Of a DNA stretch of 49,593 nucleotides, positions 1 through 49,593 are shown in pieces. Positions within the stretch are counted from its first letter, which is position 1. The number at the start of each line of letters is the position of its first letter. The stretch is from a candidate division WOR-3 bacterium. Lineage in GTDB: Bacteria; Hydrothermota; Tepidihabitantia; Tepidihabitantales; DTDR01. The translations under genes were made by a program, and so were the position numbers. The notes beneath the pieces are model-generated. The model ran no database searches and was not told the origin of the DNA. It worked only from the letters and a program-made list of their open reading frames with translations. The DNA is taken from assembly GCA_039801885.1 (NCBI GenBank), contig JBDRVN010000004.1, positions 1 through 49,593 on the forward strand. Reading direction: 5' to 3'.

Positions 1-9
1 AATTAAATA

Positions 10-705
10 ATGGATAATATAAGAAAGGTTATTTCTAAATTTGAGTATGAGAATACAAAAAAAGAGTTTTGTCGTCATTTAGCAATTTTATACCGGCAAA
101 TGAGAAGGAAAGAGAGGATTGTATTTAGGCATATTGGCTATAGGAATATGGCAGAGGATGGTTTCTGTTATGAGTTTTACAAAAACATTGCCTTTTGGAC
201 AGAAGTTCACAGAAACACAATTCCAAAATATATAAATTTCTTTATTGAAAATAAATTATTAGAGAAAAAGGTATTAAAAGCAAAATATCGTTATCGTCGT
301 GGTTTAGTTTTAACAAAATTAGGTTTATGTTTTTATATTTTTATTAACAAACTTAATGAATATTTATATAGTAAATTTAAAGAAGATAATAATTATAGAG
401 AGATAAATTTCTTTTCCTTTATTTATAATTTTATATTAAATATATTCTATCTCTTTAATAATATATTAGGTAGTATGCACAATGAGATGCACAAGGCAGA
501 GAACACAAGTAGTGATGGAAGTAGTAATGGAGAAGTTTTAGGTATCAATTTAGAGATAAAAGAGGTAAAAAAGCCTCCTGGTGGAGAGCAAAAGGACCTA
601 AAAGAGTTAAAAAGGCAGCAATTTATAAAAATGTTACAGGCGGGCTATTTGCTTCCGGAAAACATAATGGATGAATATGATTTATGGCAATTTATAAAAA
701 AATAA
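10..705 (+). CDS. Hypothetical protein with N-terminal winged-HTH-like region (replication-initiator-like)
   Basis: 231-aa ORF. Segment YKNIAFWTEVHRNTIPKYINFFIENKLLEK has HTH plus wing spacing, followed by a low-complexity linker. The true start could lie at the window edge. Confidence 0.45.
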   Translation: MDNIRKVISKFEYENTKKEFCRHLAILYRQMRRKERIVFRHIGYRNMAEDGFCYEFYKNIAFWTEVHRNTIPKYINFFIENKLLEKKVLKAKYRYRRGLVLTKLGLCFYIFINKLNEYLYSKFKEDNNYREINFFSFIYNFILNIFYLFNNILGSMHNEMHKAENTSSDGSSNGEVLGINLEIKEVKKPPGGEQKDLKELKRQQFIKMLQAGYLLPENIMDEYDLWQFIKK

Positions 706-733
706 TTGATATAATTAATAAAATAATTAAAAT
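706..733 (+). promoter_or_regulatory. Sigma70-type promoter, leaderless-type
   Basis: TTGATA 706-711, 16-nt spacer, TAAAAT 728-733, 5 nt, ATG 739. Confidence 0.5.
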
Positions 734-738
734 TAGGT

Positions 739-840
739 ATGAGTAATTTAAAAAGGAGGAAAACAATCAAATATATTCAAGAACCAAGTATCAGCGAAGG
801 GAAAGGAAATAAGAGCGAAAAGAAACTAAAAAAGAAATAA
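739..840 (+). CDS. Putative 33-aa basic peptide, not in the ORF track
   Basis: Read manually: MSNLKRRKTIKYIQEPSISEGKGNKSEKKLKKK, TAA at 838-840. Sits directly behind a promoter with the same geometry as the other leaderless genes. Confidence 0.4.
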   Translation: MSNLKRRKTIKYIQEPSISEGKGNKSEKKLKKK

Positions 841-862
841 AAAAGATATTGATTTTGAAATA

Positions 863-890
863 TTGACTTTTTACAAATTTTTGTTATAAT
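863..890 (+). promoter_or_regulatory. Sigma70-type promoter upstream of the structured RNA
   Basis: TTGACT 863-868, 16 nt, TATAAT 885-890. Confidence 0.7.
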
Positions 891-931
891 TTTTCCAAAT
901 GAGATTGATATTATTAAGTATAAATAACTTT

Positions 932-1064
932 GCTACGGAGAGAAGAAAGAGAAAGGTTCAGGTATCTTATTTGAAAATAACCTCCTTATTTTCGCCCAGA
1001 CTAATAGACCCTCCTTTAATTTGCCTGAATCTTACCACCCCACTTTCTTCTCTCCGTAGTTTTT
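932..1064 (+). ncRNA. Putative structured ncRNA with two CCUCC (anti-SD) hairpin loops; family unknown
   Basis: Perfect 17-bp stem 933-949/1043-1059; 12-bp stem 953-964/1022-1033 with two G-U pairs; 8-bp hairpin 973-980/986-993 with CCTCC loop; weaker hairpin 1005-1018 with CCCTCC loop; T5 tail 1060-1064. Confidence 0.65.
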
Positions 1065-2089
1065 CAATAAATTTCTATTAATTCTTCTTCTTTAATTATA
1101 AAATTTTTTTCGGGAAGGAAATTTTTTATTACCCAAAGGTTGGTTTTTAAATGATTGGTGATTTTATTAGTTTTATAACGACAAGAAGTATTGCTTAATA
1201 TAATAAAAATTGGCAATTGATCGGCAAGATGGTAATCCACAACACCTTTGCTATTATAATATTCTAAAAATTCCTTTACTGCTTCTTCGGCTACTTTTTC
1301 GGCAGGTTTACCAATCTCGCCCAGCGAAGAAAATCCGGCGACAATATTTTCAAATTGTGCCAAAATAAAAGTATAAGTACCTGGTGAAACACTTTCAACC
1401 TCTTCAATAAAGATTTCCGGATTAAATTTTTTTAAAAATTGATAGGCTTGGTTTACTTGTCTTTGGGCAATACTTTTATCCAATTTTCCTACTTTAGAAA
1501 TAATTTTTATTTTCTCTAATTTTCCTCTTTCTAAAAATTCGATAGTATTTTGCTCTCTTTTTTTGAAAGGTTCTACTTCTAAAATTACTTTTCCGCCACC
1601 GACCGGATAAAAACCATATCTTTCAATTTTTGCTTTGCAGAAAAAAGAAAACCTTTTTATAGTGGGAATAAGCACATCTTCTAAATAATCAAATATCGGA
1701 CTAAAAGGCACATGAGTTCCTCCTTCTAAAGTTATTTTAGAAGGTTTAGCAGCAAAGAATAAAACAGGTAAAATTGCCTGAATAACCAAAGTTATTGCAC
1801 CAGCACTTCTTTTTTCTTCGGCAACATTGAAATAATATTCACCACCAATAATATTTTTCGGAATAAATTTTAAAGATAGAGAATAAAGTTTGTTATTTTC
1901 TACAGTTGCTTCGCATATTTTAGCAGTGGCATTTATTCCGGTTAAGTGTTGGGGTAAAATACCTGGTTTTTTTCTTCCCTTTCTAATATTATTAATGAAA
2001 AAAGGTTTTTTAAGACAGGCTGATAAACTCAAAGATGTTCTTAAAATCTGGCCACCACCTTCACCATAGGAACCATCAATATTAATCAT
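1064..2089 (-). CDS. rtcA: RNA 3'-terminal phosphate cyclase
   Basis: [16 protein letters not shown]-terminus, [25 protein letters not shown] and the conserved catalytic His in ITNHLKTN. Confidence 0.95.
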
Positions 2090-2096
2090 AATTTTA

Positions 2097-2124
2097 ATTA
2101 AAATAAAATATAGACTTAAGTCAA
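2097..2124 (-). promoter_or_regulatory. rtcA promoter, leaderless-type
   Basis: Minus strand TTGACT 2124-2119, 16 nt, TTTAAT 2102-2097, 7 nt, ATG 2089; no SD. Confidence 0.5.
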
Positions 2125-2136
2125 ATTATTAAATTA

Positions 2137-2164
2137 TTGACTTATCATCTTCTCTGATTATAAT
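2137..2164 (+). promoter_or_regulatory. Promoter of the lipoprotein-rpsO-pnp unit
   Basis: TTGACT 2137-2142, 16 nt, TATAAT 2159-2164; GGAGG SD before ATG 2191. Confidence 0.7.
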
Positions 2165-2190
2165 TATAAACAAAAATATGGAGGAAGAAA

Positions 2191-2766
2191 ATGAAAAAAA
2201 TTCTTTTAGGGTTAGTAACGATCAGTATAATAATAATAAGTTGTAAGAAAGAAAAAAAAGTAACAGATATTATGCCCTTAAATCTTGGGAATTATTGGAA
2301 CTACCAAAGGTTGGTTGTTGAAGATGGCGATACTACTTTAAGCGATACCTTTAAAATGGAAGTGAATACTCAAAATAAGGATACTTTTTATCTTATTGGT
2401 TCCTTATTTACTTTTGAAGAATTACCAGAAAAACCCGAAGAAGAATCAATGAAAGTGATATTTTATGATAGTTTATTATTTACTTATACGGATGATGAAC
2501 CAGATACTCAATTGGTTTTACCTTTAAAAGAAGGAAAATCCTGGAAGGTAAACGAGGAATTTACTGCCGAAGTTATTAGTATCGAAGGAGTAAATATTGG
2601 TGATAAGCAATATTCCGATTGTTGGCGGATAAAATACCAAAATGAAGATGGCGATATTCAGAAAGAGCTTTGGTTTAAAGAAGAAATAGGAATTGTTAAA
2701 TTCCGAAAAGAAGAAGACGGAGAAATTACAATTTTAGAGTTAAAAGAATATAATTTAAACAGATGA
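2191..2766 (+). CDS. Putative lipoprotein
   Basis: [18 protein letters not shown] lipoprotein signal with Cys; SD GGAGG. Confidence 0.65.
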
Positions 2767-2773
2767 GGAGATT

Positions 2774-3043
2774 ATGGGGTTAACAAAAGAAAGAAAGAAA
2801 GAAGTAATTGAAAAGTTTAAAATTCATAATAAAGATACTGGTTCGCCAGAAGTCCAAATAGCTATTTTAACCGAAAGGATAAAACTCTTAACCGAACATC
2901 TACAAAAGCATAAAAAAGATAAACACTCGCGAAGAGGATTGATAAAATTAGTTAATCAAAGGCGGCGTCATCTTAATTATTTAATGAAATACCACAAAGA
3001 ACGTTATTTAAAAATAATTGAGAAACTTGGTTTGAAAGGATAA
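2774..3043 (+). CDS. rpsO: 30S ribosomal protein S15
   Basis: [27 protein letters not shown]. Confidence 0.98.
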
Positions 3044-5133
3044 TGAGTCATACCGAAGCAAAGATTGGGGATCGGATTTTATCCATCGAAACCGGTAGTC
3101 TGGCACGGCAGGCTGATGGAAGTGTTTTAATTCGTTATGGTGATACCATTGTTCTTACCACGGTTACTTATAAAAAAGAAAAAAATATTACTTTTCAAGA
3201 TTTTTTACCTTTGACTGTTGATTATCGGGAATTAGCCTATGCTGCCGGAAAAATTCCTGGTGGTTTTTTCAAAAGAGAAGGGAAACCAAGAGATAAAGAG
3301 ATTTTAGTTTCCCGTTTAATTGATCGTTCAATAAGGCCACTTTTCCCCAAGGGTTTTAATCAAGATATTCAAATTATTAGCTTTCTTCTTTCTTTTGACC
3401 AAGAAAATGAAGGTGATATTTTAGGAATTATTGGTGCTTCCGCTTGTTTACTTTTGTCGGAAATACCTTTCTCTCAACCGATTGCTGCTGTTAGAATTGG
3501 AAAAATTGATAATAAATATATAATCAACCCAACAATCAAAGAATTAGAAGTTTCGACTCTTGATTTAGTTGTCAGTGCTACTAAAGAGACGCCAGTGATG
3601 TTAGAGGGCGATGGCAGAGAGGTTCAACCTCAAGAAATTATTGAAGCCATTGAAATTGCTATGGAAGAAATAAGAAAAATTATTGAAGCCGAGGAAAGAC
3701 TAACTATTGGTATTACTAAATTAGAGATTCCTGAAAAATTGGTTCCGGAAGATTTTGAGAAGGAAGTAAAGGAATTGATAGAAGAAAAGGTAATACAGGC
3801 TTACCAAATTCTTGACAGAAAAGAGAGGCAAGAAAATTTAAGAAAAATCCGTGAAGAAACTTTTAATTTATTAAAAGAAAAATATCCTGATTGTGAAGGT
3901 CAAATTCAATATATAATAGAAGAGATTGCGCGAAAATATATGCGAGAATTAATTATTAACAAGCAAAAAAGAATAGACGGGAGAACACCTGATGAGATAC
4001 GTCCTCTTTCCTGCGCGGTTTCCATATTACCCAGAACCCATGGTTCGGCACTTTTTACCCGTGGACAAACCCAATGTTTGGCAGTGGTTACTTTGGGAAC
4101 AAAAAGTGACGAACAGATTGTTGATGATTTAGAAGGTGAAGGAACAAAACGTTTTATGCTTCATTACAATTTCCCTCCTTTTTCTACTGGTGAAATTAGA
4201 TCTTTGCGAGCACCAACAAGAAGAGAAATTGGACACGGTTTTTTAGCGGAGCGGGCTTTTAAACATCTTTTACCCAGTGAAGAGGAGTTCCCCTACACTA
4301 TAAGGGTTGTTTCGGACATTTTAGAATCTAATGGTTCTTCCTCAATGGCAACAGTTTGTGGAGCAACCTTATCGTTAATGGATGCGGGAGTACCGTTAAA
4401 AAAAGCAGTAGCCGGAATAGCAATGGGATTAGTAAAAGAGAATGATGATTATGTCATTTTAACTGATATTACCGGAACCGAGGACCACTATGGAGATATG
4501 GATTTTAAAATTGCTGGTACTAAAGATGGAATTACTGCTGTCCAATTGGATTTAAAAATTCAAGGAGTGTCCTTAAAAATTTTAAGAGAAACAATTGATA
4601 AGGCGCAACTAGCCCATAAAAAGATATTAGAGTTAATGGCAAAGTCAATTGACCAACCCCGAAAGTGCCTTTCTTCTTTTGCTCCTCGGGTATTTGCTTT
4701 TCAAATCCCTAAAGATAAGATTGGCGCGGTAATCGGTACCGGAGGCAAAGTTATAAGAAAAATAATTGATGAAACTACCACTGAGATTTTTATTGAAGAC
4801 GATGGGAAAATAATAATTTCCGGACCTAATGAAGAGGCGATTGAAAAAGCAAAGTCAAGAATTTTAGCAATTGTTGAAGATATTGAAGTTGGAAAAGTAT
4901 ATTTAGGAGAGGTTAAAAAAATAGCTCCTTTTGGTGTTTTCATAGAAATTGCGCCCGGAAAAGAAGGACTCTGCCATATCTCTCAATGGGCTGATTATCG
5001 AGTAAAAAATTTAGCAAATGAAGTTAAAGTTGGTGATAAAATTTTGGTTCGGGTGATTGCCATTGATGAAATGGGAAGGATTCAACTATCAAGAAAAACA
5101 GTGGGAAAGGATGATACAAAAAGAAAAAGTTAA
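3043..5133 (+). CDS. pnp: Polyribonucleotide nucleotidyltransferase
   Basis: DFLPLTVDY, RREIGHG, GDMDFKIAG, KH (IGTGGK) and S1 domains; follows rpsO. Confidence 0.98.
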   Translation: MSHTEAKIGDRILSIETGSLARQADGSVLIRYGDTIVLTTVTYKKEKNITFQDFLPLTVDYRELAYAAGKIPGGFFKREGKPRDKEILVSRLIDRSIRPLFPKGFNQDIQIISFLLSFDQENEGDILGIIGASACLLLSEIPFSQPIAAVRIGKIDNKYIINPTIKELEVSTLDLVVSATKETPVMLEGDGREVQPQEIIEAIEIAMEEIRKIIEAEERLTIGITKLEIPEKLVPEDFEKEVKELIEEKVIQAYQILDRKERQENLRKIREETFNLLKEKYPDCEGQIQYIIEEIARKYMRELIINKQKRIDGRTPDEIRPLSCAVSILPRTHGSALFTRGQTQCLAVVTLGTKSDEQIVDDLEGEGTKRFMLHYNFPPFSTGEIRSLRAPTRREIGHGFLAERAFKHLLPSEEEFPYTIRVVSDILESNGSSSMATVCGATLSLMDAGVPLKKAVAGIAMGLVKENDDYVILTDITGTEDHYGDMDFKIAGTKDGITAVQLDLKIQGVSLKILRETIDKAQLAHKKILELMAKSIDQPRKCLSSFAPRVFAFQIPKDKIGAVIGTGGKVIRKIIDETTTEIFIEDDGKIIISGPNEEAIEKAKSRILAIVEDIEVGKVYLGEVKKIAPFGVFIEIAPGKEGLCHISQWADYRVKNLANEVKVGDKILVRVIAIDEMGRIQLSRKTVGKDDTKRKS

Positions 5134-6373
5134 TGGTATTACTTTAATCCTGGAACACCGACCTTCCTATCCTTCAGTAGCTTTATGTATTGCCTTTAAT
5201 AATGGTTCCCGTGACGAACCAAAAGAAATGAATGGAATATCTCATTTTGTTGAACATATGTTATTTAAAGGAACAAAATATAAAAGTGCTAAAGAAATTT
5301 CTTATTATGCTGAATCGATTGGTTGTATTTTAGATGCTTTTACGGGAAAAGAAATGACGGGAATATATGCCCGTTTTTTAAAAGAATTTGCCGAACCGGT
5401 TTGTGAATTATTAACCGAAATAACTTGTTATCCTCTTTTTAACCATCAGGAATTTGAGAAAGAGAAAGAAGTAATTATCGAAGAAATAAAACAATCTAAT
5501 GAGGATGATGAAGATGTTCTTTTTAATCTCTTTTTCAATACTCTTTTTCCTAATACTTCTTTGGGATTACCAATTGCTGGTAAGATAGAAACGATAAAAA
5601 ATTTTACCCCTGAAACAATAAAAAATTTTTATTGGGAAAATTATACTAAAAACAAAATAGTGATTTCGGCAGTGGGTGATTTAGAAAAGGATATTTATCG
5701 AAAGATGGGGGAGAATTTACTTTTAAAAGAGGGATCGATTAATAAAAGAGAAATAATAAAAGATATCGGGACAAATAAGATTGGTGTGGAAAAGAAAGTC
5801 GATTTAGATAGTGTCTATTTTATTTTAGGAAAAAAAGTTTTTTTAGAGGAAGAACAAGATAAATATGCTTTATCAATTTTTAACACTTCTCTTGGCGGCT
5901 CGCTTTCTTCTCGTCTTTTCCAGAGATTAAGGGAAGAGGAGGGATTGGTTTATCAAATTTCTTCCTTTGTTGATTTCTATATTGATGTGGCAGTTTTTGG
6001 TATTTATTTTGTTTGTGATAAATCAAAATTAGAAAAAACTTTAAACATTGTAGTTGAAGAGTTAATAAAATTGAGAAATCAAAAATTCACTCAGAAAGAA
6101 TATGAAATAGCTTTAAATTATACCAAAAGCGCGATTGTGATTCATTTAGAAAATCCTTTAAACCGAAGTTTTAATTTAGCAAAAAATGAATTTGTTTATG
6201 GCCGTTGTTTTACTGTCCAAGAAATTTTAAATGCTTATAATCAAATAAAAAAAGAGCAAGTGGATTTTATAACTGAGAAAATTTTAAATTCTTTAAATGA
6301 ATTTAGTATCACAAGTGTTGGCAGTATTGATGAAGATTATATTAAAAAAATATTACCTAAAGAAATATATTAA
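5111..6373 (+). CDS. M16 family zinc peptidase
   Basis: Inverted zinc motif HFVEH and SSRLFQRLREEEGLVY; usual position after pnp. Start moved from track 5057 to ATG 5111 (MIQKEK). Confidence 0.9.
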   Translation: MIQKEKVNGITLILEHRPSYPSVALCIAFNNGSRDEPKEMNGISHFVEHMLFKGTKYKSAKEISYYAESIGCILDAFTGKEMTGIYARFLKEFAEPVCELLTEITCYPLFNHQEFEKEKEVIIEEIKQSNEDDEDVLFNLFFNTLFPNTSLGLPIAGKIETIKNFTPETIKNFYWENYTKNKIVISAVGDLEKDIYRKMGENLLLKEGSINKREIIKDIGTNKIGVEKKVDLDSVYFILGKKVFLEEEQDKYALSIFNTSLGGSLSSRLFQRLREEEGLVYQISSFVDFYIDVAVFGIYFVCDKSKLEKTLNIVVEELIKLRNQKFTQKEYEIALNYTKSAIVIHLENPLNRSFNLAKNEFVYGRCFTVQEILNAYNQIKKEQVDFITEKILNSLNEFSITSVGSIDEDYIKKILPKEIY

Positions 6374-6385
6374 AAAGGAGAGAAA

Positions 6386-7372
6386 ATGGAAGTATTATTT
6401 TTAAGTCAAAAAGAAGTAATAAAAATTTTAAAAATGGATGTTGCTCTTAAAGCAGTAGAAAAAGCTTTTTACGAAAAAGGGATGGGACGTGTGATTATGC
6501 CTCCCAAGGTATATCTCTTTTATGAAAAATATCAAGGTGATATACGGGTAATGCCTTCTTATTTACCTACTTATGAAATTTCCGGAGTTAAAGTTGTAAA
6601 TGTCCATCCCAACAATCCTTTAAAATATAAATTACCTAGTGTAATGGCAACAATTATTTTAATTTCTCCTAAAAATGGCGCACCTTTAGCAATCTTAGAT
6701 GGGACAGCAATTACTAACATTCGAACTGGCGCAGCCGGAGGAATAGCTACAAAATATTTAGCACGAAAAAATGCTTCTACCCTTGCTTTAGTAGGTGCCG
6801 GTGTTCAAGCAGAAACTCAACTTTTAGCAATTGTCAAGGTGAGAAAAATTAAACAAGTTAGGATTTATGATATCAATGCTGAAATAGCAAAAAAATTTCA
6901 AAAGAAGTTTCAACCTCTTTTAAAAATCCCGATCGTTATCTGCTCTTCAATTGAAGAATGTGTTAAAGATGCTGATATAATTTCTACACAAACGCCCGTA
7001 AGAGAACCAATAATTAAAGTTGAATGGATAAAAACTGGTGCCCACATTAATGCCATTGGTGCTGATGCGCCAGGAAAAGAAGAACTGGATTGGGAGATAT
7101 TGAAAAAAGGGAAAGTCTATATTGATGATTGGGAACAAGCGTCTCATTCCGGAGAGATTAATGTTCCTTTAGAAAAAGGAATTATTAGCAAAGAAGATAT
7201 TAAAGGCGAAATTGGCGAGGTTATTTGTGGCAAAATTCCCGGTAGAGAAAAAGAAGAAGAAATTACTATTTTTGACTCAACAGGATTAGGAATTCAAGAT
7301 TTGGTGTGTGCTTATCAGGTATATAAAATTGCCAAGAGAAGAAAAATAGGCAAAAAGATTGCAATGCTTTAA
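6386..7372 (+). CDS. Ornithine cyclodeaminase/mu-crystallin family protein, probably archaeal-type alanine dehydrogenase
   Basis: MPPKVYL, GDIRVMP, RTGAAGGIATKYLAR, INAIGADAPGKEELD, FDSTGLGIQD. Confidence 0.85.
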   Translation: MEVLFLSQKEVIKILKMDVALKAVEKAFYEKGMGRVIMPPKVYLFYEKYQGDIRVMPSYLPTYEISGVKVVNVHPNNPLKYKLPSVMATIILISPKNGAPLAILDGTAITNIRTGAAGGIATKYLARKNASTLALVGAGVQAETQLLAIVKVRKIKQVRIYDINAEIAKKFQKKFQPLLKIPIVICSSIEECVKDADIISTQTPVREPIIKVEWIKTGAHINAIGADAPGKEELDWEILKKGKVYIDDWEQASHSGEINVPLEKGIISKEDIKGEIGEVICGKIPGREKEEEITIFDSTGLGIQDLVCAYQVYKIAKRRKIGKKIAML

Positions 7373-7401
7373 TTTAAATAATTAAGTAATCTTAATAATT
7401 G

Positions 7402-8556
7402 ATGAAGATTTTAATGGTTTCCGATGTCTATTTTCCTTATATGGGTGGTATCCCAGTGCACATTTATAATCTGGCTCAAGAATTGAGGAAGCGTAATCAT
7501 ACGGTAAAAATATTAACTACTAATTTTTCGAACAATCACATTTTCAAAATCGATAATGGATTATATAATAAAGAGGAAGATGAAAAATATATTTATCGTG
7601 TTGGAAGAGCGATGATTTTTCGTGCTAATAAATCTTTTGCTTCTTTTCCCATTGGCTGGCGGATGGGAATGAAAATAAAGGAAATATTAGAAGAAAATAA
7701 TTTTGATATTCTTCATATTCATGGATGTTTAGCTCCTCTTCTTCCTCTCTATGTTTTAAAATTTTCTAAAACAAAAAATATTATTACTCTTCATTCTTAT
7801 TTTAAAAATAGCTTAGGGTACATATTTTTTCGTCCTCTTTTGTATCCTTTCTTTAAAAAAATTCATGGAATTATCGCTGTCTCAAATGCTGCCAAAAAAG
7901 CTACGGAAAAATATTTCCCTGGCGAGTATTGGATAATTCCTAACGGAGTCAATATTAATTTCTTTAACCCTGATATTAAACCTTTGGAAGAATATTTAAA
8001 CCATTACCCGCGACTTTTGTTCGTAGGAAGATTTGAGCCACGAAAAGGTCTGAAGTATCTTTTGCAAGCTTTACCAATAATAAAAAAAGAATTTCCTAAT
8101 TTTTTACTTTTAGTTGTTGGAAAGGGAGTGTTGGGATATTCTTATCAAGAATATTTATCACCAGAAGTGAAAAAAAACGTCGTTTTCTGCGGCGCAGTGC
8201 CTTTGGAAAAATTGCCTAAATTTTATGCGACCTGTGATATTTTTGTGGCTCCTTCCATTGGTGCAGAAAGTTTTGGTATAGTTCTTTTAGAAGCAATGGC
8301 TTGCGGAAAACCGATTGTTGCTTCTAATATTCCTGGATATCGGGAGATCTTAGAAAACGGCAAAGAGGGTTTTTTAGTAAAACCTTGCGATTATCAAGAA
8401 ATAGCAGAAAAAGTAATTGAATTAGCAAAAGATAATCAGAAGGCAAAAGAAATGGGAAGATTTGGTCGAGAAAAGGCTTTAAATTATTCTTGGGAGAAAA
8501 TAAGCGATCGGGTGGAAAATTTTTATTACCAAGTAATTAATCAACAAAGATGGTAA
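7402..8556 (+). CDS. GT4 glycosyltransferase (PimA-like)
   Basis: YMGGIPVH, IIPNGV, FVGRFEPRKG, ESFGIVLLEAMACG; ATG 7402 follows the track TTG at 7399. Confidence 0.9.
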   Translation: MKILMVSDVYFPYMGGIPVHIYNLAQELRKRNHTVKILTTNFSNNHIFKIDNGLYNKEEDEKYIYRVGRAMIFRANKSFASFPIGWRMGMKIKEILEENNFDILHIHGCLAPLLPLYVLKFSKTKNIITLHSYFKNSLGYIFFRPLLYPFFKKIHGIIAVSNAAKKATEKYFPGEYWIIPNGVNINFFNPDIKPLEEYLNHYPRLLFVGRFEPRKGLKYLLQALPIIKKEFPNFLLLVVGKGVLGYSYQEYLSPEVKKNVVFCGAVPLEKLPKFYATCDIFVAPSIGAESFGIVLLEAMACGKPIVASNIPGYREILENGKEGFLVKPCDYQEIAEKVIELAKDNQKAKEMGRFGREKALNYSWEKISDRVENFYYQVINQQRW

Positions 8557-9881
8557 CTCCTAATACTCAAAAGAGTGAGTTTTTCAATCTTTTTAAGATA
8601 AAAAATTTTATGATTTTTTCCATTTCTCAATCTTTTTCTCTTTTTGGTGATAAATTAGATTATATGGCAATATTAGCAATGATTAGTTTTTTGGCACAAA
8701 AAAAAAATTTGAATGCCTCCCGAGCAATTTCTTTCCTTTCAATAATTATTACTTTACCCACTATCCTCTTTGGTCCTTTTGCAGGAGTTTTTATTGACCG
8801 ATGGGATAAAAAGAAAATTTTAATCTATTGTGATTTTTTTCGTGCTTTATTAGTTGCCTTTATTCCCTTTTTGATCCTTAATACTTTTAATTTATCTTTT
8901 GTTTATATAATTTGCTTTTTTGTATTTTTATTTGGTTTATTTTTTAACGCTACTCGTTTGTCTATTCTTCCTTATCTGGTAGCTAAAAGAAGACTTTTAG
9001 CAGCTAATTCTTTTAATAACTTATTAGGAAGAATTGCTACTCTTTTAGGTATGTTAGTTGGTGGATTTATCGTGGATTGGCAAATTTGGAAAAGAATTGG
9101 CATACCTTATAGCTGGGCAGCGGGTTTCTATATCGATTCTTTTACTTATTGGGTTTCGGTTTTGGCTTTGCTTTATCTTTTTACCAAAATAAAAATAAGA
9201 AAAATTTATATAGAAAATATGAATTTTCAGAAATCGAAAAATTTCTTTTATTTAATTTTATTTAATTTAAAATTGATGATTAATGATTTTAAAAATACTT
9301 CAAAATTTATTCTTAAAAATCAAAAAGTACAAATAGTAATGATTTCGATTTTTTTATTTGTAATTTTAGGAGCGGGAGCCTTGGTACTTTATGTGCCAAT
9401 TATTCAAGAGCGCGAAGGTCTTAAATTAGGAACTTCCGGTGTTGGGTTTTTAGGCACAATTGGTTCAATAGGTTTGATTTTGAGTTCATTAACCTATGGA
9501 ATTTGGGGACATAAATTTAAAAGAAAATTAGTATTAATTGTAAGTTTTTTTCTTTTCGGAATTTTAACGATGATTTTATCTTTTATTAAAATCGTACCTT
9601 TAGTAATTCTTTTGATTTTTATATGCGGTTTTTTGCTTTCACCAATCTTTGTAATTCAGGATACTATTTTACAAGAAAGCGTACCGGAGGAATTGCGGGG
9701 GAAAATTTTTTCTTTAAAAGAGTGGTTTTTGCATTTATTTTTTGGTATTTTTGCTTTTATTATTGGTCAGCTAACTTACTTTTTCCCAAGAACAAAAATT
9801 CTGTCTTTTATTGGGATTTTTGTTACATTTTCCTCATTGATTATTTTTCTTATTTATCGCCGTCAGGAAGAATTAACTTAA
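8550..9881 (+). CDS. MFS transporter
   Basis: About 12 hydrophobic segments, GVFIDRWDKKK motif A, LQESVPEELRGK; overlaps the GT4 stop. Confidence 0.85.
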   Translation: MVTPNTQKSEFFNLFKIKNFMIFSISQSFSLFGDKLDYMAILAMISFLAQKKNLNASRAISFLSIIITLPTILFGPFAGVFIDRWDKKKILIYCDFFRALLVAFIPFLILNTFNLSFVYIICFFVFLFGLFFNATRLSILPYLVAKRRLLAANSFNNLLGRIATLLGMLVGGFIVDWQIWKRIGIPYSWAAGFYIDSFTYWVSVLALLYLFTKIKIRKIYIENMNFQKSKNFFYLILFNLKLMINDFKNTSKFILKNQKVQIVMISIFLFVILGAGALVLYVPIIQEREGLKLGTSGVGFLGTIGSIGLILSSLTYGIWGHKFKRKLVLIVSFFLFGILTMILSFIKIVPLVILLIFICGFLLSPIFVIQDTILQESVPEELRGKIFSLKEWFLHLFFGIFAFIIGQLTYFFPRTKILSFIGIFVTFSSLIIFLIYRRQEELT

Positions 9882-10473
9882 TTTTAATTTTTTTATCAGA
9901 AGGGAAAAATTTGGTATTAAGAAGATATTTTTGGGAGAAAGATTTATTAATAAATTTTATTTCTTCTTCCAAAAAAGGACATTTTTTACAGTCGGCATAG
10001 CTTTCCTTTAAAATAAGATTATCCCAATAAGGGTCGCCAAGAAAAATCAAATTTAAAAAGTTAACAGGATTCTCTTTTGGGAAAATTAAACTCTCCACCG
10101 GTACTTCTTTTTCATTAACTATTATCAATACAGAAATTTTCCTTGTTAATTTTTTATAAACATATAAACTTTCCCATAAGACCCAATCTAAAAAAGCCAA
10201 AGCATTTTGTAAAGCAGTAAGCGGGATATTACTTAAGATACTTGCCTTTTCGTTTAACCATTCGTAACCTTTTAAATTTATTAAAAATTGGACTTCTCCT
10301 TTATTTTTATTTACTTCTCCAGGAAATATTATTATTTTATTTATACTGTCAACTATTAGATTTTTCTCTTCTAAATGAAAAAACGGCTTTTTACTCTTTT
10401 TAGTAAAAAGAAAAGTCAATAAGAAAAGAAAAACGAAAACTAAAAGAGAAATTATCCGAAAATTGATTTTCAT
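9850..10473 (-). CDS. Hypothetical membrane-anchored protein (possibly YdjY-like)
   Basis: N-terminal TM, IIIFPGEVNK, C-terminal CKKCP; coupled to the upstream sugar transferase. Confidence 0.4.
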   Translation of the reverse strand: MKINFRIISLLVFVFLFLLTFLFTKKSKKPFFHLEEKNLIVDSINKIIIFPGEVNKNKGEVQFLINLKGYEWLNEKASILSNIPLTALQNALAFLDWVLWESLYVYKKLTRKISVLIIVNEKEVPVESLIFPKENPVNFLNLIFLGDPYWDNLILKESYADCKKCPFLEEEIKFINKSFSQKYLLNTKFFPSDKKIKIKLILPDGDK

Positions 10474-11771
10474 TAGTAAGGATTTTCGTATATAAGTATT
10501 GCCTTAAAGGTTAACAACAAAATTGAAAAATCTAACCAGAGGGACCAATTTTTTACATAATATTCGTCAAGCAGCAATCTTTCTTTTAATGTTAAATTAC
10601 CCCTGCCAGAAATTTGCCACAATCCGGTTAACCCTGGTTTTACTTTTGATATAATTGGCAAGTAATTTTCAATTAACTCTTTTTCTTCTAAAAGATAAGG
10701 TCGAGGACCAACCAAAGCCATCTCTCCTTTTAATACATTTATCAATTGAGGTAATTCATCTAAGCTAAACCTTCTTAAAAACTTGCCAAAGGGGGTGACT
10801 AATTGTTCACTTTTGGGAATTTTTAAATTTTTTTGCCATTCGTTAAAATATTCCTCTTTAAAAATTTCTTGATACTTCTGGGCTTCTATTTTCATTGTAC
10901 GAAATTTATAAATAGTAAAAACCTTGCCTTTTAACCCAATTCTTTTTTGTTTATAGAAAATCGGACCCGGCGAAGTTAATTTTATTAAAAAAGAAAATAA
11001 CAAAAATAAAGGTAAAGAAATTATAAAAATAATTAAAGATAAAAAATATTCTAAGGCAGTTTTAAGAAAAAGGTTGAAAGGTTTTAGAAGATTATATTTG
11101 GGCTTCAAGAACAAATAACGACCTATTTTTTCAATTTCAACATTTTGCGTTTGTAAAAGATTTAAATCAGCGACAATAAAAATTTCCGAAAAAGTTGATA
11201 TTAATTTTTCTTTAAAATATTTATCAGTGACAATTAAAATATCGGGCTGTTCTTTATTTCCAACTAATTGATAACCTAAGTATTGTTGACGGACAATTTC
11301 TTCTTTTAACTCATCGATTGATTCTTTTTCGCCGATGATTTTTATTTTTTTAATAAACAAGCCGATTTTTATCAAAACCAATTTAGTTAACCAACGAGCG
11401 AGAGGAAGTAAAATTAAAGAAAAAATAAAAGCTAACAAAATAACAATTCGGGAGAAACTATAAATTTGAGTAAGGTAAGCAACAAAAATAATAATTATTG
11501 TTCCTAACAAAAGTCCTTTCCATAATTTTTGAAGTTCATCGGCAAAACTAAATCTTTTGCTGTACAAATCATTAAAGAAAAATATTAAAAGATAGATAAA
11601 CAAAAAATAAAAACGATAATAAAAAACATTGAAAGACAAGGGAAAAGATAATTGAGTAAAAATCTTAGGAAGAACAACAGCTCTTATTATGTAACTCAAA
11701 AGATAAGAAAAGGATAAACTCAAAAAATCAGAAAGAGAAATAATAATACCTGTAAGCAAATTTTTTTTCAC
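10473..11771 (-). CDS. Polyprenyl-phosphate sugar phosphotransferase (WbaP/WcaJ family)
   Basis: N-terminal TM helices, FTIYKFRTM, RRFSLDELPQLINVLKGEMALVGPRP, KPGLTGLWQISGR; GTG start. Confidence 0.92.
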   Translation of the reverse strand: MKKNLLTGIIISLSDFLSLSFSYLLSYIIRAVVLPKIFTQLSFPLSFNVFYYRFYFLFIYLLIFFFNDLYSKRFSFADELQKLWKGLLLGTIIIIFVAYLTQIYSFSRIVILLAFIFSLILLPLARWLTKLVLIKIGLFIKKIKIIGEKESIDELKEEIVRQQYLGYQLVGNKEQPDILIVTDKYFKEKLISTFSEIFIVADLNLLQTQNVEIEKIGRYLFLKPKYNLLKPFNLFLKTALEYFLSLIIFIISLPLFLLFSFLIKLTSPGPIFYKQKRIGLKGKVFTIYKFRTMKIEAQKYQEIFKEEYFNEWQKNLKIPKSEQLVTPFGKFLRRFSLDELPQLINVLKGEMALVGPRPYLLEEKELIENYLPIISKVKPGLTGLWQISGRGNLTLKERLLLDEYYVKNWSLWLDFSILLLTFKAILIYENPY

Positions 11772-11777
11772 TTATTG

Positions 11778-11806
11778 ATTATAAATAGATTTTTAATTAA
11801 TGTCAA
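11778..11806 (-). promoter_or_regulatory. Leaderless-type promoter for the sugar transferase
   Basis: TTGACA 11806-11801, 17 nt, TATAAT 11783-11778, 6 nt, GTG 11771. Confidence 0.7.
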
Positions 11807-11808
11807 CA

Positions 11809-11836
11809 TTGATTTTTTAAAATTTTTAAATAAAAT
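11809..11836 (+). promoter_or_regulatory. Leaderless-type promoter for the SLBB gene
   Basis: TTGATT 11809-11814, 16 nt, TAAAAT 11831-11836, 6 nt, ATG 11843. Confidence 0.65.
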
Positions 11837-11842
11837 TGTCTA

Positions 11843-13117
11843 ATGGGTTGGTTTATTCTTTGTTTAATTATTAACCAGCAAGTATCTCCTTCTTCTTTTA
11901 TTCCTTCGCAAACTCAAATAGCACCAACTACAAGTATAACCGTAACCTCTTCATTAAGAGGTAATGAACTAATCGGAGTTGAAGCACCAATAATTTCCGA
12001 GGAGTATATTTTAATGCCCGGTGACAATCTATTGATAACAATAAAAGGCAAAGTAAATTATTCTTACACAAGTTGGGTTACTTATGAAGGAAAAATTCAA
12101 ATAATGCTTAAATCTAATCTTTTAGAAAGACTGGAGACCGTTGATGTAATTAGAATTAGTGGGTTGACAATAAAAGAAGCCCAGGACTCTTTAACTAAAA
12201 TATTTTTAAAATATTATAATGATATTTCTGTAAAACTTACTCTTATTGGGCTTCGTTCGGGAGTTGTTTTAGTGATGGGTGAAGTTTATTATCCAGGGAC
12301 TTATTACGCGATGCCAATAGAAAGAGTTTCTCAAATAATTGCTAAAGCTGGTGGGATTACTCCTAATGGTTCAAAAATAGATATAAAACTAATAAGAGAG
12401 AAAGATACTTTAGAAGTGGATATTGAAAAATTTGAAAACGAAGGAGATATCACTGCTAACCCTTTTGTTCAATCGGGAGATAAAATTTATGTTCCGCCAA
12501 TGACTAACAGTATTCAAATCAAAGGAGCAATTTTTGGAAGAGGAGAATATCGTTTACGTACTTCCGTTACCACTGTTGAAAGAGAACGGATAAGTGAAGG
12601 AAGATATGAAATAAGAAATAATGAGAGAATAAAAGAGGTGTTGAAAAGGGCTGGCGGAGTTACTCCCTGGGCTGACTTGGATAATGCTTATATAGAAAGA
12701 AAAATTCCCGGTGCTTCCAAAATTAAAATTTCCCTTAATTTAAGAAAATTGTTATTAGAAAACGACCTTTCTTATAATTTAGAATTAAAAAATGGCGACA
12801 TAATTTATATACCAGAAATTGAAGATAATATTTATGTAAATGGTGAAGTAGTTAATCCTCAGGCAATAAAATTTCAAAATAATTTAACAGTTCCTCAATA
12901 TATTGCGATGGCCGGAGGATATACCAAATATGCAGATGGTAAAAAAGTGTATGTAATAAGAAAAGGTAAAAAAATTAGTCAGATTAAAAATCTTGAACTT
13001 GCCCCCGGAGATATTATTTATGTTCCTCGAATACCAATAAAATTTTGGGAAGATTATTTACAGATTCTTTCTACACTTTTTCCAATTGTTTTAACAATTT
13101 TGTATACTACTAAGTAA
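11843..13117 (+). CDS. SLBB-domain polysaccharide export protein (Wza-like)
   Basis: YILMPGDNL; repeated VxGEVxxPG...IAxAGG SLBB units; LAPGDIIYVP. Confidence 0.8.
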   Translation: MGWFILCLIINQQVSPSSFIPSQTQIAPTTSITVTSSLRGNELIGVEAPIISEEYILMPGDNLLITIKGKVNYSYTSWVTYEGKIQIMLKSNLLERLETVDVIRISGLTIKEAQDSLTKIFLKYYNDISVKLTLIGLRSGVVLVMGEVYYPGTYYAMPIERVSQIIAKAGGITPNGSKIDIKLIREKDTLEVDIEKFENEGDITANPFVQSGDKIYVPPMTNSIQIKGAIFGRGEYRLRTSVTTVERERISEGRYEIRNNERIKEVLKRAGGVTPWADLDNAYIERKIPGASKIKISLNLRKLLLENDLSYNLELKNGDIIYIPEIEDNIYVNGEVVNPQAIKFQNNLTVPQYIAMAGGYTKYADGKKVYVIRKGKKISQIKNLELAPGDIIYVPRIPIKFWEDYLQILSTLFPIVLTILYTTK

Positions 13118-13118
13118 T

Positions 13119-13679
13119 TTATTTCACTCTTTCAATATATCTTTTTGTTTCGGTACTAACTCTTACGATATCATTTATTTTAATAAATTGCGGAACCATG
13201 ATTTCTAATCCATTTTCTAATTTAGCAGTTTTGTAAGCAGCATCAGTTTCACTTTTTACTCCAGAACCAGTTTCTATCACTCTTAGATCAACGGTTTTCG
13301 GCATAATAAAATCAATCGGTTTTCCCTCATAAAATTCTACTTTAATTTTAAATCCCTCTTTTAAGAAAATAGCAAAATCACCGATGATTTTTTTAGATAA
13401 GGGAAATTGTTCGTAAGTTTCTGGATGCATAAAATAGAAATTTTCACCATCATTATAGATATATTCCATTTCAAAGACATCAAGATGGATATTTTGTAAT
13501 TTTTCATCGGGACTGAATCTTTTTTCAGTAAAGGAACCTGTTTGAAGATTTTTTAATTTTAAGTGAACTAGACTACCAAATTTTGCTGTTCCTGCTTTAT
13601 ATTCACCGGTTATAACCTTATAGAATTCTCCTGCTATTTTTAAAACCATCCCCTCTTTTACTTCACTAGCCAGAATCAT
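13119..13679 (-). CDS. efp: Elongation factor P family protein with atypical tip loop
   Basis: YIYNDGENFYFMHPETYEQ, KLENGLEIMVPQFI; loop reads AGTAKFG instead of PGKG; strong SD. Confidence 0.9.
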   Translation of the reverse strand: MILASEVKEGMVLKIAGEFYKVITGEYKAGTAKFGSLVHLKLKNLQTGSFTEKRFSPDEKLQNIHLDVFEMEYIYNDGENFYFMHPETYEQFPLSKKIIGDFAIFLKEGFKIKVEFYEGKPIDFIMPKTVDLRVIETGSGVKSETDAAYKTAKLENGLEIMVPQFIKINDIVRVSTETKRYIERVK

Positions 13680-13731
13680 CTTCTCCTCCTTTTTAACAAT
13701 TGTAAAAATTTACTATTTTATTTCCAAATAA

Positions 13732-14586
13732 TTAATCTTCTAAAATTGCTCTTACAAAATCTTCTGGCGAAAAAGGAAATAAATCATTAATGTCTTCACC
13801 ACAACCAATATAACAAATTGGTAATTTAAGCTCATAAGCAATAGGAATTAAAATACCCCCTTTAGCAGTGCCATCCAGTTTAGTGACAATAATACCGGTA
13901 ACATCAACCTCTTCTTTAAAAATTTTTGCTTGTTCAATACCATTTTGACCAACCGTGGCATCGATTGTTAAAAATATCTCCTCTGGCTTACTGTTCTTTA
14001 TTTTATTTGTCACTCTTACAATTTTTTTAAGTTCTTCTATTAATTCTTTACGAGTATGTAATCTTCCGGCAGTGTCAATCAGAACAATATCTTTTTTTCT
14101 TTTTTGTGCCGATTGGATTGCATCAAAAACCACTGCTGCTGAGTCTTGTCCTTTTTGCGAAAGAACAATTTCTGCCTTTATTTTTTCTGCCCAAATTTTT
14201 AATTGGTCAGTAGCGGCGTCACGATAAGTATCAGCCGAAGCAATAATTACATCATTATTGTTAGTTTTATAATAATAAGCAAGTTTACCAACAGTGGTAG
14301 TTTTACCACTTCCGTTTACACCGACTATTAAAATGACTTTCGGAAAGGAAAAGAACCTTTCCTTATAAGGTATTGATAAAATATTAATTAATTCTTTTTT
14401 TAAAAATTCCTTCTTATTACCTTCCAGTTTTTTGCACTTCTCAATCAATTTTTGAGTTAAATTAGCTCCAATATCAGCAGATAATAATGCTTCTTCTAAT
14501 TCTTCTAAATTATCGGATAAAAATATTTTTCTGAATTTTTCCTTCGTTTTTTTTAAGGTGCTTTTTAATTTTTCAAAGATATTCAT
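13732..14586 (-). CDS. ftsY: SRP receptor FtsY (NG domain only)
   Basis: GVNGSGKTTT, DTYRDAA, DTAGRLH, TKLDGTAKGG. Confidence 0.97.
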   Translation of the reverse strand: MNIFEKLKSTLKKTKEKFRKIFLSDNLEELEEALLSADIGANLTQKLIEKCKKLEGNKKEFLKKELINILSIPYKERFFSFPKVILIVGVNGSGKTTTVGKLAYYYKTNNNDVIIASADTYRDAATDQLKIWAEKIKAEIVLSQKGQDSAAVVFDAIQSAQKRKKDIVLIDTAGRLHTRKELIEELKKIVRVTNKIKNSKPEEIFLTIDATVGQNGIEQAKIFKEEVDVTGIIVTKLDGTAKGGILIPIAYELKLPICYIGCGEDINDLFPFSPEDFVRAILED

Positions 14587-14590
14587 TATT

Positions 14591-17500
14591 TTAATTAATT
14601 TTTATTGTAAATACCTTAGAAACTCCTGGTTGAGGATTAGTTACTCCTAAAAGAACATCAGCATTTTCTAAAGTTAATCGGTTATGAGTAATAATTATTA
14701 TTTGTGTCTCTTGGGCGAGTTCTTTTAGAAATTTAATAAATCTTTTGATATTTATATCATCTAAAGGAGCATCCACTTCGTCTAAAAATAAAAAGGGAGT
14801 CTTTTTTATTCGATAAAAAGAAAAAAGTAAAGAGAGTGCCAATAATGCTTTCTCACCATCAGAAAGATGTTCTAATCGTTTAGGATTTTTCCCTTTTGGT
14901 TTAGCAGTAATGACAATTTGAGATTCAAAGGGATTTTCTGGTTCAGTAAGTATAATATCCGCTTCACCTTCGGTAAAAATTTCTACAAAAGTTTTCTTAA
15001 ATTCTTCTCTTACATTTTGGAAAATATTATGAAAAATTTCTTTTGCTTTTTTTTCTAATTCTTCAACTGATTTTTTCAGATTGTTTATCCCTTGCAAGAT
15101 ATCTTTTTTTTGTCCTAAAAGTTTTAATAATTCATTCTTTTCATAATTATAATCTTCAGCAGCTAAATAATTGACATTTCCTATCTCTATAATTTTTTTT
15201 CTAATAATTTCTATCTCTTTTTCATAGTCAATAGTAGTTAAACAACTAAATTCTTGATAAGAAAATTCTTTTGTAAATTCTTCTCCTAAATTATTCATAT
15301 TTATTTCTAATTCCTTTTCAAGACTGGCTAACTCAATTTGGTTATTAGCGATCTTATCTTTTATCAACAGAATTTCTTTTTGGTATTCGTTGATTTTTTT
15401 GTCTTTTTCTTGGATTTCACCAAGGAAAATATTAATCATTTTTTCAGGTAGCTGCTTTTCGATAATCGCGATTTCCTCTTTTAATTCGGTAATTCTTTTA
15501 AATAATTTGTTTTTCTCTTTTTCGCTTTCTAAAAATTCTTGGTTAGCACTTTCTATTTTTTCGGTTATAGTTGCTAACTCCTTTTTAATTTTTTCTTCTT
15601 CAATTTCTTTTTCATATATTTTCTGTTCTTTTTGATAATAATTTTCTTTTAATCTGAAAAGTTTATTAATAAGAATTTGCATTTCTTCATTTTTTGATTT
15701 AAATTCCTGTCGTTGATTACTTAAATTTTCTTCTTTATTTTTAAGTTGTTCGCGTAGAAAAATTTCTTTCTCTTTCAGTTTATCAATTTTCTCTTCAAGC
15801 TCTTTTCTCTTATTTAAAAAAGAATTTAACTCCTCTATCCTTTCTTCTACTTCCTTTTCTGTTTGGAAAATAATTTCTTGCTTTTTACTATAAATTTCTG
15901 ATAAATTGTTTAAATGATAAATTTCAGCATAAATTTTTAATAATTCCTGAGGGGGAACTTCCCAATCTTTAACTTTTTGTAAATTAACAACTCCTTCCTT
16001 TGATATAATTTCACCTTTTTTAGTAATATAAGTGAATTGGGGATTTTTTAAATAAAAATAATAGGCTTCAGTTAAATTATTTACTAAATAACACTCAGCA
16101 ATTTTTCCCTTAATAAAAGGTGGACAATTTTCCTTAAATTTTATAATATTCTTCAAAGGCAAAGGTTCTTTTTTTTCTAAGTCTATTGGATTTTCGTGAG
16201 TAATATTAAAAGAAGACAGAATAAAACCATCGTTAATATAGTTAAGAAGATTATGAAAATTGTTAGAAAATAAAAAAGATAAATTCCTTATTACATAAAA
16301 GTTTAAATATCTTTTTAAAAGTTGATTGACCAAACTTTCGTAGCCGGGTTCAACCTCTAAAAAATCTTTTACCATTCCTAAAAAATCTTCACCTAATTGA
16401 GTTCTTACCAATTTCAATTTTTCTTCTTTTTCTTTTTTAGTAAAAGAAAGATATTTTTCTTTTAATTGAGCAATAAGTTGCTCTTTTTTTGTTATTTTTT
16501 CTTCTATTTCTCTAAGTTCTTTTTCAATTTCCTCTTTTTTTCTTTTCTTTTCTTTTATCTCCTCTTCAATTTTATTTATTTCGTGATTTATTTTAGTTAA
16601 AAAGCTTTCTTCCTTTTTATTTTCTTCAAAATTGTTTTTCAAAGTTTCCCAAAGATTTTTGATTTCCTTTTCCAACTCAGTAATTATTATTTCCTTCTCG
16701 CTAATTTCTTTTTGCTGTTCTTTAATTTTAGTTTCTAAAGTTTCTTTTTCTAAATTAATTTTAACCAAATCTTCTTTCAATAAGTTAGTTTCTTCGGCTA
16801 ATTTTTGAAGAGAAAAAGCTAAACTTTCTTTTTGTTTTTTCTTCTCGGCAAATTCTTTTAACAAAAAATTATTTTTCTCTTCATAAATAATTTTTTCCCT
16901 TTCTAAAGAATTCATTTCCTTTAATAATCCCTGATAGGTGTGATAAACCATTTCTTGTTTATTTTTAAGTTCTTCTATTTGGTGTTGAGTTTTATTAATT
17001 TCCTCAACCAAAATTGCTATTTCCTTTTCCTTTTCTGATATCTTTTCCGAATATTCCGAAATTTCTTTTTTTAATTTTTCTCTTTTCTCTTCTAAATTCT
17101 TAATTTCTTTAATAAGTAACTTCCTTTGGTACTCTTTCTCCTTTTCTTTTAACTGAAGATATTCGTTATATACTTTCACCTGTCTTTGGAGGTTGCGAAC
17201 AATTCTTTGTTTTTCCCTAATAATTACTTCCAAATTTTCTAATTCTTGATTTAAATTTATTAATTTCCTTTCTATTTCTCTTCGATTTTCAAAATATTCT
17301 TTTAAATTTGCTGCTTCAAAAAATAGCTCCTTAGCTTCTCCTTGAATAATCCTGCGCATCTGGGTAATATCAAATATTGAATAGACATAAGAGCCAACTT
17401 TACTAAACAAATCTTCAATATCTTTCAAACGGCAAGGTTGGCGATTAATGAAATATTCACTTTCTCCCGAACGATAATAACATCTTTTTATTTCAATCTC

Positions 17501-17785
17501 ATTACTATATTCGGGCCAGTTTCCATCATTTTCAATAATTAATTTCACCTCGCAATAATTTAATGGCGGAACTTCTTTGGTTCCGCCAAAAATTAACTCT
17601 TCAATTTTACTGCAACGTAGCAAGGAAAGAGTTTGCTCTCCTAATACCCAACGGAAAGCATCGAAAATATTTGTCTTTCCACAACCATTTGGTCCTAAAA
17701 TTGCCGTTATCCCTTGAGAAAATAAGATACGAGTTTTCTCCGGAAAAGATTTGAAACCGAAGATATCTAATTCTTTAATTCTCAT
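14591..17785 (-). CDS. smc: Chromosome segregation protein SMC
   Basis: FGFKSF, Walker A GPNGCGKTN, coiled coils around a hinge, signature LSDGE, Walker B FLDEVDAPLD; next to ftsY. Confidence 0.93.
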   Translation of the reverse strand: MRIKELDIFGFKSFPEKTRILFSQGITAILGPNGCGKTNIFDAFRWVLGEQTLSLLRCSKIEELIFGGTKEVPPLNYCEVKLIIENDGNWPEYSNEIEIKRCYYRSGESEYFINRQPCRLKDIEDLFSKVGSYVYSIFDITQMRRIIQGEAKELFFEAANLKEYFENRREIERKLINLNQELENLEVIIREKQRIVRNLQRQVKVYNEYLQLKEKEKEYQRKLLIKEIKNLEEKREKLKKEISEYSEKISEKEKEIAILVEEINKTQHQIEELKNKQEMVYHTYQGLLKEMNSLEREKIIYEEKNNFLLKEFAEKKKQKESLAFSLQKLAEETNLLKEDLVKINLEKETLETKIKEQQKEISEKEIIITELEKEIKNLWETLKNNFEENKKEESFLTKINHEINKIEEEIKEKKRKKEEIEKELREIEEKITKKEQLIAQLKEKYLSFTKKEKEEKLKLVRTQLGEDFLGMVKDFLEVEPGYESLVNQLLKRYLNFYVIRNLSFLFSNNFHNLLNYINDGFILSSFNITHENPIDLEKKEPLPLKNIIKFKENCPPFIKGKIAECYLVNNLTEAYYFYLKNPQFTYITKKGEIISKEGVVNLQKVKDWEVPPQELLKIYAEIYHLNNLSEIYSKKQEIIFQTEKEVEERIEELNSFLNKRKELEEKIDKLKEKEIFLREQLKNKEENLSNQRQEFKSKNEEMQILINKLFRLKENYYQKEQKIYEKEIEEEKIKKELATITEKIESANQEFLESEKEKNKLFKRITELKEEIAIIEKQLPEKMINIFLGEIQEKDKKINEYQKEILLIKDKIANNQIELASLEKELEINMNNLGEEFTKEFSYQEFSCLTTIDYEKEIEIIRKKIIEIGNVNYLAAEDYNYEKNELLKLLGQKKDILQGINNLKKSVEELEKKAKEIFHNIFQNVREEFKKTFVEIFTEGEADIILTEPENPFESQIVITAKPKGKNPKRLEHLSDGEKALLALSLLFSFYRIKKTPFLFLDEVDAPLDDINIKRFIKFLKELAQETQIIIITHNRLTLENADVLLGVTNPQPGVSKVFTIKIN

Positions 17786-17794
17786 TTAAAAATA

Positions 17795-17822
17795 ATTATA
17801 AAAAAAATTCCCTGATTGTCAA
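17795..17822 (-). promoter_or_regulatory. smc promoter (near-leaderless)
   Basis: TTGACA 17822-17817, 16 nt, TATAAT 17800-17795, 9 nt, ATG 17785. Confidence 0.7.
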
Positions 17823-17844
17823 AGATTCTATTGATTTAGACAAA

Positions 17845-17872
17845 TTGACATTTTTAGATTTCTGATTATAAT
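17845..17872 (+). promoter_or_regulatory. rpmF-plsX promoter
   Basis: TTGACA 17845-17850, 16 nt, TATAAT 17867-17872; SD AAGGAG before ATG 17896. Confidence 0.75.
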
Positions 17873-17895
17873 AATTTTCTAAAAAAGGAGATAAT

Positions 17896-18087
17896 ATGCC
17901 GGTTCCGAAAAGAAGACATTCTAAATCAAGAGGAAGAAAAAGAAGAACCCATTGGAAATTAAGAATCCCCCAATGGGTAGAATGTCCTCATTGTCACCAA
18001 TTTAAACTACCACACACTGTTTGTCCTCATTGTGGTTTTTATAAAGGAAAAGAAGTGATCGTAGTAAGTAAAAAAGAAAAAGAATGA
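17896..18087 (+). CDS. rpmF: 50S ribosomal protein L32 (zinc-ribbon type)
   Basis: [16 protein letters not shown]...CPHCGFYKG. Confidence 0.97.
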
Positions 18088-19097
18088 TAAAAATTGCGGT
18101 TGATGGTTTAGGAAGCGATTCGGCTCCCAAACCAGAAATTTTAGGAGTTGAAAAAGCGTTAGAAGAAAATCCGGAATTAAGTGTTATTCTTATAGGAAAA
18201 AAGGAATTATTTCCTATTTCTTCATTAAAAGAAAAATTTTCTAAACGGATTGATTTTTTAGATTGCGAAATCGGTAATTTTCCATTTGATTCACCGGTGG
18301 AATTCTTGAAAAAAAAGGTAAATAATTCAATTGTTAATGCCATTTCTTTAATAAAGGAGAATAAAGCCTCGGCGGCAGTGAGTGCCGGTGACACAGGAAT
18401 ATTATTAGTAATTGCTTTAAAATTTTTAGGGGTTTTACCCGGTATTCTCCGACCAGCAATTGGTATTCTCTTACCCACCAAAATCGGATTTTCTCTTTTA
18501 ATTGATGCCGGCGCCAACCCAACTGTCAAACCAATTAATTTCCAGCAATTTGCTATTTTAGGATCTTTAACCTACGAATTGCTATTCAAAAAAGCAAATC
18601 CCACGGTCGGTTTATTGAATATTGGTAAAGAAGAAAATAAAGGAACGGAATTATATCAACAAAGTTATAATTTATTAAAAAACTCGCCTCTTAATTTTGT
18701 TGGTAATATTGAAGGTTGTGAAATATTTAAAGGAGTTGTTGATATCATCGTTTGTGACGGATTTGTTGGCAATATTATTTTGAAATTTGGCGAAGGAATT
18801 GTCGAAACACTAAATCAGGCATTAAAAGATTATCTTTCTTCCGAAACAAAATACCGAATGAGAAGATGGTTTTCTAAGCCAGTTTTGGAAGAATTTATAG
18901 AGAAACTAAATTACGAAGAACAAGGAGGCGGAATTTTATTAGGAATTAATGGTACAGTAGTCATTGCCCACGGTAGAAGTAATGAAAAAGCAATTAAAAA
19001 TGCTATCCAAACCGCTGCTTTTTTTGCTCAAAGTAATTTAGTCCAATTTTTAAAAGATAATTTACCATTTTATCTTAATATAAAAAATGAGAATTAA
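18084..19097 (+). CDS. plsX: Phosphate acyltransferase PlsX
   Basis: [42 protein letters not shown]; follows rpmF. Confidence 0.95.
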
Positions 19098-20181
19098 AGA
19101 TTTTTTATTTTTTATTCTTTTAACCTTTTTTACTACTTGCGATATTAATGAAGTCGGTAAAGAGGGGATAAGAGGAAGAGTTGGTCAAGATAGTTTAGCT
19201 TACCTTAATCCGGAACAATTTGGGAAGCTTAGTAAATTTTATCCTTGCGGTGGCAGTCAGGGGTTATTCTTAGGAAAAAATGATTTTTATGAATGCCGAA
19301 TTTTATTAAATTTTTTATTGGATACTTCGTTTAAAAATAGTGAAAAGGTCAAACTCATTCTTTATTCTAAATATTTTTCTTCAATAGCGTTTAAAGTTTA
19401 TCCTTTAATCTTGGAATGGAACGAAAATGAGGTAACTTGGAAATTAGCTAATTCTAATGTTCGTTGGATTAATTACGGTGGCGATTATCGAGAGCTTTTA
19501 TTAGGAGAAGGTGAAACCAAAGAAGACTCAACCATAATCGAATTAAATCCCCAATATTTTGATACTCTCTTCCAAACTAACTATGGTTTAATTTTAATTC
19601 CTCAAAAAATCGGTGAAAAATTTATTTCTTTTTATAGTCGCACCGAAATGAAACCGCCGAAAATTTATTTAAAGAAAAATGGAAAAGACACAACTTTTTA
19701 TCCGGTAGCAAATGCTTATATTGTTGATACCCTTTTTGAAATTCCTGAAAATTATCTTGTTATCGGTAGCGGTTATCCTTTTCTAAGTTATTTAAAATTT
19801 GATTTAAAAGATCTGCCCAAAGAAGCAACAATTATCACTGCTGATTTATTTTTATATCCGGAAATTGATAGTTCTTATTTCCCTTTAGATACCAACGAAA
19901 TCGCTATTTTAAAAATTACCAATGATTATTCAATAAATAAAGAAAATGCTTCTTACGAAATTTTTAAAAGAACCCTGTTTTTAAGAAAGGATTCACTAAT
20001 AAAAATTGATCTTAAAAATTTAATTAATTTTTGGCGAGATAAACCTGATTCTAATTTTGGATTATTTATTTCCCTTTACCCTTTTGCTTCTTATCCCCGA
20101 TTTCTTTTGCTTAAAAATCAAAACGAAAAAGCACCAAAAATCGAAATTTTTTACTTTTTAAAACCAAAAGAAAGATTATGA
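19087..20181 (+). CDS. Putative lipoprotein with DNRLRE-like beta domains
   Basis: FFTTC lipobox; LEWNENEVTW segment; two similar halves. Confidence 0.45.
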   Translation: MRIKDFLFFILLTFFTTCDINEVGKEGIRGRVGQDSLAYLNPEQFGKLSKFYPCGGSQGLFLGKNDFYECRILLNFLLDTSFKNSEKVKLILYSKYFSSIAFKVYPLILEWNENEVTWKLANSNVRWINYGGDYRELLLGEGETKEDSTIIELNPQYFDTLFQTNYGLILIPQKIGEKFISFYSRTEMKPPKIYLKKNGKDTTFYPVANAYIVDTLFEIPENYLVIGSGYPFLSYLKFDLKDLPKEATIITADLFLYPEIDSSYFPLDTNEIAILKITNDYSINKENASYEIFKRTLFLRKDSLIKIDLKNLINFWRDKPDSNFGLFISLYPFASYPRFLLLKNQNEKAPKIEIFYFLKPKERL

Positions 20182-21155
20182 ATTTGCTTATTTTTTATCT
20201 CTTAAGCCAATCATTTTTTAATCCAATTTTTTTGGGTCAAGAGAAAGGCAAATTTTTATTTAAAAGAGAAAATCTATTTTTCGCTCCCAAAACCAAAGTA
20301 TTTTTTTCCTTAAGTAATTATTTTGGCTTAGGAATGGTAAATAAAGAAAAAAGGGCAGTTTTTAATTTCCAACCGGAAGAATTCTATTTTTTTATTCCCT
20401 TTTTAAAAACTTATCAAATTGGTCTAAAAATAGATGAGTATCTAAATCAAGAATATAATATTTATTATCAACCAGCAAATTTTAAGAAAGAAGGATATTT
20501 TTGGCACATAAGTTCTCAAGGCGGAATTTATAATTTAGGTCTTATTCTTACTAAAAATTTTGGAAATCTTTTATTGTTTGGTGAAGGAAATTTAAATTTA
20601 GGAAATAATTTAGAAATCTTTGCCGTAGAGAAAGATAAAAACATTTTTGCTTGTGAAACAATTTCTTATGACTATACCGGTCGAAATTTTAAATCGGGTT
20701 TTATTTTAAAATTAGAAAAATTTTCCTTAGGTTTTCAAACCGGATTTTTAAAAGAGATAAAAGAAAGAAAGAGGACAAAAAGATATTCCTTAAAACCAGA
20801 TTTTAACATTTTCTTTACTCTTTATCTAAAAAATAATCTTCAATTAAGTTCTGGCTACTTTCACCAAAAGGATAGTCTGCTTTTTCCTTTAAAAAATACT
20901 TTTTCTCTTTCCTTTAATTTCTCTTTCTTAAATCGGACAAACACAATAGATATTGGCTTTTCTTTAAATAAAGTAAAAAGAATTCATTTGGGTTTACTTT
21001 CCGAAATAGTTATTAAAAATTACGGCAACTTTTATCCGGAATTATTAATCGGCTATCATAAAAAAGAAAATTTATCAGAGCTACTTTTTACTTTTAAATT
21101 CAATATTCTTTTTGAAGAATTTTGGAAGAGAAGAATAAGAAGATGGGGAAGTTAA
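20178..21155 (+). CDS. Hypothetical protein, probable outer-membrane beta-barrel
   Basis: Short hydrophobic N-terminus, alternating aromatic/Gly strands. Confidence 0.4.
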   Translation: MNLLIFYLLSQSFFNPIFLGQEKGKFLFKRENLFFAPKTKVFFSLSNYFGLGMVNKEKRAVFNFQPEEFYFFIPFLKTYQIGLKIDEYLNQEYNIYYQPANFKKEGYFWHISSQGGIYNLGLILTKNFGNLLLFGEGNLNLGNNLEIFAVEKDKNIFACETISYDYTGRNFKSGFILKLEKFSLGFQTGFLKEIKERKRTKRYSLKPDFNIFFTLYLKNNLQLSSGYFHQKDSLLFPLKNTFSLSFNFSFLNRTNTIDIGFSLNKVKRIHLGLLSEIVIKNYGNFYPELLIGYHKKENLSELLFTFKFNILFEEFWKRRIRRWGS

Positions 21156-21156
21156 G

Positions 21157-21570
21157 ATGTTAGAAAAGACATTGTTAATTATTAAACCTGACGGAGTAAG
21201 AAGAAAATTGATTGGCAAAATAATTTCTCGGATAGAAGAAAATGGCTTTGATATTTTAAACATAAAATTTCTAAAATTGCCTATGGAAGAAGCTAAGGAA
21301 TTTTACAAAATTCATCAAGGAAAAGATTTTTATCTTTCCCTTTGTGAATTTATGGTAAGCGGACCAATTGTTGCTCTTCTTTTAGCGGGTGAAAATGCTC
21401 AGATTCGCCTTCGTAAATTAGTCGGTGCTACTGACCCAAAAAAGGCAGAAGAAGGGACTATTCGTAGAGATTTTGGCACTTCAATTCAGGAAAATGTTGT
21501 CCACGCCGCTAATCCGGAAGAAAATGTAGAAAGAGAAATAAAGTTTTTCTTTCCTGAGACAATAATTTGA
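21157..21570 (+). CDS. ndk: Nucleoside diphosphate kinase
   Basis: TLLIIKPDGV, GATDP, GTIRRDFG, NVVHA. Confidence 0.97.
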   Translation: MLEKTLLIIKPDGVRRKLIGKIISRIEENGFDILNIKFLKLPMEEAKEFYKIHQGKDFYLSLCEFMVSGPIVALLLAGENAQIRLRKLVGATDPKKAEEGTIRRDFGTSIQENVVHAANPEENVEREIKFFFPETII

Positions 21571-22850
21571 AAGTTAAGATAAAAAAAATATTTATAATAA
21601 CAGTTTTTTTGATTAATTGTAGTTATTTTAATCTCTTCTATAATGCCAATAAATATTTTCAAGAAGGACTGAAAACAAAAAATATCAGTGAAGCCCAGAT
21701 AAAATTCAATAAGGCAAAGGAGAAAAGCAATTTACTATTAGTTAAATATCCTAATTCCAAATGGGAAGGAGATGCCCTTTTTATTATCGCCGTTAGTAAT
21801 TATTATCTTAAAGAATATAAAAAAGCCCTTGAACAATTTGACCTTTTTTTATCCTATTTTCCCAATCATAAAAAGAAAGAGGACGCCCTTTATTACCAAG
21901 CTCTTACTTATTTAGAATTAAAAGAATATCCTAAAGCAATAGAAATTTTAAGATCCCTTTCTTCTCTTTCTAAAAAATATTTGCCTTTGGCAAAATATCA
22001 GATTGCCTTAAGTTATTATTTCCAAAAAGATTATCAAGTATTTTTAGACTCTATCCTTGACTTTGTTAATAATTTTAAGAGACATCCGTTAAGAAAAGAA
22101 GCGTTATTAAAAATTGCTGAAGCAAAAAAAGAAATGGGACAACTATCCGAGACAAAAATTTTTTATAATGAACTATTCAAAATAGAAAAAGATGAAAAAG
22201 AGAAAATTAATATTTTAATAAAAATGATTGACTGTTTAGATACCGAAAATCAAGATACTTTAAAAATTTATCTTAAAAAATTAGAAAAATATTTAGATAA
22301 ATATCCAGATTTAAATAATTTAATTTATTTAAATATTGGTAAAATTTATTTATGGCTAAAAGACGATCAAAAAGCCTTTTCTAATCTTACCAAAGTTAAA
22401 GGTAGCGAAACCCAAATGGCTTATTACCTTATTGGCGAGCGTTGGGAAGAAAAAGGGATGTTTGATAGTGCCTTGGTTTATTATGACTCTTCTTATCAGA
22501 AAAATCCTAATTCGGAATTGGGTTCAATAATAAGTTGGAAAAAGAGTTTAATAAATGAATTATTAAACCAAACAAAAGAAGATACCTTAGAACCTGCCTT
22601 TTATCATTTTAAATTAGCCGAAGTCTATTTTCTCTCTTTAAACGATTATTCTTCTGCTTTAAAGGAATATGAAAAAATTTATAAGAATTATCCTAATAGT
22701 AAATATGCCTTAAAGGCAAAGTTTGCTTCGGCTTATTTTTATTATACCGAAATTGATAAAGAGAAGGGGGAAAAACTTTTTCAAGAAATTATTAAGGAAG
22801 CACCGGAGAGTGAATATGCCAAAAAGGCAAAAGAAATTCTGAAATTATGA
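21567..22850 (+). CDS. TPR-repeat lipoprotein (BamD-like)
   Basis: LINCSYFNLFYNA N-terminus; repeated YPxS TPR motifs. Confidence 0.7.
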   Translation: MKVKIKKIFIITVFLINCSYFNLFYNANKYFQEGLKTKNISEAQIKFNKAKEKSNLLLVKYPNSKWEGDALFIIAVSNYYLKEYKKALEQFDLFLSYFPNHKKKEDALYYQALTYLELKEYPKAIEILRSLSSLSKKYLPLAKYQIALSYYFQKDYQVFLDSILDFVNNFKRHPLRKEALLKIAEAKKEMGQLSETKIFYNELFKIEKDEKEKINILIKMIDCLDTENQDTLKIYLKKLEKYLDKYPDLNNLIYLNIGKIYLWLKDDQKAFSNLTKVKGSETQMAYYLIGERWEEKGMFDSALVYYDSSYQKNPNSELGSIISWKKSLINELLNQTKEDTLEPAFYHFKLAEVYFLSLNDYSSALKEYEKIYKNYPNSKYALKAKFASAYFYYTEIDKEKGEKLFQEIIKEAPESEYAKKAKEILKL

Positions 22851-23620
22851 ATAAAATCTTTTGGGAGAAAGTAAAAATTAAAGAGAAGATAAATTTCTCT
22901 GCTAAAATTATTGGCTTTTGTTTAGCAACAGAAAATATTGCTAAAAACAGCAAAATAGGTCAATTTATCCATATTAAAATTAATGAGGATAAAAATTTGA
23001 TTTTACGCCGACCTTTTTCTATTGCTGATATAGAAAACAATGATATACTTTTTATCTTTCGGATTGTTGGCAAAGGGACTTTTTTATTAAGCAAATTAAA
23101 TAAAGATGATGAATTAGATATTTTAGGACCTTTGGGAAAACCGATTGAAATACCAGAAGAAAAAGATATTCTCATTTTGGGCGGTGGTTTAGGAATTGCT
23201 CCCCTTTATTTTCTCTCTAAAATTCTTTTAGAGAATAAAAAAAATTTATTTGCTATCTTCGGTGCTAAAAATAGTGAAGAATTGATATTAAAAGAAAAAT
23301 TTGAGAAATTAAATTTAAATAGACTAATTTTCTATACAGAAGATGGCAGTTATGGAAAAAAAGGGAAAGTGACTGATGAGATTTCTCAAATAACAAAAGA
23401 AAAAGAATTTAAGATTGCCTATTGTGCTGGTCCAATTGAAATGTTAAGAAAAATAAAATTAATGTTAAAAGAGAAAATAAAAATCTATGGTTTCTTAGAA
23501 GAACGAATGGGTTGCGGTGTTGGGTTATGTTCTGTTTGTGCGATACCAAAAAATGACGGCACCTATCTTCATTTATGTGAAGATGGTCCTTGTCTATTAT
23601 TGAATGAAATCTTATTATGA
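22847..23620 (+). CDS. pyrK: Dihydroorotate dehydrogenase electron transfer subunit
   Basis: LRRPFSI, GGGLGIAPL, ERMGCGVGLCSVC...CEDGP. Confidence 0.93.
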   Translation: MNKIFWEKVKIKEKINFSAKIIGFCLATENIAKNSKIGQFIHIKINEDKNLILRRPFSIADIENNDILFIFRIVGKGTFLLSKLNKDDELDILGPLGKPIEIPEEKDILILGGGLGIAPLYFLSKILLENKKNLFAIFGAKNSEELILKEKFEKLNLNRLIFYTEDGSYGKKGKVTDEISQITKEKEFKIAYCAGPIEMLRKIKLMLKEKIKIYGFLEERMGCGVGLCSVCAIPKNDGTYLHLCEDGPCLLLNEILL

Positions 23621-24522
23621 ATTTAGCCCAAAGAATTAAGAATATAAATTTCCAGAATCCAATACTATTAGCCAGCGGTACTTATGGATTTGGATTAAAA
23701 TTTAAAGAGATAATAAATTTAACCGGTGGAATTATTACCAAAACAATTACTTTTAATCCGATTATTGGTAATCCACCGCCAAGGATTTATGAATTTGAAG
23801 GTGGTATTATCAATTCTATTGGTTTAGAAAATCCCGGAGCAGCATATTTCAAAAATAAAATCTTACCCAATCTAAAAAATTTAGATACTAATCTTATTGT
23901 CAGTGTTGGCGGAACTTCCATAGAAGAGATAATAAATGTAATAAAAATCCTTGAAGATAATACAATTTCTGCTTATGAAATAAATCTTTCCTGTCCAAAT
24001 GTAAAAGAAGGAGGGATTAGTTTAGGACAAAATCTAATAGTAGTTGAAAATATTTGTAAGGAAGTAAAAAAAATAACTAAAAAACCGATAATTGCTAAAA
24101 TACCAACAGTATTCTGTAATCCTATAGAAATTGCCAAAGCCGCTGAAAAAGGAGGTGCGGATTTTATAACAATTACCAATACTATTCCTGGTTTAGTTAT
24201 TGATATTGAAGGACAAAAACCTTTTTTAGGAGGAGTTAGTGGCGGAATTTCTGGTTCTTTTTTAAAATACTATTCCCTTTATCTTATTGCAAAAATTAGA
24301 AAAGTTATTAAAATACCAATAATTGGCTGTGGTGGAATTAGAGATTATAAAGATGTTTTGGAATATTTATTTTGTGGAGCAATGCTTGTTGAGATTGGAA
24401 CTTTGAATTTGGCAAATCCCTTTATGGTAGCAGGAATCATTGAAGATTTAAAAAGATGGGGAAAAGTAAAGGGAATAAAGAATATTAAGGAGATAATAAA
24501 AAGAATGGAGGTTGAAATATGA
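23617..24522 (+). CDS. pyrD: Dihydroorotate dehydrogenase family 1B catalytic subunit
   Basis: NPILLASGT, GNPPPRI, INSIGLENPG, EINLSCPNV, GGISG. Confidence 0.95.
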   Translation: MNLAQRIKNINFQNPILLASGTYGFGLKFKEIINLTGGIITKTITFNPIIGNPPPRIYEFEGGIINSIGLENPGAAYFKNKILPNLKNLDTNLIVSVGGTSIEEIINVIKILEDNTISAYEINLSCPNVKEGGISLGQNLIVVENICKEVKKITKKPIIAKIPTVFCNPIEIAKAAEKGGADFITITNTIPGLVIDIEGQKPFLGGVSGGISGSFLKYYSLYLIAKIRKVIKIPIIGCGGIRDYKDVLEYLFCGAMLVEIGTLNLANPFMVAGIIEDLKRWGKVKGIKNIKEIIKRMEVEI

Positions 24523-25259
24523 CCAAAATAATTGTTGCTTTAGATGTTGATTCAATGCAAAAAGCAAGAAAGATTGTCGACCGTTTAAAAGGTTGGCCGG
24601 ATATGTTTAAAGTCGGTTTATATCTTTTTACTCGGGTTGGTCCTACTGTATTAAAAATGATAAAAGGATATAATGAGAAAATTTTTTTAGATCTAAAATT
24701 TTTTGATATTCCATCAATTGTGGAAAAGGCTTGTGAAAGTTGTCTAAAATGGCAGGTAGATATGTTCAATTTACATATCCTTGGCGGTTATGAGATGTTA
24801 AAAAGAGCAACCGATTTTGTTTTTAACTATTGTGAGAAAAAGATGATAAAAGAAAGACCAAAGATTATTGGTGTTACTTTATTAACAAGTTTTAAAGAAA
24901 ATAGTTTATTAGAAACTTTAAATATAAAAGAAGAAAATTTTCAAGATATGGTAATTAGACTGGCTTTAATTGCCAAAAGAGCAAATTTAGATGGTGTGGT
25001 TGCTTCGCCGAGAGATATAAAAAGGATTAAAGAAGAGTGTGGCAAAGATTTTTTAGTTGTTTCACCGGGAATTAGATTACCGGAAATAGAAATACCAAAA
25101 GATGACCAAGAAAGAACAATGACACCAAAAGAAGCTGCCGAAGTCGGTGCTGATTATATTGTAATTGGCAGACCAGTATTAAAAGCCGAAGACCCAATTG
25201 GATTAATATTAAAAATTAAAGAAGAGATAAAAAAAGTATATGAAACCAGAGGAAATTGA
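24519..25259 (+). CDS. pyrF: Orotidine 5'-phosphate decarboxylase
   Basis: IIVALD, FLDLKFFDIP, VSPGIR, DDQERTMTP, IVIGRP. Confidence 0.96.
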   Translation: MTKIIVALDVDSMQKARKIVDRLKGWPDMFKVGLYLFTRVGPTVLKMIKGYNEKIFLDLKFFDIPSIVEKACESCLKWQVDMFNLHILGGYEMLKRATDFVFNYCEKKMIKERPKIIGVTLLTSFKENSLLETLNIKEENFQDMVIRLALIAKRANLDGVVASPRDIKRIKEECGKDFLVVSPGIRLPEIEIPKDDQERTMTPKEAAEVGADYIVIGRPVLKAEDPIGLILKIKEEIKKVYETRGN

Positions 25260-25803
25260 AAAACTTTTGTTAAAATATCAGGTATTAAAAGAAGGACATT
25301 TTTTATTATCTTCTGGTTATCATTCCCAATATTATTTTGAAAAATTTCGGATTATTGAGCATCCAAGTTTACTAACCAAATTTTGCTCTTTAATTAAAAA
25401 AAATTTTAGAAGGAAAAAGATTGATATTGTTTGTGGACCAACAACCGGGGGCGCAATTATTGCCTATGAACTTGCCCGGCAATTAAACAAAAGATTAATA
25501 ATTGCTGAAAAAGAGAGTGAAAAAAGAGTAATAAAAAGAGGGTTTGTTATTAAGAAAACAGATAGAGTTTTAATTGTTGACGATGTTTTAACTACTGGTA
25601 ATTCAATAAGGGAAACAATCAATGCCTTAAAACCTTTTGGTTGTAAAATTACTGGTATTGCTGTTTTAATTGATAGAAGCACAAAAAAGATAAAAGATTT
25701 CAAATATTTTGCCCTTTACAAAAAAGAGGTGCCAATTTTTGCGAAAGAAGAATGCCCCCTTTGTAAAAATTATTTTCCCTTAGAAAGACCGGGTAGCGCC
25801 TAA
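25240..25803 (+). CDS. pyrE: Orotate phosphoribosyltransferase
   Basis: GHFLLSSGYHS, LIVDDVLTTG PRPP motif. Confidence 0.95.
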   Translation: MKPEEIEKLLLKYQVLKEGHFLLSSGYHSQYYFEKFRIIEHPSLLTKFCSLIKKNFRRKKIDIVCGPTTGGAIIAYELARQLNKRLIIAEKESEKRVIKRGFVIKKTDRVLIVDDVLTTGNSIRETINALKPFGCKITGIAVLIDRSTKKIKDFKYFALYKKEVPIFAKEECPLCKNYFPLERPGSA

Positions 25804-25818
25804 GAAATTTTTATCATA

Positions 25819-25847
25819 TTGACAAATTAAAGTTGATTCTCTATAAT
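25819..25847 (+). promoter_or_regulatory. Leaderless-type consensus promoter
   Basis: TTGACA 25819-25824, 17 nt, TATAAT 25842-25847, 7 nt, ATG 25855. Confidence 0.75.
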
Positions 25848-25854
25848 TAAAAAA

Positions 25855-27873
25855 ATGAAACTCTTTTTGATAATTTTATTTTTTTCTTTAGTAATAAAGG
25901 GATATCCAATATTTAATACGGATAGTGCTTATTTTCATCTTAAAGAAGAGATGGATAAATATCATAAAACTTTTGATGTCTATACTGATATGGATGCTGG
26001 CGGAAATCATTATCTACCAACTGAAATAATGAATAGCGAAGCAATTTCTTTAACCCAGACTTGTACATTAGGAATGTATTCGGGAATTACCTGTATAAAA
26101 GCAATTTATTTTGCTCAGCAAGCAGAATGGGCAGGTGTTGGTTGGTATGATTCTCTTGGTTATGATTTGACCGGTGCTGAAACCTGCTCTTTTTGGGCAA
26201 AAGGTGAAAATGGCGGAGAAGTTATTAGGTTTGAAGTTGGCGGACCTTATGATTCTATTTACCGTTCAATAACCGTTATTCTTTCCGATACTTGGCAAAA
26301 ATATTACATAGATTTGCGTGGTGGTAATTTAAGAAATTTAAAAAGAGGTTTCTGCTTTGTGGCGGAAAGAACAAATAACCCTTCTGGTTGCACTTTCTAT
26401 CTTGATGATATAAAATTTGATTTGGCGAGACTTGATTCATTAAGGCTTATCCACACTTATTTACCCTTATTTTATCGTCACGACCAAAAATGGGCATTAA
26501 ACCAAGCATATACTTATCCGAATGTCTTAGCAATGCTTGCCTTTATGAAAAGAAGAAATCCTGACGACATTCGTCGGGCAAGAATTATTGGCGATGCCTT
26601 TGTTTTTGCTCAAAATTATGACCGATTTTATCAAGATGGCCGCTTAAGAAATGCTTACCGAACAGGCGATATTAAAGACCATCATACTGGAAAGGCTTTA
26701 CTTCCGGGATGGTGGGATGATTCTTTATCTTTATGGTGTGAGGATAAATATCAAGTTGGGACCTATACCGGCGAAATGGCTTGGTTAATATTATCTTGGC
26801 TTATTTATGATTCAATTACGCAGGAAAGGCGATATCTATCAAATGCTATCCGTTTGGGAAATTGGATTGCTGATAGTTGTTATGATTCCACAGGTATTCC
26901 TGGTTATACCGGCGGTTTTGAAGGTTTTGAGCAACCACCGGAAAGCCTTAAAAAATTAAGATGGAAATCAACCGAACATAATCTTGACCTATATGTTGCC
27001 TTTACTTGGTTATTTAGGCTTACTCAGAACCCAATTTGGCAAATAAGAGGAGAAAGGGCATTAAATTTTGTAAAAGCAATGTGGGATTCTATTTCTGGTT
27101 ATTTTTGGTGCGGCACAAAAGAAGATGGAACAATAGATACCCTTTTAGTTTTAGATGCCCAAACCTGGGGGTTAATTGCTACCTGTGATAGTAATCGCTA
27201 CCGACAGGCTCTCGTTTCTGCCGAGAACAACTGTCGCCGAGAAACATTAGGATATAAAGGATTTTGTTTTAGCGAAAGGGGAGATGGAATATGGTGGGAA
27301 GGAACAGGTCAAATGATTTGTGCCTATCAATTTATTGGTCAATATGAAAAAACTGATACCTTTCTTAATCAATTAAGAATCTGGCAGCGATTATCTCCTT
27401 ACGGTAATAATAAAGGAATTGTTGCCTGTCATCCAGAAAGTTCTTATACGGGAATTAATCGATTTTGGGGACCTTGGTATTACTTTCCAAGATTAGATAT
27501 TGGTGCCACTTCTTGGTATATCTTTGCCGAAAACCGCTATAACCCATTTTGGAACGACACATTTCCGCTTCCTCCTTCGGCAATCAATAAAGAAGATAAA
27601 TTACCTCCAAAAATAAAAACCAAAAACTTTTTTACTCCCTTTGGTTCAAAATTTCTTATCTGCTTACCCGAAAGAGAGATAATTAAAATAAAAATTTATA
27701 GTATTAAAGGTGATTTGGTTGCTATCTTACTTGACAAAAATAAAAAAGATACCAATTTTATCCTTTGGAACGGAACGGATAAAAAAGGTAAAAAATTACC
27801 TTCTGGTATCTATTTTATATCAATAATTAGTGATAAATTAAAATTAACAGAAAAAATTATTATAAAAAATTAA
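25855..27873 (+). CDS. Secreted protein: CBM-like domain, glycosidase-like alpha/alpha barrel and FlgD-Ig/T9SS-like tail
   Basis: Signal-like N-terminus; YDLTGAETCSFWAKGENGGE...WQKYYIDL CBM-like segment; WKSTEHNLD and WWEGTGQ motifs; tail WNGTDKKGKKLPSGIYF. Confidence 0.55.
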   Translation: MKLFLIILFFSLVIKGYPIFNTDSAYFHLKEEMDKYHKTFDVYTDMDAGGNHYLPTEIMNSEAISLTQTCTLGMYSGITCIKAIYFAQQAEWAGVGWYDSLGYDLTGAETCSFWAKGENGGEVIRFEVGGPYDSIYRSITVILSDTWQKYYIDLRGGNLRNLKRGFCFVAERTNNPSGCTFYLDDIKFDLARLDSLRLIHTYLPLFYRHDQKWALNQAYTYPNVLAMLAFMKRRNPDDIRRARIIGDAFVFAQNYDRFYQDGRLRNAYRTGDIKDHHTGKALLPGWWDDSLSLWCEDKYQVGTYTGEMAWLILSWLIYDSITQERRYLSNAIRLGNWIADSCYDSTGIPGYTGGFEGFEQPPESLKKLRWKSTEHNLDLYVAFTWLFRLTQNPIWQIRGERALNFVKAMWDSISGYFWCGTKEDGTIDTLLVLDAQTWGLIATCDSNRYRQALVSAENNCRRETLGYKGFCFSERGDGIWWEGTGQMICAYQFIGQYEKTDTFLNQLRIWQRLSPYGNNKGIVACHPESSYTGINRFWGPWYYFPRLDIGATSWYIFAENRYNPFWNDTFPLPPSAINKEDKLPPKIKTKNFFTPFGSKFLICLPEREIIKIKIYSIKGDLVAILLDKNKKDTNFILWNGTDKKGKKLPSGIYFISIISDKLKLTEKIIIKN

Positions 27874-27968
27874 GAAAAACCTATTATTAGGTTATAATAT
27901 TATCTAAAATTTTTATACCAATTAGGATATCCACAGGGTTTATCAGTAATACACTTTCTAAGAGAAAC

Positions 27969-28112
27969 GATAATAATATTATTAGAATGAATAACAATAC
28001 CTTTATTAAAATTAACGATAATACCCTTATTAGAATTAATGATAATACCCTTATGTAAACGAATAACAAGAGGCTTATTAAAGGAAGCAATAAGAGAGTT
28101 ATTAAGACGAGT
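27969..28112. repeat. Degenerate 24-nt tandem repeat, 6 units
   Basis: Units start at 27969, 27993, 28017, 28041, 28065 and 28089; best-conserved unit GATAATACCCTTATTAGAATTAAT. Confidence 0.8.
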
Positions 28113-28119
28113 AAAATAC

Positions 28120-28147
28120 GATAGGGGGAGACGTTCCCTATCTTTTT
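28120..28147 (+). terminator. Intrinsic terminator
   Basis: GATAGGG/CCCTATC stem (28120-28126/28136-28142), extendable by two G-U pairs, then TTTTT. Confidence 0.75.
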
Positions 28148-28210
28148 GTTGAATCTAAAATAACTATTTGAAATATAAAGACTTATAAGAAATTTCTACC
28201 TTAAAAATTT

Positions 28211-28225
28211 TTGCATGCTATGCAA
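28211..28225. promoter_or_regulatory. Palindromic operator candidate TTGCAT-N3-ATGCAA
   Basis: Perfect 6+6 inverted repeat ending 1 nt before the -35 box of the HTH gene. Confidence 0.5.
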
Positions 28226-28226
28226 C

Positions 28227-28254
28227 TTGAAATAAAATCTTTAATGGTTATAAT
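28227..28254 (+). promoter_or_regulatory. Leaderless-type promoter of the XRE-HTH gene
   Basis: TTGAAA 28227-28232, 16 nt, TATAAT 28249-28254, 6 nt, ATG 28261. Confidence 0.65.
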
Positions 28255-28260
28255 AAGGTG

Positions 28261-29133
28261 ATGTTAAGAAAATTTATAGGAAAGTTATTAAAAGAAATGA
28301 GGAAAGAAAGGGGATATAGTTTAAAAGAGATTGCCAAATATTGTAGAAAAAGTGTAAGTGATTTATCAAGATTAGAAAAGGGCAAGATTAAAAACCCTTC
28401 CATATTTTTAATTTTAAATTATTTAAAGACAATAAATATTCATTATGGAGAATTTTTCAGCAAAATCCAAGGATATGAAATAGAAAACTTATTAAAAATG
28501 AAAGAGAAAGCGAAAATAGTGAATGGGATGGGATTGGTAAGAAAAGAGATTCGTTATAGTTTAGGATTAAAGTTTCAGAAAAAACCTTTTATTAATTACC
28601 CCGAAGAGTTAGAATGGAAGATAAAAAATTATTTGCTTCCTTTTGGTTACGAACCTTCAATAGTTAGAAAATATATCAAGTTTAGTGAAAAGGTATTTTA
28701 TGGTCTTTTAGATGGAAAAGATGAAAATTATTTTCAAGAGATAAATAAAAAGGCAGAAGAAGAAAATTTAGATAAACTTCTTTTAGCAAAAATAGCAAAA
28801 ATTACTTACGAGGCTTACAAAAGGGCATTAAAAAGAATAAATCAAGTAAAACCAATAACTGATAAAAAGATGAAAAGAATGGCTGAAGGCTATTTAAAAT
28901 ATTGGAGTAAGTGGATAAGATTAGAATATTTGATAAAAAAATATTTATGTGAAAAAGGGGTGCCCTTGCCTTTACATTTTTATTATCTAAACAAGGCAAA
29001 GAAATATCACAAACTATTAAAGAAAAACAGATTAGAGAAGATAAAAGAAATAGATGAAAAGGCAATAAAAGAAGGTTTAGAAAAAGAGATATTAGAGAAA
29101 ATAAAAGAGATTATAAAGGAAAGAGATAAATAA
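28261..29133 (+). CDS. XRE-family HTH protein with a duplicated C-terminal helical domain
   Basis: LKEMRKERGYSLKEIAKYCRKSVSDLSRLEKG XRE HTH; internal repeat aa 118-183 / 222-286 (track numbering from GTG 28258). Confidence 0.8.
   Translation: MLRKFIGKLLKEMRKERGYSLKEIAKYCRKSVSDLSRLEKGKIKNPSIFLILNYLKTINIHYGEFFSKIQGYEIENLLKMKEKAKIVNGMGLVRKEIRYSLGLKFQKKPFINYPEELEWKIKNYLLPFGYEPSIVRKYIKFSEKVFYGLLDGKDENYFQEINKKAEEENLDKLLLAKIAKITYEAYKRALKRINQVKPITDKKMKRMAEGYLKYWSKWIRLEYLIKKYLCEKGVPLPLHFYYLNKAKKYHKLLKKNRLEKIKEIDEKAIKEGLEKEILEKIKEIIKERDK
29015..29117 (+). repeat. Direct repeat copy 1 (3' end of the HTH gene)
   Basis: 103 bp; 93/103 identical to 30659-30761 by manual ungapped alignment. Confidence 0.9.
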
Positions 29134-29142
29134 ATCTTTTGA

Positions 29143-29171
29143 TTGACAAGAAAATATTTATTGGTTAAAAT
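29143..29171 (+). promoter_or_regulatory. Leaderless-type promoter
   Basis: TTGACA 29143-29148, 17 nt, TAAAAT 29166-29171, 5 nt, ATG 29177. Confidence 0.7.
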
Positions 29172-29176
29172 AAAAA

Positions 29177-30610
29177 ATGAAGAAAATTTTAGAATCGGTA
29201 ATTTTATTATTAATTTTAGTATCTTTATTTTCAGTGGCTTTTGCTCAATGGGAGCCGGATGTACGACTAACATGGAATGATAGTTCTTCGACCACAAGTT
29301 TTAATAATGTCCGTAACATTGCTGCTGGATCCAATGGAACTTTACATGTAGTGTGGGTGGATTGTCGAACAGGAGTTAGTCAAATCTATTATAAACGTTC
29401 AACCGATCGAGGAACGACTTGGTCTCCCGATACCAATCTGACCGATGCCAGTGGATTGAAAGCAGATCCTAACCTCGCAGTAGTTGGTGAAACGCTCCAT
29501 CTTGTCTGGGAGGACCACCGTTGGGGTTATCCCGGAGCAATTATGTATCGAAAGTCAACAGATAATGGCATAACTTGGTTACCAGAACAATGTATCAATG
29601 CCAATAACTGGAACTCTCGTAATCCTGCGGTTGCTGCCGAGGGAAGTATAGTTCATGTTGCTTGGGCTAGTGATTCAGTAGGTAGAGAAATCTATTACAT
29701 TCGCTCAACCGACAATGGCGTAACCTGGACTGACCGCCGTCGGTTGACATTTGATATGCAGGAATCTTGGTATCCCTCAATTGCCGCTTCGGGTCAGTTT
29801 GTGCATCTTGCTTGGCGAGACTGGCGTGATCACAGTTTTGAAATATATTATCTCCGTTCTACTGACCGAGGCGCAACATGGGATAGCATACCCATACGCA
29901 TATCTGGTGATCTAACAACTGGTTCTTATAATCCCAGTTTATGTGTTTCAGATTCATACGTGCATATTGTATGGTTTGACACTCGTCACACTCCTTTTGA
30001 ATTGTACTATCGCCATTCCTCAAATAACGGAAGAACTTGGGATATGCCCGAAATGCGACTTACCGAAGACTCAAGTGGCTCTTACAATCCGACAATCTGT
30101 GCTGATGGTCCGAATATTCATGTAGTCTGGGAAGCGTTACTTGGCACATCTGACATCTATCATAAAATGTCCACCAACTATGGAATAAGTTGGGGACCAG
30201 AGACCCGACTTACTAATGACCAGTTTTACTCGGTTTTCCCATCTGCGGCATTACTTGATTCCGGTATCCATGTTGTCTGGACTGATTTCCGAGATAATGA
30301 ATACGGCGAAATCTACTACAAAAGAAATCTGAGAGGTAATCAGGTAGCGATTGCTAAGTCTTCCGAACCAATGTTTAATTATCCACACTTATCCGCCACC
30401 ATTGTCGGTGGTGTTCTATTTTTACCAAGGATATCAAACGTCAAGGAGAATACTTCTTGTTTTCTAATTAATATCACTGGCCAAAAAGTTAAAGAACTTT
30501 TACCTGGTCCAAACGATATACGACAATTAACTTCAGGAATCTATTTCATCTTTCAGCAGAATAGAAAAGGTAATTGGCAGTTGGAAAAGAAAATAGTCAT
30601 TCAGCACTAA
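29177..30610 (+). CDS. Secreted BNR/Asp-box repeat (sialidase-like propeller) protein with T9SS-like C-terminal domain
   Basis: Signal peptide ending AFA-Q; six SxDxGxTW-type boxes (STDRGTTW, STDNGITW, STDNGVTW, STDRGATW, SSNNGRTW, STNYGISW); tail NITGQKVKEL...SGIYF. Confidence 0.8.
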   Translation: MKKILESVILLLILVSLFSVAFAQWEPDVRLTWNDSSSTTSFNNVRNIAAGSNGTLHVVWVDCRTGVSQIYYKRSTDRGTTWSPDTNLTDASGLKADPNLAVVGETLHLVWEDHRWGYPGAIMYRKSTDNGITWLPEQCINANNWNSRNPAVAAEGSIVHVAWASDSVGREIYYIRSTDNGVTWTDRRRLTFDMQESWYPSIAASGQFVHLAWRDWRDHSFEIYYLRSTDRGATWDSIPIRISGDLTTGSYNPSLCVSDSYVHIVWFDTRHTPFELYYRHSSNNGRTWDMPEMRLTEDSSGSYNPTICADGPNIHVVWEALLGTSDIYHKMSTNYGISWGPETRLTNDQFYSVFPSAALLDSGIHVVWTDFRDNEYGEIYYKRNLRGNQVAIAKSSEPMFNYPHLSATIVGGVLFLPRISNVKENTSCFLINITGQKVKELLPGPNDIRQLTSGIYFIFQQNRKGNWQLEKKIVIQH

Positions 30611-30658
30611 CCAAATATTTTAAGGACATACGAATTTATAAACAAAATAGATATTATT

Positions 30659-30761
30659 TATTAAAGAAAAACAGATTAGAGAAGATAAAGGAGACAGATG
30701 AAAAGGCAATAAAAGAAGGCTTAAAGAAAGAGATATTAGACGGAATAAAAGGGATTATAAA
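30659..30761 (+). repeat. Direct repeat copy 2: orphan 3' fragment of the HTH gene family
   Basis: Encodes LLKKNRLEKIKETDEKAIKEGLKKEILDGIKGII, matching the C-terminus of the HTH protein; no 5' part. Confidence 0.85.
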
Positions 30762-30777
30762 AGATGCGACAAAAAAT

Positions 30778-31481
30778 TTATTTAATTAACTCCTTTAATT
30801 TATCAAAATAAGGATAATTTAATTCTTGGAGAAGAAAAAGAAAATACTCAATATTTTCTCCTCTTTCCTTTGCTTTTTTAATCTTTTCTGCAAGCAATTC
30901 CGGTTCTAAGATATTTAATAATTCATCAATTTTCTGATAACCTATTTCTTTTAAAGCCACCAATAATGAATACCTGCCTATTTTCTAAATTTTTTATAAT
31001 TTCACAAACCTCTTCTCTTTCAACAATATAACCTTTCTCAAAATCAATCCATAAAGGACCTTGCCAACGAAAGAAATGAGGCTCATTATATTTTTCGTCA
31101 CCCCTTTTAAGATATTTTTCTATTTTTATTAATCCCAATCTTTTTAATTTTGAAGCAATAAATTCCTTTTCCATAATGGATGCTCTCTTTTTTAAATCCA
31201 TAATAATAAAAAATAAAAATGCCATTAATATTATTAAAATAATGCTATATATCCAATTTGAAAAAAATTTCCCAATTTCTATCCTCCAAAAAGATAGTAT
31301 AAACATTATTATACTTACTATCATACCTATTATACCTACAACAATAGTCCAGTAGGTACTTTTTTCTATTTTTTTTCTTATAAGATAGGTAATTTCCTAA
31401 GACTATCAAAAGGACGATAAGGAAAAATATAGAAATACCTGTAGGTATTAGATTAATAATAAAAACTATTAAATTACCCAT
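30778..31481 (-). pseudogene. Frameshifted, internally deleted membrane-anchored protein gene, probable P-loop/STAND NTPase remnant
   Basis: Three overlapping minus-strand frames (31245-31484, 30926-31324, 30778-30963). An A8 run (31369-31376) breaks a TM-encoding frame. IVEREEV..IIKNLENRQVFIIGG stops where a Walker A would begin. Confidence 0.6.
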
Positions 31482-31488
31482 CAAGTTA

Positions 31489-31516
31489 ATTTTATAAAAA
31501 TTAACCTATTTGTCAA
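31489..31516 (-). promoter_or_regulatory. Leaderless-type promoter of the pseudogene
   Basis: TTGACA 31516-31511, 16 nt, TAAAAT 31494-31489, 7 nt, ATG 31481. Confidence 0.65.
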
Positions 31517-31521
31517 TCAAT

Positions 31522-31549
31522 TTGACATTATTTATTTTTTTGTTAATAT
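31522..31549 (+). promoter_or_regulatory. Leaderless-type promoter with extended -10
   Basis: TTGACA 31522-31527, TG at 31541-31542, TAATAT 31544-31549, 6 nt, ATG 31556. Confidence 0.7.
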
Positions 31550-31555
31550 TTATCT

Positions 31556-32245
31556 ATGATATTTATTTTATCTTTAATAATTTTTAATCAAACCTATCTT
31601 ATCGATAACCCTTCACCAAGTTTTTTAAGCCATGGTGAATATTTAATTGGATTTAGACTACAAGGAAATAATGGGATAATGGCAAATTTTGGGATTGGAC
31701 TTTTTGATAGGTTAAATATGGGTGTCTCTTATTCGGGTGATAGTATTTTAGGTAGTGGTAAGCCAACCTTTCCCCAAAAAAGAGGACCAGAATTCCAAAT
31801 CCGTTTAAAAATTGTTGGCGAAGAGAGTTTTGTTTTTCCCGATATAATTCTTGGTTTTGATACCCAAGGATTTGGTAGTTATGATTCTGCTAAAAACGGT
31901 TATGCCGTTCCCGAAAAGACGTTTTATCTTTTATTAGGCAAAACAATTGATTTTACAAACACCAATATTTCCGGTGGAGTTAATTATCGGGATAAAGTTA
32001 ATTTCTTTTTATCAATAAGCCAATTATTACCAAGTGATTTTAATTTGATATTAGAATATTCTTCTTCTTTTTATGATAAAATAAGAGATATTAAAAAATA
32101 TGGCTTTTTAAATACAGGAATTGCTTGGAATTTTAGTGAGCAGGTTCGTTTTCTTTTTGCTTTAAGAGAGATTATTAAAAATCACGAAAATAATAATTGC
32201 CATTTAAATCGGATTGTTTATATAACTTTTCAATCCGGTTTTTAA
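31556..32245 (+). CDS. Hypothetical outer-membrane protein (YjbH-like)
   Basis: LIDNPSPSFLSHGEY, GLFDRLNMGVSY; beta-strand pattern ending in Phe. Confidence 0.45.
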   Translation: MIFILSLIIFNQTYLIDNPSPSFLSHGEYLIGFRLQGNNGIMANFGIGLFDRLNMGVSYSGDSILGSGKPTFPQKRGPEFQIRLKIVGEESFVFPDIILGFDTQGFGSYDSAKNGYAVPEKTFYLLLGKTIDFTNTNISGGVNYRDKVNFFLSISQLLPSDFNLILEYSSSFYDKIRDIKKYGFLNTGIAWNFSEQVRFLFALREIIKNHENNNCHLNRIVYITFQSGF

Positions 32246-32270
32246 TTTAGTTTTTTAGATTAAAATTATT

Positions 32271-32618
32271 ATGGGTTTTTATATTATTATCCGTTCTTAT
32301 TTTAGTGCCGCTCACAGATTAAAAGATTTATTTAATGACGAAGAAATTCATGGTCATAATTATTTGGTAGAAGTTTTTATCAAAGAAGAAGATATTGAAA
32401 AAAAGGGTTATCAATTTGATTTTCGGGAAGTGGAAAATTATTTGAGAAGTATTCTACCGGAGCATAAATTTTTAAATGAAATATTTGACTTTGTGCCAAC
32501 TTGTGAGAATGTCGCAAAGTATCTATTTTATAAAGTAAAAGAAAGATATCCAATTGTTAAAATTAGAGTGTGGGAGAATGAAAAATATGCTTGTGAATAT
32601 GAAGAAAGCTCTTCTTGA
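32271..32618 (+). CDS. 6-pyruvoyl-tetrahydropterin synthase/QueD family protein, PTPS-III-type motif
   Basis: FSAAH, EEIHGHNY, DFREV, HKFLNE, PTCEN, VRVWE-like KIRVWE. Confidence 0.85.
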   Translation: MGFYIIIRSYFSAAHRLKDLFNDEEIHGHNYLVEVFIKEEDIEKKGYQFDFREVENYLRSILPEHKFLNEIFDFVPTCENVAKYLFYKVKERYPIVKIRVWENEKYACEYEESSS

Positions 32619-32642
32619 CTTTTCAAAAATTTTTATTAAAAT
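32615..32642 (+). promoter_or_regulatory. S10 operon promoter
   Basis: TTGACT 32615-32620, 16 nt, TAAAAT 32637-32642; 24 nt to ATG 32667, no SD. Confidence 0.65.
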
Positions 32643-32666
32643 TATTAACTAAACTTTTTATAAATT

Positions 32667-32996
32667 ATGAAGGAATTTGAAGAGTTAAAGGGAGAAAAGG
32701 TAAGAATTAAGTTGAAGAGTTATGATTATCGGATATTGGATCAATCAACAAAGCAAATTGTTGATGTTATTAAACAATTGGGTGGTAAAGTTTCCGGACC
32801 AATACCTTTGCCAACGAAACGTTCGCTTTTTACTGTTTTACGTTCGACTTTTATTGATAAAAAATCAAGGGAACAGTTTGAATTACGGATTCATAAAAGA
32901 TTGATTGAGATTGATAATGCGACACCGGATATGATTAATGCCTTAATTCGTTTAGAAGTGCCAGCTGGTGTTGATGTGGAGATTAAAATAACTTAA
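32667..32996 (+). CDS. rpsJ: 30S ribosomal protein S10
   Basis: [29 protein letters not shown]. Confidence 0.98.
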
Positions 32997-32997
32997 T

Positions 32998-33633
32998 ATG
33001 ATGGGATTATTAGGTAAGAAATTAAAAATGACTCAACTATTTGATGAGAAGGGAAAAGTAATTCCGTGCACGATTGTGAGACTTGGTCCTTGTTATGTCG
33101 TGCAAAAGAAAGTGAAAGAGAAAGATAATTATTGTGCTATCCAATTAGGGTTTGAGAAGAAGAAAAAGGGAAACAAACCAATTGCTGGTCATTTTAAAAA
33201 AGCAAATTTACCGGTTTTAAGATATCTAAAGGAATTTAAAGTGGATAATCCTGATGGGTTTGAATTAGGAAAAGAATTAAAAATTAAAGATGTTTTTAAA
33301 GAAGGCGATTTAGTAGATGTAACTGGCTGGACAAAAGGCAGAGGTTTTGCTGGTGGTATGAAAAGATGGGGATGGAAAGGCGGACCAGCTTCTCACGGCT
33401 CCCAATCCCATCGTCGAATAGGTTCTTTGGGAAGTGGAACCAGTCCGGGAAGACCTTGGAAAGGAAGAACTTTACCAGGACATTATGGTTGTGAAAAGGT
33501 AACTATCAAAAATTTAAAGATTATAAAAATTGATGAAGAAAATCATTTGGCTTATATCTCCGGTGCTATTCCAGGCTATTCTAATAGTTTAGTAATAGTT
33601 AAAAAAGCAAAAAGTGCTATTAAAAAATTATGA
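32998..33633 (+). CDS. rplC: 50S ribosomal protein L3
   Basis: GKKLKMTQ, TKGRGFAG, SHGS, PGHYG. Confidence 0.98.
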   Translation: MMGLLGKKLKMTQLFDEKGKVIPCTIVRLGPCYVVQKKVKEKDNYCAIQLGFEKKKKGNKPIAGHFKKANLPVLRYLKEFKVDNPDGFELGKELKIKDVFKEGDLVDVTGWTKGRGFAGGMKRWGWKGGPASHGSQSHRRIGSLGSGTSPGRPWKGRTLPGHYGCEKVTIKNLKIIKIDEENHLAYISGAIPGYSNSLVIVKKAKSAIKKL

Positions 33634-34265
33634 AAGCCGAACTACTATCAATTAATGGTGGGTTAAAAGGTGAGATTGAAATCCCAGAAGATATATTTGC
33701 TTGCGAAATAAATAAAGCATTAATTTGGGAGGCGGTCACTAATTATTTAAATAATCAAAGGCAAGGAACTGCTTCAACAAAGACAAGGGGAGAAGTAAGA
33801 GGTGGTGGAAGAAAACCTTGGGCGCAGAAACATACCGGTCGGGCAAGACACGGTTCTATCCGTTCGCCAATTTGGCGAAAAGGCGGAGTTGTTTTTGGTC
33901 CGAAACCAAGAGACTATTACTATTCTTTACCAAGAAAGAAAAAAAGGATTGCTTTACTTTCTGCCCTTTCTGCTCGTTATCAAGATAAAGAAATATTATT
34001 TTTAGAAGATTTTAATTTAAACGAACCGAAGACAAAGTTGATGTATAATATTTTGAAGAATTTAAAAATGAACGACAAAAAAGTTTTATTGGTAGTGAAA
34101 AATATGGAGAAAAATATTAAATTATCTTCTCGTAATATTCCTAATTTGACATTGATGCCGGCAAATAGTTTGAATGCTTATGAAGTTTTAGTGAATGATA
34201 AAATTATTTTTACCGAAAGTGGGTTAGAAAGTTTGAAAGAATTATGTTTGACCCAAGAAAAATAA
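33630..34265 (+). CDS. rplD: 50S ribosomal protein L4
   Basis: [33 protein letters not shown]. Confidence 0.98.
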
Positions 34266-34528
34266 TAATTAGACCAATTTTAAGCGAAAAGGCTTTAAGA
34301 TTAAGAGAATATAATCAATATATTTTTGAAGTAGCAAAAGATGCTAATAAGATTGATATTAAAAAAGCAGTAGAAGAATTATTTAAAGTAAAGGTAGAAA
34401 AGGTGAGGACACTTAATGTGCGTGGTAAACCAAAGAGGATGGGAATTTTTGAAGGAAGAACATCTTCCTGGAAAAAAGCAATTGTTACTTTAAAAGAAGG
34501 TGAAAGAATTGAAGGCTTGGAGAGATAA
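34244..34528 (+). CDS. rplW: 50S ribosomal protein L23
   Basis: [29 protein letters not shown]. Confidence 0.97.
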
Positions 34529-34530
34529 TT

Positions 34531-35361
34531 ATGGCAATTAAAAAGTATCGTCCAGTTACACCAGCAAGAAGATTTTATACGGTTGTTAAATTAGAAGGAG
34601 TTTCTAAAAGGGAACCTTATAAACCTTTATTGGTAATTAAAAAGAGTAAAGCCGGAAGAAACAATTTAGGTAGGATTACTGCCAAATATCGTGGCGGTGG
34701 TGAAAAGAAATATTACCGGATTATTGATTTTAAAAGAGATAAATATGATATACCAGCAAAAGTAGTTTCTATTGAATATGACCCAAATCGGACTGCTTGG
34801 ATTGCTTTAGTTTGCTATAAAGATGGTGAATATCGGTATATTATTGCTCCTGATGGTTTACAAATTGGTGATACTATTATCTCAACAAAAGATAAAGAGA
34901 TACCAATAAAGATTGGGAATGCTATGCCTTTAAGACTTATTCCGGTTGGTGTAGAAATTCATAATTTACAACTTTATCCCAATTATCCATCTTATATTGC
35001 TCGGGCTGCTGGAACTTCCTGTCAAATTTTAGCAAAAGAAGAAGAATACGCTATTGTTAAATTACCATCCGGAGAGATAAGAAAGTTTTATTTAGATTGT
35101 ATGGCAACTATTGGAAAGGTTTCTAAACCAGAACATAAAGATATGATTATTGGTAAGGCAGGTAGAAAAAGACATATGGGAAGAAGACCAAGAACAAGAG
35201 CAGTGGCAATGAACCCAATTGACCATCCAATGGGCGGTGGCGAAGGACGATCTCACGGCGGAAGGCATCCTACTTCCGAAACCGGTATATTAGCAAAAGG
35301 TAAAAAAACAAGAAAGAAAGAAAAGGCTTCTGATAAATTTATTATTCAGAAAAGAAAATAA
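34531..35361 (+). CDS. rplB: 50S ribosomal protein L2
   Basis: [30 protein letters not shown]. Confidence 0.98.
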
Positions 35362-35363
35362 TT

Positions 35364-35657
35364 ATGGGAAGAAGCTCTAAAAAAGGACCTTATATTGATC
35401 AAAAATTATATAAAAGAATAACAGAAATGAATGAAAAAGGAATAAAAAGGGTGATAAAGACTTATGCCCGTGCTTGCGTAATACCTCCGGAATTTGTTGG
35501 TCATACGATCGCTGTTCATAATGGAATAAAATTTATTCCAGTATATATTACTGAAAGAATGGTTGGTCATCGTTTGGGAGAGTTTGCGCCTACCAGAACA
35601 TTTAGAGCCCATGCTGGTCAAAGAAAAGAGAAAGGCAAAGAAAAGGAGAAAGAATAA
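35364..35657 (+). CDS. rpsS: 30S ribosomal protein S19
   Basis: [24 protein letters not shown]. Confidence 0.98.
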
Positions 35658-35660
35658 TTT

Positions 35661-36020
35661 ATGGAAGCAAAAGCAATCAGTCGTTATCAAAGGATTTCGG
35701 TAAAAAAAGCTAATCGGATATTAGAATTGATACGAGGTAAAAATGCTAAAGAGGCTTTAAATATTCTTTATTTCTTACCAAAACCAAGACATAAAGTGCC
35801 AATTTTAAAAACCTTAAAATCAGCGATTGCCAATGCCATCTATAAATCAGGAAAGGCAAAATTAAAAGAAGAAGATTTGTATGTAAAAGAAGCAAGAGTT
35901 ACTCCTGGTCCAATGTTAAAAAGATGGCAGGCAGGACCAATGGGAAGAGCAATGATGATTAGAAGAAGAACATCTCATATTTATATTACAGTGGCATCAA
36001 AAGAAGAAAAGGAGGAATAA
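35661..36020 (+). CDS. rplV: 50S ribosomal protein L22
   Basis: RISVKKA, LKSAIANA, RTSHIYI. Confidence 0.97.
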   Translation: MEAKAISRYQRISVKKANRILELIRGKNAKEALNILYFLPKPRHKVPILKTLKSAIANAIYKSGKAKLKEEDLYVKEARVTPGPMLKRWQAGPMGRAMMIRRRTSHIYITVASKEEKEE

Positions 36021-36655
36021 TGGGACAAAAAACACATCCTTATGGTTTTCGTTTAGGAATTACTAAAAGTTGGAAGTCCCATTGGTTTGATGAAAAAAAT
36101 TATCGGCAATACCTTTTAGAGGATTTAAAAATAAAAGATTTTATTAGAGAAAATCATGCCGATGCTTTAATTTCGGATATTGAGATTTTAAGATTTCCGG
36201 AAAGAATTAACATTTTTATATATACTGCCCGACCACCTTTTATTAGTGGCCGAGGTGGAAAAGGTAAGGATAAATTAAGAGAAGATATTTTAAAATTAAT
36301 TAACCGGAAGGTTGATGTTGATATTGATCTGGAAGGTATTAGAACCCCTGAATTAGATGCTAAAATTGTAGCATTTCAATTGGCACGAGAATTAGAAAAA
36401 CGGGTTGCCCATCGTCGGGCGATGAAAAGACATATTAGCCAAGCAATGAGATTTGGCGCCAAAGGGATAAAAATAAGAGTTTCGGGAAGAATTGGTGGCG
36501 CAGAAATTGCTCGTTCGGAATGGCTTCAAGAAGGAAGAGTCCCTTTACAAACAATTAGAGCAGATGTTGATTATGGAATAGATACCGCTTTTACGGTATA
36601 CGGAACAATTGGTGTAAAGGTATGGATTTATAAAGGAGATGTAGAAACTGCATAG
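36020..36655 (+). CDS. rpsC: 30S ribosomal protein S3
   Basis: MGQKTHPYGFRLG, GRIGGAEIAR, GRVPLQTIRA. Confidence 0.98.
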   Translation: MGQKTHPYGFRLGITKSWKSHWFDEKNYRQYLLEDLKIKDFIRENHADALISDIEILRFPERINIFIYTARPPFISGRGGKGKDKLREDILKLINRKVDVDIDLEGIRTPELDAKIVAFQLARELEKRVAHRRAMKRHISQAMRFGAKGIKIRVSGRIGGAEIARSEWLQEGRVPLQTIRADVDYGIDTAFTVYGTIGVKVWIYKGDVETA

Positions 36656-36664
36656 GAGGAAATT

Positions 36665-37093
36665 ATGTTAATGCCTAAAAGAATAAAATATCGGAAACAT
36701 CACCGAGGAAGAAGAAAAGGAAAAGCAACAAGTGCTAATAAATTAGATTTTGGTGAATATGGTTTACAAGTATTAGAACCGGCATGGATTACTGCTGCTC
36801 AATTAGAAGCAGCAAGAGTGGCAATAACTAAATTCCTTAAAAAAACTGGTAAGTTATGGGTAAGAATATTTCCTGATAAACCAGTAACTAAAAAACCAGC
36901 CGAAACAAGAATGGGAAAAGGGAAGGGAGATGTTGCTTTTTGGGTAGCGGTAGTAAAACCCGGTCGGATAATTTTTGAAATAGAAGGAATAACAGAAGAA
37001 GAAGCGAAAAGGGCTTTTAGTTTAGCAAGTGCCAAGTTACCTTGTAAAACAAGAATATTAAAAAGGGAAGAGATTGTTTATGAAACCATTTGA
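36665..37093 (+). CDS. rplP: 50S ribosomal protein L16
   Basis: [25 protein letters not shown]. Confidence 0.98.
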
Positions 37094-37313
37094 ACTACGC
37101 GAACTTTCTGACGAAGAGCTTTTGCGGAAATATTTTGAATTAAGTGATGAGTATTTTAAATTAAGAATTAGAAAAATAACAGAAACATTACCAAACCCTT
37201 TAAGATTAAGGACAATAAAAAAAGAGATTGCCCGAGTCTTAACAATTTTAAGGGAAAGAGGTTATAATAAAGAAAAAGTTTTATTGTGGGGAAGAAAAAA
37301 TGCGCGGGCATAG
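37080..37313 (+). CDS. rpmC: 50S ribosomal protein L29
   Basis: [20 protein letters not shown]; ATG 37080 preferred over the track start 37074. Confidence 0.93.
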
Positions 37314-37539
37314 AAAAAAAGTGATTGCGGTAGTAAAAAGCAATAAAATGGATAAAACAGTGGTTTGCGAGATAACAAGACTGGTTTTGCACCCAAAATA
37401 TAAAAAATATATTAGAAAAAAGACTAAATTATACGCCCACGATCCAAATAATGAATGTCAAGTAGGTGATAAGGTTTTATTAATGGAGACAAGACCTTTA
37501 TCAAAATTAAAACGCTGGCGGGTAGTAAAGAAAATATGA
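37300..37539 (+). CDS. rpsQ: 30S ribosomal protein S17
   Basis: [22 protein letters not shown]. Confidence 0.97.
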
Positions 37540-37904
37540 TTCAAGATTTTACAAGATTAGTGGTTGCCGATAATACTGGTGCTAAAGAAGCAATGGTAAT
37601 AAAAATTTTGGGTGGGTCTAAAAGAAAATACGGATATATTGGCGATATTGTTATGGTAACAATTAAAGATGCCATACCCCAGGCACCAATTAAAAAGGGT
37701 GATAAAGCAAGAGCGGTAATTGTGCGAACGAAAAAAGAATATCGTCGACCGGATGGTTCTTATATCCGTTTTGATGATAATGCCTGTGTTTTGATTGATG
37801 AGAAAGGAGAACCAAAAGGAACAAGAGTATTCGGACCGGTAGCACGGGAATTAAGAGATAAAATGTTTACCAAAATAATTTCTTTAGCTGCTGAGGTAGT
37901 ATGA
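37536..37904 (+). CDS. rplN: 50S ribosomal protein L14
   Basis: [23 protein letters not shown]. Confidence 0.98.
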
Positions 37905-38233
37905 GACTTAAAACCTATCTTAAGAAAAATGATATTGTTGAAGTGATCTCTGGTGAAGATAAAGGAAAAAGAGGCAAGGTTATTAAGATGCTTTATGAAA
38001 GAGATAAAAATTTAGTCCGCGCAATTGTTGAAGGAGTGAATTTACATAAGAAACATCAAAAACCTCGCGGAGTAGAACAGCCCGGAGGAATTATTGATAT
38101 TCCTTTACCTTTACCAGTTGGTAAATTGGCTTTAATCTGTCCTAAGTGCGGACAAAGAACAAAAGTAAAAAAAGAAAAGGTTGAAAACCGGAGAGTAAGA
38201 ATTTGTAAAAAGTGCAATGAAATCATCGACTGA
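37901..38233 (+). CDS. rplX: 50S ribosomal protein L24
   Basis: [21 protein letters not shown]; C-terminal CPKC/CKKC. Confidence 0.96.
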
Positions 38234-38789
38234 AAAAACTAAATATACTCCAAGATTATTAGAAGAATACCGAAAACGGATTGTTCCCAATTTAATGAAA
38301 AAATTTGGTTATAAAAATCCAATGGAGGTTCCTAAATTAGAAAAGATTGTGATAAATATTGCTGCTGGTGAAGCGATTTCTGACCCAAAAATTTTAGATG
38401 TTATTAGTGAAGATTTAAGTTTAATAACCGGTCAAAGACCAATGATTGTAAGGGCAAGAAGATCAGTTTCTGCCTTCAAATTAAGAAAGGGAATGCCGAT
38501 TGCCTGTAAAGTGACATTGCGGGGTTATCGGATGTACGAATTTTTGGACCGTTTCCTTAATTTTGCCGCGCCAAGAATTAGAGATTTCCGTGGTTTTAAT
38601 CCTTCTTCTTTCGATACCCGTGGAAATTATAATTTAGGAATTGATGAACAAGTAATCTTTCCAGAAATTGACGCAAGTAAAGTGAAAAAAGTTTTTGGAA
38701 TGGATATCACTTTTGTTACTACCGCAAAGAAAGATGACGAAGCAAAAGCGTTATTAGAAGAATTTGGAATGGTATTTAGAAGGGAGTAA
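38217..38789 (+). CDS. rplE: 50S ribosomal protein L5
   Basis: [31 protein letters not shown]. Confidence 0.98.
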
Positions 38790-38790
38790 A

Positions 38791-38976
38791 ATGGCAAGAA
38801 AATGTCAAATTGAAAAAATTAAAAGAGAACCAAAATATAAAACAAGAATAAAATTTCGGTGTCAAAGATGTTTTCGTTCTCGTGGCTATCTAAGAAAATT
38901 TGGACTTTGTCGTATCTGCTTTCGCGAGCTGGCTTTGAAAGGCGAAATCCCTGGAGTAAGAAAAGCAAGTTGGTAA
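38791..38976 (+). CDS. rpsN: 30S ribosomal protein S14, zinc (type Z)
   Basis: RCQRC...[16 protein letters not shown]; ATG 38791 after AGGGAG (track start 38764). Confidence 0.96.
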
Positions 38977-38989
38977 ATTAGGAGGAAAA

Positions 38990-39385
38990 ATGATTACTGA
39001 TCCAATTAGTGATATGCTAACAAGAATAAGAAATGCCTTAATGGTTCGTCACAAAGAAGTAAAGATTCCTTATTCTAAAATGAAATTAGAAATTAGTCGA
39101 GTTCTTTTAGAAGAAGGTTATATTAATAATTTTCAGGTTATTGGTGAAGGTATAAAAAAAGAGATTAATATCATTTTAAAATATACCGAAGACGGTAAAC
39201 CAGTAATTTATGGCTTGAAAAGAATTTCTAAACCAAGTCGAAGAGTTTATGTAGGTGTGAAAGATATTCCCAAAGTAAAAGGTGGGTTAGGAATTGCTAT
39301 CCTTTCTACTCCCAAAGGTATTCTTACTGACCGAGAGGCAAGAAAAGAAAAAGTTGGTGGTGAACTTCTTTTGGAGGTCTGGTGA
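38990..39385 (+). CDS. rpsH: 30S ribosomal protein S8
   Basis: [26 protein letters not shown]. Confidence 0.98.
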
Positions 39386-39546
39386 TTTTTTTAATCTCCC
39401 AACAGATCTTTACCCAATCATTTATTAGAAGGTTAGGTTTTGGATTTTTAGGATTCCTCTATCTGGTTTTAGGATTTTTATTATTCTCAATAATTTTCTG
39501 GTTAGTCTATCTCTATTTAGTAAAAGGAAAAGAAAAGAAAGATTAA
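39382..39546 (+). CDS. Putative 54-aa membrane protein, not in the ORF track
   Basis: GTG overlaps the rpsH TGA; GGAGG at 39373-39377; [54 protein letters not shown]. Confidence 0.55.
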
Positions 39547-39601
39547 ATTTACTCCCTCATAAATTATAACATATTTCTAAATTTGCCAGTATCAAAATTT
39601 T

Positions 39602-39623
39602 AATAAACCTTAATAGGTTTATT
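39602..39623. other. Inverted repeat AATAAACCT-TAAT-AGGTTTATT (terminator or operator)
   Basis: Perfect 9-bp arms between convergent units. Confidence 0.4.
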
Positions 39624-39688
39624 TGAGTCTAATATTATTTTAAATTTATTATAAAAAGGAGCTATATAGGATATAATATAGATTTCAT

Positions 39689-40369
39689 TTATTTTAATTC
39701 CCTTATGATAACAATTGGTGTCATTTCGTTACTTTGACCAGCCGGATTATCTTTTAATATTTGTTCTATTAATTTTTTATCTACATTATTAGAAGAAGCA
39801 ATAACCCAACTGCCGCCAATATCATTAACATCTACAATAGCGACTGGTAAAGATAAAGAAGCATTTATTTTCTTAACAACTTCTTCGGGGTTTTGGGGAC
39901 CCATTATTACACATTCGTAATATTCTTTTATTCCTGATGTATAAGGAGCATCAATCATTGCTGCCTGTTTACCGGCAATCCGATAGAAATCGCCTCTTCT
40001 ACCCCAAAATTTAGTAATCCCCCCAATAATGGCTGCTATCAATATTCTTATTTTTCCACATTCTCTGATAGCGCATTCCATACTATAAGGATTTCTTAAA
40101 CCAGTTCCGTAAGGAACTTTTCTAACAAATCGCCAAAGAAATTTTGCCAATAAAGAAACTTTTATTTCCTTTATTGGTATTGCCCTTCCCTGGCTACAAG
40201 AAACCGCGCTTTCACTTATCGTAATTATATCGTTTTTTTGTAAAATTCCTTTAGTGTTTTCTTTAATTATTTGAATTAAATCATCTCCTTTTTTAATTAA
40301 TCCAGTTTTTATCGGTATTCTTAAATATCTTTTACCGTTGATTTCAATTATTGGCTCTTTTTTTCTCAT
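39689..40369 (-). CDS. CofE-like (F420-0:gamma-glutamyl ligase family) protein
   Basis: RIPIKTGLI, ISESAVSCSQGR, AAMID, IVDVNDIG, DNPAGQSNEMTPIVIIR. Confidence 0.75.
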   Translation of the reverse strand: MRKKEPIIEINGKRYLRIPIKTGLIKKGDDLIQIIKENTKGILQKNDIITISESAVSCSQGRAIPIKEIKVSLLAKFLWRFVRKVPYGTGLRNPYSMECAIRECGKIRILIAAIIGGITKFWGRRGDFYRIAGKQAAMIDAPYTSGIKEYYECVIMGPQNPEEVVKKINASLSLPVAIVDVNDIGGSWVIASSNNVDKKLIEQILKDNPAGQSNEMTPIVIIRELK

Positions 40370-40408
40370 CTTAAAAGTTATAACTTATGTTTTATAATAT
40401 TTAAAAAT

Positions 40409-40437
40409 TTGAAAATTTCAAGAAAAATCTTTATAAT
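40409..40437 (+). promoter_or_regulatory. lipB promoter, leaderless-type
   Basis: TTGAAA 40409-40414 (the track's TTG start is this -35 box), 17 nt, TATAAT 40432-40437, 7 nt, ATG 40445. Confidence 0.7.
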
Positions 40438-40444
40438 TAAACCT

Positions 40445-41065
40445 ATGGAAATTATTGATTTAGATAAAAAAAATTTTAAAGAAACCTATCAATTACAAAA
40501 ATTTTATATTGAGAAAAGAAAAAATAATGAGATAGATGATTTATTAATTTTAGTAGAACATCCGCCAGTTATCACACTTGGTCGAAATGGCAAAATAGAA
40601 AACCTTTTGATTTCTAAAGAAAAATTAAAAGAGTTAAATATAGAATTTTATCAAATTGAAAGGGGAGGAGATATAACAATTCATAATTATGGTCAATTAG
40701 TTGGTTATTTTATTTTTTACTTAAAAAATGGTTTTTGGGATATGAAAATTTTTATTGATAAAATTGAAGATTTGATTATCCAACTTTTAAAATCTTTTAA
40801 TATTAATGCCGAAAAGAAAGAAAAACTTATTGGAGTTTTTGTAAAGGATAAAAAAATTTGTTCCATTGGAATGGCAATTGATAAAAATATTACTTTCCAC
40901 GGATTTGCTTTGAATGTAAATAATGATTTAAGTTATTTTCAGTTAATAAATCCCTGCGGGATAAAAGATTTAAAAATGACATCCATAAAAGAGGAGTTAA
41001 AAAAAGAGATCACAATCGAAGAAGTAAAAAAAGAATTGGCAAAAATTTTTAAAAATGGCTTTTGA
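40445..41065 (+). CDS. lipB: Lipoyl(octanoyl) transferase
   Basis: LVEHPPVITLGR, RGGDITIH..GQLVGY, KICSIG, HGFALNV, INPCG; start reassigned from 40409. Confidence 0.93.
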   Translation: MEIIDLDKKNFKETYQLQKFYIEKRKNNEIDDLLILVEHPPVITLGRNGKIENLLISKEKLKELNIEFYQIERGGDITIHNYGQLVGYFIFYLKNGFWDMKIFIDKIEDLIIQLLKSFNINAEKKEKLIGVFVKDKKICSIGMAIDKNITFHGFALNVNNDLSYFQLINPCGIKDLKMTSIKEELKKEITIEEVKKELAKIFKNGF

Positions 41066-42110
41066 TTATTCTAAAGAAAATTTATTATTTTTGATAAACA
41101 ATTATTTTGAAATTCATCAGGTTAGCGAACGAACTTTTATTGGCAAATTAAGAGAACCCTGGGAGATTAATTTAAAAAATTTAAAGATTATGTTAGAGTC
41201 TTACGGTTATATTCCTTTCTTTTCCAAAAAGAAAAATTTTCATATATTAACTTTGGTAGAAAAAATTTATAAAGAAGAAAAGAAAGAGAATTATTGGATA
41301 AATTTATTTTTGTTTCTTTTAACCCTTTTAACTACTTTATTGGTCGGTTCTTTTCATCAAGGTGGTAATCCTTTTTTAAGAATTAGTGATATTTTTTTAG
41401 GAATTCCATTTTCTTTTTCTCTTTTAGCAATTTTAGGTTCTCATGAATTGGGACATTATTTTATGGCAAGAAAAGAAAATGTTTCGGTAAGTTTGCCTTA
41501 TTTTTTACCCGTTCCTCATCCATTAATTGGCACAATGGGAGCCTTTATTAAAATGCGTTCAATCATTCCTTCTAAGAAATCTTTAATTAGAGTGGGCATT
41601 GCTGGACCTTTAACTGGTTTTTTGGTTGCTTTACCGATAACATATTTTGGACTAAAACTTTCTAAGATAATAAGATTAGAAGAGATAAGATACGGTCTAT
41701 CTTTAGGAAATTCAATTATCTTTTCGGCATTAACAAAAATTGTTTTTAAAGATATTCCTCAGGGATTTGATATTCTTTTACATCCAATGGCTTTTGCTGG
41801 TTGGTTAGGATTTTTTGTAACGGCTTTAAACCTTATTCCCTTAGGACAATTAGATGGTGGCCATATTGCCTATGCTGTCTTTGGTCGTTTTAAATTATTT
41901 ATAATTGTTGTTTTAGGAATTCTTATCTATTTAAGTAGATATTGGCTTGGTTGGTTATTTTGGGTAATTATTGTTTCTTTAATTAGTCTAAAACATCCGC
42001 CAGTCCAAGATGAGATTACTTCCTTAACAAAGAAGGATATACTTTTAACAATACTTGCTTTTATAATTTTATTATTAACATTTCCACCAAAACCTTTTGG
42101 GACAATGTAA
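41055..42110 (+). CDS. Site-2 protease (M50) membrane metalloprotease
   Basis: HELGH, GIAGPL, NLIPLGQLDGGH. Confidence 0.92.
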   Translation: MAFDYSKENLLFLINNYFEIHQVSERTFIGKLREPWEINLKNLKIMLESYGYIPFFSKKKNFHILTLVEKIYKEEKKENYWINLFLFLLTLLTTLLVGSFHQGGNPFLRISDIFLGIPFSFSLLAILGSHELGHYFMARKENVSVSLPYFLPVPHPLIGTMGAFIKMRSIIPSKKSLIRVGIAGPLTGFLVALPITYFGLKLSKIIRLEEIRYGLSLGNSIIFSALTKIVFKDIPQGFDILLHPMAFAGWLGFFVTALNLIPLGQLDGGHIAYAVFGRFKLFIIVVLGILIYLSRYWLGWLFWVIIVSLISLKHPPVQDEITSLTKKDILLTILAFIILLLTFPPKPFGTM

Positions 42111-42111
42111 T

Positions 42112-43026
42112 ATGGAGACAAAAATTTGTGCTGTTTTTCCTGGGCAAGGTTCTCAATATGTAGGAATGGGAAAAGACTTATATGAAAATTTCCCGATAGC
42201 AAAAAAAATTTATGATGAAGCTTGTGAAATTTTGGGTTTTGATATTAAAAGAATATCCTTTGAAGGCAGTGAAGAAGATTTAAAAAGAACTTCTATTACC
42301 CAACCAGCAGTTCTTCTCCATTCAATTGTCTGTTTAGAACTATTTAAAACTTTTAAAAATGAAAAATTTGATTTGGTAATGGGTCATAGTTTAGGCGAAT
42401 ATACTGCTCTATATGCCAGCGGTGTTTTTGATTTTCCAACAGTATTAAAATTAGTTAAAAAAAGGGGAGAACTAATGGAAAAAGCAGGGAAAGAAAGAGC
42501 GGGAACAATGGCGGCGGTTATTGGTTTGTCGGAAGAGAAAATAAAAGAAGTTTGTAAAAAGGTTTCAGGTATTTGTGTTCCGGCAAATTTTAATAGTCCT
42601 TTCCAAATAGTAATTGCTGGCGAGATTTCTGCGGTAAAGGAAGCCTATGAGATATTAACAAAAGAAAAATTAAAAGTTGTTATGCTTCCGGTTTCTGGTG
42701 CCTTTCATTCACCATTAATGGAACCGGCTTATTTAGAATTCAAAGAATACCTTTATCAATTTAATTTTAATGTTCCCCAAATACCAATAATAATGAATGC
42801 CACTGGTGAAATTTCTAATGATGTTAGTACGATTAAAAAAAATTTAGAAATACAAATTATTTCGCCAGTTTTGTGGAAAAAAAGCGTAGAGGCAGCAATT
42901 AATTACGGTTGCCAGACTTTTTACGAGATTGGACCGGGAAAAGTTTTAAGCAGTCTTGTTAAAAAGACCGAAGAAAAAGCAATTGTATATAATTTTGGTA
43001 AAAAAGAAGATTTCTTTATTCAATAA
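42112..43026 (+). CDS. fabD: Malonyl-CoA-ACP transacylase
   Basis: FPGQGSQ, TQPA, GHSLGEY, VSGAFHS; ATG 42112 preferred over 42097. Confidence 0.96.
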   Translation: METKICAVFPGQGSQYVGMGKDLYENFPIAKKIYDEACEILGFDIKRISFEGSEEDLKRTSITQPAVLLHSIVCLELFKTFKNEKFDLVMGHSLGEYTALYASGVFDFPTVLKLVKKRGELMEKAGKERAGTMAAVIGLSEEKIKEVCKKVSGICVPANFNSPFQIVIAGEISAVKEAYEILTKEKLKVVMLPVSGAFHSPLMEPAYLEFKEYLYQFNFNVPQIPIIMNATGEISNDVSTIKKNLEIQIISPVLWKKSVEAAINYGCQTFYEIGPGKVLSSLVKKTEEKAIVYNFGKKEDFFIQ

Positions 43027-44712
43027 TTGATTTATCTTTATTTCCTAATTATTTTTCTTATTTTATTTTCTACTCTTTCACCGACCGTTGGTTTAATTGA
43101 TTCCGGAGAAATGATTTTTGGCATTAACTATTTAAATATTTTACATCCTACCGGTTATCCATTATTTACTTTGCTTGGCAAAGTATTTTCTTTTTTACTT
43201 TTTTTAGAACCGGCTTTCAAAGGAAATCTCTTTTCTTTTTTGCTTGGTTTTTCCACAATAATCCTTTTATATTTTTTAATTAAAGAAATTACCCAAGATA
43301 AAATTGTTTCTTTAATTTATATTACCCTTTTTTCTTTCAATAATCTTTTTTGGCCAATAGTTAACGAAATAGAAGTTTATTCTCTAACTGCTTTTTTTCT
43401 GGTATTATTAATATATCTATTTTTAAAAAAAGAAGAGAAAAATATTTTTCTTTTTACTGCTTATGTTCTGGGAATATCTTTGACTCATCATTTAATGTTA
43501 CTTTCAATAGTTTTGCCAATGATAATTTATTTTCTTTTAAAAAGAAAGAGAGAATTTTTCTTATTTATTATTTTCTTTCTTATTGGTTTTTCTCTTTATT
43601 TTTATTTGCTAATCAGAGCAAATTCAGACCCAATATTTAATTGGGGAAATCCCAAAGATTTTTTACGACTTTTCTGGCATATTAGTGGTAGACAATATCG
43701 GGTTTGGTCTTTTTCTTTGCCTATTAATGAAGTTATAAAAAATTTTGTTAACGAAATAAGTTTCCTAATTAAAGAAATGATTTATATTTATTTTCTTTTC
43801 GCAATCATTGGAATTTATCTTCTTTTTCAAAAGAATCGGGAATTGGGTATAATTTTAATTATTACAATAATTATTGGTATTTTAAATTCAATAAATTATA
43901 GCATTCCTGATATTCAACCTTATTATTTACCTGCTTTTATTTCCTTGATTATCTTCTCTTCTTATGGATTTTCCCATATTAAAATTTTTTCTCAAAAAAT
44001 TATAAGATTATTGATTTTTTTTATAACCTTTTTAATACTAATAATTTCCAATTATAAAAAAAATAATAAAAAAGATTTCTATTTAGCCTACGACTTTACT
44101 TATAATATTTTAAAATCTTTACCAAAAAATTCCTTGGTAATAACTGACTGGTGGGATTTTTATTCACCCTCTTTATATTTTCGTTATTTAAAAGATTTTC
44201 GTAAAGATTTAGTTATTATTGATAAAGAACTTCTGAGAAGGACTTTTTATTTAGATTATTTAAGAAAAGTTTATCCAGATTTAATAAGTAATGTAGAAAA
44301 AGAGTTAAAAGATTATGAAAAGTATCTTTATCAGTTTGAATATAACAAATTAAAAGACCCTTTAGGAATTCAAAATGCTTATATAAATTTACTTGTAAGT
44401 TTTGTCGAAAATAAAAAAGATAATGCCTACCTTGTTTATTTAAATTTAAATGACCCCGATTTAAAAATTTTTCTCATAAATAAAAAAATTATTCCTTATT
44501 TTTTAACTTTCCAAATTAAAGACACTTTGGAATATCAATATTATGATTTTAAAAATTTATATTACCGAAAGCCCAAAAAGATTTTAGACGAACGGGAAAA
44601 TTTAATTATTGATTACTACAAAAAAATGATAAATGCTAATATCTATTTTTTAGAAAAAATAAAAGAAAAAGAAAAGACAAATGAACTGAAAGAAATACTA
44701 AAAAGATTTTAA
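43027..44712 (+). CDS. DUF2723/TMEM260-like GT-C membrane glycosyltransferase
   Basis: DSGE, ILHPTGYPLF, EVYSL, NWGNP, YSIPDIQPYYLP; many TM segments. Confidence 0.8.
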   Translation: MIYLYFLIIFLILFSTLSPTVGLIDSGEMIFGINYLNILHPTGYPLFTLLGKVFSFLLFLEPAFKGNLFSFLLGFSTIILLYFLIKEITQDKIVSLIYITLFSFNNLFWPIVNEIEVYSLTAFFLVLLIYLFLKKEEKNIFLFTAYVLGISLTHHLMLLSIVLPMIIYFLLKRKREFFLFIIFFLIGFSLYFYLLIRANSDPIFNWGNPKDFLRLFWHISGRQYRVWSFSLPINEVIKNFVNEISFLIKEMIYIYFLFAIIGIYLLFQKNRELGIILIITIIIGILNSINYSIPDIQPYYLPAFISLIIFSSYGFSHIKIFSQKIIRLLIFFITFLILIISNYKKNNKKDFYLAYDFTYNILKSLPKNSLVITDWWDFYSPSLYFRYLKDFRKDLVIIDKELLRRTFYLDYLRKVYPDLISNVEKELKDYEKYLYQFEYNKLKDPLGIQNAYINLLVSFVENKKDNAYLVYLNLNDPDLKIFLINKKIIPYFLTFQIKDTLEYQYYDFKNLYYRKPKKILDERENLIIDYYKKMINANIYFLEKIKEKEKTNELKEILKRF

Positions 44713-44784
44713 CTGGGGGACAGGGATTCGAACCCCGACCATCTGATCCAGAGTCAGATGTCCTGCCAGTTAGACGATCCCCCA
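44713..44784 (-). tRNA. tRNA-Gln(CUG)
   Basis: TGGGGGA/TCCCCCA acceptor stem, TCTGA-CTCTGGA-TCAGA anticodon arm, GGTTCGAATCC T-loop; CCA not encoded. Confidence 0.96.
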
Positions 44785-44793
44785 ATTATATAA

Positions 44794-44821
44794 ATTGTAA
44801 ATAAATAAATAGAATTTTCAA
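44794..44821 (-). promoter_or_regulatory. tRNA-Gln promoter
   Basis: TTGAAA 44821-44816, 16 nt, TACAAT 44799-44794. Confidence 0.55.
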
Positions 44822-44842
44822 GAATTTGTTACTATACCAAAT

Positions 44843-44870
44843 TTGACATTTATTTTTTAAATTGTATAAT
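44843..44870 (+). promoter_or_regulatory. Consensus promoter of the GIY-YIG gene
   Basis: TTGACA 44843-44848, 16 nt, TATAAT 44865-44870; AAGGAGG SD before ATG 44900. Confidence 0.75.
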
Positions 44871-44899
44871 ATTGTAAAAATATTAAAAAGGAGGAAAAA

Positions 44900-45304
44900 A
44901 TGGCCAGGCGATGGATTCCATCAATACCTACTTCTTATGCTTGGAAAGGAGCTTATGCAACCGAATGGGAAGGTTTTGAGAAAGCGAGAATTCGTCAATG
45001 GCGAATAATTAAAGAATGGAAATTTAGAAGAATAAACAAAGACGATTATGGAATTGATGATATTAAGAATGTGTGTGGAATTTATGTATTTCTTAATAAA
45101 GATAATTATGTATTATATATTGGCAGCTCCCGGAATCTACAAAGAAGAATTAAACAGACATACGAGAATTTTGCCAAATTTCAAAAAGTTTACATATCTA
45201 AAATTACTGCTTGTCAAGTAATAAATAAACGTGAAGCAGAAATTGGGGAAAGTGATCTTCTTTGGTATTATATACCACCATGGAATACTACTTTTCATAA
45301 ATAG
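44900..45304 (+). CDS. Stand-alone GIY-YIG nuclease
   Basis: GIYVF...LYIGSSRNLQRR, later E..E..LL...PPWN. Confidence 0.8.
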   Translation: MARRWIPSIPTSYAWKGAYATEWEGFEKARIRQWRIIKEWKFRRINKDDYGIDDIKNVCGIYVFLNKDNYVLYIGSSRNLQRRIKQTYENFAKFQKVYISKITACQVINKREAEIGESDLLWYYIPPWNTTFHK

Positions 45305-45317
45305 TTTAAAGATTTTC

Positions 45318-45346
45318 TTGTTTTTTAATATTTATTTAGTTAAAAT
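45318..45346 (+). promoter_or_regulatory. Leaderless-type promoter
   Basis: TTGTTT 45318-45323, 17 nt, TAAAAT 45341-45346, 5 nt, ATG 45352. Confidence 0.5.
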
Positions 45347-45351
45347 TTATT

Positions 45352-46473
45352 ATGTTAAATTCTTTTTTTTATCGTAAGGAATTTCCAATTTTAGAAAAAT
45401 ACATTTATCTTAATAATGCTGCTTGTGGTCCAATGCCTCTACGAACCAAAAAGGCGATAGAGGAGTGGCTTGATAAGTATGTTTATGAAGGAAATATTGA
45501 GTGGGAAGAATGTGAGACACTATCAGAAGAAACAAGAGAAATTGTTGCTAATTTTTTAAATGCTAATAAAGAAGAAATATGTTTTAAAAGAAATACAAGC
45601 GAAGGAATTTTAACGGTTCTAAGTCTTATTAAGTTTAATAAAAATGATAATATAATTGTTGCAAAAGACAATTTTCCAGCGAATTTTTTGCCCTATCAAA
45701 ATTTTAATAAAGTTGAAAAGAAATATGTTTCAATTTTAAAAGGTGATATTTTAAAACAAATTAAAAAAGTATTTAATAGGAAAACGAGATTAATTGCTTT
45801 GGATTGGATACATTTTCTTTCTGGTTATCAAATTCCTTTAAAAGAAATAAGCGAATTTTGTAAAAATTATGATTGTTTTTTATTGATTGATGGAATTCAA
45901 GGAATTGGAGCATTAGAAATTGATTTAAAAGAGATAGATATTGATTTTCTTGTTTTTGGCGGCGGTAAATGGATTTTTCTACCACAAGGAATTGGAGTGC
46001 TATATATTAAAAAAGAGGTTTTAACAAATCTAAAAATAAATTTTGTTGGTTGGCTCGGATACGAATGGAAGGAGTTTAATAAAATATTCACCAAAAAAAG
46101 ATTGAAAAAAAGTGCTGATAAATTAGAAGAGGGAACAAAAAATTATTTAGGGATTGTTGGTTTAAAAGAAAATATAGGATTTTTAAACCGAATTGGGATT
46201 AAAAATATTCAAAATTATCTTTTATTTTTAACTAATTATCTAATTGAGCAATTAAAAGATTTAAATTTTGATATTTTAGAAAGAAATAAAGGAAGTGGTA
46301 TTGTTGCTTGTAAAAGAAAAGATAAAGAAAGCGGAATTCTTTATCAAAAGATTTTAGAAAAAGGATTTAAAATTTCTTTAAGAGAAGATTATTTAAGAAT
46401 ATCACCCCATTTTTATAATACGAAGGAAGATATCGATAATTTAGTTGAAACATTAGCTTATCTAATAAAATGA
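45352..46473 (+). CDS. Class V PLP-dependent aminotransferase-like enzyme
   Basis: IYLNNAACGP, IDGIQGIG, FGGGKW (PLP Lys), LRISPHFYN; no desulfurase Cys loop seen. Confidence 0.85.
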   Translation: MLNSFFYRKEFPILEKYIYLNNAACGPMPLRTKKAIEEWLDKYVYEGNIEWEECETLSEETREIVANFLNANKEEICFKRNTSEGILTVLSLIKFNKNDNIIVAKDNFPANFLPYQNFNKVEKKYVSILKGDILKQIKKVFNRKTRLIALDWIHFLSGYQIPLKEISEFCKNYDCFLLIDGIQGIGALEIDLKEIDIDFLVFGGGKWIFLPQGIGVLYIKKEVLTNLKINFVGWLGYEWKEFNKIFTKKRLKKSADKLEEGTKNYLGIVGLKENIGFLNRIGIKNIQNYLLFLTNYLIEQLKDLNFDILERNKGSGIVACKRKDKESGILYQKILEKGFKISLREDYLRISPHFYNTKEDIDNLVETLAYLIK

Positions 46474-47351
46474 AATATCTTTTGCCGGAAATAATTCACA
46501 AAATAAAAAGATTGGATTTAAAAGCTAAATTGGTAGTTGAAGGCTTTCTTTCCGGTCTTCACAAAAGTCCCTATAAAGGGCAGGCAATAGAATTTACTGA
46601 TTATCGCCCTTATTTGCCCGGAGACGAACTTAAAAGAATTGACTGGAAGATATTTGCCAAAACTGATAAATTTTGGATTAGAGAATATGAAGAAGAAACT
46701 AATCTGCGTGCTTATTTACTTTTAGATAATTCTTGTTCAATGGTTTATAAAAGTAAAAAGATTAGTAAATTTGAGTATGCTTCTTTTTTAGTTGCTTGTT
46801 TTGCCTATCTGTTATTCAAACAACACGATAGTGTAGGAATAGCAATTTTTAATAAAAATGATTATCAATATCTTCCACCCCAATTTTCTAAATTCCATTT
46901 ATCCAAAATATTGGAAACGATTGAAAAAGTAAAACCGGAAGGCGAGACAGATATTCTCAAAAGTTTAACAGAAATTGGAAAAAAAATTAAAAAACGGGGA
47001 TTAATAATTATTTTTTCTGACCTCTTTGACAACAAAGATAATGTATTAAAGGCATTAAAAATTTTACGACATAAGAAAAATGAAGTTTTAGTTTTTCATA
47101 TCCTCGACCCGAATGAAATAAACTTGGATTATAATGAACCAATAATTTTTAGAGATTTAGAAACAAAAAGAGAAATAACCCTGGACCCAAGAGGGATAAA
47201 AAAAGAATATCAAAATAGTTTAAGAAATTTATTTTTTTATTATAAAAAAGAATGTATTGCCCATTATATTGATTATAATCTTATTTTTACTAATATGCCT
47301 TTTGATTATGCCTTTTTTAATTATTTAGAAAAACGGTTAAGAATCAAATGA
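46470..47351 (+). CDS. DUF58 domain protein
   Basis: GLHKSPYKG, EFTDYRPYLPGDELKRIDWK, REYEEETN. Confidence 0.92.
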   Translation: MKYLLPEIIHKIKRLDLKAKLVVEGFLSGLHKSPYKGQAIEFTDYRPYLPGDELKRIDWKIFAKTDKFWIREYEEETNLRAYLLLDNSCSMVYKSKKISKFEYASFLVACFAYLLFKQHDSVGIAIFNKNDYQYLPPQFSKFHLSKILETIEKVKPEGETDILKSLTEIGKKIKKRGLIIIFSDLFDNKDNVLKALKILRHKKNEVLVFHILDPNEINLDYNEPIIFRDLETKREITLDPRGIKKEYQNSLRNLFFYYKKECIAHYIDYNLIFTNMPFDYAFFNYLEKRLRIK

Positions 47352-49213
47352 ATTTTTTTGCCCCAAATTTTCTTTATCTTTTACCATTAGTTTCTTTACC
47401 TTTAATCTTACATTTCATTTTTCGCTTTCGTTTAAAGAGAGTTGATTTTTCTTCTTTATTTTTCTTAATTGATTTAAAAAAAGAAAGATTTAATTTTTAC
47501 CGATTAAGAGACATTTTATTTCTTATTCTGCGAACGCTCTTCATTGCCTTTTTAATTTTAAGTTTGAGCCGGCCTTATTTTATTAAAAAAAAATCACCTA
47601 TTCTAAAAATTTTACCACAGAAAGCAAAATCAGTCGTTATCATTCTTGACGATTCTTATAGTATGGAATACGAAAATAACTTTGAAAAAGGAAAAGAAAT
47701 TTTAAAAGAAATTGTTAGAAATCTAAATAAAGATTCAAGGGTCACAATTTTATTAACCAGTAAGAGAAAAATTATAGAAAACGAAAGGGTTATTAATATC
47801 TCCGATACTCTGATTAAAAATTTAAAAATTTCTTACGATATTTCCTACGCCCAAAAGATATTGGAAGAATTTAAAAACTTTGATGGTGAAATTTATTTGA
47901 TTACTGATTTGCAAGAATATTCCTATTCTTTTTTAAAGGATTTCCAAAGTAATTTTCTATTAAAAATTATTGATTTAGGAAAAGAAAATTTTGAGAACTG
48001 CGGAATTGTTAGTCTTCGTTTTTTGCCGGAAAGAGAAGAAAAGATTAATTTGCAAATAAAATTGATTAATTATTCTCAAAAAGAATTAGAAATTCCGATT
48101 ACTTTTTATGGAGAGGATTTTAATTTTAAAAATTTTTTAATCCTTCCTCCTGGAATGAAAGAGTTCAATTTTGAAATTCCTAAGAGAGTAGAAAAAAATG
48201 TTGTGATCGGTAAAATTGAAATTGGTGAGGAAAATTTGAAGGGAGATAATACTTATTATTTTATTTATGAAAAAGAAAAAAAATCTCCAATTTTAATTAT
48301 TTACGAAAAGGAAGAAGACATTATTTATCTTAAAAAATTGTTCTCAATTGTTGAAGATTATCAGGTAGATTATTTGCCTTTAAGAGAAATAAAAAAAATC
48401 TCTTTTTCTTCCTATTCTTTACTTTTTTTGGTTAATCCCACAAAAATTGACCAATTTCTAAAATGGCAATTATCAAATTATTTAAAGAAGGAAGGAAAAG
48501 TTGTTTTGATTTTAGGAGAGACTTTAAAAGAAAATAAATTTGATGAAATTTTTGAAACCTTAGAAGCCTGGGAAGGAAAAGGGTTTTTAACCATTGATAA
48601 ATGGGAAGAAAACCATTTTATTTTTCAAGGCTTTAAAGAAAAAGTTATAAAAGAACCAAAATTTTATCGGGTGGTGAATTTAAAAGAGAAAAATCTAAAA
48701 ACATTATCATCTTTTAATAATAATTTTCCTTTTCTTTTGGAAGATACTATAAATAATTTATTAGTTTTTACCAGTAATTTTTCAGATAACTTTACTGATA
48801 TGCCAACAAAAATTTTATTTCTTCCCTTAATTTTCAAAACAATTGAATATTATGGAATAAAAAAGAAAAATAACTTCTTTATTGGCGAAACAATAGTATT
48901 AAATTTTGATTTGCCTCAAGTAAAAATTACGACTCCCTTTGGGAACTTTCTCAAAGAAACCTATTTAGAAAAAGGAATACGAAAGATAAAATTTTCGGAA
49001 ACAAAGGAGCCAGGGATATACCAATTTGAAGACAAAAAAATTTCAGTAAATACAAAGAAAGAGGAGGGTAATTTAAAAAAATTAAATTTAAAAGAAAAAA
49101 ATAATTTAAAAATAATAAAAGGAGAAATAAAATTAGAATATGAAACAACTTACTTTTTTCTATTTTTTGCTTTTTTTGTTTTTTTAGTTGAAATTATTCT
49201 TCTTTTTATCTAA
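47348..49213 (+). CDS. BatA-domain/vWA membrane protein
   Basis: PLILHF, LRTL..LILSLSRP BatA N-terminus, LDDSYSM MIDAS-like motif, C-terminal TM. Confidence 0.8.
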   Translation: MNFFAPNFLYLLPLVSLPLILHFIFRFRLKRVDFSSLFFLIDLKKERFNFYRLRDILFLILRTLFIAFLILSLSRPYFIKKKSPILKILPQKAKSVVIILDDSYSMEYENNFEKGKEILKEIVRNLNKDSRVTILLTSKRKIIENERVINISDTLIKNLKISYDISYAQKILEEFKNFDGEIYLITDLQEYSYSFLKDFQSNFLLKIIDLGKENFENCGIVSLRFLPEREEKINLQIKLINYSQKELEIPITFYGEDFNFKNFLILPPGMKEFNFEIPKRVEKNVVIGKIEIGEENLKGDNTYYFIYEKEKKSPILIIYEKEEDIIYLKKLFSIVEDYQVDYLPLREIKKISFSSYSLLFLVNPTKIDQFLKWQLSNYLKKEGKVVLILGETLKENKFDEIFETLEAWEGKGFLTIDKWEENHFIFQGFKEKVIKEPKFYRVVNLKEKNLKTLSSFNNNFPFLLEDTINNLLVFTSNFSDNFTDMPTKILFLPLIFKTIEYYGIKKKNNFFIGETIVLNFDLPQVKITTPFGNFLKETYLEKGIRKIKFSETKEPGIYQFEDKKISVNTKKEEGNLKKLNLKEKNNLKIIKGEIKLEYETTYFFLFFAFFVFLVEIILLFI

Positions 49214-49572
49214 TCTTCTTTTTCTGCTAATCGGCGGAGATAACGGACGTATCTATTCATAAATGTTTCGTCTTCTAATATCGCTACTCTCTTAACGATC
49301 ACCCGATTTATTTCACCGACAATTTTTAATCCATAGGTTTCGTGTCCTGGTTCCCGAACAATCCATTCAACACCCATACCTGGCTCCTTAGAAGGAGAAT
49401 AACCTTTACCTGTCTCATTTTGTAAGAATTTCGCTATCTCCCAACCTAAAGCCTCTACTGCCTCAATAGTTGAAACTCCCTCTTTTAAAAAAAGAATAAT
49501 TACTTCTCCGCCATAATCTCGAATGTCATCTAACCTTGTTTTTTTTAAATCAAAATAATCTCTTAAATCCAT
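49210..49572 (-). CDS. Hypothetical protein
   Basis: 120-aa ORF with natural composition; no motif recognised. Confidence 0.6.
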   Translation of the reverse strand: MDLRDYFDLKKTRLDDIRDYGGEVIILFLKEGVSTIEAVEALGWEIAKFLQNETGKGYSPSKEPGMGVEWIVREPGHETYGLKIVGEINRVIVKRVAILEDETFMNRYVRYLRRLAEKED

Positions 49573-49593
49573 AATATATTATTACTTTAAAAA

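What the first reader, a model, noticed from the sequence alone, without database searches (positions are those of the whole stretch)
706..45354. Most transcription units appear to be leaderless
Seen: a TTGnnn-16/17-TAnnnT-type promoter with the -10 box 5-9 nt before the start codon and no SD at rtcA (2089), the sugar transferase (GTG 11771), SLBB (11843), smc (17785), 25855, HTH (28261), 29177, the pseudogene (31481), 31556, lipB (40445), 45352 and the 739 peptide. That places the transcription start on or within about 3 nt of the start codon. Leadered SD starts are the minority (2191, efp, rpmF, 44900). Established: heavy leaderless usage is known in Actinobacteria, Deinococcus-Thermus and archaea. 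Inference: an unusually high leaderless fraction for an FCB-like lineage. It also corrects gene starts, for example lipB, where the track's TTG is the -35 box.
Basis: partly seen in the sequence, partly recalled or inferred. Interest (0 to 1): 0.7.

Follow-up and report, generated by a model that had tools for sequence, protein, structure and literature searches.

The report
Promoters fused to start codons (leaderless genes)
In this hot-spring WOR-3 bacterium about 60% of the transcription units have a near-consensus promoter sitting 5-9 bases before the start codon, so their mRNAs should begin at the AUG and be translated without a ribosome-binding site; this is a known mechanism, seen here in a lineage where the papers searched do not report it.

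Summary
Eleven of the twelve listed starts carry TTGnnn-16/17-TAnnnT with 5-9 nt between the -10 hexamer and the start codon, and none has a Shine-Dalgarno (SD) sequence. rtcA is the exception: its best -10 is TTTAAT.

This is not an AT-richness artefact:
- 11 of 49 annotated starts have the motif, against 18 of 1499 other ATG/GTG (p = 2e-10).
- Dinucleotide shuffles give 0.3 hits, against 11 observed.
- AT-rich control DNA shows no such peak.

Promoter-to-start distances are bimodal: 5-9 nt (leaderless), or 19-29 nt (a short leader, mostly with AGGAGG). About 11-12 of 18 transcription units are of the leaderless type.

The layout is kept in syntenic relatives down to 62% SMC identity. It recurs in six non-syntenic WOR-3 loci of 35-44% GC (22 of 51 promoter-to-ORF distances at 4-10 nt, p = 1.5e-8).

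The organism belongs to candidate division WOR-3 (NCBI: Caldifarciminota). Its promoters are the canonical sigma-70 type, not the Bacteroidetes type.

No transcription start has been mapped; public RNA data were too sparse. No searched paper links "leaderless" with WOR-3.

Verdict: real, a new member of a known kind, moderately interesting, and useful for calling gene starts.

The parts
706..741 (+). Leaderless-type promoter plus start of a 33-aa Lys-rich ORF: -35 TTGATA 706-711, -10 TAAAAT 728-733, ATG 739 (d=5)
   Evidence: The ORF has no Pfam hit, so the coding status of the peptide is unproven.
2087..2124 (-). rtcA probable leaderless promoter: -35 TTGACT 2124-2119, -10 TTTAAT 2102-2097 (no A at the second position), ATG 2089 (d=7)
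   Evidence: The RTC domain starts at residue 8.
11769..11806 (-). Sugar transferase (Bac_transf): -35 TTGACA 11806-11801, -10 TATAAT 11783-11778, GTG 11771 (d=6)
   Evidence: The same codon is ATG in relatives L002 and L017, and the promoter is conserved.
11809..11845 (+). SLBB/polysaccharide export gene: -35 TTGATT 11809-11814, -10 TAAAAT 11831-11836, ATG 11843 (d=6). It lies back to back with the 11771 promoter in a 71-nt spacer.
17783..17822 (-). smc: -35 TTGACA 17822-17817, -10 TATAAT 17800-17795, ATG 17785 (d=9)
   Evidence: The promoter is conserved in L001, L002, L015 and L017 with d=8-10. The N-terminus MRIKELDIFGFKSF is canonical for SMC.
25819..25857 (+). Por_Secre_tail protein: -35 TTGACA 25819-25824, -10 TATAAT 25842-25847, ATG 25855 (d=7)
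   Evidence: A signal-peptide-like N-terminus starts at the Met.
28227..28263 (+). HTH regulator: -35 TTGAAA 28227-28232, -10 TATAAT 28249-28254, ATG 28261 (d=6). The GTG at 28258 is too close to the -10 to be the start.
   Evidence: The arrangement is identical in L015.
29143..29179 (+). BNR-repeat protein: -35 TTGACA 29143-29148, -10 TAAAAT 29166-29171, ATG 29177 (d=5)
   Evidence: A classical signal peptide starts at the Met.
31479..31516 (-). 79-aa membrane ORF (apparently frameshifted into 30926-31324): -35 TTGACA 31516-31511, -10 TAAAAT 31494-31489, ATG 31481 (d=7)
31522..31558 (+). 229-aa protein: -35 TTGACA 31522-31527, -10 TAATAT 31544-31549, ATG 31556 (d=6)
   Evidence: In L017 the same gene has d=16, so its leaderless state is not conserved.
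40409..40447 (+). lipB: -35 TTGAAA 40409-40414 (this is the TTG of the longest ORF), -10 TATAAT 40432-40437, ATG 40445 (d=7)
   Evidence: The window's own entry and nine of the ten next-closest full-length homologues are 206 aa; L027 keeps the promoter with d=8.
45318..45354 (+). Class-V aminotransferase: weak -35 TTGTTT 45318-45323, -10 TAAAAT 45341-45346, ATG 45352 (d=5)
   Evidence: L027 keeps a TATAAT at d=5 with a weak -35.
2137..2193 (+). Leadered unit with SD: TTGACT-16-TATAAT, d=26, GGAGG 7 nt before ATG 2191
13677..13727 (-). efp, leadered with SD: TTGGAA-17-TACAAT, d=19, AAGGAGG
   Evidence: Also leadered with an SD-like purine run (GGGGG / AGGAGGAGG) in L015 and L017.
17845..17898 (+). 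rpmF, leadered with SD: TTGACA-16-TATAAT, d=23, AAGGAG
   Evidence: Also leadered with SD in L015 and L017.
32615..32669 (+). rpsJ (S10 operon), short leader without SD: TTGACT-16-TAAAAT, d=24
   Evidence: d=17 in L017.
40367..40421 (-). F420-ligase-like gene, short leader without SD: TTGAAA-16-TATTAT, d=24. Its -35 overlaps the lipB -35 in the palindrome TTGAAAATTTCAA.
44843..44902 (+). GIY-YIG gene, leadered with SD: TTGACA-16-TATAAT, d=29, AAGGAGG

Best explanation
The window comes from a low-GC (30%) bacterium of candidate division WOR-3 (Caldifarciminota). In it, most first genes of transcription units are expressed as leaderless mRNAs.

Shown:
- A canonical sigma-70-type promoter (TTGACA-like -35, a 16-17 nt spacer, TATAAT-like -10) lies so that only 5-9 nt separate the -10 hexamer from the ATG, or in one case a GTG.
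- No SD precedes these starts.

Inferred:
- RNA polymerase starts 6-10 nt downstream of the -10 hexamer and prefers a purine. The A of the start codon falls in that range at every one of these sites. The transcript should therefore begin at the AUG, or at most 1-3 nt upstream.
- Such an mRNA cannot pair with the anti-SD sequence. It is presumably bound at its 5'-terminal AUG by a 70S ribosome or initiator-tRNA complex, as shown experimentally in Mycobacterium and Deinococcus.

The remaining units have very short leaders, about 12-23 nt, most of them carrying a strong AGGAGG. Operon-internal genes use an SD in about a third of cases. Otherwise they rely on close coupling or on A/T-rich upstream sequence.

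The same design recurs across divergent WOR-3 genomes, so it is a trait of the lineage rather than of this locus.
For: 1. Motif geometry: 11 starts have the full motif at d=5-9.
2. Enrichment:
- 11 of 49 annotated starts against 18 of 1499 other ATG/GTG, p = 2e-10.
- Shuffles give a mean of 0.31 hits and a maximum of 3 in 2000.
- TAnnnT alone at d=5-9: 12 of 18 first genes against 4 of 31 internal genes.
3. Bimodal spacing: for promoters scoring at least 10 of 12, d is either 5-9 or 23-37 in the window.
4. SD is mutually exclusive with the abutting promoter: 0 of 12 leaderless-type starts, 4 of 6 leadered first genes, 10 of 31 internal genes, 14% background.
5. Starts validated:
- Pfam domains begin at residues 5-18.
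- The SMC N-terminus is canonical.
- No SD-led in-frame alternative start lies downstream.
- The window's own LipB entry and nine of the ten next-closest full-length homologues are 206 aa.
- GTG 11771 is ATG at the same position in L002 and L017.
6. No room for another promoter: divergent pairs are separated by only 71-75 nt, about the length of two back-to-back promoters.
7. Conservation: the smc, SLBB, Bac_transf, HTH and lipB promoters are kept in relatives at 62-86% SMC identity. New abutting promoters appear on newly inserted or rearranged genes in L017 and L027.
8. Lineage breadth: in six non-syntenic WOR-3 loci (133 kb, 35-44% GC), 22 of 51 promoter-to-ORF distances lie at d=4-10, p = 1.5e-8. 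In five of them (L019, L021, L023, L024, L025) the individually inspected d=6-8 hits coincide with called gene starts; L028 was read at its called starts directly.
9. Controls lack the peak:
- E. coli: 0 of 2
- Bacillus pBtoxis (31% GC): 0 of 4
- Low-GC Actinomycetota loci: 1 of 12
- 80 mixed metagenome loci: 18 of 105
- WOR-3 against this background: Fisher p = 1.6e-4
Against: - No transcription start site has been mapped. The only RNA runs that hold this sequence gave a few short internal contigs and no 5' ends.
- The sample is small: 18 transcription units in the window, and about 130 kb from other WOR-3 genomes.
- rtcA and 45352 have imperfect boxes.
- The 229-aa gene is not leaderless in L017 (d=16).
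- One start is GTG, which E. coli-type leaderless translation tolerates poorly, although mycobacteria use it.
- The 739 peptide and the 31481 ORF may not be functional genes.
Confidence: 0.82

Rival explanations
1. Chance in AT-rich DNA. TAnnnT and TTG are frequent at 30% GC, so apparent promoters next to ATGs would be coincidental.
For: TAnnnT occurs at 3% of all positions. There are 209 loose TTGnnn-16..18-TAnnnT matches in the window, most of them inside genes.
Against: - Enrichment at annotated starts is 19-fold (p = 2e-10).
- Shuffles never exceed 3 hits, against 11 observed.
- Nine of the eleven hits match at least 10 of 12 consensus positions.
- AT-rich controls show no peak: pBtoxis 0 of 4, low-GC Actinomycetota 1 of 12.
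- The same peak appears in WOR-3 loci of 39-44% GC.
Confidence: 0.02
2. The promoters are real but the true start codons lie further downstream, so the mRNAs have ordinary leaders that overlap the annotated 5' coding ends.
For: Gene starts in MAGs are predictions. Two of the ORFs (739 and 31481) have no homologue support.
Against: - No downstream in-frame start carries an SD, apart from codon 42 of the 229-aa gene, and using it would delete that protein's hydrophobic N-terminus.
- Pfam domains, the SMC N-terminal motif and the signal peptides all begin right at the proposed Met.
- Homologue lengths agree.
- A GTG-to-ATG change sits at the same codon in relatives.
Confidence: 0.04
3. Transcription starts further upstream, and the A/T-rich TAnnnT element near the start codon acts as a translational signal (an unstructured, S1-binding, Bacteroidetes-like non-SD site) rather than as a -10 box.
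For: Most operon-internal genes here lack an SD and have A/T-rich upstream sequence (21 of 31). This is reminiscent of the group B FCB genomes (PMC6028130).
Against: - The element comes with a TTGACA-like box at exactly 16-17 nt. That spacing is a property of RNA polymerase, not of the ribosome.
- The element is rare before internal genes (4 of 31 against 12 of 18).
- Divergent spacers of 71-75 nt leave no room for other promoters.
- Leadered units use the same two boxes, only 14-20 nt further away.
Confidence: 0.07
4. The layout is a local peculiarity of this window, for example a variable island of recently acquired genes, and not a genome-wide or lineage-wide habit.
For: Four of the leaderless-type units (25855, 28261, 29177 and 31481) lie in a segment that is absent from relative L017. 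The window holds only 18 units.
Against: - Core genes (smc, lipB, SLBB, the sugar transferase, the aminotransferase) show the layout too.
- It recurs at unrelated genes in other WOR-3 genomes: adk, glnA, a mechanosensitive-channel gene, and genes for TPR, patatin and NFACT proteins.
- The pooled WOR-3 test gives p = 1.5e-8.
Confidence: 0.05

Closest known systems
Leaderless-rich bacteria: GeneMarkS-2 'group C', mainly Actinobacteria (M. tuberculosis, Streptomyces) and Deinococcus-Thermus (D. deserti, D. radiodurans)
   Same: - The -10 box lies 6-8 nt from the start codon of the first gene in an operon, with no SD there. SD is used on other genes.
- The fraction of leaderless operons is comparable or higher: 25-50% predicted for group C and 60% measured in D. 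deserti (PMC6028130, PMC4007540, PMC12340547), against 11-12 of 18 here.
   Different: - Those genomes are high-GC. Their leaderless promoters show mainly TAnnnT. Here the genome is 30% GC and the promoters carry near-consensus -35 and -10 boxes.
- In code-11 genomes almost all of group C is high-GC (bioRxiv 10.1101/2022.07.25.500264).
- SD use on internal genes is low here (10 of 31).
- Their leaderless status rests on mapped transcription starts. This one does not.
Aquificae with leaderless genes (Aquifex aeolicus; Zheng et al. 2011, PMC3160421)
   Same: These are thermophiles of non-high-GC composition with a TAtaaT-type signal about 10 nt upstream of starts. About 21-32% of their genes are predicted to be leaderless.
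   Different: It is a different phylum. That estimate is per gene and comes from a -10-only model. No comparison of -35 boxes was made.
Low-GC Mollicutes of group C (Mycoplasma, genetic code 4)
   Same: Low GC, with 30-60% of transcripts predicted to be leaderless and a TATAAT-type box near the start (bioRxiv 10.1101/2022.07.25.500264).
   Different: They use code 4, whereas TGA is a stop here (17 of 52 genes). They are reduced-genome parasites of the Bacillota lineage.
Bacteroidota / FCB 'group B' initiation: non-SD A-rich sites, with -33 TTTG and -7 TAnnTTTG promoters
   Same: Many internal genes lack an SD and have A/T-rich upstream sequence. WOR-3 has traditionally been discussed alongside the FCB lineages.
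   Different: - The promoters here are TTGACA/TATAAT. TAnnTTTG is not enriched (2 of 18 units, about the number expected by chance).
- Strong AGGAGG SDs exist.
- First genes are of the leaderless type rather than leadered without SD.

Membership tests
Bacterial leaderless genes / GeneMarkS-2 group C genome type | The transcription start coincides with the start codon (5' UTR of 0 to about 5 nt) | not testable with these tools
   There are no usable RNA 5' ends. The RNA runs holding this sequence gave only a few short internal contigs. The feature is inferred from promoter geometry only.
Bacterial leaderless genes / GeneMarkS-2 group C genome type | A Pribnow (-10) box sharply localised 6-8 nt from the start codon of first genes in operons (the '-10' position), as described for group C in PMC6028130 | tested here: met
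   - d=5-9 at 11 starts, with modes at 5 and 6.
- 12 of 18 first genes against 4 of 31 internal genes have TAnnnT there.
- p = 2e-10 against other ATG/GTG.
Bacterial leaderless genes / GeneMarkS-2 group C genome type | No SD upstream of the leaderless starts, and a start codon of AUG (or GUG) | tested here: met
   0 of 12 have an SD of 4 nt or more. There are 11 ATG and 1 GTG, and the GTG is ATG in two relatives.
Bacterial leaderless genes / GeneMarkS-2 group C genome type | Other genes (leadered first genes and internal genes) carry SD-type ribosome-binding sites | tested here: inconclusive
   4 of 6 leadered first genes have a strong AGGAGG-type SD. Only 10 of 31 internal genes do, against a 14% background. 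This is a mixed picture with a large non-SD class.
Bacterial leaderless genes / GeneMarkS-2 group C genome type | A substantial share of operons (about 25% or more) is leaderless across the genome | tested here: inconclusive
   The criterion is met in the window (11-12 of 18 units). It is supported in 133 kb of other WOR-3 loci (22 of 51 promoter-to-ORF distances). No whole genome could be analysed.
Bacteroidota-type (group B) promoters and initiation | A -7 TAnnTTTG / -33 TTTG promoter consensus, and non-SD A-rich sites on leadered mRNAs | tested here: not met
   TAnnTTTG lies within 120 nt upstream of only 2 of 18 units, about the chance number. The promoters are TTGACA-16/17-TATAAT.
Candidate division WOR-3 (Caldifarciminota) | The closest homologues of housekeeping proteins belong to genomes labelled WOR-3 | tested here: met
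   - SMC is 86% identical to a MAG titled candidate division WOR-3 (L001); a second close MAG at 81% (L002) is titled only 'uncultured bacterium'.
- The named hits among the closest SMC and LipB relatives are WOR-3, and one LipB from an NCBI WOR-3 MAG is 100% identical.
- Taxonomy.
- No 16S or marker-set phylogeny was run.

The most novel reading that the evidence does not exclude
Leaderless expression is the majority mode for first genes throughout the phylum WOR-3 (Caldifarciminota). That would make it the first low-GC, standard-code bacterial phylum of this type. Full consensus -35/-10 promoters are fused to AUGs, and the intergenic DNA is trimmed to the minimum: 71-75 nt holds two divergent promoters, and leadered mRNAs have only about 12-23 nt of 5' UTR. 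The habit may reach neighbouring lineages; a locus with a Zixibacteria-like SMC (L045) shows 3 of 3 promoter-to-ORF distances at d=4-10. It may also be linked to thermophily or to genome streamlining.
Probability: 0.5. Interest if true: 0.55.

Novelty: new member of a known kind. Interest (0 to 1): 0.42.

Why it matters
1. Annotation. In WOR-3 genomes the correct start of a first gene can be read off the promoter. Longest-ORF calls are wrong where the upstream TTG is the -35 box (lipB) or where a caller over-extends into the neighbouring gene (the SLBB gene in L023).

2. Biology. The finding adds a low-GC, largely uncultured, thermophile-rich phylum to the short list of bacteria that rely heavily on leaderless translation. 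That list now mixes very different base compositions, which bears on whether the mode is ancestral or has evolved repeatedly.

3. Practice. It supplies ready-made strong promoter and start-codon cassettes, and a simple rule for expression design in WOR-3. The phylum now has a cultured member, strain sy37 (PMC12285271), on which transcription starts can be mapped.

Tried and rejected
- Direct RNA evidence. Three run searches found one sediment metatranscriptome with 6-16% of the words, and one hot-spring metatranscriptome from the same study as the DNA runs with 0%. Laying them on 25000-44999 gave 24 short internal contigs or spurious 20-nt matches, and no 5' ends.
- The one genome-contig scan, run with a single SMC protein, found only two close relatives.
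- The metagenome-contig scan with a WOR-3 SMC alignment used universal Walker motifs. It returned mostly non-WOR-3 loci at 22-30% identity. I kept them only as a mixed background control.
- E. coli is a weak control, because it has few near-consensus promoters. An AT-rich Bacillus plasmid was added for that reason (the first accession failed; it was obtained).
- 'Leaderless tRNAs' was considered and dropped. tRNA-Gln has only about 2-3 nt of predicted leader, but two tRNA-Ser genes in L025 have about 55 nt.
- 7402 (GT4) and 32271 (queD) were considered as first genes and reclassified as operon-internal. The gaps are 26 and 25 nt, and no promoter is present.
- A Bacteroidetes-type promoter motif was looked for and not found.

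Full report
**What the window is.** The 49.6-kb window is 30% GC. It encodes ordinary housekeeping genes: rtcA, pnp, efp, smc, rpmF-plsX, the pyrimidine genes, the S10/spc ribosomal-protein operon and lipB. Its SMC protein is 86% identical to a MAG titled candidate division WOR-3 and 81% identical to a second MAG titled only 'uncultured bacterium'. The named database hits among the closest SMC and LipB relatives are WOR-3, including a 100% identical LipB from an NCBI WOR-3 MAG. DNA runs holding the sequence are hot-spring metagenomes. NCBI now names the phylum Caldifarciminota. TGA is used as a stop codon in 17 of 52 genes, so the code is standard.

**Checking the observation.** I printed the upstream sequence of every gene. 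I then listed every TTGnnn-16..18-TAnnnT on both strands and verified exact coordinates. Below, d is the number of bases between the -10 hexamer and the start codon.

| Start | -35 | Spacer | -10 | d |
|---|---|---|---|---|
| 739 | TTGATA | 16 | TAAAAT | 5 |
| 11771(-), GTG | TTGACA | 17 | TATAAT | 6 |
| 11843 | TTGATT | 16 | TAAAAT | 6 |
| 17785(-), smc | TTGACA | 16 | TATAAT | 9 |
| 25855 | TTGACA | 17 | TATAAT | 7 |
| 28261 | TTGAAA | 16 | TATAAT | 6 |
| 29177 | TTGACA | 17 | TAAAAT | 5 |
| 31481(-) | TTGACA | 16 | TAAAAT | 7 |
| 31556 | TTGACA | 16 | TAATAT | 6 |
| 40445, lipB | TTGAAA | 17 | TATAAT | 7 |
| 45352 | TTGTTT | 17 | TAAAAT | 5 |

rtcA (2089) is the exception. No TAnnnT sits at a legal spacing there, and its best reading is TTGACT-16-TTTAAT-7-ATG. 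I call it probable.

Two further units have a short leader without an SD: rpsJ and 40369(-), both d=24.

**Is it more than chance?**
- Among annotated starts, 11 of 49 have the motif at d=5-9. Among all other ATG/GTG on both strands, 18 of 1499 do (Fisher p = 2.3e-10).
- Nine of the eleven hits match at least 10 of 12 consensus positions. Only two non-annotated sites do.
- In 2000 dinucleotide-preserving shuffles of the upstream regions of the candidate first genes, the mean was 0.31 hits and the maximum 3.
- From the promoter side, the distance from a strong promoter to the next long-ORF start is bimodal. In the window it is 5-9 or 23-37 nt, with nothing between.
- The same pipeline finds no 4-10 nt peak in 50 kb of E. 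coli (0 of 2), in 50 kb of the 31%-GC Bacillus plasmid pBtoxis (0 of 4) or in 79 kb of 36%-GC Actinomycetota loci (1 of 12). In 1.16 Mb of mixed metagenomic SMC loci the share is 18 of 105.

**Are the start codons right?**
- SMC begins MRIKELDIFGFKSF, the canonical N-terminus.
- Pfam domains begin at residue 13 (LipB), 7-10 (HTH), 8 (RtcA) and 18 (aminotransferase).
- The proteins starting at 25855 and 29177 begin with signal peptides, and those at 11843 and 31556 begin with hydrophobic N-termini, right at the Met.
- No in-frame downstream start has an SD. The one exception is codon 42 of the 229-aa gene, and using it would delete that protein's N-terminus.
- The window's own LipB entry and nine of the ten next-closest full-length homologues are 206 aa, which is the ATG 40445 start; one is called at 214 aa.
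- The GTG at 11771 is an ATG at the identical position in relatives L002 and L017.

**Anatomy.**
- SD and an abutting promoter are mutually exclusive. An SD of 4 nt or more is present at 0 of 12 leaderless-type starts, 4 of 6 leadered first genes and 10 of 31 internal genes, against a 14% background.
- Divergent pairs are separated by 71 nt (11771/11843), 74 nt (31481/31556) and 75 nt (40369/lipB). That is just the length of two back-to-back promoters. Their -35 boxes touch or overlap (TGTCAACATTGATT, TTGTCAATCAATTTGACA, TTGAAAATTTCAA). No room is left for any other promoter.
- From my own knowledge of E. coli RNA polymerase, start sites are chosen 6-10 nt downstream of the -10 hexamer, with a preference for position 7-8 and for a purine. 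With d=5-9, the A of the ATG sits at positions 6-10. Every site can therefore start exactly on the AUG, or 1-3 nt upstream for smc.

**Relatives.**
- Syntenic WOR-3 genomes at 86, 81, 75 and 62% SMC identity (L001, L002, L015 and L017) keep the -35 and -10 boxes of smc with d=8-10, and of SLBB and the sugar transferase with d=6-7. L015 also keeps the HTH promoter. efp and rpmF stay leadered with an SD-like purine run. L027 keeps the lipB promoter.
- New abutting promoters appear where gene order differs. In L017 a 323-aa gene that is operon-internal in the window has one. In L027 an inserted CBM9 gene has one.
- The trait is not perfectly conserved gene by gene. The 229-aa gene has d=16 in L017.
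- Non-syntenic WOR-3 loci of 35-44% GC show the same design at unrelated genes: a Mur-ligase-like gene, alr, adk, glnA, mechanosensitive-channel genes, and genes for TPR, patatin and NFACT proteins.
- Pooled over six such loci (133 kb), 22 of 51 promoter-to-ORF distances fall at 4-10 nt (binomial p = 1.5e-8). Against the mixed background the Fisher p is 1.6e-4.
- In L023 the abutting promoter indicates a start 48 codons inside the called SLBB gene. That start removes an implausible 118-nt overlap with the neighbouring gene.

**Mechanism.**
- Shown: promoter geometry, absence of an SD, valid start codons, conservation and specificity to the lineage.
- Inferred: transcription starts on or within 3 nt of the AUG, and translation starts by direct recognition of the 5'-terminal AUG. 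This is the mechanism established for leaderless mRNAs in Mycobacterium and Deinococcus (PMC3898074, PMC4007540, PMC9031893).
- I could not obtain transcription-start data. The two metatranscriptomes that touch this sequence yield only short internal contigs.

**Comparison with what is known.**
[quoted passage not shown] The group is concentrated in Actinobacteria and Deinococcus-Thermus, whereas about 90% of FCB genomes are the non-SD 'group B' type (PMC6028130).
- Zheng et al. found leaderless genes in 1 of 37 Bacteroidetes/Chlorobi genomes. Their per-gene estimates were 39% in Deinococcus-Thermus and 21-32% in two Aquificae (PMC3160421).
- Among standard-code genomes, group C is almost entirely high-GC. 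Low-GC group C genomes are Mycoplasma with code 4 (bioRxiv 10.1101/2022.07.25.500264).
- This WOR-3 bacterium is therefore an unusual host for a known mechanism. It is low-GC and uses the standard code. Its promoters have near-consensus -35 and -10 boxes, not just TAnnnT. About 60% of its units are leaderless in this sample. A large class of internal genes is non-SD, which recalls FCB genomes.
- Its promoters are not Bacteroidetes-type; TAnnTTTG is not enriched.
- No paper in the searched library combines 'leaderless' with WOR-3. A WOR-3 genomics paper that I term-searched contains none of 'promoter', 'transcript', 'FCB', 'GC content' or 'genome size'. The WOR-3 isolation paper's abstract and section list likewise show no treatment of promoters or transcription.

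**Verdict.** It is a new member of a known kind, of moderate interest. Its immediate practical use is in calling gene starts in WOR-3 genomes. The decisive experiment, mapping 5' ends, is now feasible on the cultured strain sy37 (PMC12285271).

Noticed in passing
window 863-1085 (+): A near-consensus promoter (TTGACT-16-TATAAT, 863-890) lies 8 nt before the ATG at 899. That ATG opens a 60-aa ORF with no Pfam hit, and the ORF runs into the 3' end of rtcA. The transcript would fold into a long hairpin closed by a perfect 18-bp stem at 932-949 / 1043-1060 (MFE -47.9 kcal/mol, z = -5.7). Rfam gives only sub-threshold generic-hairpin hits. This is a candidate structured non-coding RNA next to the RNA-repair gene rtcA.
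   Followed up: partly
window 44712-44821 (-): The tRNA-Gln(CUG) promoter (TTGAAA-16-TACAAT, 44821-44794) leaves only 9 nt before the mature 5' end, so the predicted 5' leader is about 2-3 nt. This is not general in the phylum: two tRNA-Ser genes in L025 sit about 55 nt downstream of their promoter.
   Followed up: partly
window 25855-31500, compared with L017 1503-2112: This segment carries the Por_Secre_tail protein, the HTH regulator, the BNR protein and the frameshifted small membrane ORFs (31245-31484 and 30926-31324). It is absent from relative L017, where the pyrE-like gene is directly followed by the 229-aa gene. It is a variable island. Each of its genes (with the frameshifted membrane ORFs counted as one unit) has its own leaderless-type promoter.
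   Followed up: partly
window 11772-11842, 31482-31555, 40370-40444: Divergent gene pairs are separated by only 71-75 nt, about the length of two back-to-back promoters. Their -35 boxes touch or overlap; for example, the palindrome TTGAAAATTTCAA serves both lipB and 40369.
   Followed up: yes
window 32615-32669; L017 upstream of 409: The S10 ribosomal-protein operon has a consensus-like promoter but a short leader of about 11-18 nt with no SD (d=24 in the window, d=17 in L017). It is neither leaderless nor SD-led. How it is translated is unexplained.
   Followed up: partly
window, operon-internal starts (e.g. 33630, 34244, 34531, 35364, 22847): Only 10 of 31 internal genes have an SD of 4 nt or more. 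Many internal starts are instead preceded by A/T-rich sequence ending in (A)ATT-ATG, often with the upstream stop codon adjacent or overlapping. This suggests coupling or non-SD initiation.
   Followed up: partly
L045 (metagenome contig Ga0164310_10000352): This 36%-GC locus has an SMC closest to the Zixibacteria references, not to WOR-3. It shows 3 of 3 strong promoter-to-ORF distances at 4-10 nt. The habit may therefore extend beyond WOR-3.
   Followed up: no
L023 623-767 (-): The called SLBB/Poly_export gene starts at 767 and overlaps the upstream gene by 118 nt. A TTGACA-18-TACAAT promoter 8 nt before the ATG at 623 indicates a shorter, non-overlapping leaderless start. This is a second example of a gene-start correction, alongside lipB.
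   Followed up: partly

Follow-up and report, generated by a model that had tools for sequence, protein, structure and literature searches.

A conserved small RNA gene convergent to rtcA in candidate division WOR-3 bacteria, with an anti-Shine-Dalgarno-like motif in a C-rich loop

The 6C RNA of Actinobacteria has several accessible C-rich motifs that pair with G-rich or Shine-Dalgarno (SD) regions. RoxS/RsaE, known in Firmicutes, likewise contains C-rich regions, which base-pair with many mRNAs at G-rich or SD sequences (PMC8216469). In the cuckoo or alpha-r14 group of small RNAs, which includes CcsR and NfeR1 of Alphaproteobacteria, an ultraconserved anti-SD motif, CCUCCUCCC, is kept unpaired on stems that are highly variable, and mRNAs are silenced at the ribosome-binding site (PMC4615179, PMC10746234). 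PmaR of Agrobacterium tumefaciens has been described as 'spoon-like', with a long stem, a single-stranded loop and several C-rich regions through which it acts (PMC6234868). The Y RNAs are ~80-130 nt in length, and their terminal regions pair into a long stem that is combined with a large loop (PMC4201824); in Salmonella their genes share an RNA-repair operon with rtcBA (PMC4201824, PMC7790460).

In the current analysis we have identified a small RNA gene in uncultivated bacteria of candidate division WOR-3, and it is well supported as a real, conserved and structured gene that is read from the plus strand and has its own promoter. To our knowledge this phylum is known only from metagenomes. 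The RNA is previously uncatalogued, and a sub-lineage of WOR-3 is its only carrier known here. A full-text literature search on WOR-3 together with noncoding RNA found no paper on a regulatory RNA in this division. The gene is located in a stretch of 49.6 kb (49,593 nucleotides, G+C ~30%), which is referred to as the window.

The window RNA is predicted to fold into a long rod that closes a large loop. The basal helix P1 is a perfect stem of 17 bp between a purine-only 5' arm (933-949) and a pyrimidine-only 3' arm (1043-1059), with G932·U1060 beneath it. It is followed by an internal loop with AGA (950-952) on its 5' side opposite ACCACCCCA (1034-1042), which is the third C-rich motif (motif 3) and has this form and place in the window's lineage only. 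Helix P2 comprises 12 bp between 953-964 and 1022-1033, including G956·U1030 and U963·G1023, and encloses an apical loop of 57 nt (965-1021) that is G-poor, C-rich and essentially unstructured across the family. In the window this loop can form a hairpin GAAAATAA-CCTCC-TTATTTTC at 973-993 and a weak one, TAGA-CCCTCC-TTTA, at 1005-1018. The basal stem, internal loop, second stem and apical hairpins had all been proposed in an earlier sequence-only reading of this DNA, and each of them has been recovered at its place. The minimum free energy on the plus strand is -46.3 kcal/mol as compared to -22.0 ± 3.2 for 200 dinucleotide shuffles (z = -7.6, no shuffle as good), and the fold of the minus strand has a z of -4.6.

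Relatives were gathered via RtcA from genomes and assemblies, and from one metagenome scan with a motif-plus-stem pattern. The RNA element is represented by 12 distinct versions in two deep WOR-3 lineages. The window's lineage has eight versions (the window, L001, L002, L003, L005, L006, L008 and L019), with RtcA proteins 79-91% identical, and the second, distant lineage has four (L009, L021, L022 and L023), with RtcA ~55% identical to that of the window. The collection of homologues beside rtcA, suggested in the sequence-only reading, has shown that in all 12 homologues the element lies shortly beyond the stop codon of rtcA and is read from the other strand, convergent to the 3' end of that gene. 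The rod begins 4-36 nt past that stop codon in 11 homologues and 158 nt past it in L022. The only neighbour common to all of them is rtcA: the window's lineage has pnp-rpsO and a lipoprotein gene on one side and assorted genes on the other, and in the second lineage the element and rtcA are flanked by a methyltransferase gene and a gltD-like gene, one to each side. The rpsO-pnp pair, two genes from rtcA, is at 2774-5133 in the window and is found at this distance in the window's lineage only. The element was not found at five other rtcA loci of WOR-3 (L011-L014 and L024) and therefore does not always accompany rtcA.

The metagenome scan gave four true matches, all at the same site near rtcA, and two chance matches (L016, L020); the true ones belong to lineages already known or very close to them, and the family is not widened by them. 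Viral contigs scanned with a 16-mer of the distant lineage gave 66 matches, which are taken as chance because none of them is recognised by the covariance model. These searches bear on the reading of the element as a DNA-level palindrome or miniature mobile element (MITE), which its nature as a long inverted repeat in an intergenic position would allow. However, a single copy is present in the 49.6-kb window, as seen by a search with up to 3 mismatches, a repeat finder and a covariance model, all the true metagenome matches lie at the rtcA-proximal site, the viral contig scan found no viral copies, and there are no target-site duplications. The G·U asymmetry and the loop conservation described below also point to an RNA. 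A mobile element, which the sequence-only reading had named as an outcome that would undo its proposal, is thus extremely improbable, the element being single-copy and syntenic beside rtcA.

The gene has a sigma-70-type promoter on the plus strand at 863-890, made up of a -35 box TTGACT (863-868), a 16-nt spacer and a TG-extended -10 box TATAAT (885-890), with 11 of 12 consensus positions matched in addition to the TG extension. Transcription would start at ~897-899. The resulting A/U-rich 5' leader of ~35 nt (897-932) has a conserved AUG at 899 and is kept within the window's lineage; in the distant lineage the leader is much shorter, with 10-31 nt from the end of the -10 box to the first paired base. 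The rod is followed by a T5 run at 1060-1064 (+), a likely terminator tail, which overlaps the rtcA stop codon (1064-1066, minus strand) by one base. The promoter and the T5 run had both been noticed in the letters before any comparison was made, and both are present. These predicted ends give the RNA a length of about 165 nt in the window; in the distant lineage it would be about 125-150 nt. On the plus strand a T-run of 3-7 follows the rod in most members of the window's lineage; after the rod none is seen on either strand in L009, L021 and L022, and a weak one is seen in L023. The neighbouring rtcA (1064-2089, minus strand) is assigned to the Pfam families RTC and RTC_insert, its product is named 'RNA 3'-terminal phosphate cyclase [candidate division WOR-3 bacterium]' in the source, and its nearest RtcA relatives are also named candidate division WOR-3. 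RtcA is an RNA-repair enzyme whose bacterial substrates are still poorly defined.

An open reading frame of 231 residues (10-705, plus strand) is situated directly upstream of the promoter; it has no Pfam match and adjoins the RNA in no related genome, the upstream genes being variable. In L009, L021 and L023 (at ~4235, 3765 and 3736) the gltD-like gene is read in the same direction as the RNA, and its stop codon is immediately followed by the -35 box (...UGGUAG-TTGAC); the RNA could therefore also arise there as a transcript derived from a 3' UTR.

The conserved AUG in the leader opens a frame of 60 codons (899-1081, plus strand), which raises the question of a leaderless small-protein gene or an RNA of dual function. 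The AUG is located 8 nt after the -10 box, a distance of the leaderless type, the frame is open in five of the eight close relatives, and one indel in it is a multiple of three. Against this, the frame is shifted by indels of -2, +2, +1 and -1 nt in L001, L002 and L005, the variable columns are distributed as 10, 17 and 14 over the first, second and third codon positions with no excess at the third, and the members of the distant lineage share neither a start nor a stop for the frame. Purine-only and pyrimidine-only arms together with a G-poor loop would suppress stop codons in any case. The frameshifts and the absent codon periodicity largely refute a small-protein gene, which we regard as very improbable; the frame is probably a by-product of strand-biased composition.

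A rod of ~25-32 pairs closing a loop of 50-60 nt is the shape shared by every homologue. Since MAFFT misaligned the 3' arm across the two lineages, covariation has been assessed on an alignment curated by hand (A5, with gaps written as N). Standard pairs make up 94.3% of its 350 cells and double changes are seen in 18 of the 30 rod pairs, counts which lean towards the structure as A5 was fitted to it by hand; the double changes are plain by eye despite this fitting. They comprise compensatory double changes in 12 of the 17 pairs of helix 1, where 97% of cells are paired, and double changes in 6 of the 13 pairs of helix 2. The covariation score is 0.414 as against 0.178 ± 0.017 in shuffled data (0 of 500 as high), and sliding the 3' partners by 1-3 columns lowers it to 0.10 or less. 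A covariance model trained on the window's lineage alone detects the four distant homologues on the expected strand with E-values of 3e-7 to 8e-5. The extent of the changes is exemplified by the basal helix, which reads CGGAGAGAAGAAAG/CUUUCUUCUCUCCG in the window and GCGGAGC-CGGAGA/UCUCCG-GCUCCGC in L021, with only GGAG/CUCC kept.

This GGAG (937-940) and its partner CUCC are invariant throughout the family. The bias of the P1 arms, purine-rich on the 5' side and pyrimidine-rich on the 3' side, is kept in the distant lineage, where GGAG/CUCC occurs twice. With this bias and the invariant GGAG/CUCC near its base, the rod itself resembles SD:anti-SD duplexes.

The plus strand is well supported as the transcribed strand by two independent lines of comparative evidence, in agreement with the preference expressed in the sequence-only reading. 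The first is the excess of G·U or U·G cells (17) over A·C or C·A cells (2) when the rod is read on the plus strand; U963·G1023, for instance, is U·G in all eight close relatives and is replaced by U-A or C-G in the distant lineage. The second is the promoter, as a -35/-10 pair with a spacer of exactly 16 nt precedes the RNA in 12 of 12 homologues, with different spacer sequences and different upstream genes. The family -35 box is TTGAC[ATC] (TTGATT in one homologue) and the -10 box is TA[TA]A[AC]T. The rod alone is more stable on the plus strand in 9 of the 12. A CsrA-type reading of the minus strand, on which the loops would carry GGAGG motifs, has been set aside, both the promoter and the G·U asymmetry being in favour of the plus strand. 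Identity of the RNA to that of six close relatives is 73-86% (~85% in five), a minimum value since the loop alignments contain no indels, and the four-fold degenerate sites of rtcA in the same genomes are 41-67% identical. Judged from these alignments, the RNA is under purifying selection.

The loop is characterised by its composition, with 2-7% G and 26-42% C among the 12 homologues, as compared to ~30% G+C in the window. Motif 1, AACCUCCUU (979-987, plus strand), is an anti-SD-like seed that is invariant in all 12, and its CCUCC is predicted to be unpaired with a probability of 0.88-1.00. The overlapping ACCTCCTTA (980-988), which had been recognised as the canonical 16S rRNA tail, is identical to the final 9 nt of E. 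coli 16S rRNA (rrsH). Motif 2, CCCUCC (1009-1014, plus strand), has an unpaired probability of 0.89-1.00 and is represented at the homologous place in the distant lineage by CCCACC. The third C-rich motif, which in the window's lineage is the ACCACCCCA of the internal loop, appears in the distant lineage inside the apical loop as ACCCCCCA, CCCACC or CCAACC. Motifs 2 and 3 of CCCACC type do not pair with GGAGG, and only one anti-SD seed is therefore conserved. The apical hairpins are not conserved either, their arms being unpaired in L001, L003 and the distant lineage. The sequence-only reading had described two anti-SD loops presented on hairpins; the first motif stands, invariant and unpaired throughout, but the hairpins are not kept and the second CCUCC is confined to the window's lineage. 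From the folds and alignments, the conserved design is one long rod that closes an unstructured, G-poor and C-rich loop of 50-60 nt.

On the reading that we prefer, to which a probability of roughly 0.45 is given, this RNA is a trans-acting base-pairing sRNA whose anti-SD-like seed would pair with the SD regions of mRNAs. The rod of ~28-32 bp would act as the handle of a 'spoon', holding open a loop that is almost free of G and for that reason cannot fold on itself. The loop would display the invariant AACCUCCUU and one or two further C-rich motifs, and these accessible seeds would pair antisense with G-rich mRNA sequences, mainly SD regions of the AAAGGAGG type. Such pairing would keep the 30S subunit from binding and would probably lead to decay of the mRNA. 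With a rod holding open a C-rich loop that carries an invariant anti-SD copy, the RNA most likely silences mRNAs at their ribosome-binding sites, and it is from these features that we infer its action in trans, its pairing with SD regions and the nature of its targets. Several points count against this proposal, among them that a perfect anti-SD seed would be promiscuous, that only one such seed is conserved between the lineages and that a conserved linkage with rtcA is not expected of a generic trans-acting sRNA.

Plausible targets are present in the window, where SD-like matches precede 13-19 of the 55 open reading frames, typically AAAAAGGAGG (a match to ACCUCCUUA), with which motif 2 (CCCUCCUUU) would pair over 8-9 bp; SD-led starts include those of efp (13119-13679, minus strand) and of 44900-45304. 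A crude duplex scan of the 55 start regions in the window gave five below the 5% quantile of the background and none below the 1% quantile. It barely beats random windows, and as start regions are not separated from them no target is named. Many other genes of the window look leaderless, as they lack an SD and have a TATAAT-like -10 box only 4-9 nt upstream of the start codon; examples are 14591-17785 (minus), 25855-27873 (plus), 28258-29133 (plus), 30926-31324 (minus), 40409-41065 (plus) and 10473-11771 (minus). The impression of many leaderless-looking mRNAs, gained at first sight of the sequence, is thus borne out, SD-led genes being a minority. An ORF scan of the window identified no gene for an RNA chaperone, CsrA or Ro60; the lack of a chaperone gene there and the outcome of the duplex scan also count against the base-pairing reading.

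The RNA most plausibly works like the sRNAs with C-rich or anti-SD seeds (cuckoo/NfeR1, RoxS/RsaE and PmaR), and is a member of none of these families. An Rfam 15 scan of the whole window at gathering level has a tRNA at 44713-44784 as its sole match. When scanned by E-value, the region 700-1300 gave only generic matches to plant miRNA-precursor models, which score any long hairpin; the matches reached 24.8 and 24.4 bits where the cut-offs are 64 and 75. No match was obtained for L009, L021 or L023 at E <= 1. These Rfam scans of the window, the element and three distant homologues agree with the sequence-only reading, in which the RNA could not be matched to 6S, SRP, tmRNA, RNase P or Y RNA.

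The WOR-3 RNA shares with cuckoo and alpha-r14 RNAs an invariant, unpaired anti-SD-like motif on stems that diverge by compensatory changes. The cuckoo RNAs, however, consist of 2-4 adjacent short hairpins with CCUCCUCCC in each loop, and the WOR-3 RNA of one rod and one large loop. CCUCCUCCC is absent from the WOR-3 RNA, in which the motif is AACCUCCUU, present once and accompanied by other C-rich motifs. The two also occur in different phyla, and the WOR-3 RNA is without an Rfam match. PmaR resembles the WOR-3 RNA in architecture only, no relation of sequence being expected; its seed has been described as not anti-SD, and it mostly activates its targets, unlike the action proposed here. RoxS/RsaE and 6C have 2-3 short hairpins with C-rich motifs in loops or linkers, which is a different architecture, and are without a linkage to rtcA. 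Membership of RsaE/RoxS has been rejected, since there is no Rfam match and the two-hairpin design is absent. 6S RNA has also been considered and rejected, as no helix beyond the rod is conserved and no Rfam 6S match is found at E <= 10.

If the gene encodes merely another base-pairing sRNA of the C-rich kind, a regulatory design known elsewhere is thereby extended to a new phylum, and the gene merits an Rfam entry. The well-supported structure, strand and promoter, together with a seed identical to the anti-SD of E. coli 16S rRNA, provide a handle on post-transcriptional control in WOR-3. The RNA is worth following up as these genomes mix SD-led and leaderless-type genes and as it stays linked to rtcA, and the gene would gain interest if one of the readings that involve rtcA or mimicry of 16S rRNA were true.

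The linkage with rtcA and the shape of the RNA recall the Y RNAs, and YrlA in particular, in size, in the long terminal stem with a large loop and in the neighbourhood of an rtc gene. A regular-expression search for the Ro60-binding motif GNCGAAN0-1G found it in none of the 12 homologues. A tRNA-like module is also not seen, the only tRNA found in the window by ARAGORN being a tRNA-Gln at 44712-44785 (minus strand) and the loop of the RNA being G-poor and unstructured. No TROVE/Ro60 (rsr) gene is present among the called genes of the fetched flanks or the scanned ORFs of the window. Identity with Y RNA or YrlA has been rejected on the lack of this motif, of a tRNA-like module, of an rsr neighbour and of an Rfam match.

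A wider reading of the same features is that the RNA binds a protein through the loop with ACCUCCUU, as a sponge, a scaffold or a mimic of the 16S 3' tail, or that it partners RtcA in RNA repair as Y RNAs do with Ro60. Candidate partners would be KH-domain factors such as Era, platform ribosomal proteins or an RNase. The identity of ACCUCCUU(A/U) with the 3' tail of E. coli 16S rRNA, the invariance of all codon-sized positions of the motif and the persistence of the rtcA linkage through two contexts of synteny would all suit such a role, as would the resemblance of a long terminal stem and large loop in ~125 nt to the general description of Y RNAs (PMC4201824). A further similarity is seen in L009 (4069-4193, minus strand), which besides ACCUCCUUA reads GAAGU-GG-CGU-CUC-AGGUAACCGU in its 5' arm and loop and so resembles GAAGUCGUAACAAGGUAACCGU, the stretch of E. 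coli 16S rRNA that immediately precedes helix 45; the local score of 21 was reached by none of 500 shuffles. This likeness is a lead, but it is found in only one of the four lineages compared, the others sharing only ACCUCCUU, and no descent from rRNA is therefore claimed. The GAUCA that precedes CCUCC in 16S rRNA is absent from the RNA, no candidate binding protein is encoded nearby, and the Ro60 motif, tRNA-like module, Rfam Y RNA match and TROVE/Ro60 gene are lacking as described above. On balance we consider a protein-binding role unlikely.

A further reading, that the RNA is a functional mimic of the 16S 3' tail coupled to RNA repair by RtcA, appears quite improbable. It might then serve as a decoy or sensor for factors or ribotoxins acting on the anti-SD end of 16S rRNA, or as a general SD competitor that would shift translation between SD-led and leaderless mRNAs, both classes being common in the genome; the second of these had been suggested in the sequence-only reading. 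Either version, if true, would explain both the invariance of ACCUCCUU and the linkage to rtcA.

The position of the rod also suggests an action in cis on rtcA, with the rod as a terminator or stabiliser of the rtcA 3' end, or with the plus transcript as a convergent antisense regulator, and the loop without a role in trans. This is consistent with the short distance of the rod from the rtcA stop codon in nearly all homologues, with rtcA as the only conserved neighbour and with the good fold of the minus strand. The scan for terminators, which does not cover loops as large as that of the rod, detected no other terminator for rtcA, and a read-through transcript of rtcA would be perfectly complementary to the sRNA. 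The loop motifs, however, are conserved beyond the needs of a terminator, the promoter is conserved on the strand opposite to rtcA, the G·U to A·C counts favour the plus strand, the rtcA-sense strand has no U-run after the rod, and the element is missing from five further rtcA loci of WOR-3. A purely cis-acting element thus seems unlikely.

The linkage with rtcA may be explained in three ways. The rod probably serves in addition as the end of the convergent rtcA transcript, and this double use could be part of the reason why the two genes stay together. Such economy may explain the linkage, as the scan showed no other terminator for rtcA; against it, the rtcA-sense strand has no U-run behind the rod, and in the distant lineage both strands lack one (a weak one is seen in L023). 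Antisense coupling through the complementary read-through of rtcA is possible, and so is a functional tie between a mimic of the 16S tail and the repair of RNA ends.

The window also encodes a ribosomal protein operon of the S10 type (32667-39385). A direct repeat of 106 nt has been identified at 29015-29120 and 30659-30764, two copies that are 90% identical, and also at 28706-28811. The 3' part of a gene with an HTH_3 domain (28258-29133) is duplicated after the gene with BNR repeats (29177-30610).

Follow-up and report, generated by a model that had tools for sequence, protein, structure and literature searches.

The virus realm Adnaviria is defined by a hallmark, its major capsid protein (MCP); the fold of this protein is described as absent from other viruses, and the realm as unconnected to bacterial viruses (PMC12282232; PMC10848233). 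These proteins are represented by structures from SIRV2 (3J9X), SSRV1 (6WQ0), AFV1 (ORF132 and ORF140; 5W7G, 3FBL, and 3FBZ), and SIFV (6D5F), and by the Pfam families PF12193, PF21660, and PF25647. In these proteins, a basic arm leads into a four-helix bundle; they are paired as homodimers or heterodimers and are encoded by the linear dsDNA genomes of archaeal viruses. To our knowledge, no cellular homologue of the Adnaviria capsid protein has been reported, and our literature search found no published report of one. Here, we describe a gene on a bacterial chromosome of the candidate division WOR-3, whose product carries an HTH domain and a tandem pair of capsid-like domains in one chain. The protein and its family are the first cellular, bacterial relatives of a domain that had been known from filamentous archaeal viruses alone. 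The locus differs from the viral systems in the HTH fusion, an apparently shortened arm of domain 1, and the lack of virion genes.

The N-terminal part resembles the XRE/Cro-C1 regulators (SinR, ClgR, DdrO, and the C-proteins of restriction-modification systems), with which it shares HTH_3, a short palindromic candidate operator at its own promoter, and probable autoregulation. In contrast, nothing in the C-terminal part is related to a known partner domain of XRE regulators, including the SinR/SinI helical hook and the C-terminal domain of DdrO. RRNPP regulators (PlcR and ComR) similarly have an HTH followed by approximately 200 aa of helices, but here no TPR profile of Pfam matched and no peptide gene was found nearby. 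An RRNPP-like regulator was rejected because Foldseek gave TM values of 0.21–0.26 and an rmsd above 20 Å.

Gene architecture and promoter

The coding sequence is located at 28261..29133 on the forward strand of the window, i.e., the whole stretch of 49,593 nucleotides analyzed, and encodes 290 aa plus a stop codon. The ATG at 28261 is the start kept in the orthologues (MLRKF...). An earlier note on this DNA had counted from a GTG at 28258, and its residue numbers are consequently one too high. The XRE-HTH that it named was recovered as an N-terminal Cro/C1-type HTH DNA-binding domain at aa 10–65 (28288..28455, forward strand): Pfam HTH_3 (PF01381) matched this region with an E-value of 2.2e-9 and 37.7 bits, the curated cut-off being 23. 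Its PDB sequence matches were SinR, DdrO, and ClgR, and its structure matches by Foldseek were ClgR, C.BclI, and SinR (TM to target approximately 0.8).

Downstream of the HTH, on the same strand, a basic segment at aa 86–110 (28516..28590) was predicted to be disordered or of low confidence (pLDDT below 50 at aa 86–92 and 94–110 in AlphaFold2) and holds the family-invariant R98. This segment is possibly a shortened counterpart of the N-terminal DNA-binding arm of the capsid protein. It is followed by capsid-like domain 1 at aa 115–194 (28603..28842, forward strand), with predicted helices at 115–128, 132–150, 155–167, and 172–194 (AlphaFold2), and by capsid-like domain 2 with its basic arm at aa 195–290 (28843..29130, forward strand), with helices at 201–231, 236–254, 258–270, and 275–289. 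The arm of domain 2 begins near aa 180, within the last helix of domain 1.

The internal duplication described in the earlier note was confirmed. The Smith-Waterman score between aa 96–195 and 196–290 was 75, a value reached by 0 of 2000 shuffles (35.3 ± 6.6). The duplication was also visible in the DNA, between 28706–28811 and 29015–29120 and between 28609–28634 and 28921–28946, with a spacing of 309–312 nt. HMMs of the two repeats cross-matched in most family members (1e-3 to 1e-9), and comparison of repeat 1 with repeat 2 by hhalign (27 sequences each) gave a probability of 97.6% and an E-value of 3e-12. In addition, a relic copy of the 3' end of the gene, corresponding to aa 245–290, lies at 30574..30789 on the forward strand, behind a BNR gene. 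It ends in ...KDATKNLFN, as in more distant orthologues, its DNA at 30659–30764 is 90% identical to 29015–29120, and it matched the repeat-2 HMM with an E-value of 3.6e-14. The same relic was observed at locus L029. Except for this relic, an HMM search found no second paralogue in the 49.6-kb window.

A sigma-70-like promoter, TTGAAA-16-TATAAT, was identified at 28227..28254 on the forward strand, with 11 of 12 positions agreeing with the consensus. The −10 box and its spacing to the ATG are conserved at three other loci (L029, L017, and L002). With just 6 nt between the end of the −10 box and the ATG, a leaderless mRNA is possible. A perfect 6-3-6 palindrome, TTGCATgctATGCAA (28211..28225, forward strand), abuts the −35 box and is a candidate operator for the HTH. 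It has its sole exact match in the 49.6-kb window here, and a regulon search with the palindrome found no second good site in the window. A perfect palindrome was present at the aligned position in eight orthologous or paralogous loci. The half-sites covaried: 36 of 36 cells were complementary, three of the six positions varied in both half-sites, and none of 500 shuffles matched this. The half-site type followed the recognition helix (S-D/E or S-Y), although over few independent lineages. This covariation of the palindrome and the recognition helix across orthologues points to autoregulation. A 24-nt tandem repeat upstream (27948–28115) was considered as a binding array and rejected, as it is not conserved in L002.

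Relationship of the two repeats to Adnaviria capsid proteins

Each repeat is homologous to the Adnaviria MCP, with its SIRV2 fold, as shown by profile comparisons using hhalign. Against a virus-only alignment, repeat 2 scored 97.9% and repeat 1 scored 96.3%; against a strict alignment of four PDB sequences, the values were 90.3% and 77.3%, respectively. Against the profile of the stand-alone family of approximately 120 aa described below, repeat 2 reached 99.5% and repeat 1 reached 97.2% (E-value, 4e-11). Reversed and column-shuffled controls gave 1% or less, as did repeat 1 against rudivirus-only sequences (1%). The HMM of the stand-alone family matched aa 180–284 with an E-value of 3.7e-13 over positions 7–114 of 123, and the arm preceding domain 2 aligned from position 7 of the stand-alone and viral profile. 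When profiles were restricted to HTH-fused proteins, the top PDB match was AFV1 ORF132 or ORF140, with E-values of 0.25 and 0.007; ORF140 was the top match of domain 2 (0.007). At domain 1, the family profile aligned without gaps to residues 52–110 of ORF132. The top matches of independent searches were the same few capsid entries among 177,635 PDB sequences.

The two sides share the motifs E..V..L...G(V/I)......Y..FA and GL(D/N)..(I/V)L..I in the same register. The gapless register that the earlier note had proposed (L..G..Y..K ... L..I/V) was the one given by the profile alignments, and the SIRV2 stretch that it had given agrees with the sequence of 3j9x_A. Searches of curated Pfam with aa 95–290 gave no match, and the window protein did not reach PF12193, PF21660, or PF25647; one family member reached a Pfam capsid model, at an E-value of only 0.065. 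The window protein also had no NCBIfam or PHROGs match in its C-terminal part.

With the full-length model as query, Foldseek gave HTH matches only, both in PDB and in BFVD, and a domain-only model was therefore needed. The AlphaFold2 model of the C-terminal part had a pLDDT of 88.5 and comprised two four-helix units. The models were built on 8–9 sequences with low pTM (0.35 and 0.48), and they do not fix the relative position of the modules. The C-terminal model matched 3j9x with a probability of 0.90, a TM to target of 0.59, and an rmsd of 4.1; 3f2e with a TM to target of 0.69 and an rmsd of 2.1; 3fbl with a TM to target of 0.64; and 5w7g_B with 0.53. The capsid proteins of SIRV2, AFV1, and SIRV-YNP were its sole compact, low-rmsd matches, all with non-significant E-values of 2 to 10. 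The resemblance of both repeats to SIRV2-fold capsid proteins, as proposed in the earlier note, is supported by the profile comparisons with their controls and by the compact matches of the predicted model. Of the two outcomes that the note had named as refuting its reading, a lack of profile or structural similarity to SIRV2-fold proteins and a merely generic helical bundle, neither was observed.

A chromosomal protein family in WOR-3

The C-terminal profile of the family retrieved approximately 55 clusters of 111–148-aa proteins among 1.84 billion representatives. The profile of 36 of these proteins matched solved rudivirus and lipothrixvirus capsids over nearly their full length: 6wq0_A (1.6e-8), 3j9x_A (9e-8), 5w7g_A (3e-5), and 6d5f_a (6e-5). 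PF12193 was matched by 19 of the 36 members (best, 4.6e-12). One chromosomal stand-alone protein of WOR-3, P0073, scored 24.3 bits, the PF12193 cut-off being 25.2.

The family was found so far almost only in WOR-3, in a survey that sampled the range outside WOR-3 sparsely, as the word-indexed search returned mostly the viral clade around P0067. The scan of genome contigs used the HTH-fused alignment, and its reach was set by one peptide pattern. Three forms were distinguished: an HTH with two domains, an HTH with a single capsid-like domain (P0034, P0041, and others), and stand-alone proteins of approximately 120 aa (e.g., P0110, P0061, P0073/P0148, and P0081), which are unnamed in databases. 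One stand-alone copy, P0169, is labelled Latescibacteria. Several diverged paralogues occur within one MAG (L017 and L019). The closest relatives outside WOR-3, P0121 and P0108, lie on virus-like contigs and are true capsid genes of viruses, and genuine viral MCPs are interleaved among the cellular WOR-3 members.

The stand-alone WOR-3 proteins are the closest cellular relatives of domain 2 (repeat-2 HMM, 1e-11 to 1e-13); they belong to the same phylum and are likewise chromosomal, but they have no HTH, a single domain, a full-length arm, and varied neighbours. They keep the basic N-terminal arm and an R..Y/W..K motif that lines up with the arm by which the SIRV2 protein wraps DNA. Their genes are single and lie in housekeeping settings, such as groESL, alaS, and an aquaporin gene; other neighbours are an ECF sigma factor and LexA/UmuD-DinB operons.

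The window gene is flanked by the pyr operon on one side and the S10 ribosomal operon on the other, with synteny preserved in related WOR-3 MAGs. The window, L001, and L029 all have pyrK-pyrD-pyrF-pyrE upstream and the S10 operon downstream, and SMC-FtsY-EF-P is located downstream in L002 and L003. On a 1.56-Mb contig, gatCAB and parAB are neighbours of the family gene. The housekeeping synteny is kept in several MAGs at 62–99% protein identity. No integrase, terminase, or other viral gene was found nearby, and no relative was found in IMG/VR. Therefore, the gene is chromosomal and cellular rather than part of a mobile element, and its product is to be called a capsid homologue rather than a capsid protein. 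The alternative in the earlier note, that the gene might be the signature of a mobile element, is unsupported because the context is conserved housekeeping. PADLOC matches were confined to the HTH region (HTH_VI, RmrA, and capH) with none in the non-HTH part, and a defence system was accordingly rejected for lack of support beyond the HTH.

Possible modes of action

The net charge of the protein is +32, or +0.11 per residue, the median of the ORFs in the window being 0.034; only ribosomal proteins in the window are equally basic. Net charge across the family ranges from +23 to +40. The charge is unevenly placed: aa 62–114 have a net charge of +6 and the arm at aa 180–217 has +9, whereas bundle 1 has −2. 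In addition to R98 in the segment before domain 1, K191, K197, and K203 in the arm of domain 2 are invariant in the family. The lysine richness is partly owed to the 30% G+C genome. The very high positive charge favours direct contact between the capsid-like part and DNA.

We consider it probable that this vertically inherited WOR-3 gene encodes a three-part, self-regulating protein, in which a Cro/C1-type HTH is joined to two domains homologous to the Adnaviria MCP that pair and either wrap DNA or oligomerise. Two HTH domains would recognise the 6-3-6 palindrome abutting the −35 box, and the protein would repress or tune its own transcription. The capsid-like modules, each following a lysine/arginine-rich arm, would pair like the two subunits of a viral capsomer. 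The paired modules would then attach to the neighbouring DNA without sequence specificity, wrapping or coating it outwards from the operator, or they would merely supply an oligomerisation interface. The tandem arrangement may form a single-chain pseudo-dimer, which could coat DNA in the A-form. Since such a pseudo-dimer carries one HTH and the operator is palindromic, two chains or a different pairing would be needed. α/β-type small acid-soluble spore proteins (SASPs) and nucleoid-associated proteins offer a functional analogy only, as small basic DNA coaters with no relationship in sequence or fold. SASPs shift DNA towards the A-form. A regulator of this kind would bring a new XRE partner domain to bacterial regulation and possibly a new class of nucleoid protein, and, being a soluble and tractable counterpart of the capsomer in a single chain, it could be used to study the effect of the fold on DNA outside the virion.

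A somewhat unlikely alternative is an ordinary XRE autorepressor, whose capsid-like modules would serve in dimerisation, oligomerisation, or signal sensing and never contact DNA. HTH_3 together with a promoter-proximal palindrome covarying with the recognition helix is the classical pattern of such repressors, the members with an HTH and a single capsid-like domain would use the latter to dimerise, just as rudiviral capsid proteins do, and bundle 1 is slightly acidic. However, this reading does not sit easily with the net charge of the protein, with the basic arms and invariant lysines ahead of each bundle, an order also seen in the viral proteins, or with the HTH-less stand-alone relatives, in which the arm and the motif aligned with the SIRV2 arm are still present. 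If it were true, the capsid homology would be an evolutionary curiosity without mechanistic consequence. Going further than our preferred reading of a self-regulating protein, one might suppose that WOR-3 cells possess a family of DNA-binding proteins with the SIRV2 fold, some of them stand-alone and others targeted by an HTH, that wraps or coats chromosomal DNA like Adnaviria capsomers, possibly in the A-form and possibly protectively. Such a family would be either the long-missing cellular source from which the Adnaviria capsid protein arose or the product of its ancient capture across the archaea-bacteria divide. We regard this whole reading as rather doubtful.

It is very unlikely that the gene is left over from, or still part of, an integrated virus or another mobile element of WOR-3, as a capsid gene acquired together with a repressor domain. 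Prophages often carry XRE repressors, and the closest relatives outside WOR-3 are true viral capsid genes, but the conserved synteny, the lack of viral genes nearby and of IMG/VR relatives, and the similar housekeeping settings of the single stand-alone genes all argue otherwise. An antiviral decoy, by which a cellular capsid homologue would poison the assembly of a filamentous WOR-3 virus still to be discovered, in the manner of capsid-derived restriction factors, appears highly improbable; the capsid homology and the diverged paralogues in one MAG are what speaks for it, while bacteria are not known to have any Adnaviria-like virus (PMC10848233; PMC12282232), the neighbourhood is not a defence island, PADLOC had no match outside the HTH, and the HTH fusion and the autoregulatory operator would be left unexplained. 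We also give hardly any credence to a chance or compositional likeness between lysine-rich four-helix bundles. The Foldseek E-values, the direct PDB profile matches, and the 1% of repeat 1 against rudivirus-only sequences would fit non-homology, but not the convergence of the top matches on the same handful of capsid entries, the values of 1% or less in the reversed and shuffled controls, the bridging family that joins both sides at 97–99.5%, or the chromosomal WOR-3 member that matches PF12193 over its full length (3.7e-5).

The existence of a chromosomal family in bacteria makes the origin of the capsid protein testable, as phylogeny can polarise transfer from cell to virus or from virus to cell. 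Regarding a possible protective role, we also noted that some copies adjoin LexA-DinB operons.

HTH domain and internal duplication

The ORF at 28261–29133 (forward strand; G+C of the window approximately 30%) encodes 290 aa. Its start codon, ATG 28261, was common to the orthologues and gives the N-terminus MLRKF...; the residue numbers in the earlier note were 1 too high because they were counted from GTG 28258. A Cro/C1-type HTH (HTH_3) was identified at aa 10–65 by Pfam (E 2.2e-9, over the curated cut-off), and no curated Pfam match was obtained for the remaining 225 residues. A search of PDB sequences yielded HTH relatives only (e.g. SinR, DdrO, and ClgR). Both searches bear out the XRE-HTH assignment: the protein is a genuine HTH protein of the XRE family, joined to a partner domain for which there is no earlier description.

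Local alignment of aa 96–195 with aa 196–290 gave a score of 75, compared with 35.3 ± 6.6 for shuffled sequences (≥75 in 0/2000), and the duplication was still detectable at the DNA level with a spacing of 309–312 nt. HMMs of the two halves cross-matched in most relatives, and hhalign of half against half (27 copies each) gave a probability of 97.6% (E 3e-12). These results indicated that the internal duplication is real. The AlphaFold2 model of the whole protein, based on the family alignment, had a mean pLDDT of 80.5, with a low-confidence stretch at aa 86–110 and four helices per half; the C-terminal part modelled alone reached 88.5.

Similarity to Adnaviria capsid proteins

When a C-terminal profile of the nine closest relatives was compared with all PDB sequences, the best two matches were AFV1 ORF132 (3fbl and 5w7g_B), aligned without gaps across 59 columns at an E-value of only 0.25. 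A repeat 2 profile of 24 HTH-fused proteins placed AFV1 ORF140 at the top (E 0.007, 88 columns). Against 1.84 billion representative proteins, the same C-terminal profile detected 101 proteins at E ≤0.001: approximately 45 with the HTH-fused layout and approximately 55 short proteins (111–148 aa) matching repeat 2. A profile built from 36 of the short proteins gave significant, near full-length matches to solved Adnaviria capsid proteins in the PDB, namely a rudivirus capsid protein (6wq0_A, E 1.6e-8), SIRV2 (3j9x_A, 9.1e-8), AFV1 ORF140 (5w7g_A, 3e-5), SIFV (6d5f_a, 6e-5), AFV1 ORF132 (5w7g_B, 1e-3), and SIRV-YNP (3f2e, 2e-3); Pfam PF12193 was matched by 19 of the 36 (best 4.6e-12).

Each repeat was then compared by hhalign. 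Repeats 2 and 1 matched the short-protein family with probabilities of 99.5% (E 2e-22) and 97.2% (E 4e-11), the virus-only alignment with 97.9% (E 5.2e-13) and 96.3% (E 2e-9), and the four solved capsid sequences alone with 90.3% (E 1.5e-6) and 77.3% (E 2e-5), respectively. Controls with reversed or column-shuffled query alignments gave ≤1%. The profile-profile check proposed earlier was thus positive for both repeats. In the structural check, none of the 47 Foldseek matches of the C-terminal model in the PDB had a significant E-value, but the compact ones were exactly the capsid proteins (3j9x, probability 0.90, TM to target 0.59, rmsd 4.1 Å; 3fbl, 0.77, 0.64, 3.3 Å; 5w7g_B, 0.44, 0.53, 3.9 Å; 3f2e, 0.44, 0.69, 2.1 Å), the others being long designed or unrelated helical proteins with rmsd of 10–28 Å. 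The gapless register proposed in the earlier note was that of all capsid alignments obtained, and the SIRV2 stretch quoted there agreed with the 3j9x_A chain.

From the profile, hhalign, and Foldseek results and the agreement in register, we concluded that both repeats are homologous to the Adnaviria capsid protein, as far as in silico work can establish this; the predicted SIRV2 fold is strongly suggested. The core of the earlier interpretation, an HTH joined to two capsid-like domains of predicted SIRV2 fold, is supported. Since it lacks a viral genome as its source and scores under the Pfam thresholds, the protein counts as a homologue of the capsid protein and falls outside the functional class "capsid protein". 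In the full-text literature, coverage of which is incomplete so that a report may be missed, no cellular or bacterial homologue or HTH fusion of an Adnaviria capsid protein was found. The hallmark protein of a virus realm thereby gains candidate cellular relatives, and the HTH-fused protein offers an experimentally convenient single-chain "capsomer".

Gene context, candidate operator, and possible mode of action

Within the HTH-fused family, all named members came from "candidate division WOR-3" MAGs. The gene is flanked on one side by pyrK-pyrD-pyrF-pyrE together with a T9SS-sorted protein gene, and on the other by the S10 ribosomal operon, in the window and in two related strains, L001 (99% identical) and L029 (87%). 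Among the 62% orthologues, SMC-FtsY-EF-P comes next after the gene; in a more distant lineage, on a 1.56-Mb contig, its two flanks are gatCAB and parB-parA. Its surroundings contained no genes of viruses or mobile elements, IMG/VR yielded no relative, and a defence-system search gave no match outside the HTH region. The housekeeping neighbours and the first two of these null results do not support the suggestion that the protein marks a mobile element.

Downstream, a BNR-repeat protein gene with a T9SS sorting tail (29177–30610) separates the regulator's 3' end from a relic of it (30574–30789), in which 30659–30764 is 90% identical to 29015–29120. L029 keeps this order (6881–8477). In L001 (6690–6960), which has no BNR gene, the regulator carries the relic's C-terminus (...DATKKLFN); this looks like a deletion via recombination between the 106-nt repeats that altered the regulator's last residues.

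A strong sigma-70-like promoter, TTGAAA-16-TATAAT (28227–28254, forward strand), ends six bases ahead of the ATG, and the mRNA may be leaderless. Directly upstream is a perfect palindrome, TTGCATgctATGCAA (28211–28225, forward strand), the sole exact copy within the window. All eight loci with sufficient upstream sequence had a perfect 6-3-6 palindrome where the alignment places it. Among its six distinct versions, half-site positions were complementary in 36/36 cases; 3 of 6 positions varied on both sides, always as Watson-Crick pairs, which was matched by 0/500 shuffles. The half-site followed the recognition helix, ...S-D/E-L... occurring with (T/G)GCAT and ...S-Y-L/I... with TCCT. Two diverged paralogues in one MAG (L017 and L019, CALHQW01; 73% and 40% identical to the window protein) had different half-site/recognition-helix pairs (half-sites TGGCAT, TTTCCT), as expected of insulated duplicate regulators. 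We infer that the HTH binds this candidate operator as a pair and autoregulates its own gene.

The net charge of the protein is +32 (+0.11 per residue; ORF median 0.034), equalled within the window by ribosomal proteins only. The segments ahead of bundles 1 and 2 carry +6 and +9 and contain the invariant R98, K191, K197, and K203; the second of these segments, ahead of domain 2, can be aligned to the N-terminal arm that the viral and stand-alone proteins have. These basic arms may touch DNA in the way the capsid protein's arms do, and the two bundles may pair like two capsomer subunits; the protein could therefore coat or wrap DNA outward from the operator. Alternatively, the capsid-like part may be an oligomerisation module only. 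Since the palindrome requires two HTH domains, at least two chains would have to meet on DNA under either view. A pseudo-dimer and DNA coating are plausible proposals.

Further upstream, a second conserved block (28165–28200, ATTTGAAATATAAAGACTTATAAGAAATTTC) includes the 8-bp palindrome CTTATAAG, replaced by ATTTAAAT in more distant loci; another protein may bind there. Between the T9SS gene and a terminator-like hairpin (28120–28142) kept in L017, L002, and L019 is a degenerate 24-nt tandem repeat (approximately 4–7 copies, 27948–28115), absent from the orthologous locus L002. The repeat produces a spurious repetitive minus-strand ORF (27887–28090).

Stand-alone relatives

The short proteins were a mixed set, some on virus-like contigs and others in bacterial housekeeping neighbourhoods. 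P0067/P0121 and P0108 were encoded on virus-like contigs with a Holliday-junction resolvase, a STIV B116-like gene, a glycosyltransferase, giant ORFs, and a second capsid-like gene; both exceed the Pfam threshold and so are real adnavirus-type capsid proteins. The housekeeping copies, on contigs as long as 1.8 Mb, were single genes: P0110/P0057, adjoining groES-groEL and an ECF sigma factor, P0061, P0073/P0148, P0081, and P0169. Those with a source name were labelled WOR-3, except P0169 (Latescibacteria), and P0073 matched PF12193 over its full length (E 3.7e-5). Considering these chromosomal genes and the HTH-fused members, we concluded that the capsid-protein domain is a cellular family with three layouts: stand-alone, HTH with one domain, and HTH with two domains.

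In four assemblies (L004–L007), a stand-alone gene (L004:10001–10357), divergent from groES-groEL, is followed after 9 nt by genes for an ECF sigma factor and a 256-aa protein. SOS-type operons (LexA/UmuD-like peptidase S24 and Y-family polymerase) adjoin stand-alone genes on two unrelated contigs (L015:7001–7423 with 9503–11325; L035:4443–7378; L036:699–2384), the gene beginning 52 nt past dinB in L035 and L036; this is a hint of some connection with DNA damage or protection.

The virus-like contigs L010 (8001–8369 and 9602–10888), L011, and L012 (54 and 104 kb) each have a pair of capsid-like genes: the product of one is 122 aa long, and in the other the capsid-like part is the C-terminus of a 428-aa product (A4 HMM, E 7e-8). 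An Hjc resolvase, thymidylate synthase, a STIV B116-like gene, and a TnpB/Cas12f-like gene are also present. If wholly viral, the contigs are longer than the Adnaviria range of 17.6–41.5 kb (ICTV profile, PMC12282232). MAGs bearing the labels Cloacimonetes, Thermotoga, and Thermoprotei include relatives of their capsid protein, probably through mis-binning.

Follow-up and report, generated by a model that had tools for sequence, protein, structure and literature searches.

The 3' end of an XRE-family HTH gene in a candidate division WOR-3 bacterium carries an inserted gene for a BNR/Asp-box beta-propeller protein (the cargo), and the insert lies between two direct copies, R1 and R2, of that gene end. 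We consider this arrangement to be probably an insertion-duplication allele of single origin that has been spread by homologous recombination, homogenized by gene conversion and lost by deletion between its repeats. It is a well-documented case of known processes and not a new mechanism or mobility system. The locus sits between core genes, pyrE and the ribosomal protein operon, in the stretch of 49,593 nucleotides that was analyzed as a whole (the window), and its features are collected in Table 1.

Table 1. Features of the HTH-BNR locus in window coordinates
Feature	Position	Strand	Remarks
XRE-family HTH gene, host of the insertion	28258..29133	+	ORF list; Pfam HTH_3, E 2e-9
R1, left repeat copy	29015..29120	+	Encodes the functional C-terminal 35 codons of HTH (LLKKNRLEKIKEIDEKAIKEGLEKEILEKIKEIIK)
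Tail 1, replacement C-terminus ERDK and stop	29121..29133	+	Filled alleles only: species 1 KERDK, species 2 KKRDK
Predicted sigma-70-like promoter, TTGACA-17-TAAAAT	29143..29171	+	Consensus match 11/12
Cargo, 477-aa BNR/Asp-box beta-propeller protein	29177..30610	+	Pfam BNR_2 3e-13, BNR 7e-10
Spacer, cargo stop codon to R2	30611..30658	+	Spacer/R2 junction ATTATTTATT/AAAG common to species 2
R2, right repeat copy	30659..30764	+	HTH 3' end in a displaced copy that lacks the 5' part
Tail 2, ancestral C-terminus DATKNLFN and stop	30765..30789	+	Ancestral right-hand context; used by empty strain C

R1 and R2 align as ungapped direct repeats at an offset of 1644, with 95 of 106 positions identical (self-BLAST E 1.4e-32) and no difference in the first 31 nt. 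The pair reported by the first-pass annotation (29015-29117 and 30659-30761, 93/103, same offset) was reproduced in place, as was its description of the content between the copies, namely the HTH end (13 nt of tail and stop), a promoter and the BNR_2 gene, to which a 48-nt spacer is added here. R1 makes up the 3' end of the HTH_3 gene and, together with tail 1, preserves its reading frame as a 291-aa ORF from GTG 28258 (290 aa if read from ATG 28261); the product combines an N-terminal HTH_3 domain with an uncharacterized C-terminal region. The 5' part is absent from R2, again as described earlier, and R2 continues in frame into a different tail (KDATKNLFN, then stop). A sequence search of the whole 1.56-Mb genome with the 106-nt unit returned these two copies only (E 3e-35), the next-best matches being at most 63 nt long and 76% identical, in purine-rich DNA coding for Lys and Glu.

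The first-pass annotation had taken the repeats for the ends of paralogous HTH genes and had proposed, on condition that paralogues across the genome share the layout, a recombinase-free cassette-exchange system keyed on this gene family, adding that a genome with only two copies of the unit would speak against it, which is what the genome holds. Its sole HTH paralogue by tblastn (C16:9386-10285, 40% amino acid identity, convergent with an 832-aa BNR-like gene) has no DNA in common with the repeat, and its 3' end occurs just once in the genome; the paralogue hypothesis was rejected. Because C16 shares no repeat DNA and lacks the layout, the system is not one keyed on the HTH family. Among the parts of the proposal that stand are the insertion into the HTH 3' end (in all empty relatives a 229-aa gene directly follows HTH) and the lack of any recombinase linked to the cassette. 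The repeats themselves represent one gene end in two versions, which are alleles or orthologues.

The composition of the cargo is foreign to its surroundings. Its GC content of 41.6% compares with 30.9% for the genome, in line with the GC-rich gene first described, and its GC3 of 34% compares with 17-26% in neighboring genes; the parts of the gene that encode the signal peptide and the tail are AT-rich and host-like. The protein has a signal peptide and a type IX secretion (T9SS) sorting tail that scores below the cut-off (Por_Secre_tail 6.6e-4, 20.4 bits), and its homologues carry the NCBI name 'sialidase family'. Homologues at 66-77% identity are found in WOR-3 genomes of 52-59% GC, and the five other representative genomes of the genus contain none above 42% identity. 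Scans of JGI metagenomes and GTDB with BNR recovered relatives of at most 77% identity, none in an HTH context, and an exact-protein look-up of the cargo found no record. Composition and distribution both mark the cargo gene as horizontally acquired, and it probably came, with its own promoter, from a higher-GC WOR-3 lineage. The segment 29121-29176, in which the predicted cargo promoter lies, matches the species-2 cassette at 98% identity; outside its junction with R2, the spacer is just 52% identical between species.

All alleles that we compared are MAG contigs, the window being strain A. The order pyrE-HTH-229aa without the cassette, which is ancestral, occurs in G003, G005, L084 and L090; every empty allele ends in a tail-2-like sequence, and the DNA 3' of tail 2 matches the DNA after the HTH stop in G005 and D. 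A layout fixed in relatives, which the first-pass annotation had also held against its own proposal, is not what we found, since two species have both filled and empty alleles. In species 2, filled strain D and empty strain G005 are 99.98% identical (one differing site in each of two stretches, of 4.9 kb and 4.8 kb) outside a 3.5-kb tract, D 6472-10003, which holds about 55 differences and the cassette. This tract was imported, and because the whole of it was, the two repeat copies of D are uninformative on the native state. Strain E (L088), a third genomic background, matches the D block at about 100% identity as far as position ~3090, beyond which its flank is 82-89% identical to D and 92-97% identical to the window. 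In strain F (L089), R2 is a mosaic whose left part resembles D_2 and whose right part resembles G005, with the breakpoint inside R2. At synonymous sites, A and D are 90% identical in both HTH and BNR, against 62-73% in most flanking pyr and ribosomal genes and 80% in pyrE. The same cassette junctions recur in three species, and the sharing of tail 1 and the spacer/R2 junction across species points to a single origin.

Within species 1, strain B (L054), which is 99.6% identical to the window, carries the cassette, and its R1 and R2 are identical over 104 nt. All 10 differences by which the two copies of sister strain A diverge (10%) are erased in B, and a new variant at 29055/30699 is common to both copies. 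A k-mer chimera is unlikely in B because no more than 24 nt separate neighboring variant sites. The site is empty in strain C (L055, protein P0122), a 99.6%-identical strain, where the HTH body is followed by an R1-type repeat, tail 2 and ancestral downstream DNA. This is the structure that would be expected after deletion between R1 and R2, as seen on a MAG contig, and the skipping of a loop between two identical repeats during assembly could also produce it. By the SNPs of the left flank, B and C belong together and A stands apart (13 sites unique to A versus 4 and 4), and a single deletion would therefore explain C; alternatively, C could be the ancestral empty state and B a separate gain. 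The alleles of B and F bear out the earlier view that the repeats take an active part in recombination, and the empty allele of C, with exactly the structure that an R1-R2 deletion would leave, likewise supports the first-pass annotation.

Over the first 104 nt, R1 has 1-2 differences from the single repeat of empty strain C, R2 has 11 from R1, and R2 has 3-4 from the species-2 repeats. The idea that R2 at the HTH locus is a decaying copy of R1 was rejected on two grounds, that R2 is nearer than R1 to the species-2 orthologues and that both copies carry derived states. We likewise rejected a native R1 with a foreign R2, and the reverse, neither of which accounts for all alleles.

We propose that a single insertion placed the BNR gene at the end of XRE-HTH, giving two copies of the last ~104 bp of that regulator gene, such that R1 with a new 5-codon tail kept the regulator intact and R2 with the old tail became a displaced remnant. 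Homologous recombination of the RecA type would have carried the filled allele into other strains and species, with left crossovers in the HTH gene or upstream of it and right crossovers in R2 or the downstream 229-aa gene. R1 and R2 would exchange sequence by gene conversion, for which B would be the product, and recombination between them would delete the 1644-bp unit and leave an intact HTH gene with an R1 body and an R2 tail, for which C would be the product. No dedicated recombinase would be involved. A second locus with this anatomy and with empty relatives, at the YchF 3' end (described below), speaks for the proposal. RecA was not found in the 91%-complete MAG that contains the window and is present in all 5 congeners; ComEC, a sign of natural competence, was not found in the same 91%-complete MAG. 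Classical homology-facilitated illegitimate recombination, which usually deletes recipient DNA and does not duplicate it, fits the founding event behind the 104-bp duplication poorly.

Campbell-type insertion-duplication and the 'pop-out' deletion of direct repeats by homologous recombination are established bacterial genetics. The locus resembles them in that direct copies of a single target segment flank the insert, empty relatives have one copy (a hybrid one in the empty allele), and the repeats show conversion and exchange with variable breakpoints (B_1 equals B_2 over 104 nt; F_2 is a mosaic) and no dedicated recombinase. It differs in that the Campbell-type structure is usually a laboratory plasmid outcome, whereas here it is a natural allele, old enough for its copies to have diverged by 10% and present across three species, for which a circle would be presumed.

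A more far-reaching reading, which we regard as tentative and rather unlikely, is that the 1644-bp unit (repeat, tail 1, promoter, BNR gene and spacer) is itself a recombinase-free mobile cassette that leaves as a circle formed between R1 and R2 and enters by a single crossover in a 104-bp gene end. The window R2 has 3 differences from the left copy of species 2 and 12 from the right copy (few sites), and this closeness to the left copy would need either a register-shifted exchange, by way of a circle or of an unequal crossover, or else a donor outside the sample whose repeats had been homogenized. The swapped repeat types are a hint in the direction of a circle or portable cassette. If this reading were true, the gene end would be a portable address and the cassette a regular route by which T9SS cargo genes are taken up in small-genome WOR-3, YchF locus included; if the short repeat alone sufficed for transfer, it would be a minimal form of gene mobility.

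It is improbable, in our judgment, that one old insertion duplicated the gene end and that all later variation arose by long-flank allelic replacement, with R1 and R2 never recombining and with no pop-out, circle or conversion. Long-flank replacements do describe the clearest transfers (D versus G005, and E). At a second locus of the same anatomy, the YchF 3' end, where repeats at C54:691-855 and C54:3025-3189 enclose a T9SS hydrolase gene and relatives are empty, the non-functional right copy has 10 unique changes versus 4 in the left copy, as decay would predict. Three alleles at the HTH locus speak for exchange between the repeats instead: the two copies of B share even a lineage-specific variant, the breakpoint of F falls inside R2, and the HTH gene of C is an exact R1-body/R2-tail hybrid whose flanks lack the SNP cluster that would mark an imported empty allele.

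Quite improbable, too, is a non-autonomous site-specific integrative element (CIME-like, as with e14 in icd) that has the repeats as attL and attR, a fixed core and an integrase encoded elsewhere (in another strain or on a helper element), and that supplies a surrogate gene end. The icd / e14 prophage / icdC pseudogene arrangement of Escherichia coli K-12 was reportedly described by Hill et al. in 1989. The anatomy here equals icd/e14/icdC, in which the functional gene end adjoins the insert and the displaced pseudo-end lies on the far side (PMC13626634). In both cases an insert in the 3' end of a protein gene brings a slightly different end copy that keeps the gene intact, the original end becomes a 5'-less pseudogene, and loss of the insert leaves a chimeric yet functional gene. 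The preserved HTH reading frame, the identical first 31 nt, the same junctions in three species and the use of another gene 3' end at the second locus would all suit such an element. Yet e14 measures 15 kb, encodes its own integrase and is excised site-specifically upon SOS induction, whereas the unit here is 1.6 kb with one cargo gene, no recombinase (ORF list) and variable homologous breakpoints. A Pfam search of the genome found two ~300-aa Xer-like tyrosine recombinases (PF00589), both on C1, and no serine recombinase (PF00239). The traceable transfers are long homologous tracts with differing ends (D 6472-10003, E to ~3090, F inside R2) and not exchanges at a fixed crossover core; empty strain C keeps an R1-type repeat, not R2, with tail 2, unlike excision at a left-end core; and the homology begins upstream of the divergence of the tails, an extent not required of an att site. 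A transposase ORF is absent from the unit, and so are inverted repeats at its ends, weak AT-rich pairs being all that is listed; its flanking duplication is 104 bp long, as against the short target-site duplication of a transposon or IS passenger.

An assembly artefact, in which a GC-richer gene of another organism was joined at a chance repeat, would suit a MAG with a cargo of foreign GC content and a closest representative genome, G001, whose contigs are broken on both sides of the locus, but it is extremely improbable, as the misassembly feared by the first-pass annotation would need the same error in all five assemblies, the HTH-R1-BNR-R2 order recurring in independent assemblies of species 1 (two other MAGs), 2 and 3 and in a linear Logan unitig, built from raw reads, that spans R1, BNR and R2 and ends inside the repeats (L068, SRR27730045), and it does not suit the AT-rich, host-like signal-peptide and tail parts of the cargo gene.

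The insertion-duplication allele that we favor also has counterparts among natural systems. In Rhs, CDI and T6SS loci, displaced C-termini and arrays of orphan modules have been attributed to homology-facilitated illegitimate recombination (PMC5361080). As in those systems, an incoming block anchored in a conserved part of the gene displaces the old 3' end downstream (here R2 and tail 2), horizontally and without a recombinase. They swap toxic C-terminal domains together with immunity genes; here there is no toxin or immunity gene, 5-9 codons of a regulator change (ERDK for DATKNLFN), the cargo is an independent secreted-protein gene, and a duplication is created instead of a replacement. Population genomics of free-living bacteria has described flexible genomic islets that are exchanged via homologous recombination in conserved flanks. 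The locus is like them in being a strain-variable gene at a fixed site between core genes, with flank homology and with filled and empty strains coexisting in one habitat, and it is unlike them in that the internal gene-end duplication provides another, very short stretch of homology through which the gene may be gained or lost. It thus offers a natural example, in an uncultivated thermophilic lineage, of an accessory gene gained, kept with its host gene undamaged, homogenized, passed between species and lost via homology alone, and it warns annotators that gene-end duplications need not mark an integrase-borne island.

In the vicinity of the locus, two neighboring insertions (the 672-aa gene at 25812-27937 and the minus-strand pseudogene at 30812-31508) showed no flanking duplications, and an Rfam scan of 27800-31600 gave no match. 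Other direct-repeat pairs in the genome were tried as analogues and rejected: those on C34 and C22 probably represent T9SS tails of neighboring paralogous kind, that on C30 involves a dispersed repeat, and that on C35 is conserved in G005. Every intermediate allelic state is represented among the strains, which come from what looks like one hot-spring system.

The direct repeat that the first-pass annotation had described around the BNR gene is present in the window as an ungapped alignment of R1 and R2, the left and right copies of the 3' end of an XRE-type HTH gene, which are identical at 95 of 106 positions (93 of 103 over the span first described) at an offset of 1644 bp. As that annotation also stated, the second copy has no 5' part; R2 holds the gene end only. 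A search of the whole genome (a candidate division WOR-3 MAG of 1.56 Mb, 70 contigs and 30.9% GC) returned R1 and R2 as the sole two copies of the repeat (E 3e-35), the other matches being short similarities in purine-rich Lys/Glu-coding sequence.

Features of the HTH-BNR locus in the window
Feature	Position or length	Strand	Description
XRE-type HTH gene	28258..29133	+	Pfam HTH_3; R1 forms its 3' end
R1	29015-29120		left repeat copy
Tail 1	13 nt, including stop		directly after R1
Predicted promoter	29143-29171	+	consensus match, TTGACA-17-TAAAAT
BNR/Asp-box gene	29177..30610	+	477 aa; BNR_2, 3e-13; T9SS tail sub-threshold
Spacer	48 nt		between BNR gene and R2
R2	30659-30764		in frame; ends in tail 2, KDATKNLFN*

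The order pyrE, HTH gene, 229-aa gene, with the cassette absent (the empty state), is found in four relatives (G003, G005, L090 and the Logan contig L084), in which the HTH and 229-aa genes lie about 35-85 nt apart. The HTH C-termini of the empty relatives are all tail-2-like (KDVIKKGRLLN, KEKGKLLN and KEKIELFN), and the window sequence beyond R2 is orthologous to that following their HTH stop codons, so that R2 and tail 2 stand in the ancestral right-hand context. An HTH orthologue in another genomic context, in G004, has a similar C-terminus (KEATKKII). The 1644-bp stretch spanning R1 through the spacer, in this or any rotated register, is the insertion. The cargo was rightly called GC-rich, at 41.6% GC and with a GC3 of 34% versus 17-26% in neighbouring genes. 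Given that no BNR homologue above 42% identity occurs in any of the other five genomes representing the genus, and that the closest relatives outside the cassette (77% and 66-67% identical, with no adjoining HTH gene) are found in WOR-3 genomes of 52-59% GC, the BNR gene is a real horizontal acquisition that has partly adapted to its AT-rich host.

Two other insertions lie nearby. Upstream of the HTH gene, the gene for a 672-aa T9SS-tailed protein (25812-27937) is present in strains A (the window), B and C and in G001, is absent from species 2, G003 and L084, and has no flanking duplication. A third insertion (30812-31508), also absent in species 2, holds broken minus-strand ORFs of 132 and 61 aa in the window, 99 and 60 aa in strain B, and 184 and 60 aa in strain C; a 1-nt indel at 31369 is among the changes that set the strains' reading frames apart.

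Exact-protein look-up found two assemblies 99.6-99.7% identical to the window, strains B and C, and all allele evidence, including the identical repeats of B and the empty site of C, is drawn from assembled contigs. Strain B (L054, GCA_039801925.1) carries the cassette and differs from the window by 47 mismatches over 12.9 kb, 11 of which fall within R2 and turn every R1/R2 difference to the R1 state. Both of its copies also carry a new T-to-C change (29055/30699), and on this MAG contig they show 100% identity along 104 nt; with no more than 24 nt between neighbouring variant sites, they are unlikely to be a de Bruijn chimera. The MAG contig of strain C (L055, GCA_965649235.1) lacks the cassette. 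Its 294-aa HTH protein (P0122) follows the window protein through an R1-type repeat and then ends in tail 2 (KDATKKLFN), with the same genes downstream as in the window, and this allele matches exactly what an R1 x R2 crossover would produce. On the left flank, SNPs place B and C together (13 sites unique to A versus 4 and 4). In the most economical history, the ancestor would be filled (cassette present), R1 would have converted R2 in the line leading to B and C, and C would then have lost the cassette; the opposite order, in which C is ancestral and B gained the cassette anew, is a less economical possibility. Within the ribosomal protein L3 gene (33474-33507), a tight cluster of strain C differences from A and B suggests a short imported recombination tract.

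In species 2, whose flanking pyr and ribosomal genes are 14-18% divergent from those of the window, both states occur, filled in strain D (L056, GCA_039801765.1) and empty in G005 and L090; several further MAGs have HTH haplotypes of the filled (tail KKRDK) or the empty type. Between D and G005 there is 1 difference in 4.9 kb of left flank and 1 in 4.8 kb of right flank, compared to about 55 differences in the tract around and including the cassette (D 6472-10003), a pattern that bears the signature of allelic replacement by double homologous crossover. In strain F (L089), the left half of R2 is as in the D right copy and the right half as in the empty allele, which places a breakpoint within the repeat. 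In strain E (L088, GCA_039801825.1) the D block is present with ~100% identity from the HTH gene to ~3090 in the downstream gene; past that point the flank is 82-89% identical to D and 92-97% to the window, which marks the block as transferred very recently into this third background. When conserved residues of the window and D are compared, third codon positions are 90% identical in HTH, 90% in BNR and 83% in the 229-aa gene, versus 62-73% in most pyr and ribosomal genes and 80% in pyrE. Tail 1, the promoter and the spacer/R2 junction are common to all filled alleles, which indicates that the founding event happened once.

Other changes were seen at this locus. In F, an IS481-family transposase gene and an unrelated FlgD_ig gene (2495-3583) follow the cassette and R2 in place of the 229-aa gene. 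In several MAGs (P0128, P0129, P0133 and P0135), loss of 1 nt from a run of T, TTACATTTT-TATTAT (G005 contig C1, L029), cuts the species-2 empty-type HTH to 242 aa, or 239 aa where the call is partial in one case; that of L090 is intact at 296 aa (P0138). In G001, the closest representative genome, the end of contig C3 and the start of C34 break on both sides of the variable locus, at HTH codon 80 and window ~32269, and the HTH fragment (P0131) clusters with the species-2 haplotype.

Over 104 nt, the window R2 differs at 3 positions from the species-2 left copy and 4 from the species-2 empty allele, compared to 12 from the species-2 right copy and 11 from its own R1; a derived Lys-to-Glu change is common to the window R1 and the species-2 right copy. 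The two repeat types thus appear to stand in swapped positions in the two species. Circle excision and re-entry with a differently placed crossover would fit, though this handful of sites gives only a hint, and the pattern would equally arise by unequal crossing-over or from a donor whose repeats had been homogenised.

We consider it probable that the structure is an insertion-duplication allele that has been moved, homogenised and deleted by general homologous recombination, given that the cassette unit encodes no recombinase and has no terminal inverted repeats or transposase, that the genome has no serine recombinase and, of tyrosine recombinases, two Xer-like ones of ~300 aa, and that the locus matches no Rfam family. 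The duplication itself would result if a circle bearing a captured gene end had entered by a single crossover; classical homology-facilitated illegitimate recombination normally deletes recipient DNA (PMC5361080 and its references). A main alternative is a non-autonomous site-specific element whose integrase is encoded elsewhere: icd/e14/icdC has the same anatomy (PMC13626634). The other, a passive scar whose repeat copies never interact, has against it the R1-state R2 of strain B, the breakpoint in R2 of strain F and the crossover-type allele of strain C. In the window's own 91%-complete MAG, neither a RecA match (PF00154) nor ComEC was found; RecA is present in five of five congeners and is most likely missing from the assembly.

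Of the earlier interpretation, recombination at the gene-end repeat is supported, as is possible excision, and the proposed exchange system keyed on HTH paralogues is not: in the single paralogue (C16, 40% amino acid identity) the gene end is not duplicated. When the whole genome was scanned for local direct repeats, one further clear example emerged, on contig C54 (L071), where the last 165 nt of a YchF ATPase gene (691-855) recur at 3025-3189 with 89% identity, bracketing a gene whose 683-aa product is a CehA/McbA-family metallohydrolase that bears a T9SS sorting domain. In G005, G003 and G002 the arrangement is empty, with YchF followed directly by the downstream gene. The non-functional right copy has 10 unique changes versus 4 in the left, an excess that simple decay would predict. 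This second case makes the layout a recurrent outcome in the genome, one that arose at two loci (HTH and YchF) and is not tied to one gene family.

The remaining repeat pairs of the scan were probably paralogous T9SS tails, or were more complex loci. Direct repeats on C18 (25186-25368 and 28148-28326; 96% over 183 nt) surround a copA-like P-type ATPase gene, and those on C35 (6654-6885 and 9290-9521; 92% over 233 nt) surround a three-gene block, an arrangement kept in G005; the inner block is absent from G003, G002 and G004. A ~170-nt sequence on C30 (9782-9947; L073 about 2783-2948) has many dispersed copies of 72-85% identity on different contigs of G001, G003, G004 and G005 and is a dispersed repeat of the genus that belongs to no classified type.
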